Origin: an uncultured Verrucomicrobiae bacterium
GTDB taxonomy: Bacteria; Verrucomicrobiota; Verrucomicrobiia; Chthoniobacterales; Chthoniobacteraceae
Length of the DNA: 64,000 nt
NCBI GenBank assembly: GCA_963836755.1
Contig: CAWIKF010000002.1
Coordinates: forward strand, 800,001 to 864,000
Reading direction: 5' to 3'
In this document: one piece after another, positions 1 to 64,000 of the stretch
How positions within the stretch are numbered: position 1 is the stretch's first letter
How the letters are laid out: every line of letters begins with the position of its first letter
Notes under the pieces: generated by a model
What the model was told of the DNA's origin: nothing
Seen by the model: only the letters and a program-made list of their open reading frames with translations
Databases searched by the model: none
Position numbers and translations under genes: made by a program

Positions 1-1456
1 CGTCGGCACGACGGTCCGGCTCAGGAAATAGCTGGCCATCATCGCGAAGATGACCGCCATTGCCAGCGGCTGGAAAAGGAACTTTGCCGTGCCGCTTAGG
101 AAAAAAATCGGCACAAACACGATGCAAATGCAAAGCGTCGAGACGAAGGCCGGCACGGCGATTTGCTCCGCGCCGTCGAGAATCGCGCGCACCATCGGTT
201 TCCCCATCGCGAGGTTGCGGTGGATGTTTTCAATCTCGACCGTCGCGTCATCCACGAGGATGCCGACGGCGAGCGCGAGACCGCCGAGCGTCATGATATT
301 CAGCGTCTGGCCGAGCGCGCCGAGGAGGATGATCGAGCACAAAATCGAGAGCGGGATCGAGGTGGCGACCACGAGCGTGCTGCGCCAACTGCCGAGGAAA
401 AGCAGGATCATCAGCGCGGTCAGGCAGGCGGCGATGACGCCCTCGCGCAGCACGCCGTTGATGCTCGCGCGGACGAAGACCGATTGGTCGAAAAGTTGCG
501 TGATGTCGAGCGTCGGGGGGAGCGTCGCTTTGACTTTCGGGAGCGCTTCCTTGATACGCTTGATGATGTCGATGCGTCGAGGCGTTGGCGCTTTTCAAAA
601 CGGTCAACAGCGCGCTGCGGACGCCGTTTTGCGAGACGATGTTTGTCTGCACCGCAAAGCCGTCGCGGACATTGGCGACGTCGCGGATGTAAACCATCGC
701 GCCGTTGACCTGCTTGATCGGGAGGTCGTTTAGTTTTTCGAGAACCTCCGGGCTGGAGTTGAGGCGGACGTTGTATTCGCGGTCGCCGATTTTTTCCGTG
801 CCGGCGGGAAGGATGACGTTTTGCGCGTTGAGGGCGTTGCTGACATCGGTTGGGGAAATGTTTTTCGCCGTGAGCTTGTTCGGGTCGAGATCGACCATGA
901 TCTGGCGCGATTTTCCGCCGTAAGGCAGCGGGATCTGCGCGCCCTGCACCGTGGCGAGCTGGGTGCGCACGAAGTTGAGGCCGAGGTCGTAGAGCTGCTG
1001 CTCGGAAAGCGATTTGCTCGAGAGGCCGAGCTGAATGATCGGCACGTTCGACGCGCTGTATTGGATGATGAGCGGCGGCTGTCGTGCCGGGCGGCATCGT
1101 GCGCAAAAGTGTCTGGCAAATGCTGGTGACCTGCGCGACGCCGGCCTCCACTTTCGCTCCTTCGTGGAAGAAAACTTTGATGACGCTGACGCCGTTATAC
1201 GACTGCGACTCGATGTGCTCGATGTCGTTGACCGTCGTGGTCATCGCGCGCTCGCAGACGGTGACGAAACGTTTTTCCATCTCCTCCGGCGCGACGCCCG
1301 AGTAGCTCCAGATCACGCTGACGACCGGGATGTCGATGGACGGGAAAAATGTCCGTCGCCATGCGCGAAGATCGTGACGATGCCCATGATGACGAGCAAA
1401 ATGGCCATCACCGTGAAGGTGTAAGGGCGTCGAAGAGCGAGGCGGACAATCCACAT
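1..1456 (-). CDS. RND-family efflux permease (AcrB-like), N-terminal part, frameshifted, runs off the window
   Basis: ATG at 1456 gives MWIVRLALRRPYTFTVMAILL. ORF pieces 420..1454 (FPSIDIPVVSVIWSYSGVAPEEME, VNDIEHIESQS) and 248..1045 (PIIQLGLSS, PYGGKSRQIMVDLDP, IRDVANVRDG) are consecutive AcrB-type segments in different frames. Confidence 0.85.
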
Positions 1457-1689
1457 GGCGGGTCAGGTCAGAATTTTTACCGGCTGGATTGCAAAAGCGC
1501 GGCGGCCCCGAGAAATGAACGAATCATCAACGGAAAATCAATCGCACAATGTTGGCGTTCCGCTCGGGAAATTTTGCGAATCGCGCGGGGAAATGCTGCG
1601 CCGGATTTTCTTGCGCGGCGGATTCGTTTGCGCAAAGTTACGCCGCAGCCGCGCGGAAGTTTTTCGCAGTCCGCGCTCGCGCCGCGCAC

Positions 1690-1762
1690 GGGGTCTTAGC
1701 TCAGTTGGTAGAGCGCCTCAATGGCATTGAGGAGGTCAGGGGTTCGAACCCCCTAGGCTCCA
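1690..1762 (+). tRNA. tRNA-Ala(GGC)
   Basis: Acceptor stem GGGGTCT/AGGCTCC-A with G3:U70; D-arm AGCTCAGTTGGTAGAGC; anticodon arm CCTCA-AT-GGC-AT-TGAGG; T-loop GGTTCGAACC. 73 nt, CCA not encoded. Confidence 0.97.
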
Positions 1763-3244
1763 TTCCCTTTTTGTTATTTCTTTAGAGGAGGGCAGGTAAC
1801 AGAGATCGATGGAAATCTCGTCTTTCTCGATCACGATTTTGTTTGTGATGCACTCCACGATTCTTCGTTTTTCTTCCCGATCCAAATGGGGCCAACGGGC
1901 TTGCAAATCGTGGGCATCGTTCATCACCTGCTCGCTTGAAAACGTATTGATTTTGAGGAAATCGATTTCGGCTTGGAGCCGTGGCATTTCCTCTTCGAGT
2001 TGTTTTTGACGTTCCTCAAGCGGCTTGAAAAATTTGCCGAACGCCTCGCCGGTGATTTGATTTTTGAGATAGAGTTGATACGTCCGATCAATCTCTTGTC
2101 GGGTTTTCTCCGCCTCCTTTTTGCGCGATTCGAGGAGTCGTTGTTTGTCATCGAGCGTGTCGGCGGCGCGATTGAGGAATGCGTTGATCTCGCCCGGTGA
2201 AATCAAAAAGCCGTTCAATTGCTCGAAAAAAATCCGCTCCAAATCGTCGGTAGGGATTTTGGATCGGCAGGCGCTGCAAACGTATTTTGCACTATTCGTC
2301 GGCACATACATTTTTTCGCCGCATCCGCAAAAAACCAAACCGGCGAAAAGATGAGCCACGCGTTTTGCGGGCCGGTTCACCGGGCGCGAAGACGGTTCGA
2401 GAAGTTGATTGCACTGGTTCCATAGTTCTTCGGAAATGAGCGGTTTCACTTCCGTGAAAACCCATTCGGATTCCGGCTTGAATTCCCATGCAGTGCCATC
2501 GTTCGCACGCCGCGAGTAATTTGTCCGATGAAGCCCCTTGGCGGTCGTATCTTGGATAAGGCGGCCTATCGTCGTTCCACAAAACTTCGCTCCATTGCGC
2601 GTCCGGTAGCCAGCGCGATTGAGATGATTCGCAACGGCCTTTTTCCGACGCAATTCAAGAAAAAGCTCATACATCATTTTGCGGATCGCGCTTTCATCGG
2701 GATGGGGCATAAGTTTTTTGTCCTTCCACTGGTAGCCATAGGGAGCGGCACCGCCGAGCGGCTTACCGAGCTTTGCCCGGATCGGGACCGATGCGATGAC
2801 ACGTTCGGTGATTTCTTCGCGCTCCCATTGCGCCATTGCCGCAATCATCGTGTAAAACAGGCGACCGGCAGGCGTTGAAGTATCAATTGATTCCTGGAGC
2901 GATACCAAGTCGGCATCGCACGAGCGAAAAATGTCGGCGAAATCCAAAAGCTCTCTCGTATTGCGAGCAAGGCGGGCGAGCTTTGAGAATATGAGCGCGC
3001 TAATATGCCCGCCGCGAATGTCCGCAAGCATCCGCTGTGTTTCGGGATGCTGTGACACGAGTTTGCCGCTCACTCCCTCCAAATGGTAAACCTCTATGAC
3101 CGTCCAACCTTTTACCTCGGCGTAATAACGCGCGCGTCGCTCGTGGTGTTCAGGACTCTCCCCTCTCGCTTGGTCTTCCGTCGAAACCCGAATCCAAATT
3201 CCGACGGATTTTTGAATTTCACTACCATTGTGTGAGGTTTTCAT
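1736..3244 (-). CDS. Large serine recombinase (island integrase)
   Basis: Catalytic WIRVSTEDQ, SKLARLARN, STPAGRLFYTMIAAMAQWERE, recombinase domain APYGY, zinc ribbon LFAGLVFCGCG...YVCSAC, then a coiled coil. Confidence 0.93.
   Translation of the reverse strand: MKTSHNGSEIQKSVGIWIRVSTEDQARGESPEHHERRARYYAEVKGWTVIEVYHLEGVSGKLVSQHPETQRMLADIRGGHISALIFSKLARLARNTRELLDFADIFRSCDADLVSLQESIDTSTPAGRLFYTMIAAMAQWEREEITERVIASVPIRAKLGKPLGGAAPYGYQWKDKKLMPHPDESAIRKMMYELFLELRRKKAVANHLNRAGYRTRNGAKFCGTTIGRLIQDTTAKGLHRTNYSRRANDGTAWEFKPESEWVFTEVKPLISEELWNQCNQLLEPSSRPVNRPAKRVAHLFAGLVFCGCGEKMYVPTNSAKYVCSACRSKIPTDDLERIFFEQLNGFLISPGEINAFLNRAADTLDDKQRLLESRKKEAEKTRQEIDRTYQLYLKNQITGEAFGKFFKPLEERQKQLEEEMPRLQAEIDFLKINTFSSEQVMNDAHDLQARWPHLDREEKRRIVECITNKIVIEKDEISIDLCYLPSSKEITKREWSLGGSNP
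1745..1762 (+). repeat. attL core (tRNA 3' end)
   Basis: CGAACCCCCTAGGCTCCA matches 34474-34491 at 16/18 positions; the last 10 bp (CTAGGCTCCA) are identical. Confidence 0.8.
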
Positions 3245-3264
3245 TGCTTGCAGGATTTACTTTT

Positions 3265-3310
3265 ATGTGACACATCAAAAGACAGCACGCAAGCATTATT
3301 TGTGACACAG
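3265..3310. promoter_or_regulatory. Putative operator repeats TGTGACACA between the integrase and the small regulator
   Basis: ATGTGACACAT (3265-3275, near-palindrome) and TTGTGACACAG (3300-3310) lie in the divergent region. Confidence 0.4.
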
Positions 3311-3487
3311 AAAAGAAAACCGGAACGAGGTCGCCCAAAACTGCCCAAAGCAGAATCGCGTTCCGTTTTTATTTCCACCCGACTTTCGCCGGAGGAATAT
3401 CAGGAAATTGCAAAAGCCATCCGCAAGAGCGGTAAGAAAAAGTCGGATTGGCTGCGTGAGGCGCTTTTCGAGAAAGCAAAAGATTAA
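3302..3487 (+). CDS. Small ribbon-helix-helix-like DNA-binding protein
   Basis: RGRPKLP AT-hook-like motif, then ISTRLSPEEYQEIAKAIRKSGKKKSDWLREAL. GTG start chosen inside ORF 3248..3487. Confidence 0.65.
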   Translation: MTQKRKPERGRPKLPKAESRSVFISTRLSPEEYQEIAKAIRKSGKKKSDWLREALFEKAKD

Positions 3488-3594
3488 AGCAGTTCGAATT
3501 GCAGCGAGAATTATTTTGGTTTTTGCTGCTGACTGGAACAGCAAGAGCCAAGCTTTTTCGAAAGTCGTGAGCGCACAGCGAGCCTAAGACGAGG

Positions 3595-4353
3595 CTATCT
3601 CTTCTTACCCTTCGCCTTTGCTACTTTCTTGGGCTTATTAGCGGCTTCTTCGGCGTGTGCGATCGATGATCCCGCTTCAGGCAAAAGGAGTTTGTGAAAA
3701 TGCTCCAAATTTTTCTGTGTCACCCATTCGTGGATTTGGGCGTCTTTGAGAAAGTGTCCACCGTATAACGAGACGAAAACACTTAGACCGAAGGACACGA
3801 AGTCATTCGCCGACAAGACAAATGAGGGCTGGTCCTCCGGGATTGCGGCGAGGTCACTCTCCGGACCATTCAAGGCTATTCCATTCCGTCCAAAAGTCCG
3901 AATCGGCTGCGCATGGAAAAACGAGTGCCGTGCTTGATCATCAGAGAGCTTTTTGGCTGGCAGACCTTCAGGGGTTTCGAATCGGTAGCCGAGGTAACGA
4001 AGTCCCGAAGAAACACGAAAGCCGAGAGCCACTTGGATACTGATTTTCGGGACAGGAATCGTTTTGCACGTTAAGTCTGCGGAAAAGGTTATTACCGGTT
4101 GGAGTTTCACTCCCTTATGGATTGGATTTAGCAAGAGAAAGCGTTCTGTATCTGCCAAGTCAGTATGTTTGTTTTCCCCCGAGGGAATATATTTCCGGAA
4201 AGTCTGTTGCTCAATTCGTGGAAATCGTTCCGAAACCTCAGTTAGTAGAGATTTCTCCTCCCCCGAAAGATTGTCCACCAACGCTTTGTGCGTTTTTTCT
4301 ACCCCTTCCAACAAATTGCCAAACCCTGTCACTTCTTCCCAGTTTAAATTCAT
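3595..4353 (-). CDS. Hypothetical protein, last gene of the kinase-receiver cluster
   Basis: 252 aa ORF starting 6 bp after the receiver gene; motif GYRFETPEG...HSFFHAQP. Confidence 0.75.
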   Translation of the reverse strand: MNLNWEEVTGFGNLLEGVEKTHKALVDNLSGEEKSLLTEVSERFPRIEQQTFRKYIPSGENKHTDLADTERFLLLNPIHKGVKLQPVITFSADLTCKTIPVPKISIQVALGFRVSSGLRYLGYRFETPEGLPAKKLSDDQARHSFFHAQPIRTFGRNGIALNGPESDLAAIPEDQPSFVLSANDFVSFGLSVFVSLYGGHFLKDAQIHEWVTQKNLEHFHKLLLPEAGSSIAHAEEAANKPKKVAKAKGKKR

Positions 4354-4359
4354 CCGATT

Positions 4360-5601
4360 TTAAAGGGCGAGCTTCATCTCGGGTGAATAATCGACTCCGT
4401 CGAGTCTTTTGATGAACCGCCTTGCATAAGTTCCAGGGGTGTCCGCCGAGAATTCGTGACATTCTTTATTTAGCACGAACGCCGAAACATCTTCACAGAA
4501 TCGAGAATCTAATTCTGCTTTTTTCCATGGTTCTTTGACCTCGATGATCTCATTACGTGAACGAACTTCGTCCCAAAACCATGCGGGGCGTGACAACCAA
4601 TCCACGGCTTTGTAACGGCAGTCTTTGATGTGCCGTTCATCTATTGAGATGTCTGCTGGATGGCCGAGTTGGCAGGTTGAATTTAAATCCTTCCGGGTTG
4701 GTTTGGGCTTTCCCTTGAGGAGGCTCGGAAACCGGCCAATGAGATGTGGTGCGTCTACCAAGATCCCTTGACCGCCAAGAACCAAACGCTCCAGCCATTT
4801 TCCAACTCGCGCGGAGGCAATTCGCGGAGCGTATGGATTGTTTGTTCCCTTCTGATCCTTCACTTCGAGACCATGCTGTGACTTCATCAAAAAGTCGGCG
4901 AAGGTCACTTTCGCTACGTCCTCCACCTTCTTACTCCAAGGCGCCAACCATTGCAGGACTTCGATTGGCATGACGCTCGGCAGTTTGTGCGGTAACTCAA
5001 GGTGATCGAAAATAGATACTTCAAGACCAACCTTGGCGAGTTTTGTAATGCGCCGTTCGAAACAGTCGATTGCATCTGGCATGAGTGGCCAATGCCAAGG
5101 GCGATAGCCATTCCACTCGTTCATCCAGAGTCCACGATTAAGAAGTTCTTTGAATCCAAGGTTGAGGTCTGCAAAAGAGCGGGGATGCCCGCAGAGGGTC
5201 AGGTCAAATAAGGGTTGGCCGGCCACGTTAAATTGATTCAAGGCGATGATGAGACCGCATTCGCTAAAACAGCGAGCGAGATAGGCTACGCGTTCTCCGG
5301 TCGGCACTCCTCCTTTGGAATCGAGCAAGTTGGCAAGATCGTAGTCAACGACCAAGATATCGGCGGGGTCAAAAATCTGCGAACGATCCTTCGGTAGATG
5401 GGCATTCTCGCGAATCGCTCGTTGACGTCCCTCAAGAACTTGCAGATCGCAAATGAACTCCGACGGTAGACACGGTATGACTTCGAAGGCTTGCTTAACC
5501 GGAGGAAGCTTTTCAAGTTGCTCTTTCAGACGAGTGGTAAAGTTCCCTTCATCGTCGAGAATGAATATTTTTCTTTTTTTGGATGGTAGTTTCTTAGTCA
5601 T
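4360..5601 (-). CDS. Receiver (REC)-like domain protein with long uncharacterised C-terminus
   Basis: KIFILDDE acidic pocket and DILVVDYDL phosphoacceptor strand; lies directly downstream of the kinase. Confidence 0.75.
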   Translation of the reverse strand: MTKKLPSKKRKIFILDDEGNFTTRLKEQLEKLPPVKQAFEVIPCLPSEFICDLQVLEGRQRAIRENAHLPKDRSQIFDPADILVVDYDLANLLDSKGGVPTGERVAYLARCFSECGLIIALNQFNVAGQPLFDLTLCGHPRSFADLNLGFKELLNRGLWMNEWNGYRPWHWPLMPDAIDCFERRITKLAKVGLEVSIFDHLELPHKLPSVMPIEVLQWLAPWSKKVEDVAKVTFADFLMKSQHGLEVKDQKGTNNPYAPRIASARVGKWLERLVLGGQGILVDAPHLIGRFPSLLKGKPKPTRKDLNSTCQLGHPADISIDERHIKDCRYKAVDWLSRPAWFWDEVRSRNEIIEVKEPWKKAELDSRFCEDVSAFVLNKECHEFSADTPGTYARRFIKRLDGVDYSPEMKLAL

Positions 5602-5641
5602 TGGTGGCGCTCCATTGCATACAAATGCTGTCTTGAATTGA

Positions 5642-7855
5642 TTAAGCGACGCGATCTTCCGTGCTAGTCCAGCTCAAACGGAAAGCAGTTTTGAATCCCG
5701 GTTCAGGCTCGATGAAAGCGACCTTACAGCCGAGGTTGACAGCCAGCATTCGCACAATGGTCAGCCCCAACCCCATTCCGCCGTAGCCCATTTCTTCACG
5801 GTCGCGAGAGAGTTTTAGTTTGCGAACAAACGGCGTGAACAGCTCGTCGGCCGATTTAAGGTTTACGCCAATCCCTGTGTCCTGCACGAGGAGTGAAATG
5901 GTCTTGCCACTGATACGCGATGATACTTTGATCTCGCGCGTCGCACTTTCGAGCATCGCGTTGGCAGCGTTCAGAAACACGTTTTGGAGGATGGCGCTCC
6001 ACTCGGCAAATGCTCCGAACGGAAGACGCAATTCTGGATCTACCTCTTCAGAATCAACAGGAATTCCACGCAATAGCAGCGAGGTTTGACGCTTCACGGA
6101 TTCCACGACTACTCTGGCCCTCAGTGGAGCGCGTCTATCCCTGTTGTCTCGGTCGGAGACGTTCAGAAACAGGGCACGAAGGCTCCTAGCCATATCTAGC
6201 CATTCCGAGAGCCCGCCAACAATCTGGGCAAGCTTAGATTGAGCTTTGGGTTCTCGAACATCAAGTTCTCCAAGATCCTCCACGTGTGCTTCGAGCTGCC
6301 GAAACTGCTTATTGAGTTCGTGTTGGAATGCCAGCGCCGAGATGCCGGCGGTAGCAAGGGTGCCAAGCAGGTTAGATTGGCTTAGACGTTCTTCGGTTTC
6401 CTCGTCCACGGCCATAACGGCCTCGCGCACATTCTTCTGTAGTTCTCGGTAAGCTTTTGGTTCCAGTTGATCTTTGACTACCTCGATCAACTGTTCGACG
6501 CGCTCGAACTTTTCTCGCGCCGGTTCGGAGAACGCCGTGAGTTTCTTTTCCTCGAAAACACGAAGCTTTTCCCGAGTCGCATAGAATTCCACCGCCCAAC
6601 GGACGATCTTATAGACACTTTCGTAGGCCAAATTCTCGACAAGACGATCTCTGGTAATTTGTATTTGAAGATGCTCGTTCTCAACCGTGTGACCGCGCAG
6701 GTGAGCGCTCTCCCGTTCGAAACCTGTATCGAGATTCACCACGCCAAGCATTCGAGATTTTGTCGGAAGATATTCCATTCCTCCTGAAACCTGAAGTTCT
6801 TCAGGTAGCAAATCCGCCCGCGATAGGCGATGTGCGTGAGACATTTCCACGCCGAGCCAATCATGCGCATTGCCGTAGTAAGGAAGGCGAAACCCGGCGT
6901 CATAAATATGAACGCCGCCATACTCGTTTAAATACTCACGCGCATCGTCAACCGGTATACCCATTTTTTGTCGATGAACTAAATGATAGATACGAATCTC
7001 AAACGAGATCGATTCGATGGCACAATTTTTCTGTTCATACTTCTGTAAGACGGTTTGCCCGTCGTCCCACTCAATACTGATTTGAATTTCTGCAGTTCCA
7101 TCCGCTCGTTTTCTCTCCAATTGACCGACGATCTGTGCGTAGTGGAGCCGAGTGATCGCTCCCATGAGCGTTTCGAAGCGGGCTTGCGCCACAGAATCGC
7201 CAGTCTGGAAATCGACGTGAAAAGCTTTCTGGCGGTCAGTCTCAAGTCGTGGGTTGGGGCGAAAGGGTGGCTGAAGAACCCATATTTCCTTGGCGAGGGC
7301 AGCGACCTCATCCGCCGCCCAATGTTGCTTTAATCGGGCGAGGATGATGCGTGTCCCGTGTTTTGAGTTGCCAGGATAGAGGTTTCTTCTCGGGCGAGAA
7401 TCGCAATCGACTGTGGCTTGAGTCAGGTCGCCTGCGTTGTTCGCTTCATCCCAATTCACCTTTCCCACAAACTCGCGCTCGTCATCGGATTCTGCGACCG
7501 TATGGATGTCTAAATCGTGAGCAAGAAATTGTCCGGCAAGCCGTCCAACACCTTTCGATCCCGTCAACGGTCGCCTCAGATTCCGTGATACGGATTGACG
7601 AATCTTATGCGGCGACCCGATACGCATCCAAAAATCGTCAAACTCTTTTCCTGTCATTCCGTGCCCATTATCCGCCACTTCAACAAGATCTTCGTCGATC
7701 TTAATTGTAACATTTGTCGCGTCGGCGTCGTAAGCGTTTTTTACGAGTTCTGCGAGGGCAATGTGAGGTTTCCCAACAAGGCGTTCGCCGAGTTCTCGAA
7801 GAAGAGCGGAATCAACTTTGAACTTTAATTGCTGCACCAATACTGAAATTGCCAA
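5642..7855 (-). CDS. GHKL/MORC-type ATPase fused to a histidine kinase
   Basis: N-terminal ELVKNAYDADA, DNGHGM, GSKGVGRLA, GTRI. C-terminal H-box AFQHEL, N-box NVFLNAANA, DTGIG, LFTPF, GMGLGL. Confidence 0.88.
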   Translation of the reverse strand: MAISVLVQQLKFKVDSALLRELGERLVGKPHIALAELVKNAYDADATNVTIKIDEDLVEVADNGHGMTGKEFDDFWMRIGSPHKIRQSVSRNLRRPLTGSKGVGRLAGQFLAHDLDIHTVAESDDEREFVGKVNWDEANNAGDLTQATVDCDSRPRRNLYPGNSKHGTRIILARLKQHWAADEVAALAKEIWVLQPPFRPNPRLETDRQKAFHVDFQTGDSVAQARFETLMGAITRLHYAQIVGQLERKRADGTAEIQISIEWDDGQTVLQKYEQKNCAIESISFEIRIYHLVHRQKMGIPVDDAREYLNEYGGVHIYDAGFRLPYYGNAHDWLGVEMSHAHRLSRADLLPEELQVSGGMEYLPTKSRMLGVVNLDTGFERESAHLRGHTVENEHLQIQITRDRLVENLAYESVYKIVRWAVEFYATREKLRVFEEKKLTAFSEPAREKFERVEQLIEVVKDQLEPKAYRELQKNVREAVMAVDEETEERLSQSNLLGTLATAGISALAFQHELNKQFRQLEAHVEDLGELDVREPKAQSKLAQIVGGLSEWLDMARSLRALFLNVSDRDNRDRRAPLRARVVVESVKRQTSLLLRGIPVDSEEVDPELRLPFGAFAEWSAILQNVFLNAANAMLESATREIKVSSRISGKTISLLVQDTGIGVNLKSADELFTPFVRKLKLSRDREEMGYGGMGLGLTIVRMLAVNLGCKVAFIEPEPGFKTAFRLSWTSTEDRVA

Positions 7856-7885
7856 TCATTAATCGATTCGTCGAACTTTTATCTC

Positions 7886-8347
7886 ATGTCTCATAACCAA
7901 TCCGCTCGGCCAGTTGCATCGTCGCCCGAAGTTCGACGCAGGATGCAACGGGTGCGCCAGCGAGATACAGATATTGAACTGGCACTTCGCTCGACGCTGC
8001 ATCGCATGGGTTTACGCTTCCGTGTTCAACGCCAATTGTTACCGGCTTTTCGTCGAAAGGCCGACATAGTCTTCGTGAAAGCACGTGTTGTTGTCTTTGT
8101 GGATGGCTGTTTCTGGCATGGTTGCCCTCGACACGGAACACAGCCCAAGATCAATAGGATTTGGTGGTGCAAAAAAATCGCTGCGAATGTGCAACGTGAT
8201 CGCGACACGGACAAGAAACTCAAGGCTGCCAAGTGGTGTGTTATCCGCGTTTGGGAACACGAATCGACTGGCGCCGCCGCTCAACGGGTGCTCGTTGCTG
8301 TTAGCAACCGCAGCGAGCAGATGTCTTCAAGGAACTCATCCTTGTGA
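7886..8347 (+). CDS. vsr: Very short patch repair endonuclease
   Basis: RRRMQRVRQRDTDIE, ADIVF, VFVDGCFWHGCP, WCKKIAANVQRD, IRVWEHE. Confidence 0.93.
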   Translation: MSHNQSARPVASSPEVRRRMQRVRQRDTDIELALRSTLHRMGLRFRVQRQLLPAFRRKADIVFVKARVVVFVDGCFWHGCPRHGTQPKINRIWWCKKIAANVQRDRDTDKKLKAAKWCVIRVWEHESTGAAAQRVLVAVSNRSEQMSSRNSSL

Positions 8348-9497
8348 CATGAGCTTCCAATGTCGTGAGCAAAATGGGCGCTGGTTTCAACTGACTCTTC
8401 AGAAGGCGTTGGAATACGCCCATTGTGGCCCTGTAGGAAAGTGGAGTCGGTTTGAATCTGAGGAATTCATGCAGTGGCCGAAATTTTCTCTCCACAGGGA
8501 AATTCCCAACCGATGCGATGTAGCGCTTTCCATCCCGACCATAAGCCGCGTTCGGCCAAGGTGGTGTGCAGAGTGGTTTTAGATTTTCGTCTGTGAATCG
8601 GCCGGGATTCGCAAGGCGGCGTCCAAGCCATTCGGTAACCCGCACGTTGACTGCGTTACCCACAAGACGCCACCTACTGCGATGATTTCCCGCTTTCGCT
8701 GCGGGGGCTGTCCAAAACTCCGGGAATCCCTGCAAGCGCTCTGCGTCACAAAGATGAGGTGTCGCGATCCCTCCACTGGGCAGGATCATGGCCGGAGCCG
8801 ATGGGATGCCAAGCCCAGATCCCCCTTTAAGCGCCGGGATGGCGTCGCACGCCCAGCCAATACCACGATTGCCTTCAGTCCAATAGAAGCCGAATGAAGA
8901 AGCAGCAACATCATCGATATCAGTCTGATTGCTATCATCCGCTAGAAGCACATCGCACGGGTCGAGTGTCTTGCTGCCAAAAAGGAAGACTCGAGGGCGG
9001 CGTTGCGGCAGACCAAATGCCTGCGCGTCAACGATGCGATATGCCCAGTCGTATTCCAGCTGTTCGAGCTGATCAACGAGGGATTCGATGGCGATGCCTC
9101 GATTGAGACGGAGCATAAAAGGAACATTTTCGAAAAGCACATTCGCAGGCTTTGATTTTCGAATCAAACGGAAGACTTCCCACACCAATCCTGAATTTGT
9201 CCCCCAAATTCCCGCTGTCCGCCCAGCCTGACTCAGATCTTGGCACGGAAATCCAGCTGTTATCAAGGAAACGCCTTGTGGAATGGAACGCAAAGCGCAG
9301 ACATCACTTTCAAGACGTAATTCCGGAAATCGCGTTCGTAGAACGGTTGTTGCTTCTGGGTTGTTTTCGCACGCAAGAACTAAGTTGTGCCCGGCGCGAC
9401 GCAGCCCCAGTTCAAAGCCCCCAATGCCCGAAAATATACTGGCAACATACAAACCTGAATTTTTTGGTTTGATTCGTGGACGAATGTGCTGGGGCAT
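8301..9497 (-). CDS. DNA cytosine-5 methyltransferase (Dcm family)
   Basis: Motif I FSGIGG, IV AGFPCQDLS, VI FENVP, VIII PQRRPRVF, IX ERLQGFP, X GNAV. Start uncertain; the ORF extends to 9611. Confidence 0.93.
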   Translation of the reverse strand: MPQHIRPRIKPKNSGLYVASIFSGIGGFELGLRRAGHNLVLACENNPEATTVLRTRFPELRLESDVCALRSIPQGVSLITAGFPCQDLSQAGRTAGIWGTNSGLVWEVFRLIRKSKPANVLFENVPFMLRLNRGIAIESLVDQLEQLEYDWAYRIVDAQAFGLPQRRPRVFLFGSKTLDPCDVLLADDSNQTDIDDVAASSFGFYWTEGNRGIGWACDAIPALKGGSGLGIPSAPAMILPSGGIATPHLCDAERLQGFPEFWTAPAAKAGNHRSRWRLVGNAVNVRVTEWLGRRLANPGRFTDENLKPLCTPPWPNAAYGRDGKRYIASVGNFPVERKFRPLHEFLRFKPTPLSYRATMGVFQRLLKSQLKPAPILLTTLEAHVTRMSSLKTSARCGC

Positions 9498-9683
9498 TTC
9501 ATGGGTGTTTAATGCCCAGTTGCACAAAACTCGAGAGAAATCTTGATTCCATAATTCCCATTCGAGTTCGTGAATATTTCTAACAACCGATCGACATTCA
9601 CAAGCTTCCAAAATCTATGCTGATACGCAGCATATTATCTGCTCTTCCTCGCCACTTAGTTCGTGTTCTAGTATCAATTTACT

Positions 9684-12600
9684 CTACTCTTTCAATCTCT
9701 TCAAAGAACCTGCCAGCACCTTTGAAATAACCGCCGTGCGATCCGTTTTTGCGGCTTGACCGACGGCATTGTAGTTCACTTTCACTTTGTAACCCAGCAC
9801 CGTCGTTTCTTTGCTGGCGTGTTGCGCTTCCAAGCTCTCCACAAAAGCAAACAGACCGTCAGGTGTGACAAACCGTGTCCTTTCAAGTTCCACCGCCGCG
9901 AGTATCGAGCGCATCGTTTTCTCCGCTCTCGCAAGTTTCTTTACATCCGGTGCAACGACGGCCACGAAATCAAATCCCGCCGCGATACATTTCCGCACAT
10001 TGCCGATTTCATGCTCAACCGGCGTCGTCACCGTAATTTCACAGGCCAGCTTCCGACCTTTCTTTTCGAGCGCCACGTCCACAAGCCCCGCACCATCGAG
10101 CACCGTTTTTTCAACAGTGGCGATATATCCCATGCCTTGCCCCCATTGCCGGATCAATTGTTGCAAATGTTTGTGCTCTAGCCCGCCCTTGCCCGGTGCA
10201 ACGGTTCGCCGAAGGGAACTATCTTGTTTTGTTTTCTCAGGAGCAGGATGCGGCGTCTCTTCCGTTTGCAGAACAGCAGGAGATTTTTCCGCAACGGGTG
10301 GCGGGACCGGCTCTTCTTCAGATACGGCCGGAGCGTTAACGACTTGATCTAATTCAGGTGCCGGGGAGAAACCACGGGTCTTGAAGCAGCCAGGATTTTT
10401 TCGATTTCTTCTCGCGGCAGCGCATATTTCGCACGGGAAATGTCTGTGATGCGCGCTGCGTTCACTCCCCCATTTTCATCATCACTCTCACGCAGCGGAA
10501 GCGTTTCGAGATTAAAATCGAAGTCAGCCCGCTCCATGCGGCAAATGGCTTGCCCTGTCGAAAGGCTTTGAAGCTCCTTGCAGTCAAAATCCGAAAAGCC
10601 CGATTCCAATTTCCGGGCATCTTGATCGCCGACCCGAAAACAAATCCAAGTGTATGGATTGGAAATGACTGCCGAGAACAACTCCCCATCGCCACGTTCC
10701 AACTGACGAAGCTCTTGATGTGCCAGTGTCAAACCCAGGGCGTATTTCCTCGCACCGGACAAAAGCGACACCATTGATGGAGTTGTAAAATTATGGAATT
10801 CGTCAATGTAGAGGAAAAAAGGGCGACGATCTTTTTGCAAAAGCGACTGCCGACTCATCGCCGCCTGATGAAATTTTGAAACCAGCAGGCTCCCCAATAA
10901 GAAGGAATTTTCTTCACCAATCAGCCCTTGCGAAAGTTTTGCCAGAAGGATTTTTCCCTCTGCCATCATGCCCGCAAAGTCCATGCGATCATCTTTTTGG
11001 GCGACCATGTAGCGGATCGTTTTGGTCCGAAGGAAGGAATCGAGGCGAGTAAGCACCGAGGCAACCGGAGCGCCTTTGAGCATCGGAAAATGATGCTGCC
11101 AATAATAGACGATTTCAGGATCGGAAACCGATTTTAGAAATTCATTGCGAAATCCCGTTTCGAGCAGGAACCGGCGCAGATCAAGAAGTGTCCCTCCGCG
11201 TTGGCTTTCCAAAAATGCCAGGATCGCGTTACCAAGCACCGATGACATTTGATCGCCCCAACTTGTGGCAAGGCGTTTAAAGACAGCGACCAAATCCGAA
11301 GCCAGAAGATTTTTTTCCAAGTCACCATGCGCTTTGAGGATGTTGAAGCCTATGGAAAATTGTTCATCCGAAGGATCGAAGACGACGACATCATCAATGC
11401 GATTCTCCGGTATCGGTGCGAGCACCGCGTCGGATAGATCGCCATGCGGATCAAGCAATGCGATTCCCTCTCCATTTTCCATGTCTTGGAGAATCAGGTT
11501 GAGCATGAGCGTTGACTTGCCCGTTCCCGATGCCCCGATGATATGGCTATGGCGCAAACGCTCACCTATATTTACACGCACTTCGCGCCGTGCTCCATTG
11601 TGGATATTGAAACCCAAGAGCACGCCATCATTTTGAGCAATCGACGGAACAACTTTCGTCTTTTGTGTCTGGCGTTCCAGCTTGCGGCTTTGAAGGTGCG
11701 ACGCTGGCAAATGGGCCAAGGCAATCAATTCATCGAGATTCAAAATCATCCCACTTCGCCGTGTTGCGCGATAGACGACTGCCAATTCCCTCTCCCCTTT
11801 TTCAACCTCTTCATTTTCGAGCGGGATCAATTCATTCCCGGAAGGATTGGAAAACACCGACAACGCCCCGGTGAAGCTGCGCGCAATATCAAGAACCCGC
11901 CAGCGCTCCATAGCCTTTACTCCAACTCGCGCAACGGCGGCAAAAAGAGGTTTAGAAATTTTTGCGCGAGCTTGGGCTAGAAAATCTGGGTGACTGTCAA
12001 AAAGTGGCGATCCGTCAGGCAATGTCACCACCCGAACAACACTCCGCCCCACGGTTCACGAACTGGTTGAAGTATGACTTGATACACAGCCACTTCATTT
12101 TCTTGCAGTCCTTCCATCACGCCATAAAGACCTGTGAGCGGATCAGGACTCAAATTGCGCGGCATCAAAAGCGGAAGCATGAATTCCCTCGAAAGACCAA
12201 AATCAACGACTAAGCTTTCGTCAGACGAAACACTCTGCCACGCCTCATTCAAGCAGCCTTCGGCTTTTACAATCAGAATGCCAGGAAGCTGAATACGAAG
12301 CTGCTGTAATACGTTGGATTCATCGACTTCACTGACGGCGAATTGCACAGAAATCGAATTGGCGGTGCCGATAATTTCAAAAGACACAATGCCCCGCACC
12401 AATGATAGGGACACAAATAATTGTGTAAGTGTGTCTTTTGAAATGTCCGCCGACTGAGGCAAAATTATGCGAAGCTCACACCAATCTCTAGTCGGTTCGA
12501 TTTGGGTAGGTTCGCATTCTTCCGGCATTTCTTCCGGCTCGAAATTATCCGGTTCAACAGTTTTAGGTTTGAAACTTTCAACTACATTTTTTGCCAAGCT

Positions 12601-12768
12601 GCTAAAGAATGTTGGCTTTCTTCCATCGTCCACCGGCTTCGATCTAATGTAGTGACCACGAAACGGAACAAAAGCCGGTTCCGGTGTGATATACATCGGC
12701 CAAACATCCCACCCGCGCCCGCGTCGTTCCCATTCGTAAAAACTGCGAATGAGATCGTCGGCGATCAT
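9684..12768 (-). CDS. Large coupling-protein/HerA-like (VirD4/TraG-type) ATPase with C-terminal PD-(D/E)XK-like domain, split by two frameshifts
   Basis: Pieces 12025..12768, 10349..12052 (RHSHIIGASGTGKST, LLDPHGDL, LYIDEFHNF, SGARKYALGLTLAHQ) and 9684..~10350 (Pro-rich linker, GKGGLEHKHLQ, VDVALE...ACEI). Confidence 0.8.
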
Positions 12769-12787
12769 GGAGAATTACGATAAGCGA

Positions 12788-13375
12788 TCAGCGAAACAAT
12801 TCGTGCATCACTGGCTTTCGTTCCGATTCCGAAAGTGGCGCAAGCCCCGCTGCTTTCGTCATTTGATCGATGGATTCCATCAGCGATTGATGCACCACTG
12901 TATGAAACATTAGCCCGGTATCGATTTTATAAAACGTCATCTTGTGAGCGTTTAGGAAAAAATATACTCCGGCAATCGCAGCACCGAAACTAAGCAGTAA
13001 CCCAAAAAAACCGAACATCTTGAGAAAGAGATAAGCAACAAATAGAAAGCCAAGGATACCGAGAGGAATCACGAGCAACCAATTGATACCCTTTGGAGTT
13101 ATCAAGCGGGAGGACACGAAAAAGCCGTTGCCATAGGGTGCAGCGCAAACATAGAAATCGTAATCGCGACGGTTGATCCTTAGATATTCTCGTTTGTCTG
13201 AAAATGTTCCGCCCTCGTGCCAATCCACCCGCGATGCTTGAAAATCAGTCACCTCGCGACTTTTGATGCAATTCTCGATCAGGGCATACAATTCCGACGG
13301 CGTTACGCTAATCCCCTCAAAAAGTTTTGCCCAATGGGAAACGACTAAGGAGTTGTCCGGTTGTGGCTCCGACAT
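12788..13375 (-). CDS. Hypothetical membrane protein
   Basis: 195 aa with two adjacent hydrophobic segments; ends 19 bp before the ATPase start. Confidence 0.75.
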   Translation of the reverse strand: MSEPQPDNSLVVSHWAKLFEGISVTPSELYALIENCIKSREVTDFQASRVDWHEGGTFSDKREYLRINRRDYDFYVCAAPYGNGFFVSSRLITPKGINWLLVIPLGILGFLFVAYLFLKMFGFFGLLLSFGAAIAGVYFFLNAHKMTFYKIDTGLMFHTVVHQSLMESIDQMTKAAGLAPLSESERKPVMHELFR

Positions 13376-13430
13376 AGGCCGGGACGTTTAAGAAAAACTG
13401 TTACGTGCGGCAAGTCCGAAAAATTGCCGA

Positions 13431-14090
13431 TTATACTTCGTTGGCAGAGGTGACAACGTCGAAATCAACTTCCAATGTTTCAAAATGTTTGCGACCGCAG
13501 CGGATTTTTTCTGCCTCAATGTTCCGCAGCTTTTCAAAATCCTTGGTGCCTTTTGTTTCGCGAACAAGATACAGCACCGTGTCATCGTCCTTGAGGATCG
13601 CCCAATCAGGGTTGTAAGTGCCAAGTGGCGTTTCGATCTTGAACCAATCCGGCAGCTTTACGAAGAGCTTCACATCTTGCCGTTGTCTAACTTTTCCGCG
13701 AACTCCCGCTCGACTTCCGAATCATACACCACGGCGTCATAGACGCTCTTTTTGACTTCGAGCCGGGTTGTTTAAATAGCTGACGATCTCTTTTTCCTCG
13801 AAAAGCCTCATGCTATATTCCTCGCCTGCTACCCGCTCATATTTGATTCCGTCAATCATCAGCTTGTGTAGTTGCAGCTTGAGAATGGCCGCGCCCGCAT
13901 CCATGAATTTTTGCGGATTCGATAGGAATTCCGCCAAGCGATTCGACTCTTTTAAAATGCGGACAATGGTTGACCGTGTGAGTTCCGTTTCCGCCTGCAA
14001 ATAGGCTATGACATCGGGCACGGGGCCGCGAAACACAACCGTCTCGCCACTTTCCCGAATCACCTCCGTCTTAATACCAGCTACGTTTTT
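13431..14090 (-). pseudogene. C-terminal remnant of a Type III restriction Res subunit (nuclease end)
   Basis: PDVIAYLQAETELTRSTI...NPQKF, KSVYDAVVYDSEVEREFA and KLPDWFKIETPLGTYNPDWAI...LVRETKG fall in three frames; no helicase motifs are present. Confidence 0.8.
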
Positions 14091-16576
14091 CGAGTGTCGA
14101 TGTCCACCCATTCAGTCTCGTGTTTCGCTTCAGCGACTCCATTTGATTCCACTTGCTGCGTAGCAAGCCGACCGGCGTATCTGAGTTGTTCAAGCCTCGT
14201 TTTGAATGCCGGATAATCTTGCACCAAGGAGAGAAGCTCTTCGCCGAGGTGAAACTCACGACGCAATGCACGCACGACAGCCCTCGCGGCCTCGCTTTCC
14301 AAGGTATCGTCAAGAGCATCCTCAATATCCTGCAAAAACAATGCCGCCTGCTCGCGCGTAACCTGATCTGGATGATCTTGTATAAACCCCTTTTTCAAAC
14401 GTTCAACTTTGTGAGTAACACGATCGGCGCTTAATTCCTTTTCGGCCCGATGCTGCATTTCACGTAATTTGCGAAAGAGCACTTTCATGTTTTGCTCGAA
14501 CTGAACGATGTCGTCAGGAATTCCGTTTATCGAACCATCGGATTCGATTGTCGGTAACTCATCCATGACCGCTCTCACAAAACCAGTCTTGTTGATGTGC
14601 AGGCCTTCACCAAGTGACTCTGTGCATTTTTTTAGAGCATCATAAATTGATTTCCCCGCCTCAAATTTACTACTAACCGCATCTGCGGTAATCGAGTTAA
14701 TCACAGATTGCTCCGCTCCCCAAAACTCAGTTGCATACCTGCGTGCAGCTCTAATACAAAGTGAGAGTGGGATTAGGTCTTCGATTTCAACAGGATCACT
14801 CTTGATCGTGATCTTGCCGCCTTGGTCGGAAAGCGGAAGTTTGCCGATCTGCAAAACGTATTCGTGCTTTAGAAGTTCCTTGTGCCGAGGTCCACCGCGC
14901 TCAATATCTTTCCGCGCCGCATCTCCTGCCGTGTCGCTGTCTAGTAAAACAATCACGGACGGGCGCTCAACATCGCGACCGCGAGCGAGGTAAACAAGGT
15001 AAGGGATTTGTGGTGCCGATCCCGCTGGCACAATTGTAAGACGGTTGAGGTCCAGAGTTTCGGTTTCTGCTACACAACGAGCACGTAAATAGGTGGCAAT
15101 CCCGGCAAGGAGAATTTGATCAGATGGACCTTCTACCATGAGATTGCAATTTCCGATGAAGGTAGTTTCGCCAACGAATGCACCGAAAGCCGAACGCAGC
15201 GGTTCATAGTGATTGCGCGCAACGTCGCGCACAACGCGTGTCCCTTCTTCACCGCCGCCTTTCTCAAGAACGCAGATGCGATCGGCATGATTCTTGTCGA
15301 TTAGAAACGGCGAGTGAGTCACATAAATCACCTGCACGGGTTTGCGTGAAATGTCATCAGGAGAAGCATAGGCAGCAAAAACCTTTAGCAGGTCCTGCTG
15401 TGCTTGACTCGAAAGGTAGGCGTCCGGCTCGTCCATCAATAGAATCTCGGTTTCGGGTCCTTTAGATTCGTGTGCGAGGTATTGTATGTAATACGAAAGG
15501 AAAAATTTGAGGCCGCTGCTCCTTTCCTTGAAGGAGTATTGTGTCCCCGTCCGATCACGAATTGTGAACACGAGATCGTATTCGCGAGGTGAAACGATGA
15601 GGTTAAAATCGCGATCCTGAACCCAAAAACGAGGAAAATTCAGTCGTGCGGCGAGGGCGGCATTGATCTTTTCAATGATGCCATTCGCATGCCCGTCATT
15701 GCCATCGCGGATCGCGGTTTGTAATTGTTCTAACGCCTTGGGGTCAATGCGAGCAACCTTTAAAATCAGATCCCTGGCAAGATTGATCTGCGCTACCTTT
15801 GATTCTCGATCCTTTTGGGAAGGTTGATCAGTCGGCGTTGTAAGCAACTTCGCAATCGGCTCCATCGCGGGAAAAATCTGAGGAGCGGATTGTTGGAAAG
15901 TCTGTGCGCTCTGGAGACCGGGGAGATGACCAGCTAGTCCGCGAACCGCATCTAATAAAGCAAAACGCCCGCGGCGTCCCGTTGATGGTGAACCAGATAC
16001 CTGATCCGGGCCGGTGATTAACTCGCGAATCGAAACACTCTCAGGGAGAGCGATCTCAGAATTGATGCGAAAGGTGCGTGGCAAGAATTCTTTTAACGAA
16101 TCAGATGGAACTGGGTGCCGCGTATATCCGTTCGGGCTGGTAAGGTAAATTGTCGTTTCGTTGCCATTAGTGCGAAAAAATAAGAATCGATCGATTGTCG
16201 CTCCGGCTGCCGTCTTGCATAATTCGCGAATCTTCGCCTGTTCCGTTTCGTTCAAACCAACCCACTCTAAGCCAAAATCGGGAGTGCGAATTTTGCCGGC
16301 AACCACGGCAAAAAACTGAGAGTATCGACAGAAATCCTCACTTTCAATGCCTGATCCCGCCACCCCTTTTTCGATGGCGGACAATAAGTGCGATTTACCA
16401 GACTCATTCGCTCCGACAATAGTGGTCACCTTTGCATAGATAGGGACACGAACAAAGGGGTAGAATGCATTGTCTATAATGTCCCACGGTAGGGGTTTCG
16501 CATCCGCGTGATTCTTACGGAGATAATCAAAGTTGAACGACTTGTAGAATCGAATGAAGACATTCTTTAGGTGCAT
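14081..16576 (-). CDS. OLD-family ABC ATPase-TOPRIM protein
   Basis: IVGANESGKS Walker A, RSSGLK signature, LLMDEPDAYL Walker B, THSPF H-loop, TOPRIM VEGPSD and LLDSD. Confidence 0.85.
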   Translation of the reverse strand: MHLKNVFIRFYKSFNFDYLRKNHADAKPLPWDIIDNAFYPFVRVPIYAKVTTIVGANESGKSHLLSAIEKGVAGSGIESEDFCRYSQFFAVVAGKIRTPDFGLEWVGLNETEQAKIRELCKTAAGATIDRFLFFRTNGNETTIYLTSPNGYTRHPVPSDSLKEFLPRTFRINSEIALPESVSIRELITGPDQVSGSPSTGRRGRFALLDAVRGLAGHLPGLQSAQTFQQSAPQIFPAMEPIAKLLTTPTDQPSQKDRESKVAQINLARDLILKVARIDPKALEQLQTAIRDGNDGHANGIIEKINAALAARLNFPRFWVQDRDFNLIVSPREYDLVFTIRDRTGTQYSFKERSSGLKFFLSYYIQYLAHESKGPETEILLMDEPDAYLSSQAQQDLLKVFAAYASPDDISRKPVQVIYVTHSPFLIDKNHADRICVLEKGGGEEGTRVVRDVARNHYEPLRSAFGAFVGETTFIGNCNLMVEGPSDQILLAGIATYLRARCVAETETLDLNRLTIVPAGSAPQIPYLVYLARGRDVERPSVIVLLDSDTAGDAARKDIERGGPRHKELLKHEYVLQIGKLPLSDQGGKITIKSDPVEIEDLIPLSLCIRAARRYATEFWGAEQSVINSITADAVSSKFEAGKSIYDALKKCTESLGEGLHINKTGFVRAVMDELPTIESDGSINGIPDDIVQFEQNMKVLFRKLREMQHRAEKELSADRVTHKVERLKKGFIQDHPDQVTREQAALFLQDIEDALDDTLESEAARAVVRALRREFHLGEELLSLVQDYPAFKTRLEQLRYAGRLATQQVESNGVAEAKHETEWVDIDTRKT

Positions 16577-16597
16577 AACACTCTTTATATTTGTGGC

Positions 16598-18187
16598 CTA
16601 GTTGTTGATGTTAAACTCAATCTGCTTATTGGTGTTTCTTTTGATTGGCAGAAGACTGTTCTCTATAAGTTTTCTTACCTCATCAATCCCCTCAATTGAT
16701 GTCAAAGGCACATTCGCTAACTCTTTTGGTTCAAGTTTGTAAAGGCCTCCGCCGTAGACACGTCCGGCTAACTTCAACTCCTCGATTGTAATTGATTGTA
16801 ATGCCTTCCAGCAAGCTTCGGCTACGCGTGCTTCCTTCGCTATCAACTCGCCTAGTGAATGTCTAGGATAAAGTAGTAGATATGTATTAGCTGCGGTTGC
16901 TAGAGAATGATTGCGAATAAATCGAAAAAGGCGACCATTCTTGGCTCGACTTATGTATGTGCAGATAAACGGAGCTGGCTCCCTCCGCTCCTGCCAATAC
17001 CATTGCTTGCGTGAGCGACATAAGTAACCTTGGTGAACGCTTCCCTTTTTCCCTTTCTCTAAATATTCCCACAAGCTTGGATGGCTCCTTTTGATTTCTG
17101 ATTCTGACAGCTGGCAATCAAGTAAATACAGGTGTTCAATAAGAGTCGGCTCGCCTAAATCATTAGAAAAAACTTCGTCTATTTTCAGATTCCTTGCACT
17201 CGGCAAAATTGGGCGAAGAAATTCCCGAGGAATATTGTGCTGCCGAACCTTGTCTTCAGAAAGGACAAAAAACTCATTGCCTCCAGTGGCAATTCCTCTC
17301 TTTATCGAAAAAATATCGCCGATCCGAAGTTGGCCTCCATCTACTATTCCTTTGGTTGCTCGCGACACTGACCATTTCGAAAGGTTTTTGAGTTGAGCAT
17401 TGGTCAATCTAGTCCTCGTCGTCGGTTTCAGAAGCGTTCCCCCCTCAGTAAAAATGCTCTCATGTTGAGGGGTAGGTGTGCTATTGCGAAAAATAATTAC
17501 TGCTGAGGACACTAATGCCCCGGCAAACTGAACGTCTTCGGAATTGAATCGGTGAATGGATATAAGCTCTACTTTACTTAATAAATAATCGCGGACAACA
17601 CGTCCGTAATTGACATCCAAAAACTCGGTGGGAATTAACCAAACGCTTATAGCTCCCGGCGCTAACCATTGATGACTGAGCAGCAAAAAGTATACATATA
17701 ACCCGGATAGTCCGCTTAAAGAAAATCCATGCCGTCTAGCTTCAGCTTTGAGACGTAATTTATCATCTCCCGAGATGTGATGGTGGCGAACATACGGGGG
17801 ATTACAAATAAGGAGTGTCGCCTTATCCTTGTCGAGTGCCGGTGGCTTGAGCGCCGTAAAATCAGCGCGAATAATATCGAGCTTTGATTTCCCCCAGAGA
17901 TTTTTCGCAGCGGTCCATATCTCGTCATCAATCTCAACTCCAATCGCCGTTTTGATCTTCGACGGTCCAATGAGATTCAAGAGAGCGGAAAAAAATGACC
18001 CCGTTCCAAATCCTGGCTCCATAAAGCGAATTGGGAAATTTTTTGGGAGGTGCCTTAGCGCAGCAGAAACGATGTCGTCGGCAAGAAGGGCTGGTGTTGC
18101 AAACTGACCAAGCTTATTTCTCTCAGCCTGGTCTTTATGTTCAATCTCTAACGCAAGATTAATTCTAGAGACTTCAAGTGTTTTCAT
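16598..18187 (-). CDS. Adenine DNA methyltransferase (gamma class), partner of the XamI-like REase
   Basis: GQFATP, MEPGFGTGSF, CNPPYVRHH, GRVYGGGLYKLEPKE; overlaps the REase stop by 4 bp. Confidence 0.9.
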   Translation of the reverse strand: MKTLEVSRINLALEIEHKDQAERNKLGQFATPALLADDIVSAALRHLPKNFPIRFMEPGFGTGSFFSALLNLIGPSKIKTAIGVEIDDEIWTAAKNLWGKSKLDIIRADFTALKPPALDKDKATLLICNPPYVRHHHISGDDKLRLKAEARRHGFSLSGLSGLYVYFLLLSHQWLAPGAISVWLIPTEFLDVNYGRVVRDYLLSKVELISIHRFNSEDVQFAGALVSSAVIIFRNSTPTPQHESIFTEGGTLLKPTTRTRLTNAQLKNLSKWSVSRATKGIVDGGQLRIGDIFSIKRGIATGGNEFFVLSEDKVRQHNIPREFLRPILPSARNLKIDEVFSNDLGEPTLIEHLYLLDCQLSESEIKRSHPSLWEYLEKGKKGSVHQGYLCRSRKQWYWQERREPAPFICTYISRAKNGRLFRFIRNHSLATAANTYLLLYPRHSLGELIAKEARVAEACWKALQSITIEELKLAGRVYGGGLYKLEPKELANVPLTSIEGIDEVRKLIENSLLPIKRNTNKQIEFNINN

Positions 18188-19209
18188 ATTCCGAATTGAC
18201 TTAAATCGTCAACGCGATGCTCCCAAACCCAGTCGAGGCCTTCTGCTGCCTCGTAACCCAAATATCCAGGATCAAAATATCCACATAAAAATAAAATGAA
18301 ACGCAACTCTCGACCATACATTGTCTTTAGTTGCCTAATCTTTGTCGCCTCTTCTTTTCGTCGCTTGTTCGGGTTCGTAAAATCTCCAGCAGATTTAGCT
18401 TCTATTAGCAGCGGCATGCTTCCTACAACAGCATCCTTTGGCATCACAACCATATCTATCGGAATTTTTACCGAATTTCCTCTCTGTTCGGATTCTAGGT
18501 TCAACGCGGGAACCTCGACAGATTCTTCCTCCAAACCAGAAAGTCCTGCAAGTTCCACCCGCACAGGGACGTTCATCCGAATCGAAAAGGTTCCAGGCCT
18601 CATATTCATGAAAGACGATCCCTTCACAGAAATATGTGGCTCGTAATCTCTCGCTTTCAGCCATTCGCTCAAGACTTTCAATTGACGCTCTTCTTGAGCA
18701 TTTCGAATCAGAGGGTCAGAGATCGAGCCGCACAGGCGATCCGCAACAATTGTGGAAGCTCTCAATACCTGTTGTTCAGTTGGAATTCCAACTTCCGTCA
18801 GCCAAGTAAACAAATCTTCATCCAAAAGGCGTGCGATTATTTTCGAAATCTTGCCTAGTTCCAAGTCCAACACCGCCGATGTCATGCGTATGGGCACCTT
18901 TCCTTCCTCAAGAGTCTTGATCAGTGACTTTCCTACCCCCGCTAAACCAGACAGTCTATCGCGTGCAATTGGCGGAGCCGTTGCCATTCTTAGCATAGGG
19001 ATTACACCTGGCTGCTGCTTCAATAGAGTGACAGAAATGTCCCTTAACAAATCAGTCGCCTGAATTGCCTGGCGAACTTCTTCAGTAACTCGCACCCGCG
19101 TTGATCGGAATGTTGAGGGAGCGAACTGTAAAAACCACTCATTGTAATGATCGACCGACGTTTCAACGTCGCTCTTCCAAAGATGCGGTTTGTCTGCGTT
19201 TATTGCCAT
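18184..19209 (-). CDS. XamI-family Type II restriction endonuclease
   Basis: PPIARDRL, DPLIRNAQEERQL, IEAKSAGDFTNPNKRRKEEA, YLGYEAAEGLDWVWEHR; family recognised from memory. Confidence 0.85.
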   Translation of the reverse strand: MAINADKPHLWKSDVETSVDHYNEWFLQFAPSTFRSTRVRVTEEVRQAIQATDLLRDISVTLLKQQPGVIPMLRMATAPPIARDRLSGLAGVGKSLIKTLEEGKVPIRMTSAVLDLELGKISKIIARLLDEDLFTWLTEVGIPTEQQVLRASTIVADRLCGSISDPLIRNAQEERQLKVLSEWLKARDYEPHISVKGSSFMNMRPGTFSIRMNVPVRVELAGLSGLEEESVEVPALNLESEQRGNSVKIPIDMVVMPKDAVVGSMPLLIEAKSAGDFTNPNKRRKEEATKIRQLKTMYGRELRFILFLCGYFDPGYLGYEAAEGLDWVWEHRVDDLSQFGI

Positions 19210-19270
19210 TTGCTTTTATTGTATCAATCAAAACTTTTGTTGTTGACATGCCGTAAGATCAGTTAAAGTA

Positions 19271-19303
19271 AAGCCCTCTCGCATTCGCGAGAGGGCTTGT
19301 TTT
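19271..19303. terminator. Intrinsic terminator after ardC, likely bidirectional
   Basis: AAGCCCTCTCGC-ATTC-GCGAGAGGGCTT perfect 12-bp stem with T/A-rich flanks. Confidence 0.8.
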
Positions 19304-20215
19304 TTACGCAACCGCAGGTTCAGCAACAGCTTCGACCGCAGGCGTGCGATTCATGATGAAGTCGGCAGCTTTCCCCGCTTGATTTGCAGCACGAACTATC
19401 CACCGCCGATGGTTTTTTTCTTTGAGAGCACTGAGCCAGCCTTTGAGATAAGCGGCAGACTGCTCGTGATCGTCGCGAACAATGTCCGCTTCCATTCCGA
19501 GAAAAGCCGCTCCCATTTCCGCTACAAGTTCCTCTTCGGAATACACTTTGCCGCCAAAGCCGTCATTTTCAATCAGGCTTTTTCGATTCAGACGTGATTC
19601 GTGACCGCTTGAATGCACAAGTTCATGGAAGAGTGTTGTGTAAAAATCTTCCAATGAATCGAAGGTTGTCCGACTTGGCATGTCCACCGAGTCAGTAGCA
19701 CGCCGATAGCATGCCTCTGTTCGGATACCCTCACGAATTTGAGGGGGTAACGGCATTTCACCTACGATGCTTTCCGCCTTCGCAATTCGCACATCTGCCT
19801 CACTGTGCTGGATACTTGGAACCGCCGGGAAATCAATGTCCTTAATTTGAAGTGCATTGAACACCTTGTAACCCTTGAGGTAATAGCTCTTCCTTTCCTC
19901 ATCGTCTGCGCTGCCGTTGACGGCTGCTTTCTTAAAGGTGCCGTATTTGACGACGATTGAACCATGCTCATCCTTGAGCACACTTCCGCCGCGCATCTTC
20001 ACTTGGTTGAAGGTCATCCAATATGGCGATGCAAAACGCCGACAACTTAGCAGAATCACGTTGACACCGTGATATTCCTGTCCGGTGTGGAAATTGCGAG
20101 GCCGCCCAATGTCTCGCCGCCAGGGACGACGCCACGGAACGTCTCCTTTTTCTAACTGCTCAATGATTGTATCAGTAACCAGTTTGTATGGATCAATGAA
20201 CTGCTTTTTATTCAT
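19304..20215 (-). CDS. ardC: ArdC-family antirestriction / ssDNA-binding protein
   Basis: VPWRRPW, YHGVNVILL, YWMTFNQ, VFNALQI, zincin LFHELVHSSGH, YSEEELVAEMGAAFL, SAAYLKGWL. Confidence 0.9.
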   Translation of the reverse strand: MNKKQFIDPYKLVTDTIIEQLEKGDVPWRRPWRRDIGRPRNFHTGQEYHGVNVILLSCRRFASPYWMTFNQVKMRGGSVLKDEHGSIVVKYGTFKKAAVNGSADDEERKSYYLKGYKVFNALQIKDIDFPAVPSIQHSEADVRIAKAESIVGEMPLPPQIREGIRTEACYRRATDSVDMPSRTTFDSLEDFYTTLFHELVHSSGHESRLNRKSLIENDGFGGKVYSEEELVAEMGAAFLGMEADIVRDDHEQSAAYLKGWLSALKEKNHRRWIVRAANQAGKAADFIMNRTPAVEAVAEPAVA

Positions 20216-20294
20216 TTAAAGAACTCCTCTCTGTATGTGATTGTCACTAGAAGCCCGCCTCACCATGAGATGGACTTCTCAGTAACAACCACAG

Positions 20295-20822
20295 CTACAC
20301 CCGCCACTTTTTTAGAAGTTCTCTTCTTCGTGTTTCCATCTCCTTTCCGTGTTCTGTGGATAACTGACCTAAGGGCAGCGCATTAGAATTCAGATTAGAA
20401 TTAGTATTAAGATTAGAATTAAGATGCGATGGACTATCCGACCCTATACATAGGGCTTGATAGTCTATGGATAGCCTATCGGTTATCGACTTCGGCGCTC
20501 GCTTTAGCTCCGCGAGAACTCCCTGCCGTATCTTTGGATTAGGCGTCTGATACTTGATGAAATTCACGATCCCTACCCAACCATCAGCCACGACGAGCTT
20601 TCCATCTGCTTGAAATTTCTTAAACGTCGCGTCGATTTTATCCGCTCCTATTCTTGTATCAAAAACTACCCGCTTTACGGGTAGCTCATAGACGCCAGAA
20701 ATGTTCGTGAGTGGGTTGGTAATGAGGTAGAGAAATAAGAGCTTTTCCGTAGAAGCAAGCCCCGCAATATATGAGTCATCCCAAAACTTTGTGTTGACGA
20801 TCCGTTGCTTTGCCACACTCAT
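20295..20822 (-). CDS. Phage/plasmid-type replication initiator-like wHTH protein
   Basis: KQRIVNTKFWDD...EKLLFLYLITNPLTNISGVYE N-terminus; low-complexity middle encoded by iteron-like and AT-rich repeats. Confidence 0.65.
   Translation of the reverse strand: MSVAKQRIVNTKFWDDSYIAGLASTEKLLFLYLITNPLTNISGVYELPVKRVVFDTRIGADKIDATFKKFQADGKLVVADGWVGIVNFIKYQTPNPKIRQGVLAELKRAPKSITDRLSIDYQALCIGSDSPSHLNSNLNTNSNLNSNALPLGQLSTEHGKEMETRRRELLKKWRV
20351..20490. promoter_or_regulatory. Putative intragenic replication origin
   Basis: DnaA box TGTGGATAA (20355-20363), AT-rich ATTAGAATT repeats (~20382-20422), and GAT(A/G)G(A/C/T)CTAT repeats at 20428, 20459 and 20470. Confidence 0.5.
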
Positions 20823-20930
20823 TGCGCTCGCTGCCAGTCCGCGCGTCAAGAGGCAGTCACCCAAGAGAGATCGCATGGATACATCCCTCAGCATAAGCAC
20901 CACGATTTGCGCCGACCGGCAACGAACGTG

Positions 20931-21113
20931 TTAAAACTCAATCACCTTTTCTCGCGCCTCATTCATCCACTCGCGCCGACAGTCAGGACAGACACATGAA
21001 TGACTAAAAAGCCGCAATAGCAAACGCCTTAAAAATAGCCGGAGGCCACAAGAGCGTTGCTTTTGCCCTTCTATTGTCAGTGGTATGTATTCCATTTCCC
21101 GTTTTTCTGGCAT
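20931..21113 (-). CDS. Small hypothetical protein with HSCVCPDC motif
   Basis: 60 aa ORF co-oriented between the structured leader and the rep-like gene. Confidence 0.4.
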   Translation of the reverse strand: MPEKREMEYIPLTIEGQKQRSCGLRLFLRRLLLRLFSHSCVCPDCRREWMNEAREKVIEF

Positions 21114-21144
21114 AGAAAAGTGATTAGATTAATAAAAGCGACCA

Positions 21145-21410
21145 TCCCTGTTTGTGCAGGGAAACATGCAGACCATGAACCTAACGAGACTCCAATACGT
21201 GTCTCTGGCCCTGTCTGCATGTTTCCACACGCAAAAAAGCTGACCTTGCTCAGGCCAGCTTTAATGCGTTTTCTCTTTCACTTCATCGAGTGTTGCGGAT
21301 AAGTCATATTGTGCGACGTATCCAAACCTTTTTTATTCCCGCTCTCTCAGGCGGGATTCGCATTGTTCACTGGCCTTTCTTCTTACCTGTTAAAGATCGC
21401 TCTTACAGGT
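21145..21410 (-). ncRNA. Putative structured leader / attenuator RNA
   Basis: Perfect 14-bp stem 21160-21173/21213-21226, terminator-like hairpin plus U-tract at 21233-21262 on the minus strand, and further hairpins up to ~21413. Confidence 0.45.
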
Positions 21411-21411
21411 A

Positions 21412-21459
21412 ATTATAATTCCCCACCACCACTCCTTGCAAGTGGCGTTCTGTGGATAA
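21412..21459 (-). promoter_or_regulatory. Sigma70-like promoter with upstream DnaA box
   Basis: Minus strand TTATCCACA (21459-21451), TTGCAA (21441-21436), 18 nt spacer, TATAAT (21417-21412). Confidence 0.55.
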
Positions 21460-21473
21460 CCAGGAGAACGGCT

Positions 21474-22427
21474 TTACGCAGCCAACGACAGACTCTCATT
21501 GATGGCAAATTGGAGCTGCTTTTCAGCGTAGTCTTTCAGTTCTGGGCGACTCAATTTCGTATAGTGTGCAATCGTTGTGGGTGTGCTATGCCCTACAAGT
21601 TGCGCAATGATTGCGTCTGGCACGCCGAGCTTTGCCAATCTGTGAATGAAGGCATGTCGAAACGAATGCGGGCAAAGTTTGCGGATCAGTCCCGCGCGTT
21701 GAAACGCTACTTTAAAAGAGCGTTCCACAGTGCGGTTCCCAATCGGTTTGCTCGTGCGCAAGCATTTGGTGATGAACAACGCGTCTATGTCAACTGGCCC
21801 ATTGTTAACTCTATCAACAAGATACTGTTGAAGAACGTCGTCTGTGCCTGTGTTCCAAAAGACCCGCCTGCTGCGCATTGTCTTTTCCGTGCGGATTACT
21901 GCCGAACGATCCTCTTGAATATCTTCGATTTCCAAACTTAGAAGTTCCCCGAGACGCATCCCTGTATCATGCAGAAGCATAATCATCGCGAGATCACGAA
22001 GGTTCGCGGGCTTCCTCATTCGCAGCGTTGTCACTACCTGTTGATATTCCGCTTCTGTAATGGCTTCGTGTGATCGAGCGAATCCGCGTGGCACACGGGC
22101 TAAGTATAGCGGAAACCGCAATCTTCCCTGTTCTGCAAAAAAACGGAGATAATTATGGACTACATTTAGTGCGAGTTCGACTCCACACGGAGCATGTTTC
22201 TTGTAAAGAGTGTTTGCGAATGCCACATAATCGGTATGACGCAGAGCCTCCGGTGGTTTGTTCACAAATTCTTGGAATCGCTTAACCCAAATTCGATACA
22301 CTTGATAAGCTTTCGCTGTGTATGATTGTTTCCACGCAAGATACTCGTGGATAAGATCATCATTGCTCGATGAAGTGAGAAGTGAATCGTCGAGAGATGG
22401 ACGATGCACTTGAAAGGTGTGGTTCAT
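21474..22427 (-). CDS. Tyrosine recombinase/integrase
   Basis: DTGMRLGELL (R), RTEKT (K), HSFRH, LVGH, IAHY: all catalytic residues are present. Confidence 0.92.
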   Translation of the reverse strand: MNHTFQVHRPSLDDSLLTSSSNDDLIHEYLAWKQSYTAKAYQVYRIWVKRFQEFVNKPPEALRHTDYVAFANTLYKKHAPCGVELALNVVHNYLRFFAEQGRLRFPLYLARVPRGFARSHEAITEAEYQQVVTTLRMRKPANLRDLAMIMLLHDTGMRLGELLSLEIEDIQEDRSAVIRTEKTMRSRRVFWNTGTDDVLQQYLVDRVNNGPVDIDALFITKCLRTSKPIGNRTVERSFKVAFQRAGLIRKLCPHSFRHAFIHRLAKLGVPDAIIAQLVGHSTPTTIAHYTKLSRPELKDYAEKQLQFAINESLSLAA

Positions 22428-22684
22428 GGTTTTGTTTGTTAACTGATAAGAACCGAAGAAGCCGCCGAACAAAGAATTGCTGATACCACAAAACTAAACG
22501 CAACCAAAATGCGCAGACCAACTGGCTCCCTCTCGTGCGACCACAAAATACCTTCATCATAGTAGTGACGCCGCAAAGCGTGCGGTGCAGGCAACGTGAA
22601 TTGCGGGCTAACAGAGTATCGACATACTCACCTTACAACCCTATGACCTCATAAACTGTCAATGTGCTCACCTGCACATTAGGG

Positions 22685-22714
22685 ACTCTAGCGCACTCCC
22701 CTCTTAAATGTCAA
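22685..22714 (-). promoter_or_regulatory. Putative promoter for the tyrosine recombinase
   Basis: Minus strand TTGACA, 18 nt spacer, TAGAGT. Confidence 0.4.
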
Positions 22715-22753
22715 CTGCTCTACGCCTCTACATCAACCTCTACAAACTAGCTA

Positions 22754-23155
22754 TGTAGTGGCGAGTGCCACCATAACTACGAAATACCCTTGAAATACAA
22801 GGGTAGAACGAATTCCCAGGTGTCGTCCTAGCGGCCCGACTTGCTGCATTTTCCTTCGGCTAACCGGGTGTGATCCTTCCTATCGGACAGTCTCACACCA
22901 AAATACAGCAAGTCGGCCCGCAAGGACGCTAACGCGGGACCGACACCTGGGGAACTATTTTGCAACTACTTCTGCGACTTGCGCGGAACGACGGGGCACG
23001 CGCCCCCACCTTCCACACACTTTGACCTTGCTTCGGGGCCGTTGGCACTCTGGCGCAAAATCAAAGAGTGTGGCTCTCCTGTCACCATGAACTATTTCCA
23101 ATCGCGCCCTCTGCTATCGCAGAAGGCGTAAAACTATTCGTTGGAGCGAACTACA
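22754..23155. other. Highly structured non-coding block (ncRNA or ssDNA signal)
   Basis: Nested stems 22815-22825/22941-22951, 22836-22846/22906-22916 and 22867-22873/22893-22899; hairpin 22785-22805; stem 23013-23025/23061-23073. No ORF of 60 aa or more. Confidence 0.6.
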
Positions 23156-23327
23156 TATAACGAATGATATTGAGCAGTTGCGCGAGATGCATCACGGCTT
23201 TTGCGAGTTGGGTTCTCCCGCAATTCCCTTGAGAATTTATTGCCGGTCAGCTATGGGAACCCTTTGCGCCAAGTAATAGACGATCTCCAGAACAGTGATA
23301 AGTGTAACAAGATGATTACGAATATCG

Positions 23328-24074
23328 TTGTCGAGCAGGAATCTTACATCAAGACGAAGCAAGTTTGTTGCATACAGCATGAATGCCGCTTTTGCACAAA
23401 AGTGGCCGAGACTTTTGCGTGGCCTGGCTTTAGCTTTAACTCACAACTATGTTGTTGCTTCAAATCCTTACTGTCATTGCAAGTATCTCTTTCTGATGAA
23501 TTCTCATCAACCTGCTGACGGCCTCGCCGGCAAAGAGTGGACACTAGCACCTGTGAGCGAGGTGTGCCTTTCCATCCTTCGAGCGGAATGGGATAAGGTT
23601 AGTCCCGTAACTTCTTGGCATGACAGGAGGCTGATAGATCACCCCGATCTCGATAACCCCTATGAGAACAGCCTGCGGCGGCTCATTTTGGGATCTTGGC
23701 GCGAGGCTCTTCTCCGACGGATTCCAGGAAATACCACCTGGTATCGTGTCCGCTTTCTACAAGACAGTGACCTAGATCAGCTGCTAGTAATCGGCAGCAA
23801 CGATTGGCTGGATTCCAGAGATCAGAACGAATTGCGCCAAGTGGCGCTGCGTCGGCCGCAGACTCTTCGATCGCCGCCTTCTGCCTGGGAGCAGCCAGTT
23901 CTCTGGTCGCACATTAAGGCAGGTCCGTTCTCCATCATCGAAGGCAATAATCGGCTAATAAGCTATTGCTCAACTCCTTCCCTCGGACCTTTAAAGGTTG
24001 AATGTTTCATTGGCCTTTCGTTGATGCCTTGCGCGTGGCACCTTCCGGATCAAGTCCCGCGAATCGAGTCCTGA
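23328..24074 (+). CDS. Hypothetical protein
   Basis: 248 aa ORF, true start probably later; contains IIEGNNRL, loosely similar to the ParB-like DGxxR motif. Confidence 0.55.
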   Translation: MSSRNLTSRRSKFVAYSMNAAFAQKWPRLLRGLALALTHNYVVASNPYCHCKYLFLMNSHQPADGLAGKEWTLAPVSEVCLSILRAEWDKVSPVTSWHDRRLIDHPDLDNPYENSLRRLILGSWREALLRRIPGNTTWYRVRFLQDSDLDQLLVIGSNDWLDSRDQNELRQVALRRPQTLRSPPSAWEQPVLWSHIKAGPFSIIEGNNRLISYCSTPSLGPLKVECFIGLSLMPCAWHLPDQVPRIES

Positions 24075-24152
24075 CGGCGGGGTGAACGGATGGAGTGGGC
24101 AGGGAAAAATGTCTTGATTTTTTGCGATAACGAGGGAATTTCAACAAAAAGT

Positions 24153-24341
24153 ATGAATACAAAACAAACCGTCAATATGACAAATCGGATGCCTAACGTC
24201 AGGATTGATGCGTCTGGCGACAACATCGTCTGTGACCCTTTTGAAAGGGTTATCAGGGTTGACGCTTCTGGCGACAAGATCGTATGTGATCCTCTCGAAG
24301 AGGACATCCGAGTTGACGCATCTCAGGCAGCAAAACTTTGA
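24153..24341 (+). CDS. Small tandem-repeat peptide (62 aa)
   Basis: RIDASGDNIVCDPFERVI / RVDASGDKIVCDPLEEDI / RVDAS; the 54-bp repeats differ mostly at synonymous sites. Confidence 0.7.
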   Translation: MNTKQTVNMTNRMPNVRIDASGDNIVCDPFERVIRVDASGDKIVCDPLEEDIRVDASQAAKL

Positions 24342-24415
24342 CGAAGCATTAGCCGGCGCTGTTTGGCTGAAGAAATTGAGTTTGGGCAATCATGTGGAAC
24401 TGATGCCTTCCTGAT

Positions 24416-25033
24416 ATGAGTGAAATTCTAACTCTCCTCACCAAAAAGCCTGAAGTTGCAAGTGCGGTCGCAGCATTGCTGGCGGTTTTTGTTTCCGCCT
24501 TATCCGTGATGCTTACAGTATGGGCGCTGGCCTTACAGCGACGGCATAGTTACCTTTCGGTGCGACCATTGGCGTTTGTCGCGAGCGGAGACTATCAAGA
24601 CCGTCTCTCAGTGAAGATTCGTAACGACGGCATCGGGCCGCTAATTATAAAAAAGCTCTGCGTGACGGATGGCGAAACTGTCAAAGATTGTCTCATCGAT
24701 TGGCTCCCGTTACTGCCCGAAGGCATATTGTGGGACACTTTCACCAAGAACATGGAGGATCGAAGCCTGGCTCCGGGCGGTGAAATTGTTTTGTTCCGCC
24801 TAAGCAATCGCAGTTACGCCCAATTCCATCGATTCCGGGACCTATGCAGAACGCATCTAAAGAAGCTCACTGTCGAGGTTCACTACGTTGACATTTATGA
24901 CCGCAAGATGCCCGTAAGCTATCGAAGTCTCGCCTGGTTCGGGCACACGCGCTCGCTTGATGTCAGCAAAGCAGATGAAGACCTTAAGGCCAGTGGTGGG
25001 CCAGTCGACCTACTTATTGCAGCAGGTGAGTGA
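24416..25033 (+). CDS. Hypothetical protein with N-terminal membrane anchor
   Basis: Hydrophobic helix, then LSVRPL...IRNDGIGPLII. Confidence 0.7.
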   Translation: MSEILTLLTKKPEVASAVAALLAVFVSALSVMLTVWALALQRRHSYLSVRPLAFVASGDYQDRLSVKIRNDGIGPLIIKKLCVTDGETVKDCLIDWLPLLPEGILWDTFTKNMEDRSLAPGGEIVLFRLSNRSYAQFHRFRDLCRTHLKKLTVEVHYVDIYDRKMPVSYRSLAWFGHTRSLDVSKADEDLKASGGPVDLLIAAGE

Positions 25034-25081
25034 TAAGGGATTATATGACGAACCGTGCTGGAGACATGCGGTGTGTGGCAT

Positions 25082-25789
25082 TCAGCGTGGCCCTCTGTTC
25101 TCGCTAATGAGTGCTTCGTAAAATCCTATCGAGAATTTGTCATGCACGATCCCGTTCAAAGGATAAAAGACGGACGCTTCATCTAAGAGATGCTTTTTAG
25201 AGATAGTGTTTTTGCCGTGATCGACTGACAGACTTGTGTCGAGTTTATCCAACTGGCCGATTCGCATTGTCCATCCCTTAGTAAAGCCGCGTTCTTCGCT
25301 TGATGCGTCGCTGTCGATAAACGCCGTTTCGTTCAAGAGTGACCTTCGAAATGCCCAGGTGCCGAGTGTAGCATGGTTTTTGGCGAACGGCCCGGCGACA
25401 TAGATTTCGCCGAGATCAATATCCAGGATGAACATTTCCGTTGATCCCGCAATGCACACTTCTGGATTTCCGTTGAGTAAGTCTACGGCTTTCTTTATCC
25501 TATTGGGGAAAGCATAATTGTCGTCATCAAAGTTGAAAATGAATTCTCCATTCGTAAGTTTGTTCGCCAGATTTCTTTTCTTTCCAAGCGGAATGTGCGT
25601 GCTGCTGTAAAGGTAGATCAGATTGGGAAAGTCAAACACATAGTCAAAAATTGGCACCTCTCCATCGTCAACAATGACCCATTCTATCAACGTCTGGTCG
25701 TAATCCAACGCTTGGATATTGTGTCTCAAATGCTGCACAAACAGGGGTCTATTTTTAGTTACGGTTACGATAGAAATCATCTGATCCAT
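25082..25789 (-). CDS. Glycosyltransferase family 2
   Basis: ISIVTVTKNR, EWVIVDDG, LGKKRN, FDDDN (DxD motif). Confidence 0.88.
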   Translation of the reverse strand: MDQMISIVTVTKNRPLFVQHLRHNIQALDYDQTLIEWVIVDDGEVPIFDYVFDFPNLIYLYSSTHIPLGKKRNLANKLTNGEFIFNFDDDNYAFPNRIKKAVDLLNGNPEVCIAGSTEMFILDIDLGEIYVAGPFAKNHATLGTWAFRRSLLNETAFIDSDASSEERGFTKGWTMRIGQLDKLDTSLSVDHGKNTISKKHLLDEASVFYPLNGIVHDKFSIGFYEALISENRGPR

Positions 25790-25795
25790 AGTTTT

Positions 25796-26650
25796 TCACT
25801 GGAGAAATCGTGAGATCAACGGGACGTAGTTTCCGCTATATGTGATAGCTCGGTCATAGACCGATTCCGAAACCAGCTTAGCTCCACGCGCATCATACCG
25901 AATTGCTTGACCATCCGCCGGAAATATTGGCCAAAGTCTATCTCTGATGAACCATTCAACCTTGGTAAGAGTCGGGTCAGCCTCAATCAATCGTCCTATT
26001 TGCCTTCCTAATGAATGGTATTGCTTTTGCAAAACGTCACGCTTTAGCTCACATTCATCTTTGGTAAGCGTAATCCCAATCGGGTCGATATCCGCATCTT
26101 CCGGTGGCTTTTGTAAAAATACGTCTCCATTTGAGTTCTCGTAAGCAAGTGGAATTTCAAAGATCGCGGACGAGAAGCCTAGCGATTTTACTATCGGAAC
26201 AGTCATATCGTGGACTGGATTGTAAAACTCAACAGCATCACAGAATACGGAAGGATCATGGTTACTCCCAAATAACTGCTTGATGAAATTGGAAATTACT
26301 TGGAAATACTCACAATCCAAATTTAGGATAGCGTTATAGAAACTATCTTCACTGCGGTTCATGAAAACGGCACTTCCAGCAAGGCCGATTTGAGATAAAA
26401 CTGCTTTAGTCTCGTTAACTCGATGTTCTCCCCCGCCATCGGTGATATAAACTATTGTGCTGGGTTGCAACCGTGTAATCATACCCAGAGCTGCAACTTC
26501 ATGGTTGGGGTGACTAAATACGAATGCAGCCGGGTTATCCGGTTGAAATTTGATCGACATATTCACGAGATAGTCGGCGATTATTCTTCGTTTGCAATTA
26601 AGCTTTACTTGGCTGGTGTTTTTCTTCGTGACTCTAGGTTCGCAAAACAA
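25796..26650 (-). CDS. PIG-L/LmbE-like deacetylase-fold protein, divergent
   Basis: FVFSHPNHE (compare HPDDE), YITDGG, NPVHD. Start may be the internal MSIK. Confidence 0.6.
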   Translation of the reverse strand: MFCEPRVTKKNTSQVKLNCKRRIIADYLVNMSIKFQPDNPAAFVFSHPNHEVAALGMITRLQPSTIVYITDGGGEHRVNETKAVLSQIGLAGSAVFMNRSEDSFYNAILNLDCEYFQVISNFIKQLFGSNHDPSVFCDAVEFYNPVHDMTVPIVKSLGFSSAIFEIPLAYENSNGDVFLQKPPEDADIDPIGITLTKDECELKRDVLQKQYHSLGRQIGRLIEADPTLTKVEWFIRDRLWPIFPADGQAIRYDARGAKLVSESVYDRAITYSGNYVPLISRFLQ

Positions 26651-26956
26651 CTTTCGTCGATCCGCAAGGCCGTTTCACAGACAATATTCCTGTGGGAAAA
26701 CATTTTTTGCCCCATAAATGCTCTTATTCACATTGAGCGAGACGTTTATTGCTGCTTTGACCTTTCGTCTGAACGTTGCGACTATTCTGACAGGTTGCAT
26801 GCTTGCCCCTAAAGCAATGGTATCTAACGGTCACATGCTGCCAAGTCATTCATATTCGGCGTCTTTATGGCATTCTGTGAAGCTCGTCGGTGTTCTGTTG
26901 GCAGATGCATTCACCAGCTATTAGACCCTAACAAGATTATGCGTTCTTTCCAGTGA

Positions 26957-28234
26957 ATGCGCATCCGACATGGTAATTTGTGCTGGAATTGTGGTAGACT
27001 CTACCTTGTGAATGCAAAATCAGGCATTTCAAAAATACAACAGTCGCCAAAACAACAGTTCCTGGCGAGCCTCGACTCATGTTTTCGAGATGGCTCATTT
27101 ATTAAGCTAACACTCGGTCACCGGGCGGTTCCTGAGAATATGTTGCGAAAATTGCTTGTTCGGCCCGTGCTGATTCGCGGAGAAAAGCGGTGCAGCGTCG
27201 TGAGCCGATTTCTCACACGAGACGAAACGAAGAATCACCCGTTTAGCGATACGCTTGCACTCGTAGAAGCAAAGCTTGGAACGGAGTTCCTAAGTGCAAA
27301 TCTCTTTACCGAGTCCAGTGGCGTGGAGCTCGAATTGGGAAAGAAGGATCGATTAAGGGTGATTTCCGTCAAACGAAAACCGGCGTCTTTGGATCACGAC
27401 CGGAGCCGAATGCGCTGGATTGATACAAGCGCACATTATCTCAATTCTCTCGAAGTTACAGATTCATTAGGTAAGGTGCGCGAACGGAAGAGGAGCAAGT
27501 TTCGTCAAATTGAGCGCTTCGTGGATTTGCTGGCCTCAGCCTTCCGCCACAGCAGATTGGCGACATTTCCCATCACTCCACGGGCCATTCCGATCACAAT
27601 GTGCGATATGGGATCAGGCAAAGGGTATCTTACTTTTGCCGCGTTTGACTATTTTAAGCGTGTCGAGAAAATTGAGGCACTAATCACGGGGGTAGAGTCG
27701 CGCGACGACCTCGTCAAACTATGCAATAACGTGGCTATCGATTGTGGATTCAGCGGCCTTAATTTTGTGCGGAGCTCGATAGAAGAGTATAAGTTTCCAA
27801 GGCTCGATATCCTGGTTGCGCTTCACGCCTGCGATATCGCCACGGATGATGCACTCTTCAGTGGGATAAGCGCGGGAGCAGAAATCATTTTGTCGGCTCC
27901 GTGCTGCCACAAAGAAGCGCGACCACAGATCGGTCGCTTCGTCGCACACGGTCCTTTGCGCGATATACTTCGCAACGGCATTTTTGCCGAACGCCATGCT
28001 GATATGGCTACAGATGCAATTCGTCAACTCATCCTTGAACGTGAAGGATATCGTGTAACGGTTAGTGAGTTTGTGGCAGCGGAACATACAGCCAAGAACG
28101 TGATGCTAATAGCCACCAAAAGAAGCGAAGTGCTCACAGATGATGCAAAAGCGGACATTGATCATCGCATTGCAGAACTAAAGAATTTTTATGGCATCGA
28201 ACACCATAGACTCGAACAGCTTTTCATGGCCTGA
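26957..28234 (+). CDS. SAM-dependent methyltransferase
   Basis: KFRQIERF, DMGSGKGYLTF, VALHACDIATD, APCCH, HTAKN. Confidence 0.85.
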   Translation: MRIRHGNLCWNCGRLYLVNAKSGISKIQQSPKQQFLASLDSCFRDGSFIKLTLGHRAVPENMLRKLLVRPVLIRGEKRCSVVSRFLTRDETKNHPFSDTLALVEAKLGTEFLSANLFTESSGVELELGKKDRLRVISVKRKPASLDHDRSRMRWIDTSAHYLNSLEVTDSLGKVRERKRSKFRQIERFVDLLASAFRHSRLATFPITPRAIPITMCDMGSGKGYLTFAAFDYFKRVEKIEALITGVESRDDLVKLCNNVAIDCGFSGLNFVRSSIEEYKFPRLDILVALHACDIATDDALFSGISAGAEIILSAPCCHKEARPQIGRFVAHGPLRDILRNGIFAERHADMATDAIRQLILEREGYRVTVSEFVAAEHTAKNVMLIATKRSEVLTDDAKADIDHRIAELKNFYGIEHHRLEQLFMA

Positions 28235-29228
28235 TGTGGATTGGAATGCGCTACGTCGCCTGCGCGCTCGCTTCCTCCAATTTGATCAAAGTGAAGGCAA
28301 TTTTGGTAATTCGGTTGTATCGCCCGATCGCTCGGACTACTGGCGAACTCCCGCCGAACTTGATAACTATAATTTAACCTTTGGCGAGCGGATTGGTTGG
28401 AAGTGGGACACAGTGCTTGCAGAACTCAAGACGAGAGGCTGGACGCCTCCTGTAGGCACAGTCTTGGATTGGGGCTGCGGCACCGGCGTGGCTGGGCGAC
28501 GTATAGTCGAAGCATGGCCTACTGCCGTTCGCACACTTTTCCTATGGGATCGTTCAAATCTTGCAGTGCAGTTTGCCGAGAAGCGCGCGCGCCAGACTTT
28601 TCCGCATCTCGATTCAAGACGCGCTACAGGAGACACGGTTTCTGATCTGCTTGTCATTAGTCATGTGATCAACGAACTTTCCCAAGTAGCGCTGAAACGC
28701 CTGCTTGCTTTGGTGGAAAAAGCGCAAGCTGTGTTGTGGGTTGAGCCGGGCACATCGGCAGTTAGCCGCAAGCTTATCGCTATGCGCGAAGGACTACTCC
28801 GGCGCTTTCGTGTCATTGCTCCCTGCACTCATTCGATGACATGTGGCATGTTGAGCGCAGAGAACAAGAGGCATTGGTGCCATCATTTTGCGAAGATTCC
28901 GGGATACGTGCATACTGACTCAGGTTGGAGGCGGTTTTCTGCGACACTGGAGATTGACCTCTGCACTCTTCCGTTTAGTTTTCTCGTCCTCGATCGGCGA
29001 CCTGCTGTTACAAACTCCGAGCGAGAAGTGGCACGTGTCATCGGTAAACCCCGCCATTACAAGGGGTTTGCGAAAGTGTTGAGTTGCCAGAGTGTCGGTG
29101 TTCGTGAACTCACAATTCAAAAACGCGACACACCACAGCTTCTGAAAGAAATAAAAAAAGCCCCATCGTCACTCTACCGATGGGAGCGGGAGGGGGATAA
29201 GATAATGGGAGGCATTCGTCTGTTTTAG
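28191..29228 (+). CDS. Rsm22-family methyltransferase-like protein
   Basis: LDWGCGTG, SHVINEL, VEPGT, IAPCTH...C...WCHHF. Confidence 0.8.
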   Translation: MASNTIDSNSFSWPDVDWNALRRLRARFLQFDQSEGNFGNSVVSPDRSDYWRTPAELDNYNLTFGERIGWKWDTVLAELKTRGWTPPVGTVLDWGCGTGVAGRRIVEAWPTAVRTLFLWDRSNLAVQFAEKRARQTFPHLDSRRATGDTVSDLLVISHVINELSQVALKRLLALVEKAQAVLWVEPGTSAVSRKLIAMREGLLRRFRVIAPCTHSMTCGMLSAENKRHWCHHFAKIPGYVHTDSGWRRFSATLEIDLCTLPFSFLVLDRRPAVTNSEREVARVIGKPRHYKGFAKVLSCQSVGVRELTIQKRDTPQLLKEIKKAPSSLYRWEREGDKIMGGIRLF

Positions 29229-29542
29229 TATCTTTCAATGAGATTTTTGATTTTCGGGGAAGTTGATCTAACGAACTTGTAACGCGCACTTGTAACGAAG
29301 CCCTTGCTTATTACATTTGTCTCGATAACAAACGTCGGCGAATCGAAATCCGGGAAAAAATCCGGGAGAATGAGTCGCTTCGCGGTATAATTATAGTGGA
29401 GATAGTTACCGAAGACTGAAGTCTTCGGATTTCGGCGACAGCCTCGATTGCCTACCCGACTCGAAAACACGCCGCATGTCGGCAGTTTTTCCGCGCTACA
29501 ACAAGGCGGCGCGGGATGCGGAATGGAGGTCGTCCCTGAAAT

Positions 29543-30832
29543 ATGCCATCACATCAATTCATCCACCTTGGCTTGCGCCAAGGGTGGGGCGGCGTGCAGT
29601 CGCCCTTTCATATCTCCTACGAAGCTTTGCGCAGGCATCTTTATATTGTCGGAAAAACAGGCACCGGAAAAACCAGCCTGCTTAAAAGCATTTTTTTGCA
29701 ATTGGTGGAGCGGGAACACGGAGTCGCTTTGCTTGATCCACACGGAGACCTCGCCGAAGAGTTGCTCGATCTGCTGCCGCCACGACTGGTTTCAAAAATC
29801 GTGTTTTTCAAACCAAGCGATCTTGCCTTCCCTTTCGCCTGGAACATACTGGCCGAGGTTCCGCTTGATGAGCGCCCTCGCACTGCAAGCGGTATCGTCT
29901 CGGCGTTCAAACATGTTTGGGGTGAATCGTGGGGGCCGCGTCTTGAATACATTCTCTACAACAGCATCCGTGCATTACTCGATGCCGAGCACACGAGTAT
30001 TCTTGGCCTTCCCAAGATGCTCACCAATGCCGCTTATCGACAATGGGTAGTGCGACAGGTCAAAGACCCGTTTGTGACTGCCTTTTGGCAGGAAGAATTC
30101 GAGAGTTACGATCAACGGTTTCGGCAGGAAGCGATTGCCCCAATACAGAATAAAGTAGGCGCACTCACTACCAATCCAGTGCTTCGCAATGTCTTCGGGC
30201 AGGCAAAGCGGAAGCTCGACATTCCTTTCATCATGAATAGCGGGCGCATCTTCATCGCGAATTTGTCGAAAGGGGCGATCGGCGAAGAGCCCTCAAATCT
30301 TATCGGTTCACTTCTTGTATCAGAGTTTCAGCGTGCGGCGATGCAGCGCGGATTGCAGTCGGAGCAGGAGCGCCGAGACTTCACACTCATCATTGACGAG
30401 TTTCAAAACTTCACCACCGGAGCGTTTACCTCAATTCTCTCCGAAGCACGGAAGTTTAATCTTTCACTTGTCTTGTCACATCAATTCACCAGCCAGCTTG
30501 AGCCGGATATTAGCGATGCAGTTTTTGGCAATGTCGGCACGTCCGTAGCCTTTCAGCTTGGCGCAACGGACGCCGACCTCATGGCGAAGGAGTATGGAGA
30601 TGCTTTTGCTGCGAGTCAGTTTGTTGATCTTGAGCGCTTTCATACGCTCGTGAAGCCGTCGAAAGTGGACGGTTGGGCACAACCTTTTCGCGGCAGAACA
30701 GAATCAGTCATTAAGTCGCCGACTCATGCCAGGGAAACCTTCGTTCGAGAATCGCGGCAGCGTTTCGGCAAAGAGCGCGTGAAGGTTGAAGATAAAATAC
30801 GACGCTGGATGAAGCGATGGAGTGATGAGTAG
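29543..30832 (+). CDS. Second coupling-protein-like (VirD4/TraG-type) ATPase
   Basis: RHLYIVGKTGTGKT, LLDPHGDL, WGPRLE, IIDEFQNF, SEARKFNLSLVLSHQ. Confidence 0.85.
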   Translation: MPSHQFIHLGLRQGWGGVQSPFHISYEALRRHLYIVGKTGTGKTSLLKSIFLQLVEREHGVALLDPHGDLAEELLDLLPPRLVSKIVFFKPSDLAFPFAWNILAEVPLDERPRTASGIVSAFKHVWGESWGPRLEYILYNSIRALLDAEHTSILGLPKMLTNAAYRQWVVRQVKDPFVTAFWQEEFESYDQRFRQEAIAPIQNKVGALTTNPVLRNVFGQAKRKLDIPFIMNSGRIFIANLSKGAIGEEPSNLIGSLLVSEFQRAAMQRGLQSEQERRDFTLIIDEFQNFTTGAFTSILSEARKFNLSLVLSHQFTSQLEPDISDAVFGNVGTSVAFQLGATDADLMAKEYGDAFAASQFVDLERFHTLVKPSKVDGWAQPFRGRTESVIKSPTHARETFVRESRQRFGKERVKVEDKIRRWMKRWSDE

Positions 30833-30847
30833 TGGTATAATTAAGCG

Positions 30848-31744
30848 GTGAAGATAAACGTAGCCCGGAGGCCACGTTTTCAGCGTCTCTTAGAGTCGCC
30901 AACCATCCGCCTCACCGACCGGGACAAGGCGATTCTTTCGGCTGTAGTGGAATATCGGTTTCTGACCACAAGCCTTATCCTTTTACTTGTAACGGGTAGC
31001 AAACAAAACATCCGTCGCCGATTACAGCGTTTGTATCACGCTGGATTTCTTGACCGACCAAGAGCGCAGTTGCCGCTTCGTTACGCAGGCGAGCTTTTCG
31101 ATTTTGTATATTCGTCAACGCGCAAGACTCTCTCCCCCGCACTCGCCTTCTCAAGAAGAACGGTTTCGGGTAAGGAATCTAAGAAAGTCTCTTCCCTCTT
31201 TCTGGCTCATGCGCTCTCAGTATCCGAGGCACAAATTCGCATCAGAGTGCTATGTCTTTTGCACGGCTTAGCCTTCATTTCACAACATGAGATCGTGAGC
31301 GCCGGACAGCACGAGGATTCAGCCGGGCATTTACACTGGAGAGTCGCTCTGAAAGCAGACAAGACGACAGAAAACGTCGGCGTCATTCCCGATGCCGTAT
31401 TTTCGATTGAACAGCAGGAGCTTTCAGGCGAGAAGCGTCGCCTCTATTATTTTCTGGAAGCAGATCGAGGCACCATGCCTCTTTATCGGAAGAGCCTTCG
31501 TTTATCTTCGATCCGTCGAAAGACACTTTCTTATTTACGAAGCCGGAGAATGAAATTGTTGAAGGAGCATTACAATATCCCAGGTTTCCAAGTGCTCTTT
31601 GTAGCCCGAACAACGGAGCGCCTTGAACGAATCAAGGAAGTATGCACGGCGGCAACAGATTGTCACAGTTCTTCTCTCTTTCTCTTTACTACGCAAGATG
31701 AGCTACAAGCGGGCAACCTACCACCAAGTCTCGGCATGGTATAA
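30848..31744 (+). CDS. Replication-relaxation (Replic_Relax) family protein
   Basis: LTDRDKAIL...YRFLTT...RRLQRL wHTH, FLAHAL, IPDAVF, FLEADRGT. Confidence 0.8.
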   Translation: MKINVARRPRFQRLLESPTIRLTDRDKAILSAVVEYRFLTTSLILLLVTGSKQNIRRRLQRLYHAGFLDRPRAQLPLRYAGELFDFVYSSTRKTLSPALAFSRRTVSGKESKKVSSLFLAHALSVSEAQIRIRVLCLLHGLAFISQHEIVSAGQHEDSAGHLHWRVALKADKTTENVGVIPDAVFSIEQQELSGEKRRLYYFLEADRGTMPLYRKSLRLSSIRRKTLSYLRSRRMKLLKEHYNIPGFQVLFVARTTERLERIKEVCTAATDCHSSSLFLFTTQDELQAGNLPPSLGMV

Positions 31745-31812
31745 TTGTAGTGATCCGTTGCACACTCCGTGCGACACACTCTAACCCTTTAACTACAAGG
31801 AGGTAGTTCTTT

Positions 31813-32874
31813 ATGCCTACTGCAAAATCTGCGTGGGTTGATTTCAAAGAAATCAAAGCAAAAGTTTCCATCGTTCAAATTCTTGAGCGATATGGCGTCA
31901 TCGAAACGCTTGTCAAAAGTGGAAATGGCGACCGTTTGAGCGGTGCATGTCCGATCCACGGCGGCACCAACAAAACGCATTTCCGCGTGAGCATTTCCAA
32001 AAATTGCTGGAACTGTTTCGGAAAATGTCAGGATGGCGGCAACATTATCGACTTTGTGACTAGAAAAGAGGAAGTCCCATTTCGCGATGCGGCGATACTC
32101 ATTCAGGAGTGGTTTATGGGCGGGCAAAGCGAGACGGAAAACAAAGCCGAAAGGTCGCTTTTTGCGACGAGCCAGGTGGAAGAAGGGCCACGGTTCCGCA
32201 GAGCGGAAATGCAGAGTGAGCCGCAACCAGAGGAAGATGAAGACAATTCACCGAACAAGCCGCTTGCGTTCGAGTTAACGAAGCTCGACATAACGCACCC
32301 GTATTTGCGGGAGCGTGGTTTGACGGACGAGACGATTGCAACCTTTGGACTTGGCTATTGTGAGAAAGGATTGCTACGTGGATACGTCGCCATTCCGATT
32401 CACAGTCCAGACGGCGAGCTTGTTGCCTATGCTGGACGTTGGCCGGGTGTGCCGAAGGACGGCAAAGGTAAATACAAATTGCCGCAGGGGTTTAAGAAAA
32501 GTGTCGAGCTTTTCAACTATCACCGTGCCATAGCAAGCAGGGACCAAGTCCCCATCGTTGTTGTTGAAGGATTTTTTGACGCGATGAAGCTTCACCAAGC
32601 GGGCTATGAGCGAGGAGTTGCACTCATGGGTTCGTCACTTTCCGAGACACAGGAAGAATTGCTGTGCCGACTCTCTGAGACGGACGAGCGAATCATTCTC
32701 TTTTTTGACGGTGACGATGCAGGGCGCAAGGGACAGGCGGACGCTATGGAGCGTCTGTCGAAAAGGCTTTATGTGCGCACCATTGAGCTTGGAGAACAGC
32801 AGGTGCAGCCAGAGGATGTGTCGGTTGACGATCTGACTTACATGCTTCCTTTTCAAAACGGGAGGGTTGCATGA
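31813..32874 (+). CDS. CHC2 zinc finger + TOPRIM DNA primase
   Basis: CPIHGG...WNCFGKC, YLRERGL, GRW, VVEGFFD, FFDGDDAG. Confidence 0.88.
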   Translation: MPTAKSAWVDFKEIKAKVSIVQILERYGVIETLVKSGNGDRLSGACPIHGGTNKTHFRVSISKNCWNCFGKCQDGGNIIDFVTRKEEVPFRDAAILIQEWFMGGQSETENKAERSLFATSQVEEGPRFRRAEMQSEPQPEEDEDNSPNKPLAFELTKLDITHPYLRERGLTDETIATFGLGYCEKGLLRGYVAIPIHSPDGELVAYAGRWPGVPKDGKGKYKLPQGFKKSVELFNYHRAIASRDQVPIVVVEGFFDAMKLHQAGYERGVALMGSSLSETQEELLCRLSETDERIILFFDGDDAGRKGQADAMERLSKRLYVRTIELGEQQVQPEDVSVDDLTYMLPFQNGRVA

Positions 32875-32931
32875 ATTTTCGTGTAGCAAACGCCTATGTG
32901 GAAATGAGACAGAAGGGAGGCCGATAACGCC

Positions 32932-33190
32932 ATGCCTTCCATTTCCAAATTTCCGCTTTGCACCATCTGCGCCACACCACACGCTCTTGAGTCCTTGGAG
33001 GCAACTGAAATCCAGTTTGCCATTTCCCGACACGTATCCGGCGATTGGGGCATCGTCAATGACGAGGATGGCGAAGCAAACGAACGAGCGCCTGTTTTCG
33101 GTTTTTCGTTCCGAAGCAGGTAAAAAGTTCTATGTAATCACCGAGTAGGATAGATCGGTTACAACCGTTCTACTCCCGGAAGATTATTGA
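32932..33190 (+). pseudogene. Decayed small plasmid-associated protein
   Basis: ATPHAL...RHVSGDWG...ANE, then a frameshift to LFSVFRSEAGKKFYVITE-TAG-DRSVTTVLLPEDY. Confidence 0.65.
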
Positions 33191-33197
33191 AAATCAA

Positions 33198-33225
33198 AAC
33201 ACCTTTTCCGAGAGGAGAAGGTGTT
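33198..33225. terminator. Hairpin between convergent genes
   Basis: AACACCTTTTCC-GAGA-GGAGAAGGTGTT. Confidence 0.6.
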
Positions 33226-33240
33226 ATTTCTTATTAGAAA

Positions 33241-33444
33241 TTATTTTGACGGAGAATTGATCGAGTAATCGAGTGCAACGAAAGCCGTGCCTACCGACTC
33301 CGCAACAGCGGCATGGGTCTCGCCATCTTCATTGTGAGCTTCGGCTACGTGCAGACAGCGGCCTACGCGATCATCAAGACGAACATGCTGCCACGACCAG
33401 CCTAACTCGCACAATTTCTCTGCAATGCGATGCCACTTTTTCAT
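33241..33444 (-). CDS. Small hypothetical protein
   Basis: 67 aa ORF MKKWHRIAEKLCELGWSW, ending at the terminator. Confidence 0.5.
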   Translation of the reverse strand: MKKWHRIAEKLCELGWSWQHVRLDDRVGRCLHVAEAHNEDGETHAAVAESVGTAFVALDYSINSPSK

Positions 33445-33584
33445 ACCGCAAAAATATACTACGAGTCAGGAAAAAAAAGACAATTGTGCTGACAACGCTG
33501 ATGCGACTCTTGCTGCGATTGGATGGATTGATTCAGGGTGTAAAAGATGATTGACATTCTTTTCACCGGTGCCACATTGGCACC

Positions 33585-33866
33585 ATGCCAGCAATCGCTG
33601 AAAAAAATGCGCGCCTTGTCACCCGCATTCCTGCCAGCGTGCGAAAGATCATCAAGGCTGCCGCTGATCTCCAAGGTTCCGCTCTCAATCAGTTCGTTGT
33701 GCAGGCCGCCTACCAGCAAGCACGGGAGGTTCTGGAGCACGAATCGCTTATTCGGCTCAACCACGAACAGACGAAGCGCGTGTTTGAATTGCTCGACAAG
33801 CCGCCAAAACCAAACGCGGCATTGATGGCTGCAAAATCAACACACCGCAGCCTGGTCCGTGCTTAG
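33585..33866 (+). CDS. DUF1778 RHH antitoxin (TacA/AtaR-like)
   Basis: ARLVTRIP...AAADLQGSALNQFVVQAA...LLDKPPKPNAAL; overlaps the GNAT gene. Confidence 0.88.
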   Translation: MPAIAEKNARLVTRIPASVRKIIKAAADLQGSALNQFVVQAAYQQAREVLEHESLIRLNHEQTKRVFELLDKPPKPNAALMAAKSTHRSLVRA

Positions 33867-34365
33867 AGTCGAATTGTTGGACGCAACGCACGACCGTGCA
33901 GGTTTTGACTGCGGAGTCGAGCCGCTGAATCGTTATATTCAACAAATTGCACGGCAGCATATCACGAAGGAAATTTCCAAAACCTACGTGCTCGTGGAGG
34001 AATCCGCCGTTGCCCCAAAACCAGTGCTTGGCTTTTTCACCCTCTCGCTCTGCCAAGTGATCGGGCAGGAAGTGCCCCAAAAATGGATGAAAAAGCTTCC
34101 CGAGCAGATTCCCGCGATGAAGCTTGGCCGTCTGGCAGTGGCTACGCAACAGCAAGGTCGCGGATTCGGCAAAACGCTGCTCGTAGAAACACTCCTCAAA
34201 GTCGCACAGGTCGCGGACATTGCCGGCGGGATCGGGCTTTTTGTGGATGCGAAGGATGAAAGCGCTGCCACATTTTATGCGCGCTTCGGCTTTGAACCGA
34301 CGCCCACTGCCCCGCTGAGACTGTTCATGCCGATGGAGACGGTCAGACAATTTGTGAAAGCGTAA
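33859..34365 (+). CDS. GNAT acetyltransferase toxin (TacT/AtaT-like)
   Basis: HDRAGFDCGVEPLN, LGRLAV...QGRGFG, VDAKDESAATFYARFGF. Confidence 0.9.
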   Translation: MLRVELLDATHDRAGFDCGVEPLNRYIQQIARQHITKEISKTYVLVEESAVAPKPVLGFFTLSLCQVIGQEVPQKWMKKLPEQIPAMKLGRLAVATQQQGRGFGKTLLVETLLKVAQVADIAGGIGLFVDAKDESAATFYARFGFEPTPTAPLRLFMPMETVRQFVKA

Positions 34366-34473
34366 TTGGTGCGCTTAACAAAATGGTCACGGAACGGCGT
34401 TCATTCTCTGTAATTTGCCATGCACCGGCGAGCGTTTTTTCGGCGTTTTGAACCGCAAATAGCAAAATGGAAG

Positions 34474-34491
34474 CGAACGCGCTAGGCTCCA
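34474..34491 (+). repeat. attR core
   Basis: CGAACGCGCTAGGCTCCA, a copy of the tRNA-Ala 3' end located at the GC-content transition. Confidence 0.8.
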
Positions 34492-34563
34492 GTTTTCCCG
34501 GTAAAAGTTCCCGCTCCGCGCGCAGACGTGCGCCGAAGTGCGATTGCGAGCAAAGGCAGAGAA

Positions 34564-35508
34564 ATGAGTAACGAGATTTTCCAGACGGTGACGGTCACGC
34601 TCAATCCTGCCATTGATCGAACCGTCACGATCCGCAATTTCACGCCGGGAGAGGTGAACCGCGGCGACGATGTCCGCTCCAGCCCTGGCGGGAAGGGCGT
34701 CAACGTCGCATCAGCGCTCGCGGATTACGGCCACAGCGTGGCGGTCACTGGATTTCTCGGGCGGGAGAATTGTTCGGTGTTCGAGGATCTTTTCGACCGG
34801 AAAGACATTGCCGATCATTTCGTCCGCATCGCCGGCCAGACGCGCGTCGCGATTAAAATCATCGACCCCGCGAAGCTGGAGACGACCGACATCAATCTGC
34901 CCGGTCCCGCGCCGTCTGAGGAAAATCTCACGTCGCTGCGCGGCCATCTCGATGAACTTGCGGAACTCGACGAGGCGTGTTTTGTCCTTTCCGGCAGCGT
35001 GCCGCCAGGTGTCGATCTGGAGATTTACAGCGAACTCATCGCGAAGCTCCGCGCGCGCGGCCAGCGCGTCGTGCTTGACACGAGCGGCGAGGCTTTTTTG
35101 CGAGGAATCAAAGCCGCGCCGCACGTCGTGAAACCAAATCTTCGCGAACTCGAGGACTTTGCCGGCACAAAGCTGAAAGAGCGCGGCGAAATCGTGAAGG
35201 CAGCTCGTGAAATTCTCACGCTCGGTGTGGAATTGGCCGCGATTTCGCTGGGCGCGGAAGGGGCGCTTTTTGTCACGCGCGATTCCGTCGTCAGCGCGCG
35301 GCCGCCGGACGTTGCGGTGCGCAGCACAGTCGGGGCCGGGGATGCTATGGTTGCCGGCATCGTCGCGGCGATGATCCGCGATTTGCCGCTGACCGATTGC
35401 GCGCGACTCGCGAGCGCCTTTGCACTCGTCTGGCTCACGCGCGGCGAGGCGGGCATCCGCGCGAATGGCGCGATCGAGGCGGCGATGCAGGAAATCACCG
35501 TGCAGTGA
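34564..35508 (+). CDS. 1-phosphofructokinase family hexose kinase (PfkB)
   Basis: TLNPAID, GGKGVNVA, LSGSVP, KPNLRE, STVGAGDAM. Confidence 0.92.
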   Translation: MSNEIFQTVTVTLNPAIDRTVTIRNFTPGEVNRGDDVRSSPGGKGVNVASALADYGHSVAVTGFLGRENCSVFEDLFDRKDIADHFVRIAGQTRVAIKIIDPAKLETTDINLPGPAPSEENLTSLRGHLDELAELDEACFVLSGSVPPGVDLEIYSELIAKLRARGQRVVLDTSGEAFLRGIKAAPHVVKPNLRELEDFAGTKLKERGEIVKAAREILTLGVELAAISLGAEGALFVTRDSVVSARPPDVAVRSTVGAGDAMVAGIVAAMIRDLPLTDCARLASAFALVWLTRGEAGIRANGAIEAAMQEITVQ

Positions 35509-35535
35509 CGCGAGCGGGCGGCTAACTTTGACGCC

Positions 35536-36237
35536 ATGGCCTCCAACACCCGCATTTTCATGATCCGCCACGGCGCAACGGTGCTGAGCGCCGAAGACCG
35601 ATTCGCCGGCGCGACCGATGTCCTGCTTTCCGACGAAGGTCGCGAACAGGCGCGGCGGTTGGCCGTCCGGCTGAGCGCGGAAAAGATCGCCGCCGTTTAT
35701 GCGTCGCCAATGAGCCGCACGGTCGAGACCGCGCGCATCCTCGCCGCGCCGCACTCGCTGGAAGTGCAAATGCGTGACGGCCTGCGCGAGATTTCGCACG
35801 GCCGCTGGGAGCAGTTAACTCGCGCGGAAGTCGACAGGCAATTTCCCGACGAGGCTGCCGATTGGGAAAAAGATCCGTATACTTTTGCGCCAGCGGGCGG
35901 CGAAAGCGGACTCGCGGTGACCGCGCGCGCATTGCCGATTTTGATGCAAATTGTCCGCGCACATTCCGCCGGCAAAGTCCTCGTTGTTTCGCACAAGGCG
36001 ACGATCCGCCTGCTCCTGAGTTCGCTGCTCGGATTCGATCCGCGCCGTTACCGCGACAACCTCGACCAAAACCCGGCGGCACTGAACATCGTCGATTTCA
36101 AGGACGCGGTGCGCGCCCGGCTCACATTGTTTAACGACACGTCGCACTACGATGAGGCCGGGCTCGCGATTCCGTCGATCCCGACTGCGCGCTTGTCGAA
36201 ATCGTGGAACGAAACCATCGCGGCGCCAATCCCGTGA
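35536..36237 (+). CDS. Histidine phosphatase family protein
   Basis: IRHGAT, ASPMSRT, LREISHGRWE, GGES, VVSH. Confidence 0.9.
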   Translation: MASNTRIFMIRHGATVLSAEDRFAGATDVLLSDEGREQARRLAVRLSAEKIAAVYASPMSRTVETARILAAPHSLEVQMRDGLREISHGRWEQLTRAEVDRQFPDEAADWEKDPYTFAPAGGESGLAVTARALPILMQIVRAHSAGKVLVVSHKATIRLLLSSLLGFDPRRYRDNLDQNPAALNIVDFKDAVRARLTLFNDTSHYDEAGLAIPSIPTARLSKSWNETIAAPIP

Positions 36238-36306
36238 AGCCGGAGCGCGGCCGGCGATTTTCCGTTTGATTTCAGCGGGGAATCCGCGAACATCGCCACC
36301 CTTTTT

Positions 36307-36783
36307 ATGCGTCACACAATCTCAGTGCTTGTGGAAAATAAGTTCGGCGTGCTCGCGCGCATCGCTGGCATGTTCAGCGGGCGCGGTTTCAATATCGACA
36401 CGCTCAATGTCGGCCCGACGCTCGACCCGAAAACTTCCCGCATGACGATCGTCGTGCGCGGCGACGACACCGTGCTCGATCAAGTGGTGAAGCAGCTCAA
36501 CAAGCTCGTGGACGTGATTGACATCCAGGATTTTCGCGAGGGCGAATTCGTCGATCGCGAGCTGATCATGCTGCGCGTCAAGGTGGACTCAAAGTCGCGC
36601 GCGGAGCTGATGCAAATCTGCGATATTTTCCGCGCAAAAATCATCGATGTGCAGCACAAAAATGTCTCCATCGAGGTCACGGGCAACGAAAGCAAAATCG
36701 ACAAATTCCTTTTCCTGATGCAGCCGTTCGGCATCGGCGATTTGACGCGCACCGGACGCGTGGCGCTCGCGCGCAAGGAATAA
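36307..36783 (+). CDS. ilvH: Acetolactate synthase small subunit
   Basis: ISVLVENKFGVLARIAGMFSGRGFNIDTL, KQLNKLVDV, RTGRVAL. Confidence 0.95.
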   Translation: MRHTISVLVENKFGVLARIAGMFSGRGFNIDTLNVGPTLDPKTSRMTIVVRGDDTVLDQVVKQLNKLVDVIDIQDFREGEFVDRELIMLRVKVDSKSRAELMQICDIFRAKIIDVQHKNVSIEVTGNESKIDKFLFLMQPFGIGDLTRTGRVALARKE

Positions 36784-36791
36784 CCGGGCGG

Positions 36792-38609
36792 TCAGCTGAG
36801 CTTCGTGCCGGCGCGTTTGCGCGCGTTCGCGTCGAGCAACTTTTTCCGCAGGCGCAAATTCTTTGGCGTGACCTCGACATATTCGTCGGGCGCGATGTAT
36901 TCGAGGCTGCGCTCGAGCGTCATGACGAGTGGCGGCGCCAGACTGATGCCTTTGCCGTCGCCCTGGCTGCGCATATTCGTCAACTTTTTCGCCTTGCACG
37001 GATTCACCGGCATGTCGTCGGGCCGCGCGTTTTCGCCGATGATCATGCCTTCGTAAATTTCCTCCTGCGGCGCGATGAAAAGCCGGCCACGTTCCTGGAT
37101 CGTATCGAGCGCGTAGGCAGTGCTGATGCCGTTTTCCATCGCGATGAGCACGCCGTTGAAGCGCGTCGGAATCTCGCCCTTGAACGGCGCATATTCTTTA
37201 AACAAGTGCGATGCGATGCCGTGGCCTTTCGTCACGTTGACGAGATCGGTTTCAAAGCCGATGAGCCCGCGCGTCGGGATCACGGCCTGCACGGTGACGC
37301 TGTGCGGATTGTGCTCCATGTTGATGATGTCGGCCTTGCGCGTGGCGAGGCTTTGCAAAATATCGCCGAGATTTTCGTTCGGCACATCGACGTAAAGCGT
37401 CTCGTAAGGCTCGAGCGTCGCGCCCGACGCGTCTTTTTTGAAAATCACCTCGGGCCGCGAGACGAGCACTTCGAAACCTTCGCGCCGCATTTGCTCGACG
37501 ATGATCGCGATCTGCATTTCACCGCGCGCCTTGATTTCAAAATGTCCCGCGATTTCTGTCTCGCTGACCTGGATGGAAACATTGGTGCGCGTCTCGCGGA
37601 TCAAGCGTTCACGCACCTGCCGCGCCGTCAGCAGCTTTCCTTCGCGACCCGCGAGCGGCCCGTCGTTGATGCAAATTTTCATCGTGATCGTCGGCGGATC
37701 GATCTCGGTGAAAGGCAGCGGCAGACGTTCTTCCGAGTCCGTGATCGTCTCGCCGATGAACGCTTCCTCAAAGCCGCACAGGCCGATGATGTCGCCTTCG
37801 CTCGCGTGTTTGACTTCCACTTTTTGCAAACCTTGATGCGAAAAAAGCGCCGTCACATTTGCGCGCTCGCGTTTTCCATCCATCGAAATGTGAACCACCG
37901 AATCGCCGACAGCCACACGCCCACTGACGATGCGGCCGTAACAAATGCGGCCGAGATAATCACTGTAGTCAAGGTTCGAGACGAGCATTTGAAAATAGGA
38001 AACGTCTGACTTTGGCGGCGGCGGAATGTGTTTCACGATCGCCTCAAACAGCGGCTCCATGTTTTCGGCCGGCTCATGAATTTCGCGCATCGCGTAGCCG
38101 TCGCGCGCGCTCGCGTAGATCACCGGAAAATCGAGCTGCAGATCGCTCGCATCGAGCTCCACGAAAAGATCGAACACAAAATCGAGAACTTTGTGCGGCC
38201 GAGCATTCTCGCGATCGATTTTGTTGATGACGACGATCGGCTTCGCGCCATTCTCGAGCGCTTTTTTCAAAACAAATTTCGTCTGCGCCTGCGGTCCATC
38301 ATGCGCATCGACCACCAGCAAAACGCCATCGACCATCTTCATGATGCGCTCGACTTCGCCGCCAAAATCCGCGTGGCCGGGCGTGTCGACAATGTTGATG
38401 TGATAGTCGTGCCACTTGAACGCAGCGTTCTTGGCCCTGATCGTAATTCCTTTTTCCCGCTCGAGATCCATGGAATCCATGATCCGAATTTCCGAAGCCT
38501 TTGCCTCGTTTGCGCGGAACGTTCCGGATTGTTTTAAAAGTTGATCAACAAGCGTGGTCTTTCCGTGATCGACGTGAGCGATGATGGCGATATTGCGGAT
38601 GTGTTCCAT
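36792..38609 (-). CDS. typA: Translational GTPase TypA/BipA
   Basis: [56 protein letters not shown]. Confidence 0.96.
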
Positions 38610-38778
38610 GTCTTCGGTTTCCAAAAGGGCGGGGAATATGCCCACTCTGCGCCATGGCGTCAATGTCCGTGCCCGCCGTTTTGCGAAAAAGAATGATGCG
38701 CTTGTCGAATACGCGTTGACACTCTGTTATAAATATGGAGATTACGCCGTATCTTCGCCTAGCGGAAGTTCACCACGC

Positions 38779-39333
38779 ATGCACAATTTACTCACCGTCA
38801 AAGAAACGGCGGAATATTTACGCATTCCTTTGCCGACCGTTTACTACCTCGTGCAGCGCGGCCAGCTGCCCGCGATCCAGATTGGCGGGCGCTGGCGCAT
38901 CAAGAAGGATTCGCTCGATCGCGACATTCTGCGCGAGGAGGAACACGGACAGCCCACGGTGCTCGTGGTGGATGACGACGAGGGTGTGCAAGGTCTCTTC
39001 AAACTTTTCCTGAAAAAGACCGGCTTCAGCCGAATGATTGTCGGCAACGGTCGCGAAGCAGTCGCGGCTCTCAAGAAACAGAAATTCGATCTCTGCTTTC
39101 TCGACCTCGTTTTGCCGGACATCACTGGCGACGAAATTTACAAGCAGGCGAAGAAAATCGATCCGAACTTGCCCGTGGTCATCATCACCGGATTTCCCGA
39201 CAGTGAGATGCTCGACAATATTTTGCGCTTTGGACCGGTAACGGTTTTGAAAAAGCCGCTCAAGGTCGAGCAGCTCACGCAGACGCTGAAATTTCTAGGC
39301 CACAAAATGGCCGAGGTCGAAGCAGTCGCGTAG
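38779..39333 (+). CDS. Excisionase-type HTH + receiver domain regulator
   Basis: LLTVKETAEYLRI...QIGGRWRI, then VLVVDDD, FLDLVLPD, IITG, KKP. Confidence 0.88.
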   Translation: MHNLLTVKETAEYLRIPLPTVYYLVQRGQLPAIQIGGRWRIKKDSLDRDILREEEHGQPTVLVVDDDEGVQGLFKLFLKKTGFSRMIVGNGREAVAALKKQKFDLCFLDLVLPDITGDEIYKQAKKIDPNLPVVIITGFPDSEMLDNILRFGPVTVLKKPLKVEQLTQTLKFLGHKMAEVEAVA

Positions 39334-39339
39334 CGTCTT

Positions 39340-40788
39340 TCAAACCGCTGGCCGTTGCTTGTGCCAGTCCGTGCTTTGCTCGTAAGCGTGCGCGATTTTC
39401 AGCAAGTTCGCCTCATCGAACGGCTTGCCGAGCAACTGTAAACCGATCGGCAATTTCCGCCCGTCGATGCTCGCGAAGCCGCATGGAATCGAGATCCCGC
39501 AGATGCCGGCGAGATTTGCCGCGATGGTAAAAATGTCCGCGAGATACATTTTCAGCGGATCGTCGCTCCGCTCGCCAATTTTGAACGCAGGCTCCGGCGA
39601 CGTCGGACAAACGATGGCGTCAACGTTTTCAAACGCGCGCGAGAAATCGTCGCGGATCAAAGTTCGGACTTTTTGCGCGCGCAAATAATACGCGTCGTAA
39701 TAGCCGCTGCTCAAAACGTAGGTGCCGAGAATAATCCGCCGTTTCACTTCCGGCCCGAAGCCCTCCTCGCGCGTGCGCCCATAATGATCCAGCAGATTTT
39801 TCACATCGTCCGCGCGGTGGCCGTAGCGCACACCGTCAAACCGCGCGAGATTTGCCGACGCTTCGGCTGTTGCGACAATGTAATACACACCGACGGCATG
39901 CTCGGTGTGCGGCAGCGACACCGCGACGATTTCCGCGCCTAGCGATTCGTAATGTTTGATGGCTGCGCGCACCGCCTGATCGACCTGCGGCTCGATGCCA
40001 TCGATGAAATATTCCTTCGGCATTCCGATGCGAACGCCGCGCAAATCTTCGCCCAATTTCGCGGCGTAATCAGGAACTTTTTCGTCCAAGCTCGTCGAAT
40101 CCTGCGGGTCGCGTCCCGAGATTGCATTCAGCAGCAATGCTGAATCGCGCACAGTTTTTGTGAATGGTCCAATCTGGTCGAGCGAAGAAGCAAATGCGAC
40201 CAGGCCGAAACGCGAGACGCGGCCGTAGCTAGGTTTCAAGCCAACGCAGCCGCACAATGCGGCAGGCTGGCGAATCGAGCCGCCAGTGTCCGAGCCGAGC
40301 GCGGCGAATGCTTCATTCGCGGCGACGACGGCCGCGGAGCCGCCGCTGGAACCGCCGGGAATTCGCGACGGGTCCCACGGATTTAACGTAAATTTTACAC
40401 TCGAATTTTCGGTGGAGGAGCCCATCGCGAACTCATCCATGTTCGTGCGCCCAAATGGAATCGCGCCAGCCGCTTTCAGTTTCGCGATGACAGTCGCGTC
40501 ATACGGCGCGATGTAGCCTCGCAAAAGTTTTGATGCGCACGTGCACGGCTCCCCGCAAACGTTGATGACATCTTTGATCGCAATCGGCACGCCGCCGAGC
40601 GGCAGCGTCACGTCGGCAGCTTCCGCCATTTTTTTAGCGGCTTCAAAATCCCGCGACAGATAGCCGTGAACGCACTCATCGGCGACGGCGATGCGCTGTT
40701 CCAGCGCTTGCAGCACTTCGACGGGGGAGACATTTTTTGCGCGCAACTCTTGTTGCAACGCGGCGACGGAAAGCGCGGCCAGCTCCAT
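39340..40788 (-). CDS. gatA: Asp/Glu-tRNA amidotransferase subunit A
   Basis: IAIKD, NMDEFAMGSSTE, PGGSSGGSA, GSDTGGSIRQPA, EVKRRIILGTYVLSSGYYDAYY. Confidence 0.96.
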   Translation of the reverse strand: MELAALSVAALQQELRAKNVSPVEVLQALEQRIAVADECVHGYLSRDFEAAKKMAEAADVTLPLGGVPIAIKDVINVCGEPCTCASKLLRGYIAPYDATVIAKLKAAGAIPFGRTNMDEFAMGSSTENSSVKFTLNPWDPSRIPGGSSGGSAAVVAANEAFAALGSDTGGSIRQPAALCGCVGLKPSYGRVSRFGLVAFASSLDQIGPFTKTVRDSALLLNAISGRDPQDSTSLDEKVPDYAAKLGEDLRGVRIGMPKEYFIDGIEPQVDQAVRAAIKHYESLGAEIVAVSLPHTEHAVGVYYIVATAEASANLARFDGVRYGHRADDVKNLLDHYGRTREEGFGPEVKRRIILGTYVLSSGYYDAYYLRAQKVRTLIRDDFSRAFENVDAIVCPTSPEPAFKIGERSDDPLKMYLADIFTIAANLAGICGISIPCGFASIDGRKLPIGLQLLGKPFDEANLLKIAHAYEQSTDWHKQRPAV

Positions 40789-41073
40789 CACTCCACGACT
40801 TTTGTCACGATGAAAAGGCCGTTTGCCTGTCGCGGAGCATTGCGCAGAGCCGTTTCCGCGTCGAATCCCTCGGCGCGAAACATCCTTGCGGAAAATGTTG
40901 AAAGTCGGATACGCGTGCGCGGTCGGCTCGACTCCGGTCACGTCCACGGACCTGAGTTTTTCCACGTAAGCGAGCACCTGCGAAAGCTGTGCTTGGAAAC
41001 GCACGATCTCTTCCTCGCTCAAATTCAAGCGCGCCAACTGCGCCGTATATCGGACATCAAAGTCGTCGGTCAT
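40788..41073 (-). CDS. gatC: Amidotransferase subunit C, frameshifted (probable sequencing indel)
   Basis: DVRYTAQLARL...VEPTAH; the C-terminus ALRNAPRQANGLFIVTKVVE is in another frame; the span is 286 nt. Confidence 0.85.
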
Positions 41074-41106
41074 GACGGATTTTTTTTCTTAGAAACTGCG
41101 CAGTCT

Positions 41107-41484
41107 TTACCAGTGCCAGACGCTGTAAAGCCAGAGCAGCAAAAGCAGCAGACCGACGAGCAGTCCGCAAAAAGTGATGCGCGCCTGGCGCTGTTCCATT
41201 TTCAGCGGACGCCGGCGCCGAGGTGCGACAGCTCCCGCGAAGGAAACATCGAAGCGCTTGTCGAGCAGCCGCGGCTCGTCCACGCGGCGCGGCGTTTTCA
41301 CCGAGCGCGTGAGCAATTCCTCGCGTCGTCTTTTTTCCTGCTGCTCCTTGATTTTCGGCGCGTCGTCGATCCGGCGTTGCGCGACCTCGCGTTGCTTGCG
41401 GATTTTTTCCTCGGCCTCGTGAAGCGCGCGCCGCCGCGCATCGAGCGGGCTGGACGATCTCGAGGAACGTTTGGATGCGGCCAT
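41107..41484 (-). CDS. Hypothetical protein with C-terminal TM helix
   Basis: 125 aa, co-oriented; its start overlaps the upstream stop. Confidence 0.65.
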   Translation of the reverse strand: MAASKRSSRSSSPLDARRRALHEAEEKIRKQREVAQRRIDDAPKIKEQQEKRRREELLTRSVKTPRRVDEPRLLDKRFDVSFAGAVAPRRRRPLKMEQRQARITFCGLLVGLLLLLLWLYSVWHW

Positions 41485-42101
41485 TATTTACCAAAAATAA
41501 AGAACAGCGTGATCAGCAAAATAATTCCGAAAGCGATCAGCGGAAGCGTGAAGGCAAATCCGTTTCTCAGCCAGACCGCGAAATCCTCCGGCGGCTTTGC
41601 ATAAAGGCCGGCGTAAGGATCGGCGCTGACCGGCGCCAGCACTTCCTCGCTCGTCTCGGCGTTGATGACGGCGCGCGAGCGGGCGTATTCCGTGCGCGCG
41701 TCATCCACGGCGCTCAACGCTTTGTTTAACTCTTTGTTAATGTCAAGATTCTCCCACGATTTCGGGTTGATCGCCTCGAGCACATCGAGGTGTTGCACAA
41801 ATGCTTTTTGAATGACCTTCAACTGCTCCACGCGTTTTTGCGCATCGTAAGCTTCGCGCTCGAGCACGACGAGCGCGCGCGTGAATTGCTCGACCATTTC
41901 GCTGCGGCCCTGCTGCAGAGCCTCCTGGCGACGACTCAGCTCCTCGAGCTCGCGCTTTTGTTTCTCGATGACTTCCTGCTCGCGCTTGAGACGCAGCAAC
42001 TGCTCCTGCGCCTTCTGCACCTGCTCGTCCAGGTGCTCCGTCCCGTCGTCCTCGGGCAATTCCAAAAATGTTTCGTCTGCAGGTTTGTTGCGTTCAGCCA
42101 T
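41484..42101 (-). CDS. Coiled-coil protein with C-terminal membrane anchor
   Basis: E/Q-rich heptads, then GFAFTLPLIAFGIILL. Confidence 0.75.
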   Translation of the reverse strand: MAERNKPADETFLELPEDDGTEHLDEQVQKAQEQLLRLKREQEVIEKQKRELEELSRRQEALQQGRSEMVEQFTRALVVLEREAYDAQKRVEQLKVIQKAFVQHLDVLEAINPKSWENLDINKELNKALSAVDDARTEYARSRAVINAETSEEVLAPVSADPYAGLYAKPPEDFAVWLRNGFAFTLPLIAFGIILLITLFFIFGK

Positions 42102-42140
42102 GTCGCGGGCGCGGTTTTCGCGCACTGTAATTACCGGTGT

Positions 42141-43871
42141 TCAAAACTCCAGATTTTTCACGCAGCGCATCGCCAAAAGCATCGGAACCGTCGCAACGCA
42201 AGCGCTGATCAGCGCTGCGAGCCCGAGCGCAAGCGCGTTCGGCAGGAAAAATGTGATCGGCATCACGCGCCGCAATCCAGGAATCGCCAGGAGCGCGACA
42301 AAAAATGAGATGTAAATAAAGCTGATGATGAGGCAGAGCGTGCCGCCATAACCTGAGACGATTTTTGACGGATTTTCTTCCTTCAGGTTCGGAAAGAGCG
42401 CGCCGAGTCCGACCGCCAGTCCGCACAGCGTCAGGCTCATCGTCGCAATCGCGCCCGCAAAAAATAAAACGCCGCTCCACGGCAAATGCAGCATCAGACT
42501 CGACGAAATCATCAGCGACACGGTCACGCTCATCGATGCCACGCAGCTGAGTCCGAACTTTTGCAGTAGCACTTTGCGCAGTCCAATCGGTGCGAGGCCG
42601 ATGATCCAGAGCCTGCGCCCTTCCAGCGAGAACTGCGGAAAAACGAATCGCGTGGTCAACGTCGAAAGCGTCAGCGATGACGCGGCAAGGTTGAGATACG
42701 AGATCACCGTCGCCCAAAAATCGTTTTGAAAATCGAATGCGACATTGCGCAGGTTCAGCACGTAAATGCACAGCAAGCCGAAAAAAATCATGAACTGCGT
42801 CCATTGCGCCGGGTCGCGCCAAAAAAGACGCACATCTTTCAGCGCGAGACTTTTTACCGGACGCGAAAAAAATGGGATCCAGCGCATCGCGATCTCGCCC
42901 CGCGATGCGTAGCGAATTTTTTCCTGCTGCCGCAACATTTTCCGCTGGTCCCGCTCGGCGCGCGAGCTGAGCACCGCGCTCCAGCTTTCATAAAAAACGC
43001 GGCCGACAACTTCAAAACCGACAACAAGCCCCATCAGCGCGTTGCTCAGCGACAGCAAAAAATAAAACGCGCCCTGCCGCGAAAAGCCTTCGCTCCACGA
43101 CAAAACCGACCGCGCAAGCCACGCGCTCGGAAGCAGCGGATGCATGCTGATGCGCGTGTGCCGCAGCAGCGTGTCAAAAGAAAGCACGTCCTGCGCATGC
43201 GCGGCCTCGGTGTCGCTGACCGGCTTGATCGTGAAAACGAAATAAACGACCGCCGCACCTGCGAGTGCGATCAGCAATTTCTTCACCCAGCCGCGCGCGC
43301 GCAAATGCACGAGCAACACGATTCCCCATGAGCCGGCGAGGGCGGGAATGATGATGAATGGGAGAAATGCCGCGAGCACCTCGATGTAAAACATTGACGG
43401 CACATCGTTCACCCTTCCGTAAGCAACCATCAGCGGCGCGCAAAGAAAGATGAACGCCCAGCTCGAGACGACAAGCGACTCCGAAAATTTCCATCGATAC
43501 ACGTCGCGCTGCGCGATCGGCAGGGTCAGCAGCCAGTTTGTCTCGCGGTTTTTGAAAAGACTCGCGTAGCCGATAATCGCATTGGAAAAGATCAGCATCA
43601 CAAACAGAAATCCGAAAATCAGGAACAGCACGCGCTGCGAAATCAGCGTCCCGATCAACGGAAATTTGTGCAGGTAATCGAGCCCCCACGCGAACAGCCA
43701 ATACGCCGCCATCAAGTAACCGACGACCGATGCGCCCAGCACGAACAGCAGCAGCCGCGATTGCTGCTGGATGCCGCGGACGCGTGCAACCAGCGTCCGC
43801 CAATGCACCCAAAGCAACAGGCGAAACAGCCGCAGTGAAGGAAGTCGCGGGGAAAAACTAACGCTCATCAA
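42141..43871 (-). CDS. Putative ABC transporter permease subunit
   Basis: Multiple TM segments; LLTLPI, KDVRLFWRDPAQW, RFVFPQFSLEG. Confidence 0.8.
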   Translation of the reverse strand: MMSVSFSPRLPSLRLFRLLLWVHWRTLVARVRGIQQQSRLLLFVLGASVVGYLMAAYWLFAWGLDYLHKFPLIGTLISQRVLFLIFGFLFVMLIFSNAIIGYASLFKNRETNWLLTLPIAQRDVYRWKFSESLVVSSWAFIFLCAPLMVAYGRVNDVPSMFYIEVLAAFLPFIIIPALAGSWGIVLLVHLRARGWVKKLLIALAGAAVVYFVFTIKPVSDTEAAHAQDVLSFDTLLRHTRISMHPLLPSAWLARSVLSWSEGFSRQGAFYFLLSLSNALMGLVVGFEVVGRVFYESWSAVLSSRAERDQRKMLRQQEKIRYASRGEIAMRWIPFFSRPVKSLALKDVRLFWRDPAQWTQFMIFFGLLCIYVLNLRNVAFDFQNDFWATVISYLNLAASSLTLSTLTTRFVFPQFSLEGRRLWIIGLAPIGLRKVLLQKFGLSCVASMSVTVSLMISSSLMLHLPWSGVLFFAGAIATMSLTLCGLAVGLGALFPNLKEENPSKIVSGYGGTLCLIISFIYISFFVALLAIPGLRRVMPITFFLPNALALGLAALISACVATVPMLLAMRCVKNLEF

Positions 43872-44880
43872 AGTTTCGTTCGGCTCTACAAATTTCCTCG
43901 ATCAAACTCGGCCCGCGATAAATGAAACCGGTATAAATTTGCACCAGCGATGCGCCCGCCGCGAATTTTTCACGCGCGCTTTCCACATCCATCACGCCGC
44001 CCGACGCAATGATCGGCAGGGAACTTTTGGACGAAATAAACCGGACGATTTCCGTGGCGCGTTTTCGCAGCGGCGCACCGCTCAAGCCGCCCGCTTCATC
44101 GCGCGCCGGGATGCTCGAATGATCGAGCGTCGTGTTTGTCGCGACGATTCCTGCGAGACCATGAGCGGTCGCGCGCTCGAGAATCTCATCGATCTGCGCA
44201 AAATCCAAATCGGGCGCGATCTTGATGAGCAAAGGCTTCGCGAGCTTTTGCGCGCGATTTTGCGCCTGCACTGCACCGAGCAATTCATCGAGCGCGGTTT
44301 TGTTTTGCAGCTCCCGCAACCCCGGCGTATTCGGCGAGCTGACGTTCAAAACAAAATAATCTCCAAACGGATAAAGCGCGGAGAAAGAAGCGAGATAATC
44401 CGCCGTGGCCTCACCCAAAGGCGTGACTTTTGATTTCCCAATGTTCAGTCCGACGGGAATTTTCGGCCATTGGTTCGCCTCGCGGAGATTGCGAAGCCGT
44501 GCGGCAACGACCTCCGCGCCGTCATTGTTGAAACCCATTCGATTGACGAGCGCGCGCTGGTCAGTGAACCGAAAAACACGCGGCTTCGGATTTCCCGGCT
44601 GCGCGTGTGCGGTGATTGTGCCGGCCTCGACGAATCCGAAACCGAGCGCGGCCCACGCTGAAAGCGACATCGCATTTTTGTCGAAACCGGCTGCGAGTCC
44701 GACTGGATTTGGAAAGTGAATGCCGAAAACTTCACGCGGCAATTTTGGATTTGATCCAATTGTTCGAAGCAGCCGTTGCGGGAAGTTTTTCAACGCGGTC
44801 ATCGCGAGGTGATGCGCAGTTTCCGCATCAAATCGAAACAGCAATGGGCGCAAAATCTTCTCGTAAAAAAAAGAGTTCAT
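43858..44880 (-). CDS. pyrD: Quinone-dependent dihydroorotate dehydrogenase
   Basis: NPVGLAAGFDKN, NRMGFNN, NVSSPNTPGLR, KIAPDL, GGLSGAPL. Confidence 0.96.
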   Translation of the reverse strand: MNSFFYEKILRPLLFRFDAETAHHLAMTALKNFPQRLLRTIGSNPKLPREVFGIHFPNPVGLAAGFDKNAMSLSAWAALGFGFVEAGTITAHAQPGNPKPRVFRFTDQRALVNRMGFNNDGAEVVAARLRNLREANQWPKIPVGLNIGKSKVTPLGEATADYLASFSALYPFGDYFVLNVSSPNTPGLRELQNKTALDELLGAVQAQNRAQKLAKPLLIKIAPDLDFAQIDEILERATAHGLAGIVATNTTLDHSSIPARDEAGGLSGAPLRKRATEIVRFISSKSSLPIIASGGVMDVESAREKFAAGASLVQIYTGFIYRGPSLIEEICRAERNFDER

Positions 44881-44895
44881 CGCGTGCTCAATCCT

Positions 44896-46230
44896 TCATT
44901 TGCCGATGCAAAAAGTGCTGAAAATTTCTCCGAGCAATTCCTCCGTGTCGGCCTTGCCTACGATCGCTCCGATCTCGTCCAAGGCCGTGCGAAGCTCGAT
45001 GGAAACAAACTCCGGCGAAACTCCATTGCTGATTCCCAATCGCGCGGCCTCCGCAAACTGTGCCGCTTTTTTTAAACAGGCATGATGCCGCGCATTGATT
45101 GCGATCGATGAGTTTTCAAGGTTCACGCTGCCGCCGGTGATGCGCTGAAAAATCGCATCCGCCAGATTTTCGATCCCGATTTTTTCGCTGCAGGAAATGC
45201 GAACGGCTGTGGTGCCGCGCCAACTTTCGTCTTCGCCCAAATCAGCTTTATTCAGGATCAAAATTTCGCGCGGCGACGGGTCAGGAATCTCTGCCGGACG
45301 CGGATCGGTCGCGTCCATCAAATGTAAAATAAGGTCCGCCCGCTCCACGTTTTTTAGCGTTCGTGCGATTCCTTGTTCTTCGATCGCGTCGGCCGATGCG
45401 CGCACGCCGGCGGTGTCGATGAGCCGCAGCGGAATTCCGCGCAGATTGATCGCTTCCTCGATCGTGTCGCGCGTGGTGCCGGGCCATTCGCTGACGATGG
45501 CGCGCTCGTAGCCGAGCAGCAAATTGAGCAAGCTCGACTTGCCGACATTTGGCGCGCCGTAAATGACCGTGCGCACGCCTTCGCGCAGGATTCGTCCATG
45601 ATCGGCGGTGCGCAAAAGCGCGTCGATGTTGTCGGTCGCTCTTTCCAAGTTTTGCAACAAAGTTTCACCAGTGTCTGGATCAATTTCTTCGTCTGGAAAA
45701 TCAATGTAGGCTTCCACGTGCGCCAGCACCGCGAGCAGTTCTGCGCGAATCTCGGTAACTCTCGCGCCGAGCTGGCCTTCGAGCTGTTCCGCAGCCGCTC
45801 GCAGCGCGAGCTCCGTCTGCGCTTTGATCAAATCCATGACCGCCTCGGCTTGCGTGAGATCCATTTTGCCGTTCAGAAAAGCGCGTTGCGTGAATTCCCC
45901 CGGTTCGGCCATGCGTGCCCCGTGCTCGAGCAGGAGCTGCAAAATGCAGCGTGTGACGAGGATGCCGCCATGGCAGGTGATCTCGACGACGTCTTCGCCG
46001 GTGTAGCTGGCTGGCGCACGCTGAACGGTCAGCACGACTTGGTCGATGGTCTTTTCGGCCGTGAATACTTTGCCGAGCTGCTGGCTGCGCGGCGGCATCT
46101 CAGCGACTTTTTTTGCGCCGCGGAAAATGTGGTCGGCAACTTTTAACGCGTGCTCTCCGCTGAGCCGCAGCATGGAAATCGCGCCTTCGCCAAAGGGCGT
46201 GGCAATCGCGGCGATTGTTTCCTCAGCCAC
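44896..46230 (-). CDS. mnmE: tRNA modification GTPase
   Basis: TIAAIATP, GEFTQRAFLNGKMDL, GAPNVGKSS, DTAG, FCIGK. Confidence 0.96.
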   Translation of the reverse strand: MAEETIAAIATPFGEGAISMLRLSGEHALKVADHIFRGAKKVAEMPPRSQQLGKVFTAEKTIDQVVLTVQRAPASYTGEDVVEITCHGGILVTRCILQLLLEHGARMAEPGEFTQRAFLNGKMDLTQAEAVMDLIKAQTELALRAAAEQLEGQLGARVTEIRAELLAVLAHVEAYIDFPDEEIDPDTGETLLQNLERATDNIDALLRTADHGRILREGVRTVIYGAPNVGKSSLLNLLLGYERAIVSEWPGTTRDTIEEAINLRGIPLRLIDTAGVRASADAIEEQGIARTLKNVERADLILHLMDATDPRPAEIPDPSPREILILNKADLGEDESWRGTTAVRISCSEKIGIENLADAIFQRITGGSVNLENSSIAINARHHACLKKAAQFAEAARLGISNGVSPEFVSIELRTALDEIGAIVGKADTEELLGEIFSTFCIGK

Positions 46231-46263
46231 GGAGCAAAGCTGGGTTGCGCGCGGTCCCGCAAC

Positions 46264-47376
46264 TCATGCGGCGAGCGAAATCGCCGACAGAACTTCGCGC
46301 AATTCCATGATGAATCGCCGGTTTTGTTCCATCGTCCCGACGGTGACTCGAATCCAATCGGCCAGACCATACGACGCCATCGCGCGGATAATGATTCCGC
46401 GCTGGAGCAGCGATTGAAAAACATTGACGCCATTGCCCACTTTCACGAGCACGAAATTCGCATGGCTCGGCACAAACTCGAGTCCAAGCGCAGCAAATTC
46501 CCGCTGAAGGTAATCGCGGCCCTCGAAGGTGAGTGCGCGCGTTTTGCGCTGATGCTCCTCGTCCAAAAGTCCCGCCATCGCACCGGCCTGCGCGATTCCG
46601 TTGACGTTAAACGGTTGTCGTGTTTTTTGCAGCACTTCGATGATTGCTTTGCTGCCGAGCCCGTAGCCGATGCGGAGACTGGCGAGCCCTTGGATTTTCG
46701 AAAAAGTGCGCAGCACGACAACGTTCTCGCGGCCTTCTCGAACGAATTTCAGCGTGTCCGGCGGCTCCTCCAGAAACTCGTAATAAGCTTCATCGAAAAC
46801 CACGACCACATGGTCCGGCACGCGGTCCATGAAACGGTCGATTTCCGCTTGTGTGACAAGTGTTCCCGTTGGATTGTTTGGATTCGTGATGAAAATTTCG
46901 CGCGTGTGCTCGGTGATGGCGTTGGCCATTCCCACGAGGTCGTGCCGGAAATCGGGGTCCGCCACTTCCGTCGTGTCCGCGTCAAAAAGTGTCGCCATCA
47001 AACGGTAAACCAAAAACGCGTGACGGGCCGTGATGACCTCGTCGCCCGGCCGCAGAAAAGCATGACCGATGAATTCGATGATCTCGTTCGAGCCGTTGCC
47101 GAGCATTACATTTTCTCGCGCCAGACCGACTTTTTCCGCGATGGCTTCGCGCAAGTAATAGCCGCCTCCATCGGGGTAAAAGTGCGCGCGTTCCAGCGCG
47201 TCGCGCATCGCCGCGATCGCCTTTGGCGAAGGCCCGAGCGGGTTTTCATTTGATGCAAGCTTGATGATTTCCGACGGCTGCAATCCGAGTTCGCGCGCAA
47301 CGTCTTCGATCGGCTTGCCCGGCTCGTAGGCGACCAGATCGCGCAGCTGACGATTCGCATTATTCCAAATGGACAT
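46264..47376 (-). CDS. hisC: Histidinol-phosphate aminotransferase
   Basis: YEPGKP, KLASNENP, NPNNPTG, DEAY, RTFSKIQGLASLRIGY. Confidence 0.94.
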   Translation of the reverse strand: MSIWNNANRQLRDLVAYEPGKPIEDVARELGLQPSEIIKLASNENPLGPSPKAIAAMRDALERAHFYPDGGGYYLREAIAEKVGLARENVMLGNGSNEIIEFIGHAFLRPGDEVITARHAFLVYRLMATLFDADTTEVADPDFRHDLVGMANAITEHTREIFITNPNNPTGTLVTQAEIDRFMDRVPDHVVVVFDEAYYEFLEEPPDTLKFVREGRENVVVLRTFSKIQGLASLRIGYGLGSKAIIEVLQKTRQPFNVNGIAQAGAMAGLLDEEHQRKTRALTFEGRDYLQREFAALGLEFVPSHANFVLVKVGNGVNVFQSLLQRGIIIRAMASYGLADWIRVTVGTMEQNRRFIMELREVLSAISLAA

Positions 47377-47464
47377 GGTCCGAAATCTACGCGCGCGCGG
47401 CGGGAAACGCGAGCGGGATGTCCCGCATTGACGGTCGCCGCGCGCTCCACGATTGTCGCCGCCT

Positions 47465-47905
47465 GTGCGCATCGCCGTAATTTCCGACAGCCACAATCGC
47501 ATTCCTCACGAGCTGCCGGCGCTGCTCGCGAAGGCTGATGAAATCTGGCATCTCGGCGATGTCTGTGCTCCGGAAATCATCGACGAGCTGCAGACAATCG
47601 GTCGGCCGCTGCACGTGGTGCGCGGCAATTGCGATCAATGTTCGGACTGGCCGTTCACGCTTGATTTCACGCGCGGAGGGTTGCGGATTCGGCTCGTGCA
47701 CATCCCGCCCCGGGAGGTGCCGGCGGAAACGGATTTAATTTTGCACGGTCACACGCACGTGCCGCGCAACGAGAAAATTGGCGCGGCAACATTTCTGAAT
47801 CCCGGTTGCCTCACGCGCCCGAATCGTGGCGCACCGCGCAGTTTTGCGTGGCTCACGATCGAGCCGGGGAAGCCGTTCGGCTGGGATTTGCGCGTCCTCG
47901 ATTGA
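47465..47905 (+). CDS. YfcE-like metallophosphoesterase
   Basis: ISDSH, HLGD, RGNCD, HGHTH, NPG. Confidence 0.9.
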   Translation: MRIAVISDSHNRIPHELPALLAKADEIWHLGDVCAPEIIDELQTIGRPLHVVRGNCDQCSDWPFTLDFTRGGLRIRLVHIPPREVPAETDLILHGHTHVPRNEKIGAATFLNPGCLTRPNRGAPRSFAWLTIEPGKPFGWDLRVLD

Positions 47906-47917
47906 CGAAAGAAAGTC

Positions 47918-48163
47918 TCAGCCAGCAGTGCGATCCTCGATGATCTCGAGCGTCGCGCGCTGATTGTGACGCGCGGCAGCGGCTTGCAAAAGATTGCGAA
48001 TCGCCGCGATCGTGTGACCGTGTTTGCCGATCACTTTTCCGACATCGGATTGCCGGAGACGCACGTGAAATATGATCCTTTTCGGATCCTCGTGCTTCGA
48101 AAGCACCATCTCATCGGGGTAATCGATGAGAAGCTGAATGATGAATTCCAGGAATTGCTGCAC
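47918..48163 (-). CDS. khpA: KH-domain RNA-binding protein
   Basis: DVGKVIGKHGHTIAAIR; follows rpsP. Confidence 0.85.
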   Translation of the reverse strand: MQQFLEFIIQLLIDYPDEMVLSKHEDPKRIIFHVRLRQSDVGKVIGKHGHTIAAIRNLLQAAAARHNQRATLEIIEDRTAG

Positions 48164-48211
48164 GGCGCGCGATGTTGGCGCGTGCGGCGCAATTCGTCAA
48201 TGCGCCTCGAG

Positions 48212-48472
48212 CTACGCGGTCGCCGCCGCAGCAGCTTTCTTCGCTTTTTTGATCAAGCTGCGCACCGTGTCCGAGGGTTGCGCGCCGCGCTCGACCCAAT
48301 ACTGCACTCGATCGAGATCAATGTTGGAATTGTCTCCCGCCTTTTTTGGATCGTAGTTGCCGACCTGCTCGATGAATTTGCCGTCGCGCGGGCTGCGCTG
48401 GTCTGCGACCACGACCTTGTAATACGGGTTGTTTAACGAACCTTCGCGACGGAGTCTGATTGATACTGCCAT
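48212..48472 (-). CDS. rpsP: 30S ribosomal protein S16
   Basis: [30 protein letters not shown]. Confidence 0.96.
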
Positions 48473-48474
48473 AA

Positions 48475-49815
48475 CTAAACTTTCGGTATTCCTGGAAATC
48501 CGGCGCCGCGGGGTTGCGCCATCATCATTTTTCTTAGTTTCCCCGCATTCTTCATCAGCTTCCTCATTTGATTGAAGCGCTGCAAAAGATCGTTCACTTC
48601 GGTGACGGAAGTTCCGCTGCCGCGGGCGATGCGCTGGCGCCGCCGGGCGTTTAAAACATCCGGCTTCTCGCGCTCGTGCAAAGTCATCGAAAGCACGATG
48701 GCCTCGACCCGCTTCAACTGTTTTTCGTCAACCGAAAAGCCCTTCATGTTACTCATTCCGGGCAGCATGCCAAGGATATTTTCCAGCGGGCCGAGTTTGC
48801 GCATCATTTTGAACTGCGCGAGGAAGTCGTTAAAATCGAAAGTCGCGGTGCGTAATTTCTTTTCCATCCGCGCCGCTTCCTCCTCATCGATGGCTTCGGC
48901 GGCGCGCTCGACGAGCGAAACGACGTCGCCCATGCCGAGGATGCGGCCCGCGAGACGGTCGGGATAAAACGGCTCGAACTGATCGAGCTTTTCGCCGGTG
49001 CCGGCGAATTTGATCGGCCGCTGCGTGACCTCGCGCATCGAGAGCGCCGCGCCGCCGCGCGCGTCGCCGTCGAGTTTTGTCAAAACGAGTCCGGTGATTT
49101 GCAGCGCGTCGTTGAAATGCGTCGCGACGCTCACGGCCTGCTGGCCAGTCGCGGCGTCGGCGACGAGGAGCACTTCCTGCGGCTGTAAAAATTCCTTGAG
49201 CTGCTTGATTTCCTCGATCAACACCGCGTCGATTTCCTGGCGGCCGGCTGTGTCGAAAATCTGCACGTTGCCGTTTTGCGATTCCGCCCATTCGAGCGCT
49301 TGTTTAGCGCAGCGTTTAACGTCCGTTTCTCCCGGAGTTGGGATGAAAACCGGCACATTGATTTGCCGGCCGAGCGTGGCGAGCTGCTCGATGGCTGCCG
49401 GCCGGTGCAAATCGCAGGCGATGAGCAGCGGCGCGCGCCCTTGTTTTTTTAAAAGGTTCGCGAGCTTTGCTGACGAAGTGGTTTTGCCCGCGCCGTTGAG
49501 GCCGACCATCAGGATGCGCGCCGGCTTTTCGAGATTGATCGGCGATTGATCGCCGCCGAGCAGGCCTGTCAGCTCATCGTGAAAAATCTTAACGATCTGC
49601 TGGCCGGGCGTGACGCTGCGCAGCACGTCCTCGCCGAGCGCCTTGTCCTTGACGCGGGCGATGAAACTTTTCGCGACATTGAAATCAACGTCGGCCTCGA
49701 GCAGCGCCATGCGCACCTCGCGCATCGCGTCGCTGACGTTGGTCTCGCTGATCGTGCCGTGGCCGCGGAGATCCTTGAAAACGTCCTGCAGTTTATCCGC
49801 AAGCTGCGAAAACAT
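48475..49815 (-). CDS. ffh: Signal recognition particle protein
   Basis: [46 protein letters not shown]. Confidence 0.96.
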
Positions 49816-49818
49816 TGG

Positions 49819-51159
49819 TTAATGCGCGGCGGGTTTCGCGGCGGTCGGATCGAAATTAAAGTTCCAGCGCGTCTCGACTTTTTTGCCGTCGGCCTTCGCG
49901 TCGAGAATCACCGTGTAATTTTTGTCGCGCAGTTTTGGCGAAACTTTGTAGCTCACGGTTTTTGTCTTCTGGTCGTAAACCGCCGGCACCAATCCGAGGC
50001 CGCTGATGCGCATCTCGATGCTGTGCGGGTCAACGTTTCCCATCGTCGCGAGGTTGGCTTTGATGACCGGCGTAGGATTGCTGATCGTTTCGCCTTCCAT
50101 CGGTTCGGTGACCATCGAGGCCGCGGCGAGCTGCGCGTAAGCCGGCGCGGCGGCGGGCGGCCCCGAGATGCCGCCGCCAATCATTTTCAGCGCATCGCTG
50201 TAAAATATTTGCGGCTTGCCCGCATCGACCGCGTAACGTCCGAGCAGGTCGTATGGCGGCGAACTGAAGCGAAGCTGCTGACCGTAAACGGTGAATGCCG
50301 CTTCGTATCCAGCTTCTTTAATTAGCGCTCGCGCCTTTTCGTTCCAGACGCCGAATGGATAGGCAAACGCGTCGCACTTGATGCCGAGTTGCTTTTCCAA
50401 CATCTCCTTCGAGCCAATGATTTCCTTGCGCAGCCAGCCATCCACGCCGAGTTGCGCGACTTCTTTTTTGACCTCGGCAGAATGCGTCCGGTCCATGCCA
50501 CCGCCGGGGATTTTTAGATTTGAATGCGAATACGTGTGGCATTCGATGTCGACACCCGCATCGCGCATTTCCGCGAGCTGATCCCACGTCATCGATTTGC
50601 CGCCGGTGTTGACGTAGTTGACGTAAATAAAGAGCGTGAACGGGTATTTAAACTTTTTTAAAATCGGCCATGCGTTGTCGTAGGCGGAGACCCAGCCATC
50701 ATCGATCGAGATGATCGCGCTTTTTGCCGGCATATCTTTTTCGCCGCGGCGGTAGGCGAGATAATCCTGCATCGAGATGACGGTGAAGCCGTTGTCCTTG
50801 AGCGCCTGCATTTCCTTTTCGAACTCTTCGACCGAAATCGTCAGCGCCTTCGTTTTGCTGTCCTCGATGTTGTGGTAACAAATGCAGATCGCGGCCGCGG
50901 ACTTATTGATGGCGGTCGCCGGCGGCGCGACAACGGCTGCTGCGGGCGCTGGTGATACGCCCGCTGCTGCTGCAGTGGCTGCGTTTTCCCGCGCGGGAGA
51001 TGCGCTGGCGGTGGCGGCTTTTTCCTCCGACTTTCCGTGCCGGAAATTTTTCAACTTTGCGACCAGCGCATCAATTTTTTTGCAACCAGCGAGCGGCAAA
51101 ATCAAAGCGACCGCGAGCAAAACCAGATCCTTTTTCCGAGCAAAATTTTTCGACATCAT
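49819..51159 (-). CDS. Polysaccharide deacetylase family lipoprotein
   Basis: Lipobox LAGC, YHNI, SIDDG, HTYSH, FAYPFG. Confidence 0.88.
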   Translation of the reverse strand: MMSKNFARKKDLVLLAVALILPLAGCKKIDALVAKLKNFRHGKSEEKAATASASPARENAATAAAAGVSPAPAAAVVAPPATAINKSAAAICICYHNIEDSKTKALTISVEEFEKEMQALKDNGFTVISMQDYLAYRRGEKDMPAKSAIISIDDGWVSAYDNAWPILKKFKYPFTLFIYVNYVNTGGKSMTWDQLAEMRDAGVDIECHTYSHSNLKIPGGGMDRTHSAEVKKEVAQLGVDGWLRKEIIGSKEMLEKQLGIKCDAFAYPFGVWNEKARALIKEAGYEAAFTVYGQQLRFSSPPYDLLGRYAVDAGKPQIFYSDALKMIGGGISGPPAAAPAYAQLAAASMVTEPMEGETISNPTPVIKANLATMGNVDPHSIEMRISGLGLVPAVYDQKTKTVSYKVSPKLRDKNYTVILDAKADGKKVETRWNFNFDPTAAKPAAH

Positions 51160-51227
51160 GAGTAGAAGGCGGAGCATACAAAGAATTCGCGCGTTGTCAT
51201 CCGGCACAGTCGAAAAACGCGCGCGAG

Positions 51228-52520
51228 CTACAGACCGAGCTTCTCAAAAGTTTGATTGACGTAGCGAAAATGAACGTCGAGCGAGCAGAGCCGGTCGATA
51301 TCACCCGCCGATAAATGGCGCATGATTTCGGGTTCCAGCTTGAGGTTTTCCTGCAGCGAACGGCCACCTTCCCACGTTTTCATCGCGGCACGCTGGACGG
51401 CTTCGTAGGCAGTTTGACGCGCGACGCCACGCTCGGTCAGCTTGAGCAAAATCGTCTGGCTGAAATACAAACCTTTCGTTTTTTCGAGGTTGCGCAGCAT
51501 GTTCTCAGGATAGACGACTAGTGTGTCGACGAGGTTTGTGAGCTGCACGAGCATGTAGTCGAGCAGCGTGCAGGAATCGGGCAGGATGATTCGCTCGACG
51601 CTGCTGTGCGAGATGTCGCGCTCGTGCCAGAGCGCCACGTTTTCCATCGCGGCCACGGCGTTGCCTCGAATGACTCGCGCCAGGCCGCTGAGCCGCTCGC
51701 CGGTGATTGGGTTGCGCTTGTGCGGCATCGCGGAACTGCCTTTCTGGCCGGGGCGAAAATATTCCTCCACTTCCAAAACTTCCGTGCGCTGCAAATGCCG
51801 AAATTCCGTCGCCCAGCGATCGATGCTCGACGCGATTAACGCCAGCACCGTCATGAATTCCGCGTGCCGATCGCGCTGAACGATTTGCGTGGAAATCGGC
51901 GCGGGGATTAAATTCAGGCGCGCGCAAACACTCGCCTCCACGCGCGGATCGAGATGCGCATGCGTGCCGACGGCGCCGCTGAGTTTTCCCACGCGCACGC
52001 GCTCGCGCATTTCGAGAAGCCGCTGCGTCGCGCGATTAAATTCGTCATGCATCAGCGCGAGCTTCAGCCCGAACGTGATTGGCTCCGCATGAATGCCGTG
52101 ACTCCGCCCGATCATCGGCGTGTGCTTAAATTCCTGCGCGCGTTTCGCGGTCGCGGCGCGGAGGTGATTCAAATCATCGAGCAAAATCCCGCACGCGTCA
52201 TTCATCTGCACCGCGAGCGTCGTGTCGAGAACGTCGGACGACGTCAGCCCTTGATGAATCCAGCGTGCGGCCGGGCCGACGTAGCTGGCGACGTTTTCCA
52301 GAAAAGCGATGACATCGTGATTCGTCCGCTTTTCGATTTCAGCGATCGCAGAGAGGTCAAACTTCGCGCGCTCGCGGATCGCTTGCGCATCCTCGTCGGG
52401 AATCTTTCCCAGATCGGCAAGCGCTTCGCAGGCGAGAATCTCGATCTCGAGCCAAATTTCGTGTTTGCGCTGCTCCGACCAGAGCTCGCGCATTTGCGGA
52501 AGGGAATATCGGTCAATCAC
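51228..52520 (-). CDS. purB: Adenylosuccinate lyase
   Basis: MIDRY, GLTSSD, GRSHGIHAEP, GSSAMPHKRNP, HERDISHSSVER. Confidence 0.96.
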   Translation of the reverse strand: MIDRYSLPQMRELWSEQRKHEIWLEIEILACEALADLGKIPDEDAQAIRERAKFDLSAIAEIEKRTNHDVIAFLENVASYVGPAARWIHQGLTSSDVLDTTLAVQMNDACGILLDDLNHLRAATAKRAQEFKHTPMIGRSHGIHAEPITFGLKLALMHDEFNRATQRLLEMRERVRVGKLSGAVGTHAHLDPRVEASVCARLNLIPAPISTQIVQRDRHAEFMTVLALIASSIDRWATEFRHLQRTEVLEVEEYFRPGQKGSSAMPHKRNPITGERLSGLARVIRGNAVAAMENVALWHERDISHSSVERIILPDSCTLLDYMLVQLTNLVDTLVVYPENMLRNLEKTKGLYFSQTILLKLTERGVARQTAYEAVQRAAMKTWEGGRSLQENLKLEPEIMRHLSAGDIDRLCSLDVHFRYVNQTFEKLGL

Positions 52521-52570
52521 AGACCGGAGAGCATTCGCAAAACTCTCCGGTCTTGAAAAGATTTAACTCT

Positions 52571-52750
52571 TTAGCAAACCCGCGCGCGGAGTTTGCGGCC
52601 GCCAGTTTGCAGGCGGACTTGGCCACTCTCAAGCAGATCGGCGACTGCGGCCACAGTCTCGTGGCTATTTTTGCTGCAACTGCTCACCGCGAGGATCAGG
52701 TCCCCGAGGCTGTAGTGACTGGCGCGGCTTACTTTGCGTTGTTTTTTCAT
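52571..52750 (-). CDS. Small hypothetical protein (59 aa, below the ORF-track cutoff)
   Basis: MKKQRKVSRASHYSLGDLILAVSSCSKNSHETVAAVADLLESGQVRLQTGGRKLRARVC, ATG to TAA, co-oriented with pdxH and purB. Confidence 0.6.
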   Translation of the reverse strand: MKKQRKVSRASHYSLGDLILAVSSCSKNSHETVAAVADLLESGQVRLQTGGRKLRARVC

Positions 52751-52899
52751 AAAATTGGGATGTTCAGTTATGAGATAGCAATCGACGTGCCACCAATCGC
52801 AGTTGCTTCGTCACACACAGTCGTTTGACGCGATTTCTGGGAAAAAGTTCACCAAAACTGCCGTGAATTTGGACACTCGTGTCGGAGTGCGAACAAAAT

Positions 52900-53550
52900 T
52901 TACGGCGACAGCCGGTCGATTTTCCATGCGCCGTCCGGCTGCGCCGCATAAGCCAGCCGGTCGTGCAGGCGATTCGGACGGCCCTGCCAAAACTCCATCC
53001 GATCCGGTCGCAGACAATATCCGCCCCACTTCGGCGGCAGCGGAACCTCATCGCCAAATCGCTCTGCAACTTCCCTCAAACGCGCTTCGAGAAAATCACG
53101 ATCCGGCACCGACTCGCTCTGCCTGCTCGCCCACGCGCCGTGCTGGCTGCCGACCGGCCGCGAATGAAAATATGCCGCCGATTCTTCGCGTGAAACTTTT
53201 TCCACGATGCCGGTCACGCAAACTTGCCGCTCCAGCGCTGGCCAAAAAAAATTCAACGCTGCGCGCGCATTCACCGCAAGCTCGCGAGCTTTGCGGCTTT
53301 CGTAATTGGTAAAAAAAACAAAGCCGCGCGCGTTGAAGCCCTTGAGCAAAACCACGCGCACCGACGGCTGGCCGTTCCCGTCCGCGGTCGCGAGCGTCAT
53401 CGCATTCGGATCATCCGGCTGCGTGCGCAATGCCTCTTCAAACCAATTCGAAAATTGCCTCATCGGATCAGGATCGAGATCGCTCTTCCGCAGCCCGCGC
53501 AGCGCGTATTCCTTCCGCAGCGCAGCAATGTCGCGAGATTCGTTGGACAC
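52900..53550 (-). CDS. pdxH: Pyridoxamine 5'-phosphate oxidase
   Basis: RVVLLKG, FFTNYESRK, YFHSRP, EFWQGRPNRLHDR. Confidence 0.95.
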   Translation of the reverse strand: MSNESRDIAALRKEYALRGLRKSDLDPDPMRQFSNWFEEALRTQPDDPNAMTLATADGNGQPSVRVVLLKGFNARGFVFFTNYESRKARELAVNARAALNFFWPALERQVCVTGIVEKVSREESAAYFHSRPVGSQHGAWASRQSESVPDRDFLEARLREVAERFGDEVPLPPKWGGYCLRPDRMEFWQGRPNRLHDRLAYAAQPDGAWKIDRLSP

Positions 53551-53772
53551 TGCGGAAGCTTACACAATGACCGCGAGCAGTCGTTATGAAAAACGAGGGC
53601 GAGACAAACCCGTCTCACCCCCGACCAACCAACCACCCCAATTTTTCGAGAACCGCGAGCGCCCTACCGCATTCGGCCTCGTTATAAAAATCGATTTTCA
53701 CGCGGGTGCAGGATGTCAGCTGTTCGCGGCACATCGCCTGCTTCCTTAGTCGCAGCCCGGTCCATTTTTTTC

Positions 53773-54927
53773 ATGCTCAAAGAAGACGTTGATTCACTGC
53801 TTTCCTCCATGATCGAAAGCTCCGACGGCGTGTCGGATCTTTTTTTCGTGGTGGGAAAACCGCCGCAGGTCGAGGTCTTCGGCAAGCTGAAAGCGTATCC
53901 CGCCGACTCGCCCTCGGCAATTTTGACGCCGAATAAAACCGAGGAACTCGCCAGCTTTTTGATCAATGGCACCGAGCGGCTCGAGCGCGACTTGCTCAAT
54001 CTCGGCGCGTGCGATTGCAGCTACGCGATCCCGCATTTCGCGCGCTTTCGCGTCAATATTTTCCGCCAAAACGGCAATCACGCCATCGTCATGCGCAAGC
54101 TCAACTCGGACATCCCGACGATGGAAAAGCTGAAGTTGCAGCCGATTTTTCACGAAATCATTCGGGAGAAAAACGGCATCGTCTTCGTCACCGGCGCAAC
54201 CGGCAGCGGCAAAACTACGACGCTTGCAGCGATGCTGAACGCGCTCAACGAATCGCAGGAAATCCACATCGTCACGCTCGAGGACCCGATTGAATTCATG
54301 CACCCGCACCAGAAGGCGACCTTCAGCCAGCGTGAGCTCGGGCGAGATTTTTCCGAATTCGCGCAAGGGCTGCGATCCGCTCTGCGACAGGCGCCGAAGG
54401 TGATTCTCGTCGGCGAAATCCGCGATCGCGAGACGATGGAGATCGCGCTGACTGCCGCGGAGACCGGTCACATTGTTTACAGCACGTTGCACACGATCAA
54501 CGCCGGCCAATCCATCAACCGCATCCTCGGTATGTTCGGGAAGGACGAGGAGCAGCAGGTCCGCGAGCGGCTCGCCGACACCCTTCGCTACATTGTCAGC
54601 CAGCGCCTCATTAGCAAAGTCAGCGGCGGCCGGCTCATGATCAACGAAATCATGGGCAGCAACCTGCGCACGCGCGAATCGCTTTTGCTCGGCGAGTCCG
54701 ACGGCCGGACGTTTCAGGAAATCATCGAGGCGAGCAATTCCTTCGGCTGGCAAACGTTCGACCAGGCGCTGATCGACTCCTTCAGCAAAGGCCTCATCAC
54801 CGAGGAAACCGCGAGCATTTTCGCCACGAGCAAGAGCAAAGTCAGCCACGGGCTCGACGCTGCGAAGAAGATTTTGTCGCCGGGAGAAAGCGCTGTGCCG
54901 TCCGGCTTCCGCCTGCAGGTTGTTTGA
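53773..54927 (+). CDS. PilT/PilU-family type IV pilus ATPase
   Basis: RFRVNIF, GATGSGKTTT, TLEDPIE, LRQAPKVILVGEIRD, AAETGH. Confidence 0.92.
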   Translation: MLKEDVDSLLSSMIESSDGVSDLFFVVGKPPQVEVFGKLKAYPADSPSAILTPNKTEELASFLINGTERLERDLLNLGACDCSYAIPHFARFRVNIFRQNGNHAIVMRKLNSDIPTMEKLKLQPIFHEIIREKNGIVFVTGATGSGKTTTLAAMLNALNESQEIHIVTLEDPIEFMHPHQKATFSQRELGRDFSEFAQGLRSALRQAPKVILVGEIRDRETMEIALTAAETGHIVYSTLHTINAGQSINRILGMFGKDEEQQVRERLADTLRYIVSQRLISKVSGGRLMINEIMGSNLRTRESLLLGESDGRTFQEIIEASNSFGWQTFDQALIDSFSKGLITEETASIFATSKSKVSHGLDAAKKILSPGESAVPSGFRLQVV

Positions 54928-54933
54928 CGGCGT

Positions 54934-56421
54934 CTATCTTTTGCTGACGGCACGCAACGCGAGATAAACCGCGAACGCGATGCCGAAGCCGACGAACCAC
55001 GCGTAGTTGTAGAGGTTCGCAAGGAAAGGCGGCACGCGCGCCGCATCGAGCACTTTCACATTCACCAAAAATCCCGGCAGACTCGGCAGCGCGCCGAGGA
55101 CGAGCGCGATCAACGCCACGCAGCTCACGCCATTCGTGTAACGATACGCACCGCCTTCATCATACAGCGCGCGCACGTCCAGCCGCGTGTGGCGCACGAC
55201 GAAATAATCCGCGATCAAAATCCCGCCGATCGGCCCCAGCAAAGCGCTGTAGCCGATCAGCCACGTGAAAATGTAGCCGCTCGGGTCGGCGACCAATTTC
55301 CACGGCATCATCAAAATCCCGACGATGCCCGTGATGAAACCGCCGATGCGAAATGAAATTTTCCGCGGCGCGAGATGCGCGAAATCGTTCGCCGGGCTGA
55401 CGACATTTGCGGCGATGTTTGTCGCGAGCGTCGCGATGCAGAGCGCGAGCATCGCGACCACGAGCACCGCCGGATTTTTAAACCGTGTTAAAACATCCAC
55501 CGGATCCCAGATCGGCGCGCCGTAGATGATCGTCGTCGCCGAAGTCACCGCCACGCCGATGAAAGAATAGAGCGCCATCGTCAGCGGCAGCCCGAGCGTT
55601 TGGCCGATGACCTGGTCGCGTTGCGTCCGCGCGTATCGCGAAAAGTCCGGGATGTTCAGCGAGAGCGTCGCCCAAAATCCGATCATTCCCGTGAGCGCTG
55701 GAAAAAAGAACGCGAGAAACTTTCCCGCATGCGGCTGCCCCGGCGCGAACGCCGAAGGCTGCGAGAGGATCGGCCCGAAGCCGCCCGCATTCCGCCACGC
55801 CCATGCCAGCAGCGCGAGCCCCGAGCGCGAGGAGCAGCGGCGCCTTGATCGAGAGCAAAATGCGGATCGAGTCGATCCCCTTGTAAATCACCAACATGTT
55901 GATCCCCCAGAAAAACAAAAAGCTGCGCGAACTGCGGCAGCGTGATCCCGAGCGCGCTCGCATGCGGTCCTGCGCAGCGAACTCGGAAAAAAGACGCCGA
56001 GAATTTTAAAAATCGCCGCGCCGCCGATCCACGTCTGGATGCCGAACCAGCCGCACGCCACGAACGCGCGCAGCAGCGCCGGCACATTCGCGCCGCGCGT
56101 CCCGAACGACGCCCGGCAGTAAACCGGAAACGGAATCCCGTAGCGCGTCCCCGCGTGCGCATTGAGGATCATCGGCACCAGCACGATCAAATTCCCGAGA
56201 AAAATCGTCCCGATCGCCTGCGCCCAATTCATCCCGCCGCCGATGAGCGACGACGCCAGCATGTAAGTCGGGATGCACGCCGACATCGAAATCCAGAGCG
56301 CCGCGAAATTCCCCGCGTGCCACGTCCGCCGCGCCGCCGGCACCGGCGCCAGGTCGGCATTGAGCAAAGCGCTCTCCTCTGGAGCATCGGTCACCGTGGG
56401 ATCAGACAAAGTGCGGTCCAT
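54934..56421 (-). CDS. NCS1 nucleobase:cation symporter, frameshifted
   Basis: NADLAP, GIPFPVYCRASFG, ACGWFGIQTW, then FWATLSLNIPDFSRY and NIAANVVSPA in other frames. Confidence 0.88.
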
Positions 56422-56514
56422 TGGTAAAAAGGACGCCGCATCCTAGCGCGCATTTCCCGGCGTGCAATGCACGACAGCGCGCCCGCCAAGCCGGGCCACC
56501 GCCGACGACTTTGA

Positions 56515-56571
56515 CGCCATCGTCACTGGCAGCCCGAGCGTTTGCCCGACGATCTGGTCACGCTGCGTCCG
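56515..56571 (-). repeat. Diverged copy of NCS1 segment 55573-55629
   Basis: 50/57 identical; encodes RTQRDQIVGQTLGLPVTMA versus RTQRDQVIGQTLGLPLTMA. Confidence 0.8.
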
Positions 56572-56660
56572 GAGGGTAAGCCGAGTCGTCGCTCGTCACG
56601 CCCACTGAATAAACTGCTTGATTGATTTGGAACGCCCAACCGAAAGTGCGGCGGATAAAT

Positions 56661-57263
56661 ATGCGGTTGTTTGCCTTGATTATCCTTCTAGTAGCGAGTG
56701 TCGATCACGCCCTTGCAGAAACGACGGTTGCTTCATCCCAGGCCGAGGCAATCAAACAATGGCCAGCGCTCGCTAAACCCGACTCGAAATTCAACAAACG
56801 CTTTGTGCAAATCCATGCCTTGGCCAAAGAGATGAATGATCCGCTGCTCAACAGCTCGGACTGGCCTATGAAACTGGCGAAATTTGTTTCTTTAGAAGTG
56901 CGTAAAGGCTCCACTTACCACCATGTCCCAGCGCAGTTTGTCGCTGTCGCGGGAACCATCACAGGGGCGGTCAATCACGGAGTGGTGGTTAAGGTTGATG
57001 ACGCTCCACAATTTGCGGCCTTAAACTTCGCTCCCGGGACGCACATGATCTTCGTGAATGGCAATTTTGGAATCGTGGATGGCCGAGTGGTGCAATACGA
57101 AGCAAAGCGGAGGATTGAGGCGAACCTCGTTTACACGGGGACCGTTGAATTGATTGCGCTCGACCAAGACGGCAAAAGCATGGGGCCGGATTCAAACATT
57201 AAATCCACTCCTCTACGGACATATAGCACTATCGAAGATTTCATCACGCATCCGATGTGGTGA
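56661..57263 (+). CDS. Hypothetical secreted protein, lower GC
   Basis: MRLFALIILLVASVDHALA signal-like start within ORF 56622..57263. Confidence 0.65.
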   Translation: MRLFALIILLVASVDHALAETTVASSQAEAIKQWPALAKPDSKFNKRFVQIHALAKEMNDPLLNSSDWPMKLAKFVSLEVRKGSTYHHVPAQFVAVAGTITGAVNHGVVVKVDDAPQFAALNFAPGTHMIFVNGNFGIVDGRVVQYEAKRRIEANLVYTGTVELIALDQDGKSMGPDSNIKSTPLRTYSTIEDFITHPMW

Positions 57264-57282
57264 TGTGATGGGGGCGTCTTCC

Positions 57283-57354
57283 TGCCGAACCAGCCGCACG
57301 CGACGAACGCGCGCAGCAGCGCCGGCACATTCGCCCGCGCGTCCCGAACGACGC
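57283..57354 (-). repeat. Near-identical copy of NCS1 segment 56040-56112
   Basis: One substitution and one 1-nt deletion over ~73 bp. Confidence 0.85.
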
Positions 57355-57361
57355 GGGGATT

Positions 57362-57628
57362 TTTCACCCTGATCGACTTCCCGTCCCCTGCTGCCGACAT
57401 TGCATCGGTGAGTTGCGAGACTACGGAGGCTACAAGGACAACATGAATCCCAACGGGGCAAATCTATCCGATGTCTGGACGGACATTCCTCCAGTCCGGC
57501 ATAAGAAGTATAAGAAGAGGGAGGCAAATGCTCTTTCGCTCAAGCTCATGGATTGAGTTGTCTCAATTGCCAGCGATCCTGGCTCACTCGTCCTAGACCC
57601 GTTCGGAGGTTCAGGAACTACCTTCGCT
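57362..57628 (+). pseudogene. Remnant of a beta-class (N4-C/N6-A) DNA methyltransferase
   Basis: FHPDRLPVPCCRHCIGELRDYGGYKDNMNPNGANLSDVWTDIPPVRHKKYK...LMD*VVSIASDPGSLVLDPFGGSGTT; internal TGA and no N-terminus. Confidence 0.75.
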
Positions 57629-57861
57629 GGATTCCGATTTTTCTCCCGTCGTTCCCAAACTCCATTGAGGAGACCTTATCCCCGAAACTCTGTTTCGCAC
57701 TGCCCGAAGTCGCGGACTCCTATCTCATGGATCAGGTTGCGGATGCGGATGACCTAGTGTTGCAATTTGACGGCGATGACGCGGGGCGGCAAGCCGGCGT
57801 AAGCGCGCGCGGTCGGTGCGACTGGGATTGACCTGCGCACATCCCGCGCAAACATTCAGGG

Positions 57862-58740
57862 ATGCGGACGACTTTGAACTCATCGGCGGGGGCGCAGTTT
57901 CGCGCGGCGCTCGATGCGGAGCGGCCGCTGCAAATCGCGGGGGCGATCAATGCTTATGCCGCGATGCTCGCGGAGCGTGCCGGGTTTTGCGCGCTCTATC
58001 TCTCCGGCGCGGGCATTGCAAATGCCTCGCGCGGCATCCCCGATCTCGGGATGACGACGCTCGACGATGTGCTGACGGATGTGAAACGGATTGTTTCGGC
58101 GACAAAGTTGCCGCTGCTCGTGGATGCCGACACGGCGTGGGACGATCCCGCGCAAACGGTCGGCGCGATGATCGAGGCGGGCGCGTCGGGAATCCACATC
58201 GAGGATCAGGTGGAGGCGAAGCGTTGTGGGCATCGGCCGGGGAAACAACTTGTGAAGACAGAGGAAATGATCGCGCGCATTTCGCAGGCGGTTGCCGGAA
58301 AAACGGACGGCGACTTTTTCATCATGGCGCGAACCGATGCGGTCGCGGTCGAGGGGCTGGATGCGGCGATCGAGCGCGCGCAACATTACGCCGCCGCGGG
58401 CGCGGATGGGATTTTCGCGGAGGCTTGCACGGAGCTGGCGCATTACGAGAAATTCGCGCGCAGCCTTTCGGTGCCGGTGCTAGCGAACATCACGGAGTTC
58501 GGCAAAACGCCGCTTTTCACCGTGGAGGAACTGCGAGGCGCGGGCGTGGCGATGGTGCTTTATCCGCTCTCAGCCTTCCGCGCGATGAATGCGGCGGCGC
58601 TCAAAGTTTTTGAAACAATCCGGCGCGAAGGTTCGCAGCGCGCGGTGCTCGCCACGATGCAGACGCGTGCCGAACTTTACGAAATCCTCAACTACCACGC
58701 CGCCGAGCAGCAACTCGACGCACAGCAAAAAAAACCATGA
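57862..58740 (+). CDS. prpB: Methylisocitrate lyase
   Basis: [43 protein letters not shown]. Confidence 0.94.
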
Positions 58741-59861
58741 GCGAAGCAAAAAAGAAGATCGCGCTATCGGGCGTTGTCGCGGGCCAAACCGCCATCTGCA
58801 CCGTCGGCAAGGAAGGCGTCGGTCTCACCTATCGCGGCTACTCGATCGAGGATCTCGCGGAGCACGGGAGCTACGAGGAAACCGCGTGGCTGGTGCTGCA
58901 CGGTGAACTGCCGACGCGCGCGCAGCTCGACGAATTTCGAAAAAAACTCGCGACGCTGCGCGGGCTGCCATCGCCGCTGAAGCAAGCGCTGGAGCTGCTT
59001 CCCGCCGAAACGCATCCGATGGATGTGCTGCGCACCGGCTGTTCCGTGCTCGGAACTTTGGAGCCGGAAAATGCATCGCGCAGCGGACTCGACATCGCGT
59101 TGCGGCTGCTCGCGGTGTTCCCGTCGATGCTGCTTTACTGGCATCACTTCACGCGCGGCGGCGAGCGGATCGAAACCCAAACGGGCGAATCGGGAGTGGC
59201 GGCAAACTTTTTACATTTGCTGCACAACCGTTCGCCTGGACCGCTGCAAGCGCGCGCGATGGATGTCGCGCTGATCCTTTACACCGAGCACGAATTCAAC
59301 GCCTCGACCTTCGCCTGCCGCGTCGTCGCCGGCACCGGCTCGGACTTTTATTCGTGCGTCTGCGCAGGCATCGGTGCGCTGCGCGGTCCGCTCCATGGCG
59401 GGGCTAACGAAGCGGCGATGGAGCTGATCGAAAAATTCGATTCGCCCGACGCTGCGGAAAAAAGTTTGCTCGAGATGCTCGCGCAAAAGCGAACCGTGAT
59501 GGGTTTCGGCCATCCGGTCTATCGCATTTCCGACCCGCGCTCCGACATCATCAAAGCCTGGTCGCAAAAACTTTCCGCCGGGCAGTCGGATGAACGCTTG
59601 TTTAATATTTCGCAACGGATCGAAACGGTGATGAAGCGCGAGAAAAACATGTTTCCGAATCTCGATTTTTACAGCGCCAGCGCGTTCCATTTTCTCGGAG
59701 TGCCGACGGCGATGTTCACGCCGATCTTCGTCTTCGCGCGCATCGCCGGATGGTCGGCGCACATCCTCGAGCAGCGCGAAAACAAACGCCTCATCCGCCC
59801 GACCGCCGAATACATCGGCCCCGAGCCGCGCGCATTCGTGCCGATGGATCAGCGCGGATGA
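58737..59861 (+). CDS. prpC: 2-methylcitrate synthase
   Basis: [30 protein letters not shown]; lies between prpB and prpD. Confidence 0.93.
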
Positions 59862-61303
59862 GCGCCCCGCTTTGGAACGTCCGTCCGCCGCCCGACGAAC
59901 TGCTCGTGCAGATCGCCGACTACGTTTGCGATTTTCGAATCACGAGCGACGAAGCATTCGACACGGCCCGCCATTGTTTGATGGACACGCTCGGCTGCGG
60001 AATCCTCGCGCTGAGCTATCCCGCGTGCACGAAAATGCTCGGACCGATCGTGCCCGGCGCGGTCTTGGAAAATGGCGCGCGTGTCCCGGGAACCGCATGG
60101 CAGCTTGATCCGCAGGCAGCGGCATTTAACATCGGCTGCGCGATTCGATGGCTCGACTTTAACGACACCTGGCTCGCGGCGGAGTGGGGGCATCCGTCCG
60201 ATAACCTCGGCGCCATCCTCGCTGTCGCCGATTTTTTGAGCCGCAACGGCGCCGCGCTGACGATGCGCGACGTGCTCATCGCGATGATCAAGGCGCACGA
60301 AATCCAGGGTGTGCTCGCGCTGGAAAATTCGTTCAACCGCGTCGGCCTCGATCACGTCCTGCTCGTCCGCATCGCTTCCACGGCGGTCGCGACCGCGCTG
60401 CTCGGAGGCACGCGCGCGCAAATCATCGACGCAGTTTCAAACGCATTCCTCGACGGCGGCGCGCTCCGCGCGTATCGCCACGCGCCGAACACCGGCTCGC
60501 GCAAATCGTGGGCTGCGGGCGACGCGACCGCGCGCGCGGTCTGGCACGCGCTCATCGCCATGCGCGGCGAAATGGGCTACCCCGGCGCGCTCTCGACGCC
60601 GACGTGGGGTTTCAGCGATGTGCTCTTCCGCGGCCAGCCGATCAAGCTGGCGCGGCCCTTCGCGAGCTACGTCATGGAAAACGTGCTCTTCAAAATTTCG
60701 TTCCCGGCGGAATTTCACGCGCAGACGGCGGTCGAGGCGGCGGCGCTCGCGCTGCATCCGCTCGTCCGCGATCGTTTAAACGAAATAGAACGCATCGAAA
60801 TCGCGACGCACGAGTCGGCGATGAGGATCATTCACAAGACCGGGCCGCTGCATAATCCCGCCGACCGCGATCATTGCCTCGAATACATGACCGCCATCGG
60901 CTTGATTTTCGGCACGCTCACCGCCGACCATTACGAGGACGCGGTCGCCGCGAACCCGCTTGTCGAACTGATTCGCGAGAAAATGGTTGTCAGCGAAAAC
61001 CCGCAATATTCGCGCGATTACCTCGACCCGGAAAAGCGCTCCATCGCAAACGCGGTGCAAATTTTCTTCCGCGACGGCACCAGCACGGTGCGCGTCGAAG
61101 TTGAGTATCCCATCGGCCACCGCCGCCGCCGCGCAGAGGCGATTCCATTGCTCGTGCAGAAATTCGAGCGGAACTTCGCGACGAAGTTTGACGCCGAAAA
61201 AGTCGCCGCGCTTCGCGAACTTTGCCTCGACCGGACGCGGCTCGAGCCCACGCCCGTGCGCGATTTCAGCGACCTCCTCGCCATCGAAACACCCGCCGAC
61301 TGA
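59858..61303 (+). CDS. prpD: 2-methylcitrate dehydratase
   Basis: [51 protein letters not shown]. Confidence 0.95.
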
Positions 61304-61350
61304 CGCTGAAAAAATCTCCGCAAACTCCCGCGAGCCGGCGCGAACGCGGC

Positions 61351-61917
61351 TTACGGCAGCCGATGAAAAGTCGCCATGATCTTCCGCGCGATCTGCATCT
61401 GCGCGGCCACGTCGTATTCCGCCGGACGATTCGCGGGATCAAACACGCCCACGTTCACCGCGTGATGCACGAAGTCGAAATGCAGCTGCCCGCCCGCATC
61501 TTTCCACGTGTAAATCACGTGCAGGTGCGAGTGCCCCGCGCTCCCTTCCTCGAACCGCGCGCGCGTAAACGTCACCCCGTTCGCCGTGAAATCGCTGAGC
61601 GCGGTCGCGTATTGCATCACGTCGTAAGCGCCGGGCACGATGGCCAGCTCCTTTGACTCGAGATTCGTCCCCGCAGGCACCGCGAAGCCCGCGAAAACCT
61701 TCGAGCCCGCCGGATACGCACCCGCATTGCCAGCGTGCAAATGCGCGGGCAGGCAAAGGCTGAACTTGTGCACCTGATCCACATAATGCGCGGGAAAATT
61801 CGCTGGGCACTTTGACGCGGGCCGATGTCCGGAGTTCATCGCGCAGCCCGCCAGCAACAGCGCCGCCACAGCGACTAGCGACGCACGAGAGAAATCGAAA
61901 CGGGGGAACATTTTCAT
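61351..61917 (-). CDS. Hypothetical lipoprotein
   Basis: Lipobox LLAGC. Confidence 0.65.
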   Translation of the reverse strand: MKMFPRFDFSRASLVAVAALLLAGCAMNSGHRPASKCPANFPAHYVDQVHKFSLCLPAHLHAGNAGAYPAGSKVFAGFAVPAGTNLESKELAIVPGAYDVMQYATALSDFTANGVTFTRARFEEGSAGHSHLHVIYTWKDAGGQLHFDFVHHAVNVGVFDPANRPAEYDVAAQMQIARKIMATFHRLP

Positions 61918-62123
61918 CCCTCCATTGAATGCCGTGAAAACCCAACTGGCGATGCCAAAGCCGTCGCCCACGCGGTTCTGTCACACCGGCAGCAACATTG
62001 GGTTTCGTCGGCTGGATTTTAGCAAACCGGGCCACTTTTTAGCGTCTACGCGTCAAAGTTTAGGCCGCGGGCAAAACTTCCGCCTACGCAGCGAAGCTCA
62101 CGCTGCGCGGCTTCAGCCACGCC

Positions 62124-62354
62124 GTGCTCGATGCCCACGTCACCGATCTCGACAACCTCACCCAGCCCGACCTCGGCGAACCCGCCGCCCCCGCCGCTCC
62201 CGAGACCCCACCCGCCGCCGACGAAAACCTAAGCGACCTGCAAGCAGTGATGGCGACCTACAACGCGCTGAAGGCTTGGATGAAAGAATTCAAAGCCGTC
62301 GCCAAAGTAGTCCTGCGCCAGCGGGATGACTTGCTGCGGGAGTTGCATTTGTAA
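62124..62354 (+). other. Short ORF, probably a gene fragment
   Basis: Protein-like helical end YNALKAWMKEFKAVAKVVL; no convincing start or RBS. Confidence 0.35.
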
Positions 62355-62543
62355 AGCGAAGGCTAGCAATGAGTCTTGAGCACGTTTGCCTGCGACCTCA
62401 TAAGGGTCGCAAAGGTGCCGATCTGCTTTGATCCAGGCAAAATCGACATTGAAGGCAGCCATTTCTGCGCCTTGTGGCGATCAAGCACGACAGCCGCCGC
62501 CCGTATCACTGGCGTCACCGACTTTCCAAATAGAATACTAACC

Positions 62544-62984
62544 ATGAAGCAGCGCGTTTTGTTCATTTGCACGGGGAATTACTACCGGAGCCGGTTTGCG
62601 GAGGCGGTGTTCAATCATCATGCGGAGAGGCATGGGCTGCCGTGGGTGGCGTTCTCGCGGGGGCTGGCGATTCATCTGGTGCCGCTGGAGTTGCATCTCT
62701 CGCCGCAGACGGAGGAGGGGTTGATGGCGCGCGCGATTCCGCTGCGGCATACGGAGGCGCCGCGGGCGCAGTTGTGCGAGGAGGATTTGCTGGGGGCGGG
62801 GATGATCGTGGCGCTGCAGGATGAGGAGCATCGGCCGATGTTGCGGGTGCTGTTTCCGCATTGGGAGGAGAGGACGCTTTTCTGGGATGTGGCGGATCAG
62901 CCGCATGTGATGTCGGATGTGGCGCTGCCGGCGATCGAGGCGCGGGTGCTGGAGTTGATCGCGGAGATCCGGGGCGAAAGTTGA
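62544..62984 (+). CDS. Low-molecular-weight phosphatase family protein
   Basis: VLFICTGNYYRSRFAE P-loop. Confidence 0.85.
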   Translation: MKQRVLFICTGNYYRSRFAEAVFNHHAERHGLPWVAFSRGLAIHLVPLELHLSPQTEEGLMARAIPLRHTEAPRAQLCEEDLLGAGMIVALQDEEHRPMLRVLFPHWEERTLFWDVADQPHVMSDVALPAIEARVLELIAEIRGES

Positions 62985-63021
62985 TCGCCGCGCCCAGGCG
63001 CTAGATGACAGGGGCGGCTGG

Positions 63022-64000
63022 CTATTTTTTCCAGACGTCGCCAACGCCTTCGCCGAACCAGCGGGTGGTGACGACTTTTTGCTGGGTGTAGAATTGCACG
63101 CCTTCGCGGCCTTGGATGTGGAGGTCGCCGTAGAAACTTTCGTCCCAGCCGGTGAAGGGGAACATCGCCATCGTCGCGGGGACGCCGACGTTGATGCCGA
63201 CCATGCCGGCTTTGACGCGGTGCTTGAATTCGCGCGCGGCTTTGCCGGAGTTGGTGAAAATGGCGGCGCCGTTGCCGTAGGCGGATTGATTGGCGAGTGC
63301 GATGGCGTGGTCGAGGTCGTCCATGCGCATGACGTTGAGGACGGGGCCGAAGACTTCTTCGCGGGCGATTTCCATCTCGCTGGCGACTTGATCGACGATG
63401 GTCGCGCCGAGGTAGAAGCCGTTGGGTGCGTCGGAGACTTTGACGCCACGGCCATCGGCGATGATTTTTGCGCCTTCGCGTTCACCGTTCGCGACGAGGC
63501 TCATGACGCGATCGCGGTGCTGCGCGGTAATGACGGGGCCCATGTCGGGCTGCGCGGCGATGTCGGTCGGGCCGACTTTGATTGCGCGCGCGGCAGCGAC
63601 GAGGTCGGGCAAAATGTGATCGGCAGCGGAGCCGACGGTGATCGCGGTGGAGCCGGCCATGCAACGTTCGCCGGCGCAGCCAAAGGCGGCGGTGGAGAGC
63701 GCTTCGACCGTGCGCGTTACGTCGGCGTCGGGCATGACGACGATGTAGTTTTTCGCGCCGCCATTGGCCTGCACGCGTTTGCCGTGCCGCGTTCCTGTTT
63801 CAAAAATGTGCTTCGCGACTGGGCGATGAACCGACGAAGGAAATGGCGCGCACTTTCGGATGCGTGAGTAGCGCATCCACGCAATCGCGCCCGCCATGCA
63901 CGACGTTCAGCACGCCCTTCGGCAGACCGGCTTTTTCGAGCAGTTCGATAAGCAGAACGACGGTCAGCGGAACTTTTTCGCTCGGTTTCAACACGAACGT
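63022..64000 (-). CDS. mmsA: CoA-acylating methylmalonate-semialdehyde dehydrogenase, partial, frameshifted near 63830
   Basis: [52 protein letters not shown]. Confidence 0.9.

Follow-up and report, generated by a model that had tools for sequence, protein, structure and literature searches.

The window, the whole 64-kb stretch of DNA analysed here, contains a 32.7-kb island that adjoins the end of a tRNA-Ala(GGC) gene (1690..1762, plus strand). This tRNA gene was the sole ARAGORN find in the window, which has no tmRNA target. A 10-bp att core, CTAGGCTCCA, supplies the 3′ acceptor strand of the tRNA at attL (1753-1762), recurs at attR (34482-34491) and has no further copy in the 3.18-Mb genome. 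The core repeat alone is weak evidence, since chance predicts ~0.12 further copies in 64 kb; the att boundaries are backed by a fall in GC from ~0.58 to 0.45-0.51 between the core copies, by the dyad symmetry of the rebuilt attP, and by the same attR motif, which a pattern search found in 53 metagenome loci.

An integrase gene that crosses its own attachment site

A gene for a large serine recombinase (LSR; 1736..3244, minus strand) crosses attL. The minus strand of the core is read as integrase codons W-S-L, and the 502-aa integrated isoform terminates in WSL-GGSNP* with its stop codon inside the tRNA-Ala gene, so that ten bases serve the tRNA as acceptor stem, the island as att core and the integrase as three codons. 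The initial annotation had described an integrase gene that crosses attL and ends in this way, and we confirm that observation; the antisense overlap between integrase and tRNA is one of geometry only. The protein carries Resolvase, Recombinase and Zn-ribbon domains (Pfam E values of 1.5e-30, 4e-14 and 2.6e-5, the Zn-ribbon match of 24.9 bits lying slightly under the 25.3 cut-off). Its predicted model has long helices at residues 350-453 that correspond to the coiled coil of large serine recombinases, and these domains and coiled coil, along with a pseudo-palindromic attP, identify it as a member of that class. Membership in the SCC cassette recombinases CcrB/CcrC or in XisF was rejected: the NCBIfam scores for CcrB, CcrC and XisF (125, 98 and 97 bits) are far under their cut-offs (900, 900 and 375). 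In the model the fold finishes near residue 483 and residues 484-502 are predicted to be disordered; as modelled, the integrated isoform retains the whole LSR fold.

In the rebuilt attP, the P arm (1755..1779, plus strand) lies within the integrase coding sequence and the P′ arm (34457..34481, minus strand) encodes the first 8 codons of a tail. The two arms are identical at 16/25 positions, which 5 others of 65,408 places also attain, and dyad symmetry is best about core bases 1-2 (16/30), which places the predicted crossover dinucleotide at 1753-1754. The P arm was also the top match, at 27.5 bits, to an att-arm matrix trained on P′ arms only. The tail itself consists of 31 codons plus a stop (34387..34482, minus strand) and becomes part of the integrase in the attP form alone. 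Our reconstruction bears out the earlier proposal that this join exchanges the 5-aa end for a 31-aa basic tail with its stop at 34389-34387: the product has 528 aa, its tail contains eight K/R and no D/E residues, and wherever in the identical 10 bp the crossover falls, the protein is unchanged. The tail comprises a strand motif (codons 4-12), a basic patch and a final part overlapping a predicted second half-site, described below.

The attP form was not seen in nature: the integrase continued past the core in 0/53 loci with the attR motif, and, of the best 120 homologs, the 21 of tRNA-Ala/Asp type all lacked the tail, as did the 11 C-terminal matches. Contigs from three soil sequencing runs, compared with 1500-3600, left 1784-2351 uncovered and showed no attP junction, which speaks neither way. 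The sole natural junction in the tRNA subclade is a frameshifted integrase stub (G030). Within 1.5 kb of tRNA-Ala, five relatives showed no empty attB with the downstream pfkB gene. Around the two island ends, scans for promoters and terminators gave results at chance level.

Divergent from the integrase lies a 61-aa NikA-like ribbon-helix-helix (RHH) ORF (3302..3487, plus strand; Pfam PF21983, E 1.3e-8), which is equally placed beside six related integrases of both comM and tRNA types. The initial annotation saw no RDF-like gene; it had overlooked this ORF, a candidate regulator. Cargo and transfer genes occupy 3595..34365 (Pfam on 36 selected ORFs, NCBIfam on 19 proteins). The cargo comprises a HATPase, a C5 methylase with Vsr, an Eco57I-type methylase with a XamI endonuclease, ArdC, an internal tyrosine recombinase, a primase and a TacA-GNAT toxin-antitoxin pair. 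The transfer genes encode a Replic_Relax relaxase and two TrwB/VirD4-like ATPases, and no T4SS set was found among the same 36 ORFs and 19 proteins. The island is integrative and likely mobilisable. A prophage reading gains no support from viral contigs, which contained neither a relative of the integrase nor the attR motif.

Relatives in comM and the origin of the tail

Most relatives insert into comM, the close ones (~60-65% identical to the window integrase) mostly at a Cys-codon site; the window integrase itself targets tRNA-Ala and not the comM Cys codon. With the comM Cys codon as the only guide to the crossover, all 24 testable comM rebuilds read through in frame to a double-HTH tail of 138-237 aa, in which a TTG at codon 4 could let the tail be translated on its own; in 4 of the 24 pairs the junction frame is shifted and the tail is shifted along with it. 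The register is kept, with three codons from the crossover to an LPFC motif both in the window and in the comM relatives. Natural integrase-tail fusions occur too (5 among the best 120 homologs; natural fused forms at 9/80 loci), and a Recombinase domain is present in 29/30 matches to the tail region. The window tail, by contrast, ends after 31 codons and there is no double XRE-HTH at attR. A profile of the HTH tail had no match in the island's own genome (96% complete) and none in the three tRNA-Ala/Asp genomes among the 50 searched, while a tRNA-Ser relative retains the HTH tail. The idea that the RHH ORF substitutes for the lost HTH is not supported: the comM-type relatives L083, L084 and L092 carry RHH as well.

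Over 16 columns, a profile of the short tails aligns with the beginning of the HTH tail (probability 85%); the short tail is the stump of the double-HTH module. In the AlphaFold model of a natural fusion, whose best structural matches are serine integrases (Z 18.6, rmsd 15.6, 458 residues aligned), solved LSRs stop at residue 477-479 of the model, ~20 residues ahead of the junction. Residues 504-510 form the sole strand of the tail (pLDDT 79) and follow a disordered linker; the partner of this strand should therefore lie in the integrase part, and the strand is predicted to pack onto the terminal beta-sheet of the integrase.

Conservation of the short tail and a predicted second half-site

The window integrase belongs, in a phylogeny that rests on a quick tree, to a tRNA-Ala/Asp subclade without the HTH. 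The tail frame is open for at least 16 codons in 42/43 distinct tails of the tRNA-Ala subclade, as against 15 and 20 for the other two frames. Stops in codons 8-16 occur in 1 of 43 tails, where shuffles average 17.9 and a tree simulation built on 45 unaligned bases has a median of 16; because the tails are related, such counts overstate their independence. Tail length in the subclade ranges from 16 to >45 aa with a median of 21 aa, and one of the 43 tails stops at codon 7. Only about the first 16-20 residues are common to the subclade. Within these, codons 9 and 11 are hydrophobic (38/43 and 40/43 tails) and codons 12 and 15 are basic (28/43 and 32/43), and the comM tails show the same pattern at the equivalent four codons (19, 22, 12 and 20 of 24, respectively). 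Codons 9-16 display synonymous spread (for example AGA/CGA, and several Leu codons). In a tRNA-Asp relative the tail motif follows four att sites, one of them frameshifted. For codons 8-16 the pN/pS ratio is only 0.59-0.64, where the +1 frame has 0.68-0.77; codons 13-20 give 0.77-1.65.

The initial annotation had proposed to rebuild attP in relatives and see whether an LPFC-type tail is conserved in frame. The frame is indeed conserved (24/24 comM rebuilds; a single stop in 43 short tails), but LPFC itself carries no weight as proof of protein selection: it is largely a reading of the attP arm, being the reverse complement of the arm coded in the integrase, and was preset by our attR search pattern. 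Given the frame conservation in comM and the depletion of stops in the subclade, it is very likely that the two integrase isoforms are real, and part of the tail looks to be under selection. Conservation of frame and residue pattern also rules out the window tail as a random remnant.

A second P-type half-site, here called site II, is predicted at 34373..34397 (minus strand), 84 bp inward of the P′ arm and with no adjacent core. It is the third-best match to the att-arm matrix in 64 kb, at 16.7 bits, the next scoring 10.5, and the last third of the window tail overlaps this conserved DNA site. Site II fared poorly on held-out DNA: in the tRNA-Asp genome, just 1/4 P′-bearing sites had its best match at 81-85 bp, with 3.1 bits.

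Possible roles of the tail and comparison with known systems

The reading we favour, to which we assign a probability of about 0.5, is an attP placed within the gene such that the longer isoform on the circle is biased to integration and the bare integrated enzyme excises. The excised circle would encode the 528-aa isoform and the integrated copy the 502-aa isoform; with one isoform per state, attL x attR recombination would fall to the short form and attP x attB recombination to the long one. The added beta-strand and basic patch would bias the long isoform toward integration, and excision would have to be carried out by the bare integrated enzyme. Least certain is the suggestion that the tail may help the long form to engage attP together with the half-site 84 bp (eight helical turns) away; in the comM relatives this part may be played by the double HTH. 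In a more elaborate and tentative version, which we consider rather unlikely, the enzyme would set direction without an RDF by editing itself: a 15-20-residue module of strand plus basic patch and an accessory half-site eight helical turns from the crossover would form an integration-only synapse, integration would remove the module and leave the bare enzyme free to excise, and the tRNA subclade would hold the minimal version of a switch for which the comM relatives use a double HTH.

The overlap may instead have been inherited from a comM ancestor, the HTH being lost after the move to a tRNA and the remnant kept by constraints on the DNA (att arm and site II) and by descent; the two isoforms would then behave identically and, as in TnpX, direction would have another basis or none. 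We hold this to be possible but doubtful. It would account for the origin of LPFC in the integrase-coded arm, the weak pN/pS, the uneven length of the tails, the early stop of one of them and a fold that is complete without the tail, and RDF-free two-way serine recombinases have been described for IMEs in the available text of PMC5704250. However, beyond the arm, in codons 9-16, stops are depleted and the hydrophobic and basic pattern is kept despite synonymous spread, and position by position this pattern equals that of the distant comM clade.

Two other explanations seem improbable. Many tails finish in K/R-rich triplets that are reminiscent of MuA transposase, which carries a basic ClpX tag, and the short, basic tail is predicted to come after a disordered linker; a host protease or unfoldase might thus degrade or disassemble the long form, so that the integrase would be gone after integration. 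The BPs repressor is likewise said to involve a degradation tag in its attP-in-gene regulation. Regulation by an attP within the gene is known from that repressor (PMC4557955, in part), but the C-terminal residues of our tails are not conserved (AVP, VPF, KKS, RKR and others), and the conserved part is an internal strand that in the comM relatives leads into a 140-aa domain. With similarly little probability, the tail and site II may be regulatory and not directional, the long form binding site II or att to keep the circle fit for transfer or to limit re-excision while RHH controls integrase expression, or site II may be the scar of an ancient tandem insertion. The missing core, the reading of site II in some tails as an att copy without its central 4 bp, its position in differing frames and often past the stop codon, and the retention of the RHH gene beside six comM- and tRNA-type relatives all fit these ideas. 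Yet 26/43 tails keep a spacing of 81-85 bp despite diverged intervening sequence, which a neutral scar should not do, and this spacing is found in 0/24 of the HTH-bearing comM tails.

The two natural isoforms here, set apart by one short tail, bear directly on how LSRs without a known RDF choose direction, and such enzymes are major tools of genome engineering. Should the tail matter, those members of this large family (5,864 of 8,000 scored candidates match at E <= 1e-30) that are mined from integrated genomes are being cloned in truncated form. An accessory site, if real, would depart from the view that two ~50-bp sites suffice for LSRs. If the tail is inert, the locus is an economical overlap of tRNA, att core and codons. 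What is new is the loss of the HTH with a minimal tail kept, plus a second att-arm-like site; our literature search, with subscription journals and supplements outside its scope, returned no HTH or short-tail fusion at an LSR attP and no accessory site.

The integrase of myxophage Mx8 is a tyrosine recombinase. The layout of attP within an integrase gene is already in print, in the partial texts consulted, for this tyrosine enzyme and for the serine integrase DsiB at tmRNA, where the same idea was raised. In Mx8, attP lies inside int (PMC6070905, PMC4383910), and integration makes a new int 3′ end that alters specificity without inactivating the enzyme, according to the review text seen (PMC6070905); Islander, in the part available, lists this integrase among its tyrosine-only integrases. 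Mx8 is a phage with another chemistry and att architecture and, like SSV, differs from the window integrase, which is of the serine family by Pfam and shares the layout only. DsiB of the Dehalococcoides ssrA islands is similar by description: this ~540-aa serine integrase also overlaps attL at a structural-RNA target, its 3′ end always doing so, and its authors suggested that full function may be confined to the circle, or else that the overlap serves regulation (McMurdie et al. 2011, PMC3146451). Its target is tmRNA whereas ours is tRNA-Ala, its module also encodes a small serine recombinase, DsiA, and the text examined reports neither a conserved tail at attP nor an HTH fusion nor a second site (PMC3146451); no dsiA/parB/mom module was found among the 36 ORFs scanned, a selection of those in the window.

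The phage LSRs LI/A118, Bxb1 and phiC31 have, in the passages available, the same domain order, fold and ~25-bp pseudo-palindromic arms with an outer motif, but use a separate RDF for excision (PMC3783163), and their solved chains end ~20 residues ahead of our junction position. Serine enzymes at tRNA 3′ ends, which Islander 2014 gave as 'not known' in the text seen, are called rare in the accounts of phiRSM ORF14 (PMC3816273) and of Mycobacterium AICEs at tRNA-Leu (PMC3218068); the phiRSM enzyme is small and resolvase-type with attP between genes, and no tail swap is described for either in the text examined. Mg-chelatase/comM is the target gene of 12.4% of site-specific integrases (Durrant et al., PMC10083194, in part), and Wolbachia sr1WO, likened here by description, carries HTH_XRE genes at the distant end of the prophage (PMC9203015, in part); an attP inside the recombinase gene is not described in the text examined of either. 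The comM-targeting relatives share the crossover-to-tail register of the window integrase, which differs in its tRNA-Ala target and in having no HTH tail.

The island and the two ends of its integrase

The island spans 32.7 kb (1753-34491) with a GC content of 0.45-0.51 against ~0.58 outside, and is flanked by a 10-bp repeat that occurs twice in the whole genome, the left copy being the 3′ end of a tRNA-Ala(GGC) gene. Its cargo comprises restriction-modification and toxin-antitoxin genes, one relaxase and two coupling-protein-like ATPases. A second recombinase, of the tyrosine family (21477-22472, minus strand), makes a nested element possible, and two 54-bp copies, 78% alike, stand in tandem at 24199-24306. 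Left of the tRNA, an AcrB-family gene (248-1454, minus strand) is split over several overlapping ORFs, which suggests frameshifts or sequence errors.

The integrase (1736-3244, minus strand) is a large serine recombinase of 502 aa whose frame crosses the left repeat copy and terminates antisense to the tRNA T arm, in agreement with the initial annotation. When the frame is joined across the repeat it encodes 528 aa, and the 31-aa tail and stop at 34389-34387 that had been predicted for attP were recovered. This attP is a pseudo-palindrome centred on core bases 1-2, as reported for attP sites of serine integrases (PMC3783163). The integrated isoform is modelled with a complete large serine recombinase fold, a final beta-hairpin at residues 467-481 and disorder at 484-502. 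Since the alignment of solved integrases with a fused relative extends only to residue 477-479, ~20 residues short of the junction, the tail is an add-on. In the model of that relative, tail residues 504-510 form a lone strand (pLDDT 79) after a disordered linker and, because the tail holds no partner strand, this strand is predicted to add to the sheet of the integrase.

A 61-aa NikA-like RHH ORF, read divergently from the start of the integrase gene, occupies the same position in six relatives, comM and tRNA types alike. The initial annotation saw no obvious RDF gene; it overlooked this ORF, whose product is a candidate regulator and not a shown RDF. Two copies of a 9-bp interrupted palindrome, TGTGACACA, lie between the two starts (3266-3274 and 3301-3309) and form a candidate operator.

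Tails of the comM-targeting relatives

Among 8,000 scored candidates, 5,864 were relatives of the integrase at E <= 1e-30. The closest named relative, with 74% identity and the same tRNA target, comes from a Chthoniobacteraceae genome, and its locus has the coordinates of G030, a member of the window organism's own family. In the majority of 80 fetched loci the integrase ends in sequence antisense to the comM motif MNPCPCG. In 9 of the 80, and in 5 of the best 120 proteins, the frame instead runs on past an LPFC-type motif to encode a double XRE HTH. A search with the HTH tail returned 30 long proteins (Recombinase domain in 29), and a tail-profile search run on 50 of the 80 genomes gave matches, some weak, in 41.

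One of 30 tail loci had no recognisable attL, and in five the tail had no comM fragment next to it. With the crossover fixed from the comM Cys codon alone, all 24 remaining pairs, which are kin and were matched by genome but not always by contig, read in frame to an HTH tail of 138-237 aa (20 called by pattern, 4 by eye). The junction lies in a different codon phase in four of the 24, and their tails are shifted correspondingly. Together with the natural fusions, these rebuilds argue that the family design is an attP within the integrase gene, with the tail restored only on the circle.

In acidobacterial comM islands (genome and contig handles G092:C4 123149-145770; G089:C41 15418-27168; G099:C57 62867-72206; G109:C17 4817-18037) two to four near-identical HTH tails are stacked 4-13 kb apart, each after an att-like junction and with no integrase between them. 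These are possibly non-autonomous cassettes, each a potential tail donor.

The short tail and site II in the tRNA-Ala/Asp subclade

A C-terminus of the tRNA-Ala/Asp antisense type occurs in 21 of the best 120 proteins, and 13 such rows form a single clade (SH-aLRT 100) in a quick tree of 54 whose midpoint root leaves the order of events unproven. The T-arm antisense (G-G/D-S-N-P, 1740-1754) resembles the comM antisense (R/T-D/G-S-W) beside the crossover, a likeness that may explain the change of target. The HTH profile matched nothing in the window's own genome or in the three tRNA-Ala/Asp genomes searched; a tRNA-Ser relative keeps the HTH, so its loss is not linked to tRNA targeting as such.

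From 53 metagenome loci found by the attR-arm pattern, two G030 sites and the window (56 in all), 52 were long enough, and removal of near-duplicates left 43 tails, a few degenerate-looking ones included, with a median length of 21 aa. None of these reads into an HTH. No excised circle or full-length attP-form protein of the tRNA-Ala subclade was seen among the 53 attR-motif loci, the best 120 homologs and the C-terminal hits; the only natural junction, an attP-like one, is formed by a unit in G030 that retains just a frameshifted C-terminal stub of the integrase. Short tails behind stacked att sites are present in tRNA-clade relatives too (G030:C36 163685-169066; G067:C2 463768-485420). At L135, a locus in a same-genus genome (G001:C177), the start of a P arm directly follows tRNA-Ala with no integrase there, and is probably a scar left by this family.

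LPFC was rejected as evidence of selection because its DNA is the integrase-coded arm in reverse complement and the search pattern had fixed it. Past this motif, 42 of the 43 tails keep an open frame over at least 16 codons; the other two frames do so in 15 and 20. Codons 8-16 contain one stop, where shuffled sequences gave 17.9 and a rough simulation on the tree gave 16. The proposed check on in-frame conservation of the tail thus held for the open frame; the motif itself was uninformative. Codons 9 and 11 are hydrophobic and codons 12 and 15 basic, a pattern that agrees with the comM tails, and the two profiles align over 16 columns. Against this, pN/pS is no lower than 0.59-0.64 across codons 8-16 and comes close to 1 or higher beyond them. 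We read ~16-20 tail residues as being under moderate protein-level selection. At codon 4 most comM tails have TTG, whereas 33 of the 43 short ones have TTC or CTC, and the short tail is therefore likely to be active only in fused form.

A P′-arm matrix run over the 64 kb ranked the P arm first (27.5 bits, outside the training set), the P′ arm second (23.1 bits) and site II, a P-type half-site at 34375-34397, third (16.7 bits; next 10.5). The best internal match is offset by 81-85 bp in 26 of 43 tails. By a pattern drafted after inspection of the data, site II is present in 27 of 43 tails and takes a single position in 24. It occurs in each of the three frames and frequently past the stop codon, which marks it as a DNA element; the common LQ..VP end of 31-34-aa tails stems from it. 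It has no core beside it and is found in none of the 24 comM tails. Held-out tRNA-Asp DNA gave a weak signal, at one of four P′-bearing sites plus one match next to a site that lacks the P′ arm. Site II is likely an accessory integrase site; the rival is an old tandem scar.

Readings of the tail and known systems

The geometry, the conserved frame and the natural long forms of relatives are direct readings of the DNA. As each state encodes one isoform, the short form of the integrated state would carry out excision and the long, circle-encoded form would carry out integration. The leading reading, to which we give a probability of roughly one half, is that tail and site II bias the long form towards integration. 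A tail that is a vestige seems unlikely. A role in regulation, in which the RHH protein would control integrase expression, or a scar is improbable, and a proteolysis signal is about equally so. The observation itself, an attP within the integrase gene, is real, and its new points are the minimal tail and site II.

Our literature search, with supplements and subscription journals outside its scope, returned no account of an HTH or short-tail fusion, nor of a second site. Mg-chelatase/comM is reported as a major target of large serine recombinases (PMC10083194, PMC9203015), and serine enzymes at tRNAs are termed rare (PMC3218068, PMC3816273). McMurdie et al. describe a serine enzyme gene, dsiB, that always overlaps attL at ssrA and, in their view, may reach full function only in the circular form (PMC3146451). 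An attP within int is reported for Mx8 and SSV (PMC6070905, PMC4383910).

What the first reader, a model, noticed from the sequence alone, without database searches (positions are those of the whole stretch)
22754..23155. ~400-nt densely structured non-coding block upstream of a tyrosine recombinase
Seen: a multi-branched fold with three nested perfect stems (CCCAGGTGTCG/CGACACCTGGG, CCGACTTGCTG/CAGCAAGTCGG, GGTGTGA/TCACACC). There are further hairpins, C-TTCG-G and CC-GCAA-GG loops on the plus strand, and AACTA(T/C) recurring next to the 3' side of several stems (~22776, 22953, 22964, 23090, 23132, 23149). No ORF covers it, and it lies beyond the putative recombinase promoter. Inference: it is either an unrecognised ncRNA paired with the recombinase or a folded-ssDNA signal (single-strand origin, primase site or attC-like substrate). 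Wobble pairs do not settle which strand folds.
Basis: partly seen in the sequence, partly recalled or inferred. Interest (0 to 1): 0.72.

Follow-up and report, generated by a model that had tools for sequence, protein, structure and literature searches.

The report
Folded transfer origin of mobile island
The 400-base folded block is real and conserved, travels with a DNA-transfer nicking enzyme rather than with the neighbouring recombinase, and is most likely the site where this mobile island's DNA is cut to start cell-to-cell transfer, a new member of a known kind whose fold may explain how the cut strand is rejoined.

Summary
The block is real (fold z -8.5 to -12; no Rfam family) and conserved with strong covariation across 36 copies. 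The element occurs in 19 of 22 genomes chosen for the island's MOB_C (Replic_Relax) relaxase, but the recombinase family in only 6 of them. All 32 relaxase hits lie on the same side and strand. Wobble pairs and GNA/GNNA loops show that the minus strand folds, probably as DNA. A model built only from these copies ranks the oriT of plasmid CloDF13, a MOB_C prototype, first (23.6 bits against 5.0). The near-invariant GTCGGGC aligns with the published CloDF13 nick, predicting a cut between 22841 and 22840 on the minus strand. Best reading: origin of transfer of a 32.7-kb mobilizable island (0.87), with repeats about 80 nt from the nick as likely relaxase sites and an AACTA hairpin array as a possible priming signal. 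No nicking or transfer was tested. The scan has reported MOB_C origins on other DNA. The inferred bonus: the transferred strand could splint its own ends, addressing how MOB_C relaxases work without a covalent intermediate.

The parts
22815..22951 (-). Core branched hairpin: outer stem, four-way junction with two side hairpins, 13-15-bp inner stem, apical junction with two small hairpins; folds on the minus strand
   Evidence: 95.5% of cells paired; 18 of 41 pairs with changes on both sides
22834..22842 (-). Predicted nick site AA^GTCGGGC, cut between 22841 and 22840, 5 bp from the four-way junction (inferred by alignment to the published CloDF13 nick)
22718..22758 (.). CTCTAC direct repeats plus CTACA-N9-TGTAG palindrome, about 82-120 nt from the predicted nick; likely relaxase binding sites (inferred)
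   Evidence: kept in recombinase-free copies; TraX bind-site spacing from PMC12857230
22758..22805 (-). Two small covarying hairpins between the repeats and the core
22953..23155 (-). Array of hairpins separated by AAC(T/G)A(C/T) motifs; would be the last-transferred end of the strand; possible priming signal (inferred, weak)
   Evidence: duplicated 0.5-2.2 kb away in L068 and L015
29543..30832 (+). Coupling-protein-like ATPase (TrwB_AAD_bind, DUF87)
30848..31744 (+). MOB_C-type relaxase (Replic_Relax PF13814, above curated cut-off); predicted N-terminal winged helix
31813..32874 (+). DnaG-type primase (CHC2 zinc finger plus Toprim)
21474..22427 (-). Tyrosine recombinase with intact R-K-H-R-H-Y set; a neighbour of the element in one subfamily, not an obligate partner
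19304..20215 (-). ArdC-type anti-restriction/ssDNA-binding gene on the predicted first-transferred side
1753..1762 (+). Left boundary repeat CTAGGCTCCA at the 3' end of tRNA-Ala, next to a large serine recombinase (1736-3244, minus)
34482..34491 (+). Right boundary repeat CTAGGCTCCA; G+C rises from about 0.5 to 0.6 beyond it

Best explanation
The block is most likely the origin of transfer (oriT) of a 32.7-kb mobilizable island, predicted to be nicked on the minus strand between 22841 and 22840 by the island's own MOB_C relaxase. Shown: conservation, the fold, folding on the minus strand, co-occurrence and fixed orientation with the relaxase, and likeness to the CloDF13 origin. Inferred steps: (1) the serine recombinase excises the island at the 10-bp repeats; (2) the relaxase binds the CTACA repeats through its winged-helix domain and nicks at AA^GTCGGGC; (3) the minus strand leaves 5' end first towards the recombinase and ArdC genes, handed by the island's coupling protein to a helper element's mating pore, with the relaxase genes last; (4) once displaced, the strand folds so that the nick site again lies in a duplex, which would let a restriction-type nuclease make the terminating cut and would hold the two free ends side by side as a sealable nick; (5) the AACTA hairpin array at the strand's 3' end may prime the complementary strand.
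For: Element in 19 of 22 relaxase-selected genomes; the 3 misses hold only relaxase fragments. Recombinase family in 6 of those genomes. In an unselected draw of 151 genomes the one other carrier also has the relaxase 1.5 kb away. All 32 relaxase hits (31 loci) lie on the same side and strand, 0.2-9 kb away. Model R1, built only from recombinase-selected copies, ranks the CloDF13 oriT first: 23.6 bits, E 5e-6, next 5.0; pCKO3 27.6 bits. A sequence-only profile peaks at the base after the published nick: 21.6 against 10.2, 0 of 300 shuffles. GTCGGGC in 37 of 38 distinct copies. The strand and gene orientation match CloDF13/pCKO3. Eight MOB_C plasmid regions show the same nested stems with the nick motif at the foot of the inner stem. 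Strand asymmetry: A.C on plus (G.T on minus) 34 cells against 4, and 15 against 3 in 14 further copies. GNA/GNNA loops read on minus in 28 of 36, 34 of 36 and 13 of 18 copies at three hairpins.
Against: No nicking, binding or transfer data. The base before the predicted cut is A (37 of 38 copies have AA), whereas CloDF13 and ICEKp1 have G. R1 does not significantly match pAM373 (6.4 bits, third hit), pYR8 or the five ICEKp1-like regions (4-9 bits). The profile window was chosen after I saw the resemblance. The relaxase is alignable to pCKO3 MobC only through the Pfam family (direct profile probability 3%), and its nuclease fold matched restriction enzymes only weakly (best E 0.008). In the window itself the relaxase lies 7.7 kb from the element. 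No VirB4 or TrbI was found in the genome (96% complete), so a helper must come from outside. Related copies are not independent, so the counts overstate significance.
Confidence: 0.87

Rival explanations
1. The whole block is mainly a single-strand origin: the island's DnaG-type primase binds the hairpins and starts primers at the AAC(T/G)A motifs, and the true nick site lies elsewhere.
For: Minus-strand DNA-type fold; 7 AACTA copies against 0.21 expected; primase gene in the same operon in many loci; right-hand array duplicated on its own in L015 and L068.
Against: Does not explain the match to the CloDF13 nick. Copies with a primase gene can have no AAC(T/G)A(C/T) in the right-hand 275 nt (L160, L162, L163). 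The array is subfamily-specific while the core is not. As an added role of the right-hand array only, I put it at about 0.35.
Confidence: 0.05
2. It is a vegetative replication origin of the excised circle, opened by the Replic_Relax protein or by the small conserved protein at 20295-20903; transfer is secondary or absent.
For: The Pfam family name covers replication and relaxation; DnaA-box-like TTATCCACA beside several copies (seen); no mating-pore genes found in the genome; ParA/ParB near some copies.
Against: A coupling-protein gene accompanies the relaxase throughout; no A+T-rich unwinding region (52% G+C in the core); the CloDF13 match is to its transfer origin. A dual role is not excluded.
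Confidence: 0.04
3. It is a non-coding RNA on the minus strand that assists mobilization or the recombinase, as the small RNA of Salmonella Genomic Island 1 is reported to do (PMC9299015, listing and start of abstract only).
For: Sharp ends, constant core length (about 232 nt) and strong covariation; wobble pairs favour one strand.
Against: Loops are GNA triloops on 2-bp stems and GNYA tetraloops, a DNA-type signature (loop stability is my own knowledge). The 15-pair inner helix has 9 pairs with two-sided changes but almost no wobbles. No promoter-like site at the right flank and no terminator-like site at the left end. Not tied to the recombinase.
Confidence: 0.03
4. It is a folded substrate of the tyrosine recombinase (attC-like or resolution site).
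For: Recombinase within 170-550 nt in most recombinase-selected loci; a second, unrelated tyrosine recombinase occupies the same place in L012; the palindrome beside its promoter has a 9-7-9 look; AAC triplets recur.
Against: Eight copies lack the recombinase and the palindrome is kept in such copies. No array of repeats after the cargo genes. Integron-integrase model scores 59.9 against a cut-off of 265.
Confidence: 0.01

Closest known systems
oriT of plasmid CloDF13 (MobB coupling protein, MobC relaxase; nick GGGTG/GTCGGG as quoted in PMC5935869 from Nunez and de la Cruz 2001)
   Same: Nested outer and inner stems with side hairpins and an apical junction; GTCGGGC followed by a GNNA-loop hairpin and a closing GAC; site 5 bp from the junction; mobilization genes point away on the opposite strand; order oriT, coupling protein, relaxase; relaxase in PF13814.
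   Different: AA, not G, before the predicted cut; different repeats; integrated island with its own primase, ArdC and tyrosine recombinase rather than a ColE1-type plasmid; relaxases not directly alignable.
oriT of Enterococcus plasmids pAD1/pAM373 (MOB_C relaxase TraX)
   Same: In pAM373, a 142-nt nested inverted repeat with five direct repeats on the corresponding side; TraX binds five direct repeats 70-120 bp from the nick (PMC12857230, passages), close to the 82-120 nt here.
   Different: No significant sequence match; pAM373 arms are perfect and A+T-rich; those plasmids encode their own mating pore. The pAM373 nick position is my inference, not read from a paper.
oriT of ICEKp1/HPI-ICEEc1/pMET1 type (nick GGTTG|GTCGCG, Table A3 of PMC7755788)
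   Same: Nick motif at the foot of the inner stem in all five related plasmid regions folded; nick sites inside an inverted repeat already described (PMC2262945, passages).
   Different: Model scores only 4-9 bits. There the site is identical in both arms; here the two arms differ (GTCGGG invariant only on the minus strand).
Integrative mobilizable elements encoding a VirD4 coupling protein and a MobC relaxase (PMC5704250, passages)
   Same: Own coupling protein and MobC-type relaxase, no mating pore found, integration at a tRNA 3' end.
   Different: Those described are from Streptococcus; named relatives here are mostly Verrucomicrobiota, use a serine recombinase and carry a primase.

Membership tests
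MOB_C origin of transfer | Cognate relaxase of the Replic_Relax (PF13814) family on the same element | tested here: met
   50.5 bits against cut-off 25.3; conserved PD, E-x-D and K..Y residues
MOB_C origin of transfer | Non-coding position upstream of the coupling-protein and relaxase genes, fixed orientation | tested here: met
   32 of 32 relaxase hits on the same side and strand; expected layout in bioRxiv 10.1101/2024.01.30.577996
MOB_C origin of transfer | Nick motif G/GTC(G/A)(G/C)G inside a large inverted repeat | tested here: inconclusive
   3' half GTCGGG(C) met in 38 of 38 (GTCGGGC in 37) and inside the repeat; the base 5' of the cut is A, not G
MOB_C origin of transfer | Direct repeats about 70-120 bp from the nick | tested here: met
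   Nearest repeat ends 66-86 nt from the predicted nick in 36 copies; binding itself not tested
MOB_C origin of transfer | Site-specific nicking by the relaxase and mobilization in cis | not testable with these tools
   needs bench work
MOB_C relaxase | PD-(D/E)XK restriction-nuclease fold | tested here: inconclusive
   Model pLDDT 85; N-terminal winged helix Z about 10; weak top hits FokI, BstEII, MunI, none at E<=0.001
Integron attC/attI | Integron integrase and repeated sites after each cassette gene | tested here: not met
   TIGR02249 59.9 against 265; single copy in the genome; no further copy in the window
Rfam RNA family | Score at or above a gathering threshold | tested here: not met
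Single-strand origin / primase signal | Primer synthesis on the folded strand | not testable with these tools
   motif enrichment only
Integrative mobilizable element | Boundary repeats, integrase, relaxase, no own mating pore | tested here: met
   10-bp repeat at 1753 and 34482, serine recombinase, no VirB4 or TrbI found in a 96% complete genome; excision not tested

The most novel reading that the evidence does not exclude
All MOB_C origins share one functional fold in the transferred strand: a long hairpin with a mobile four-way junction (four GTCGG/CCGAC copies here) that places the nick 5 bp from the junction. The fold rebuilds a duplex site for the terminating cut and then splints the free 5' and 3' ends so that a host ligase closes the circle. 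[quoted passage not shown] This family, with 50 or so covarying copies, would supply the compensatory mutations to test it.
Probability: 0.4. Interest if true: 0.72.

Novelty: new member of a known kind. Interest (0 to 1): 0.42.

Why it matters
It assigns a predicted nick site and transferred strand to a family of mobilizable islands in poorly studied Verrucomicrobiota. I found no paper on their origin in two searches (listings only, most subscription papers not held). Reviews state that it is unknown how MOB_C DNA is recruited and religated, since no covalent intermediate was seen (PMC12857230, PMC6736028; passages read). Strand-specific covariation here indicates selection on the folded single strand, which makes a self-splinting mechanism testable. 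The feature itself is an expected part of a known system, and the scan has noted such origins elsewhere.

Tried and rejected
Rfam at both thresholds: nothing. blastn of the block against phages and plasmids: chance hits only. Recombinase search in viral contigs: none. The one viral pattern hit lies inside a phage ORF and does not score with the model. Relaxase search in viral contigs: two weak loci, not followed. A Bradyrhizobium plasmid with a 29% relaxase relative gave no model hit at E<=0.01. Francia et al. 2013 (TraX) is not held; Nunez and de la Cruz 2001 and Francia and Clewell 2002 were not read, so the self-splinting idea may already be in them; one search for it found 2 unrelated-looking papers, not read. 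A search for literature on GNA/GNNA DNA loops returned nothing useful. Integron reading rejected. The palindrome as recombinase site was my early idea, dropped because recombinase-free copies keep it. AACTA count against primase presence showed no clear relation. The re-annealing test (51 of 54 rows, one pair of rows being the same sequence; 8 of 9 plasmid regions) follows from the fold and is not independent evidence. L029 has the recombinase and 2.5 kb upstream but no element. bioRxiv supplements (oriT nick figures) could not be seen and may list related sites.

Full report
Observation. The stems, motifs and lack of an ORF are as described. The block folds far better than shuffles on both strands and as RNA or DNA (z -8.5 to -12.1). 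It has no Rfam match and one copy in its genome.

Surroundings. The window holds an island of lower G+C bounded by CTAGGCTCCA at 1753, the 3' end of tRNA-Ala, and at 34482. A large serine recombinase stands at the left end, so the tyrosine recombinase in the middle is unlikely to be the island's integrase (inference). Left of the block lie that recombinase, an unnamed 202-aa protein and ArdC. Right of it, after six cargo genes, lie a coupling-protein-like ATPase, a Replic_Relax protein and a DnaG-type primase. No VirB4 or TrbI was found in the 96% complete genome.

Conservation. Searches with a recombinase alignment gave 51 and 78 loci; named close relatives are mostly Verrucomicrobiota. I gave 46 loci with a close recombinase to model R1: 40 hold the element, 34 of them being training copies. 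Five of the six misses have too little upstream DNA; L029 is a true miss. None of 16 loci with distant recombinases scored. On 36 core copies, 95.5% of cells pair, 18 of 41 pairs change on both sides, 149 cells against 37.8 in shuffles and at most 47 in slid controls. The right-hand 180 nt is conserved only within the closest subfamily.

Which strand, and DNA or RNA. In folds that forbid wobbles, single mismatches are A.C on plus (G.T on minus) in 34 cells and G.T on plus in 4; by distinct positions 18 against 3 (p 0.0015, ignoring kinship). Fourteen further copies not used in that count give 15 against 3, and 25 minus-strand GNA/GNNA loops against 1 on plus. Three conserved loops read GNA or GNNA on minus in 28 of 36, 34 of 36 and 13 of 18 copies, many with a pyrimidine third base. 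That such loops are stable in DNA and atypical of RNA is my own knowledge; a literature search did not supply a citation. The minus strand folds; DNA is the likelier molecule.

Partner gene. The first collection was chosen by the recombinase, so I repeated it with the relaxase. It was found in 5 of 401 genomes of the phylum and 19 of 401 of the order, own genome included. Of the 22 other carriers, 19 hold the element; the 3 misses have only relaxase fragments (four carriers' copies were in the training set). The recombinase family is in 6 of the 22, one of them distant and 3 kb away. Eight copies with 7.5 kb or more on the left side have no hit to it; seven of these have ArdC pointing towards the element, and four have the relaxase about 200 nt to the right. 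In 151 unselected genomes the only other element lies 1.5 kb from a relaxase. All 32 relaxase hits in 31 loci are on the right and on the plus strand of the element.

Comparison with tested origins. PMC5935869 (passages) quotes the CloDF13 nick as GGGTG/GTCGGG; it occurs once exactly in the record. R1 ranks this region first in the plasmid, 23.6 bits, E 5e-6 (rough calibration), next 5.0, with the window's minus strand matching the nicked strand. The CloDF13 relative pCKO3 scores 27.6 bits and has the order origin, coupling protein, MobC; its relaxase and ours are both PF13814. A sequence-only profile, whose window I chose after seeing the resemblance, peaks at the first base after the published cut (21.6 against 10.2; 0 of 300 shuffles). 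More distant MOB_C plasmids do not score significantly, but all eight regions folded show nested stems with the nick motif at the foot of the inner stem. There the nick positions other than CloDF13's are inferred from motifs, including the ICEKp1 site in PMC7755788 Table A3. pAM373 has a 142-nt nested repeat with five direct repeats on the corresponding side. TraX binds direct repeats 70-120 bp from the nick (PMC12857230, passages); here the CTACA repeats end 66-86 nt from the predicted nick and persist without the recombinase. The relaxase model has an N-terminal winged helix and weak likeness to restriction nucleases. A difference: AA, not G, precedes the predicted cut in 37 of 38 distinct copies.

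Mechanism. Shown: fold, strand, co-occurrence, orientation, likeness to CloDF13. Inferred: nicking between 22841 and 22840; transfer of the minus strand leftwards with the relaxase genes last; use of an outside mating pore, as described for elements with their own coupling protein and MobC (PMC5704250, passages). More speculative: the displaced strand refolds so that the nick lies in duplex DNA. In co-folding, the two ends pair side by side in 51 of 54 rows and 8 of 9 plasmid regions, a consequence of the fold rather than new evidence. This would allow the terminating cut and ligation without a covalent intermediate, which reviews list as unexplained for MOB_C. Nick sites inside an inverted repeat, and a role of such repeats in termination, have been noted before (PMC2262945, passages). 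The AACTA array would be the last-transferred end and could prime the second strand, but motif number does not track the primase gene.

Novelty. New member of a known kind. I reached this reading, which showed five earlier notes of the scan on MOB_C origins in other genomes; none overlaps this sequence. The primary papers on CloDF13 and pAD1 were not read. Interest 0.42.

Noticed in passing
L015:98-256 and L068:3097-3226: The right-hand hairpin array is present twice, 2.2 kb and 0.5 kb apart, as diverged copies with cargo between them.
   Followed up: partly
L017:5980-7600: The element is split by a 1.6-kb insertion encoding a DDE_3 (IS630-like) transposase.
   Followed up: partly
L072:4107-5603 and L100:4320-5309: The same two cargo genes (one DUF6082-like) lie left of the element in one locus and right of it in another; both flanks look like insertion hot spots.
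   Followed up: no
L012:10581-11669: A different tyrosine recombinase (22% identical over 161 aa) occupies the same position beside the element, suggesting a recurring need, perhaps dimer resolution.
   Followed up: partly
window 20295-20903: 202-aa protein with no Pfam or NCBIfam match, found in 20 of the 36 loci compared, between recombinase and ArdC; function unknown.
   Followed up: no
window 10349-13375: A second coupling-protein-like ATPase with two unnamed neighbours inside the island.
   Followed up: no
window 4360-9611 and 14081-19209: Defence-like cargo: C5 methylase with an HSP90-like ATPase; XamI-type restriction enzyme, Eco57I-type methylase and an AAA ATPase. A TacA/GNAT toxin-antitoxin pair is at 33585-34365.
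   Followed up: no
L015, L016, L075 just left of the element: DnaA-box-like TTATCCACA between the recombinase promoter and the repeats (motif identity recalled).
   Followed up: no
window 24199-24306: Two 54-nt tandem copies (78% alike) inside a short ORF.
   Followed up: no
L230:12144-12456: pAM373 has a second large branched inverted-repeat region downstream of the relaxase gene.
   Followed up: no
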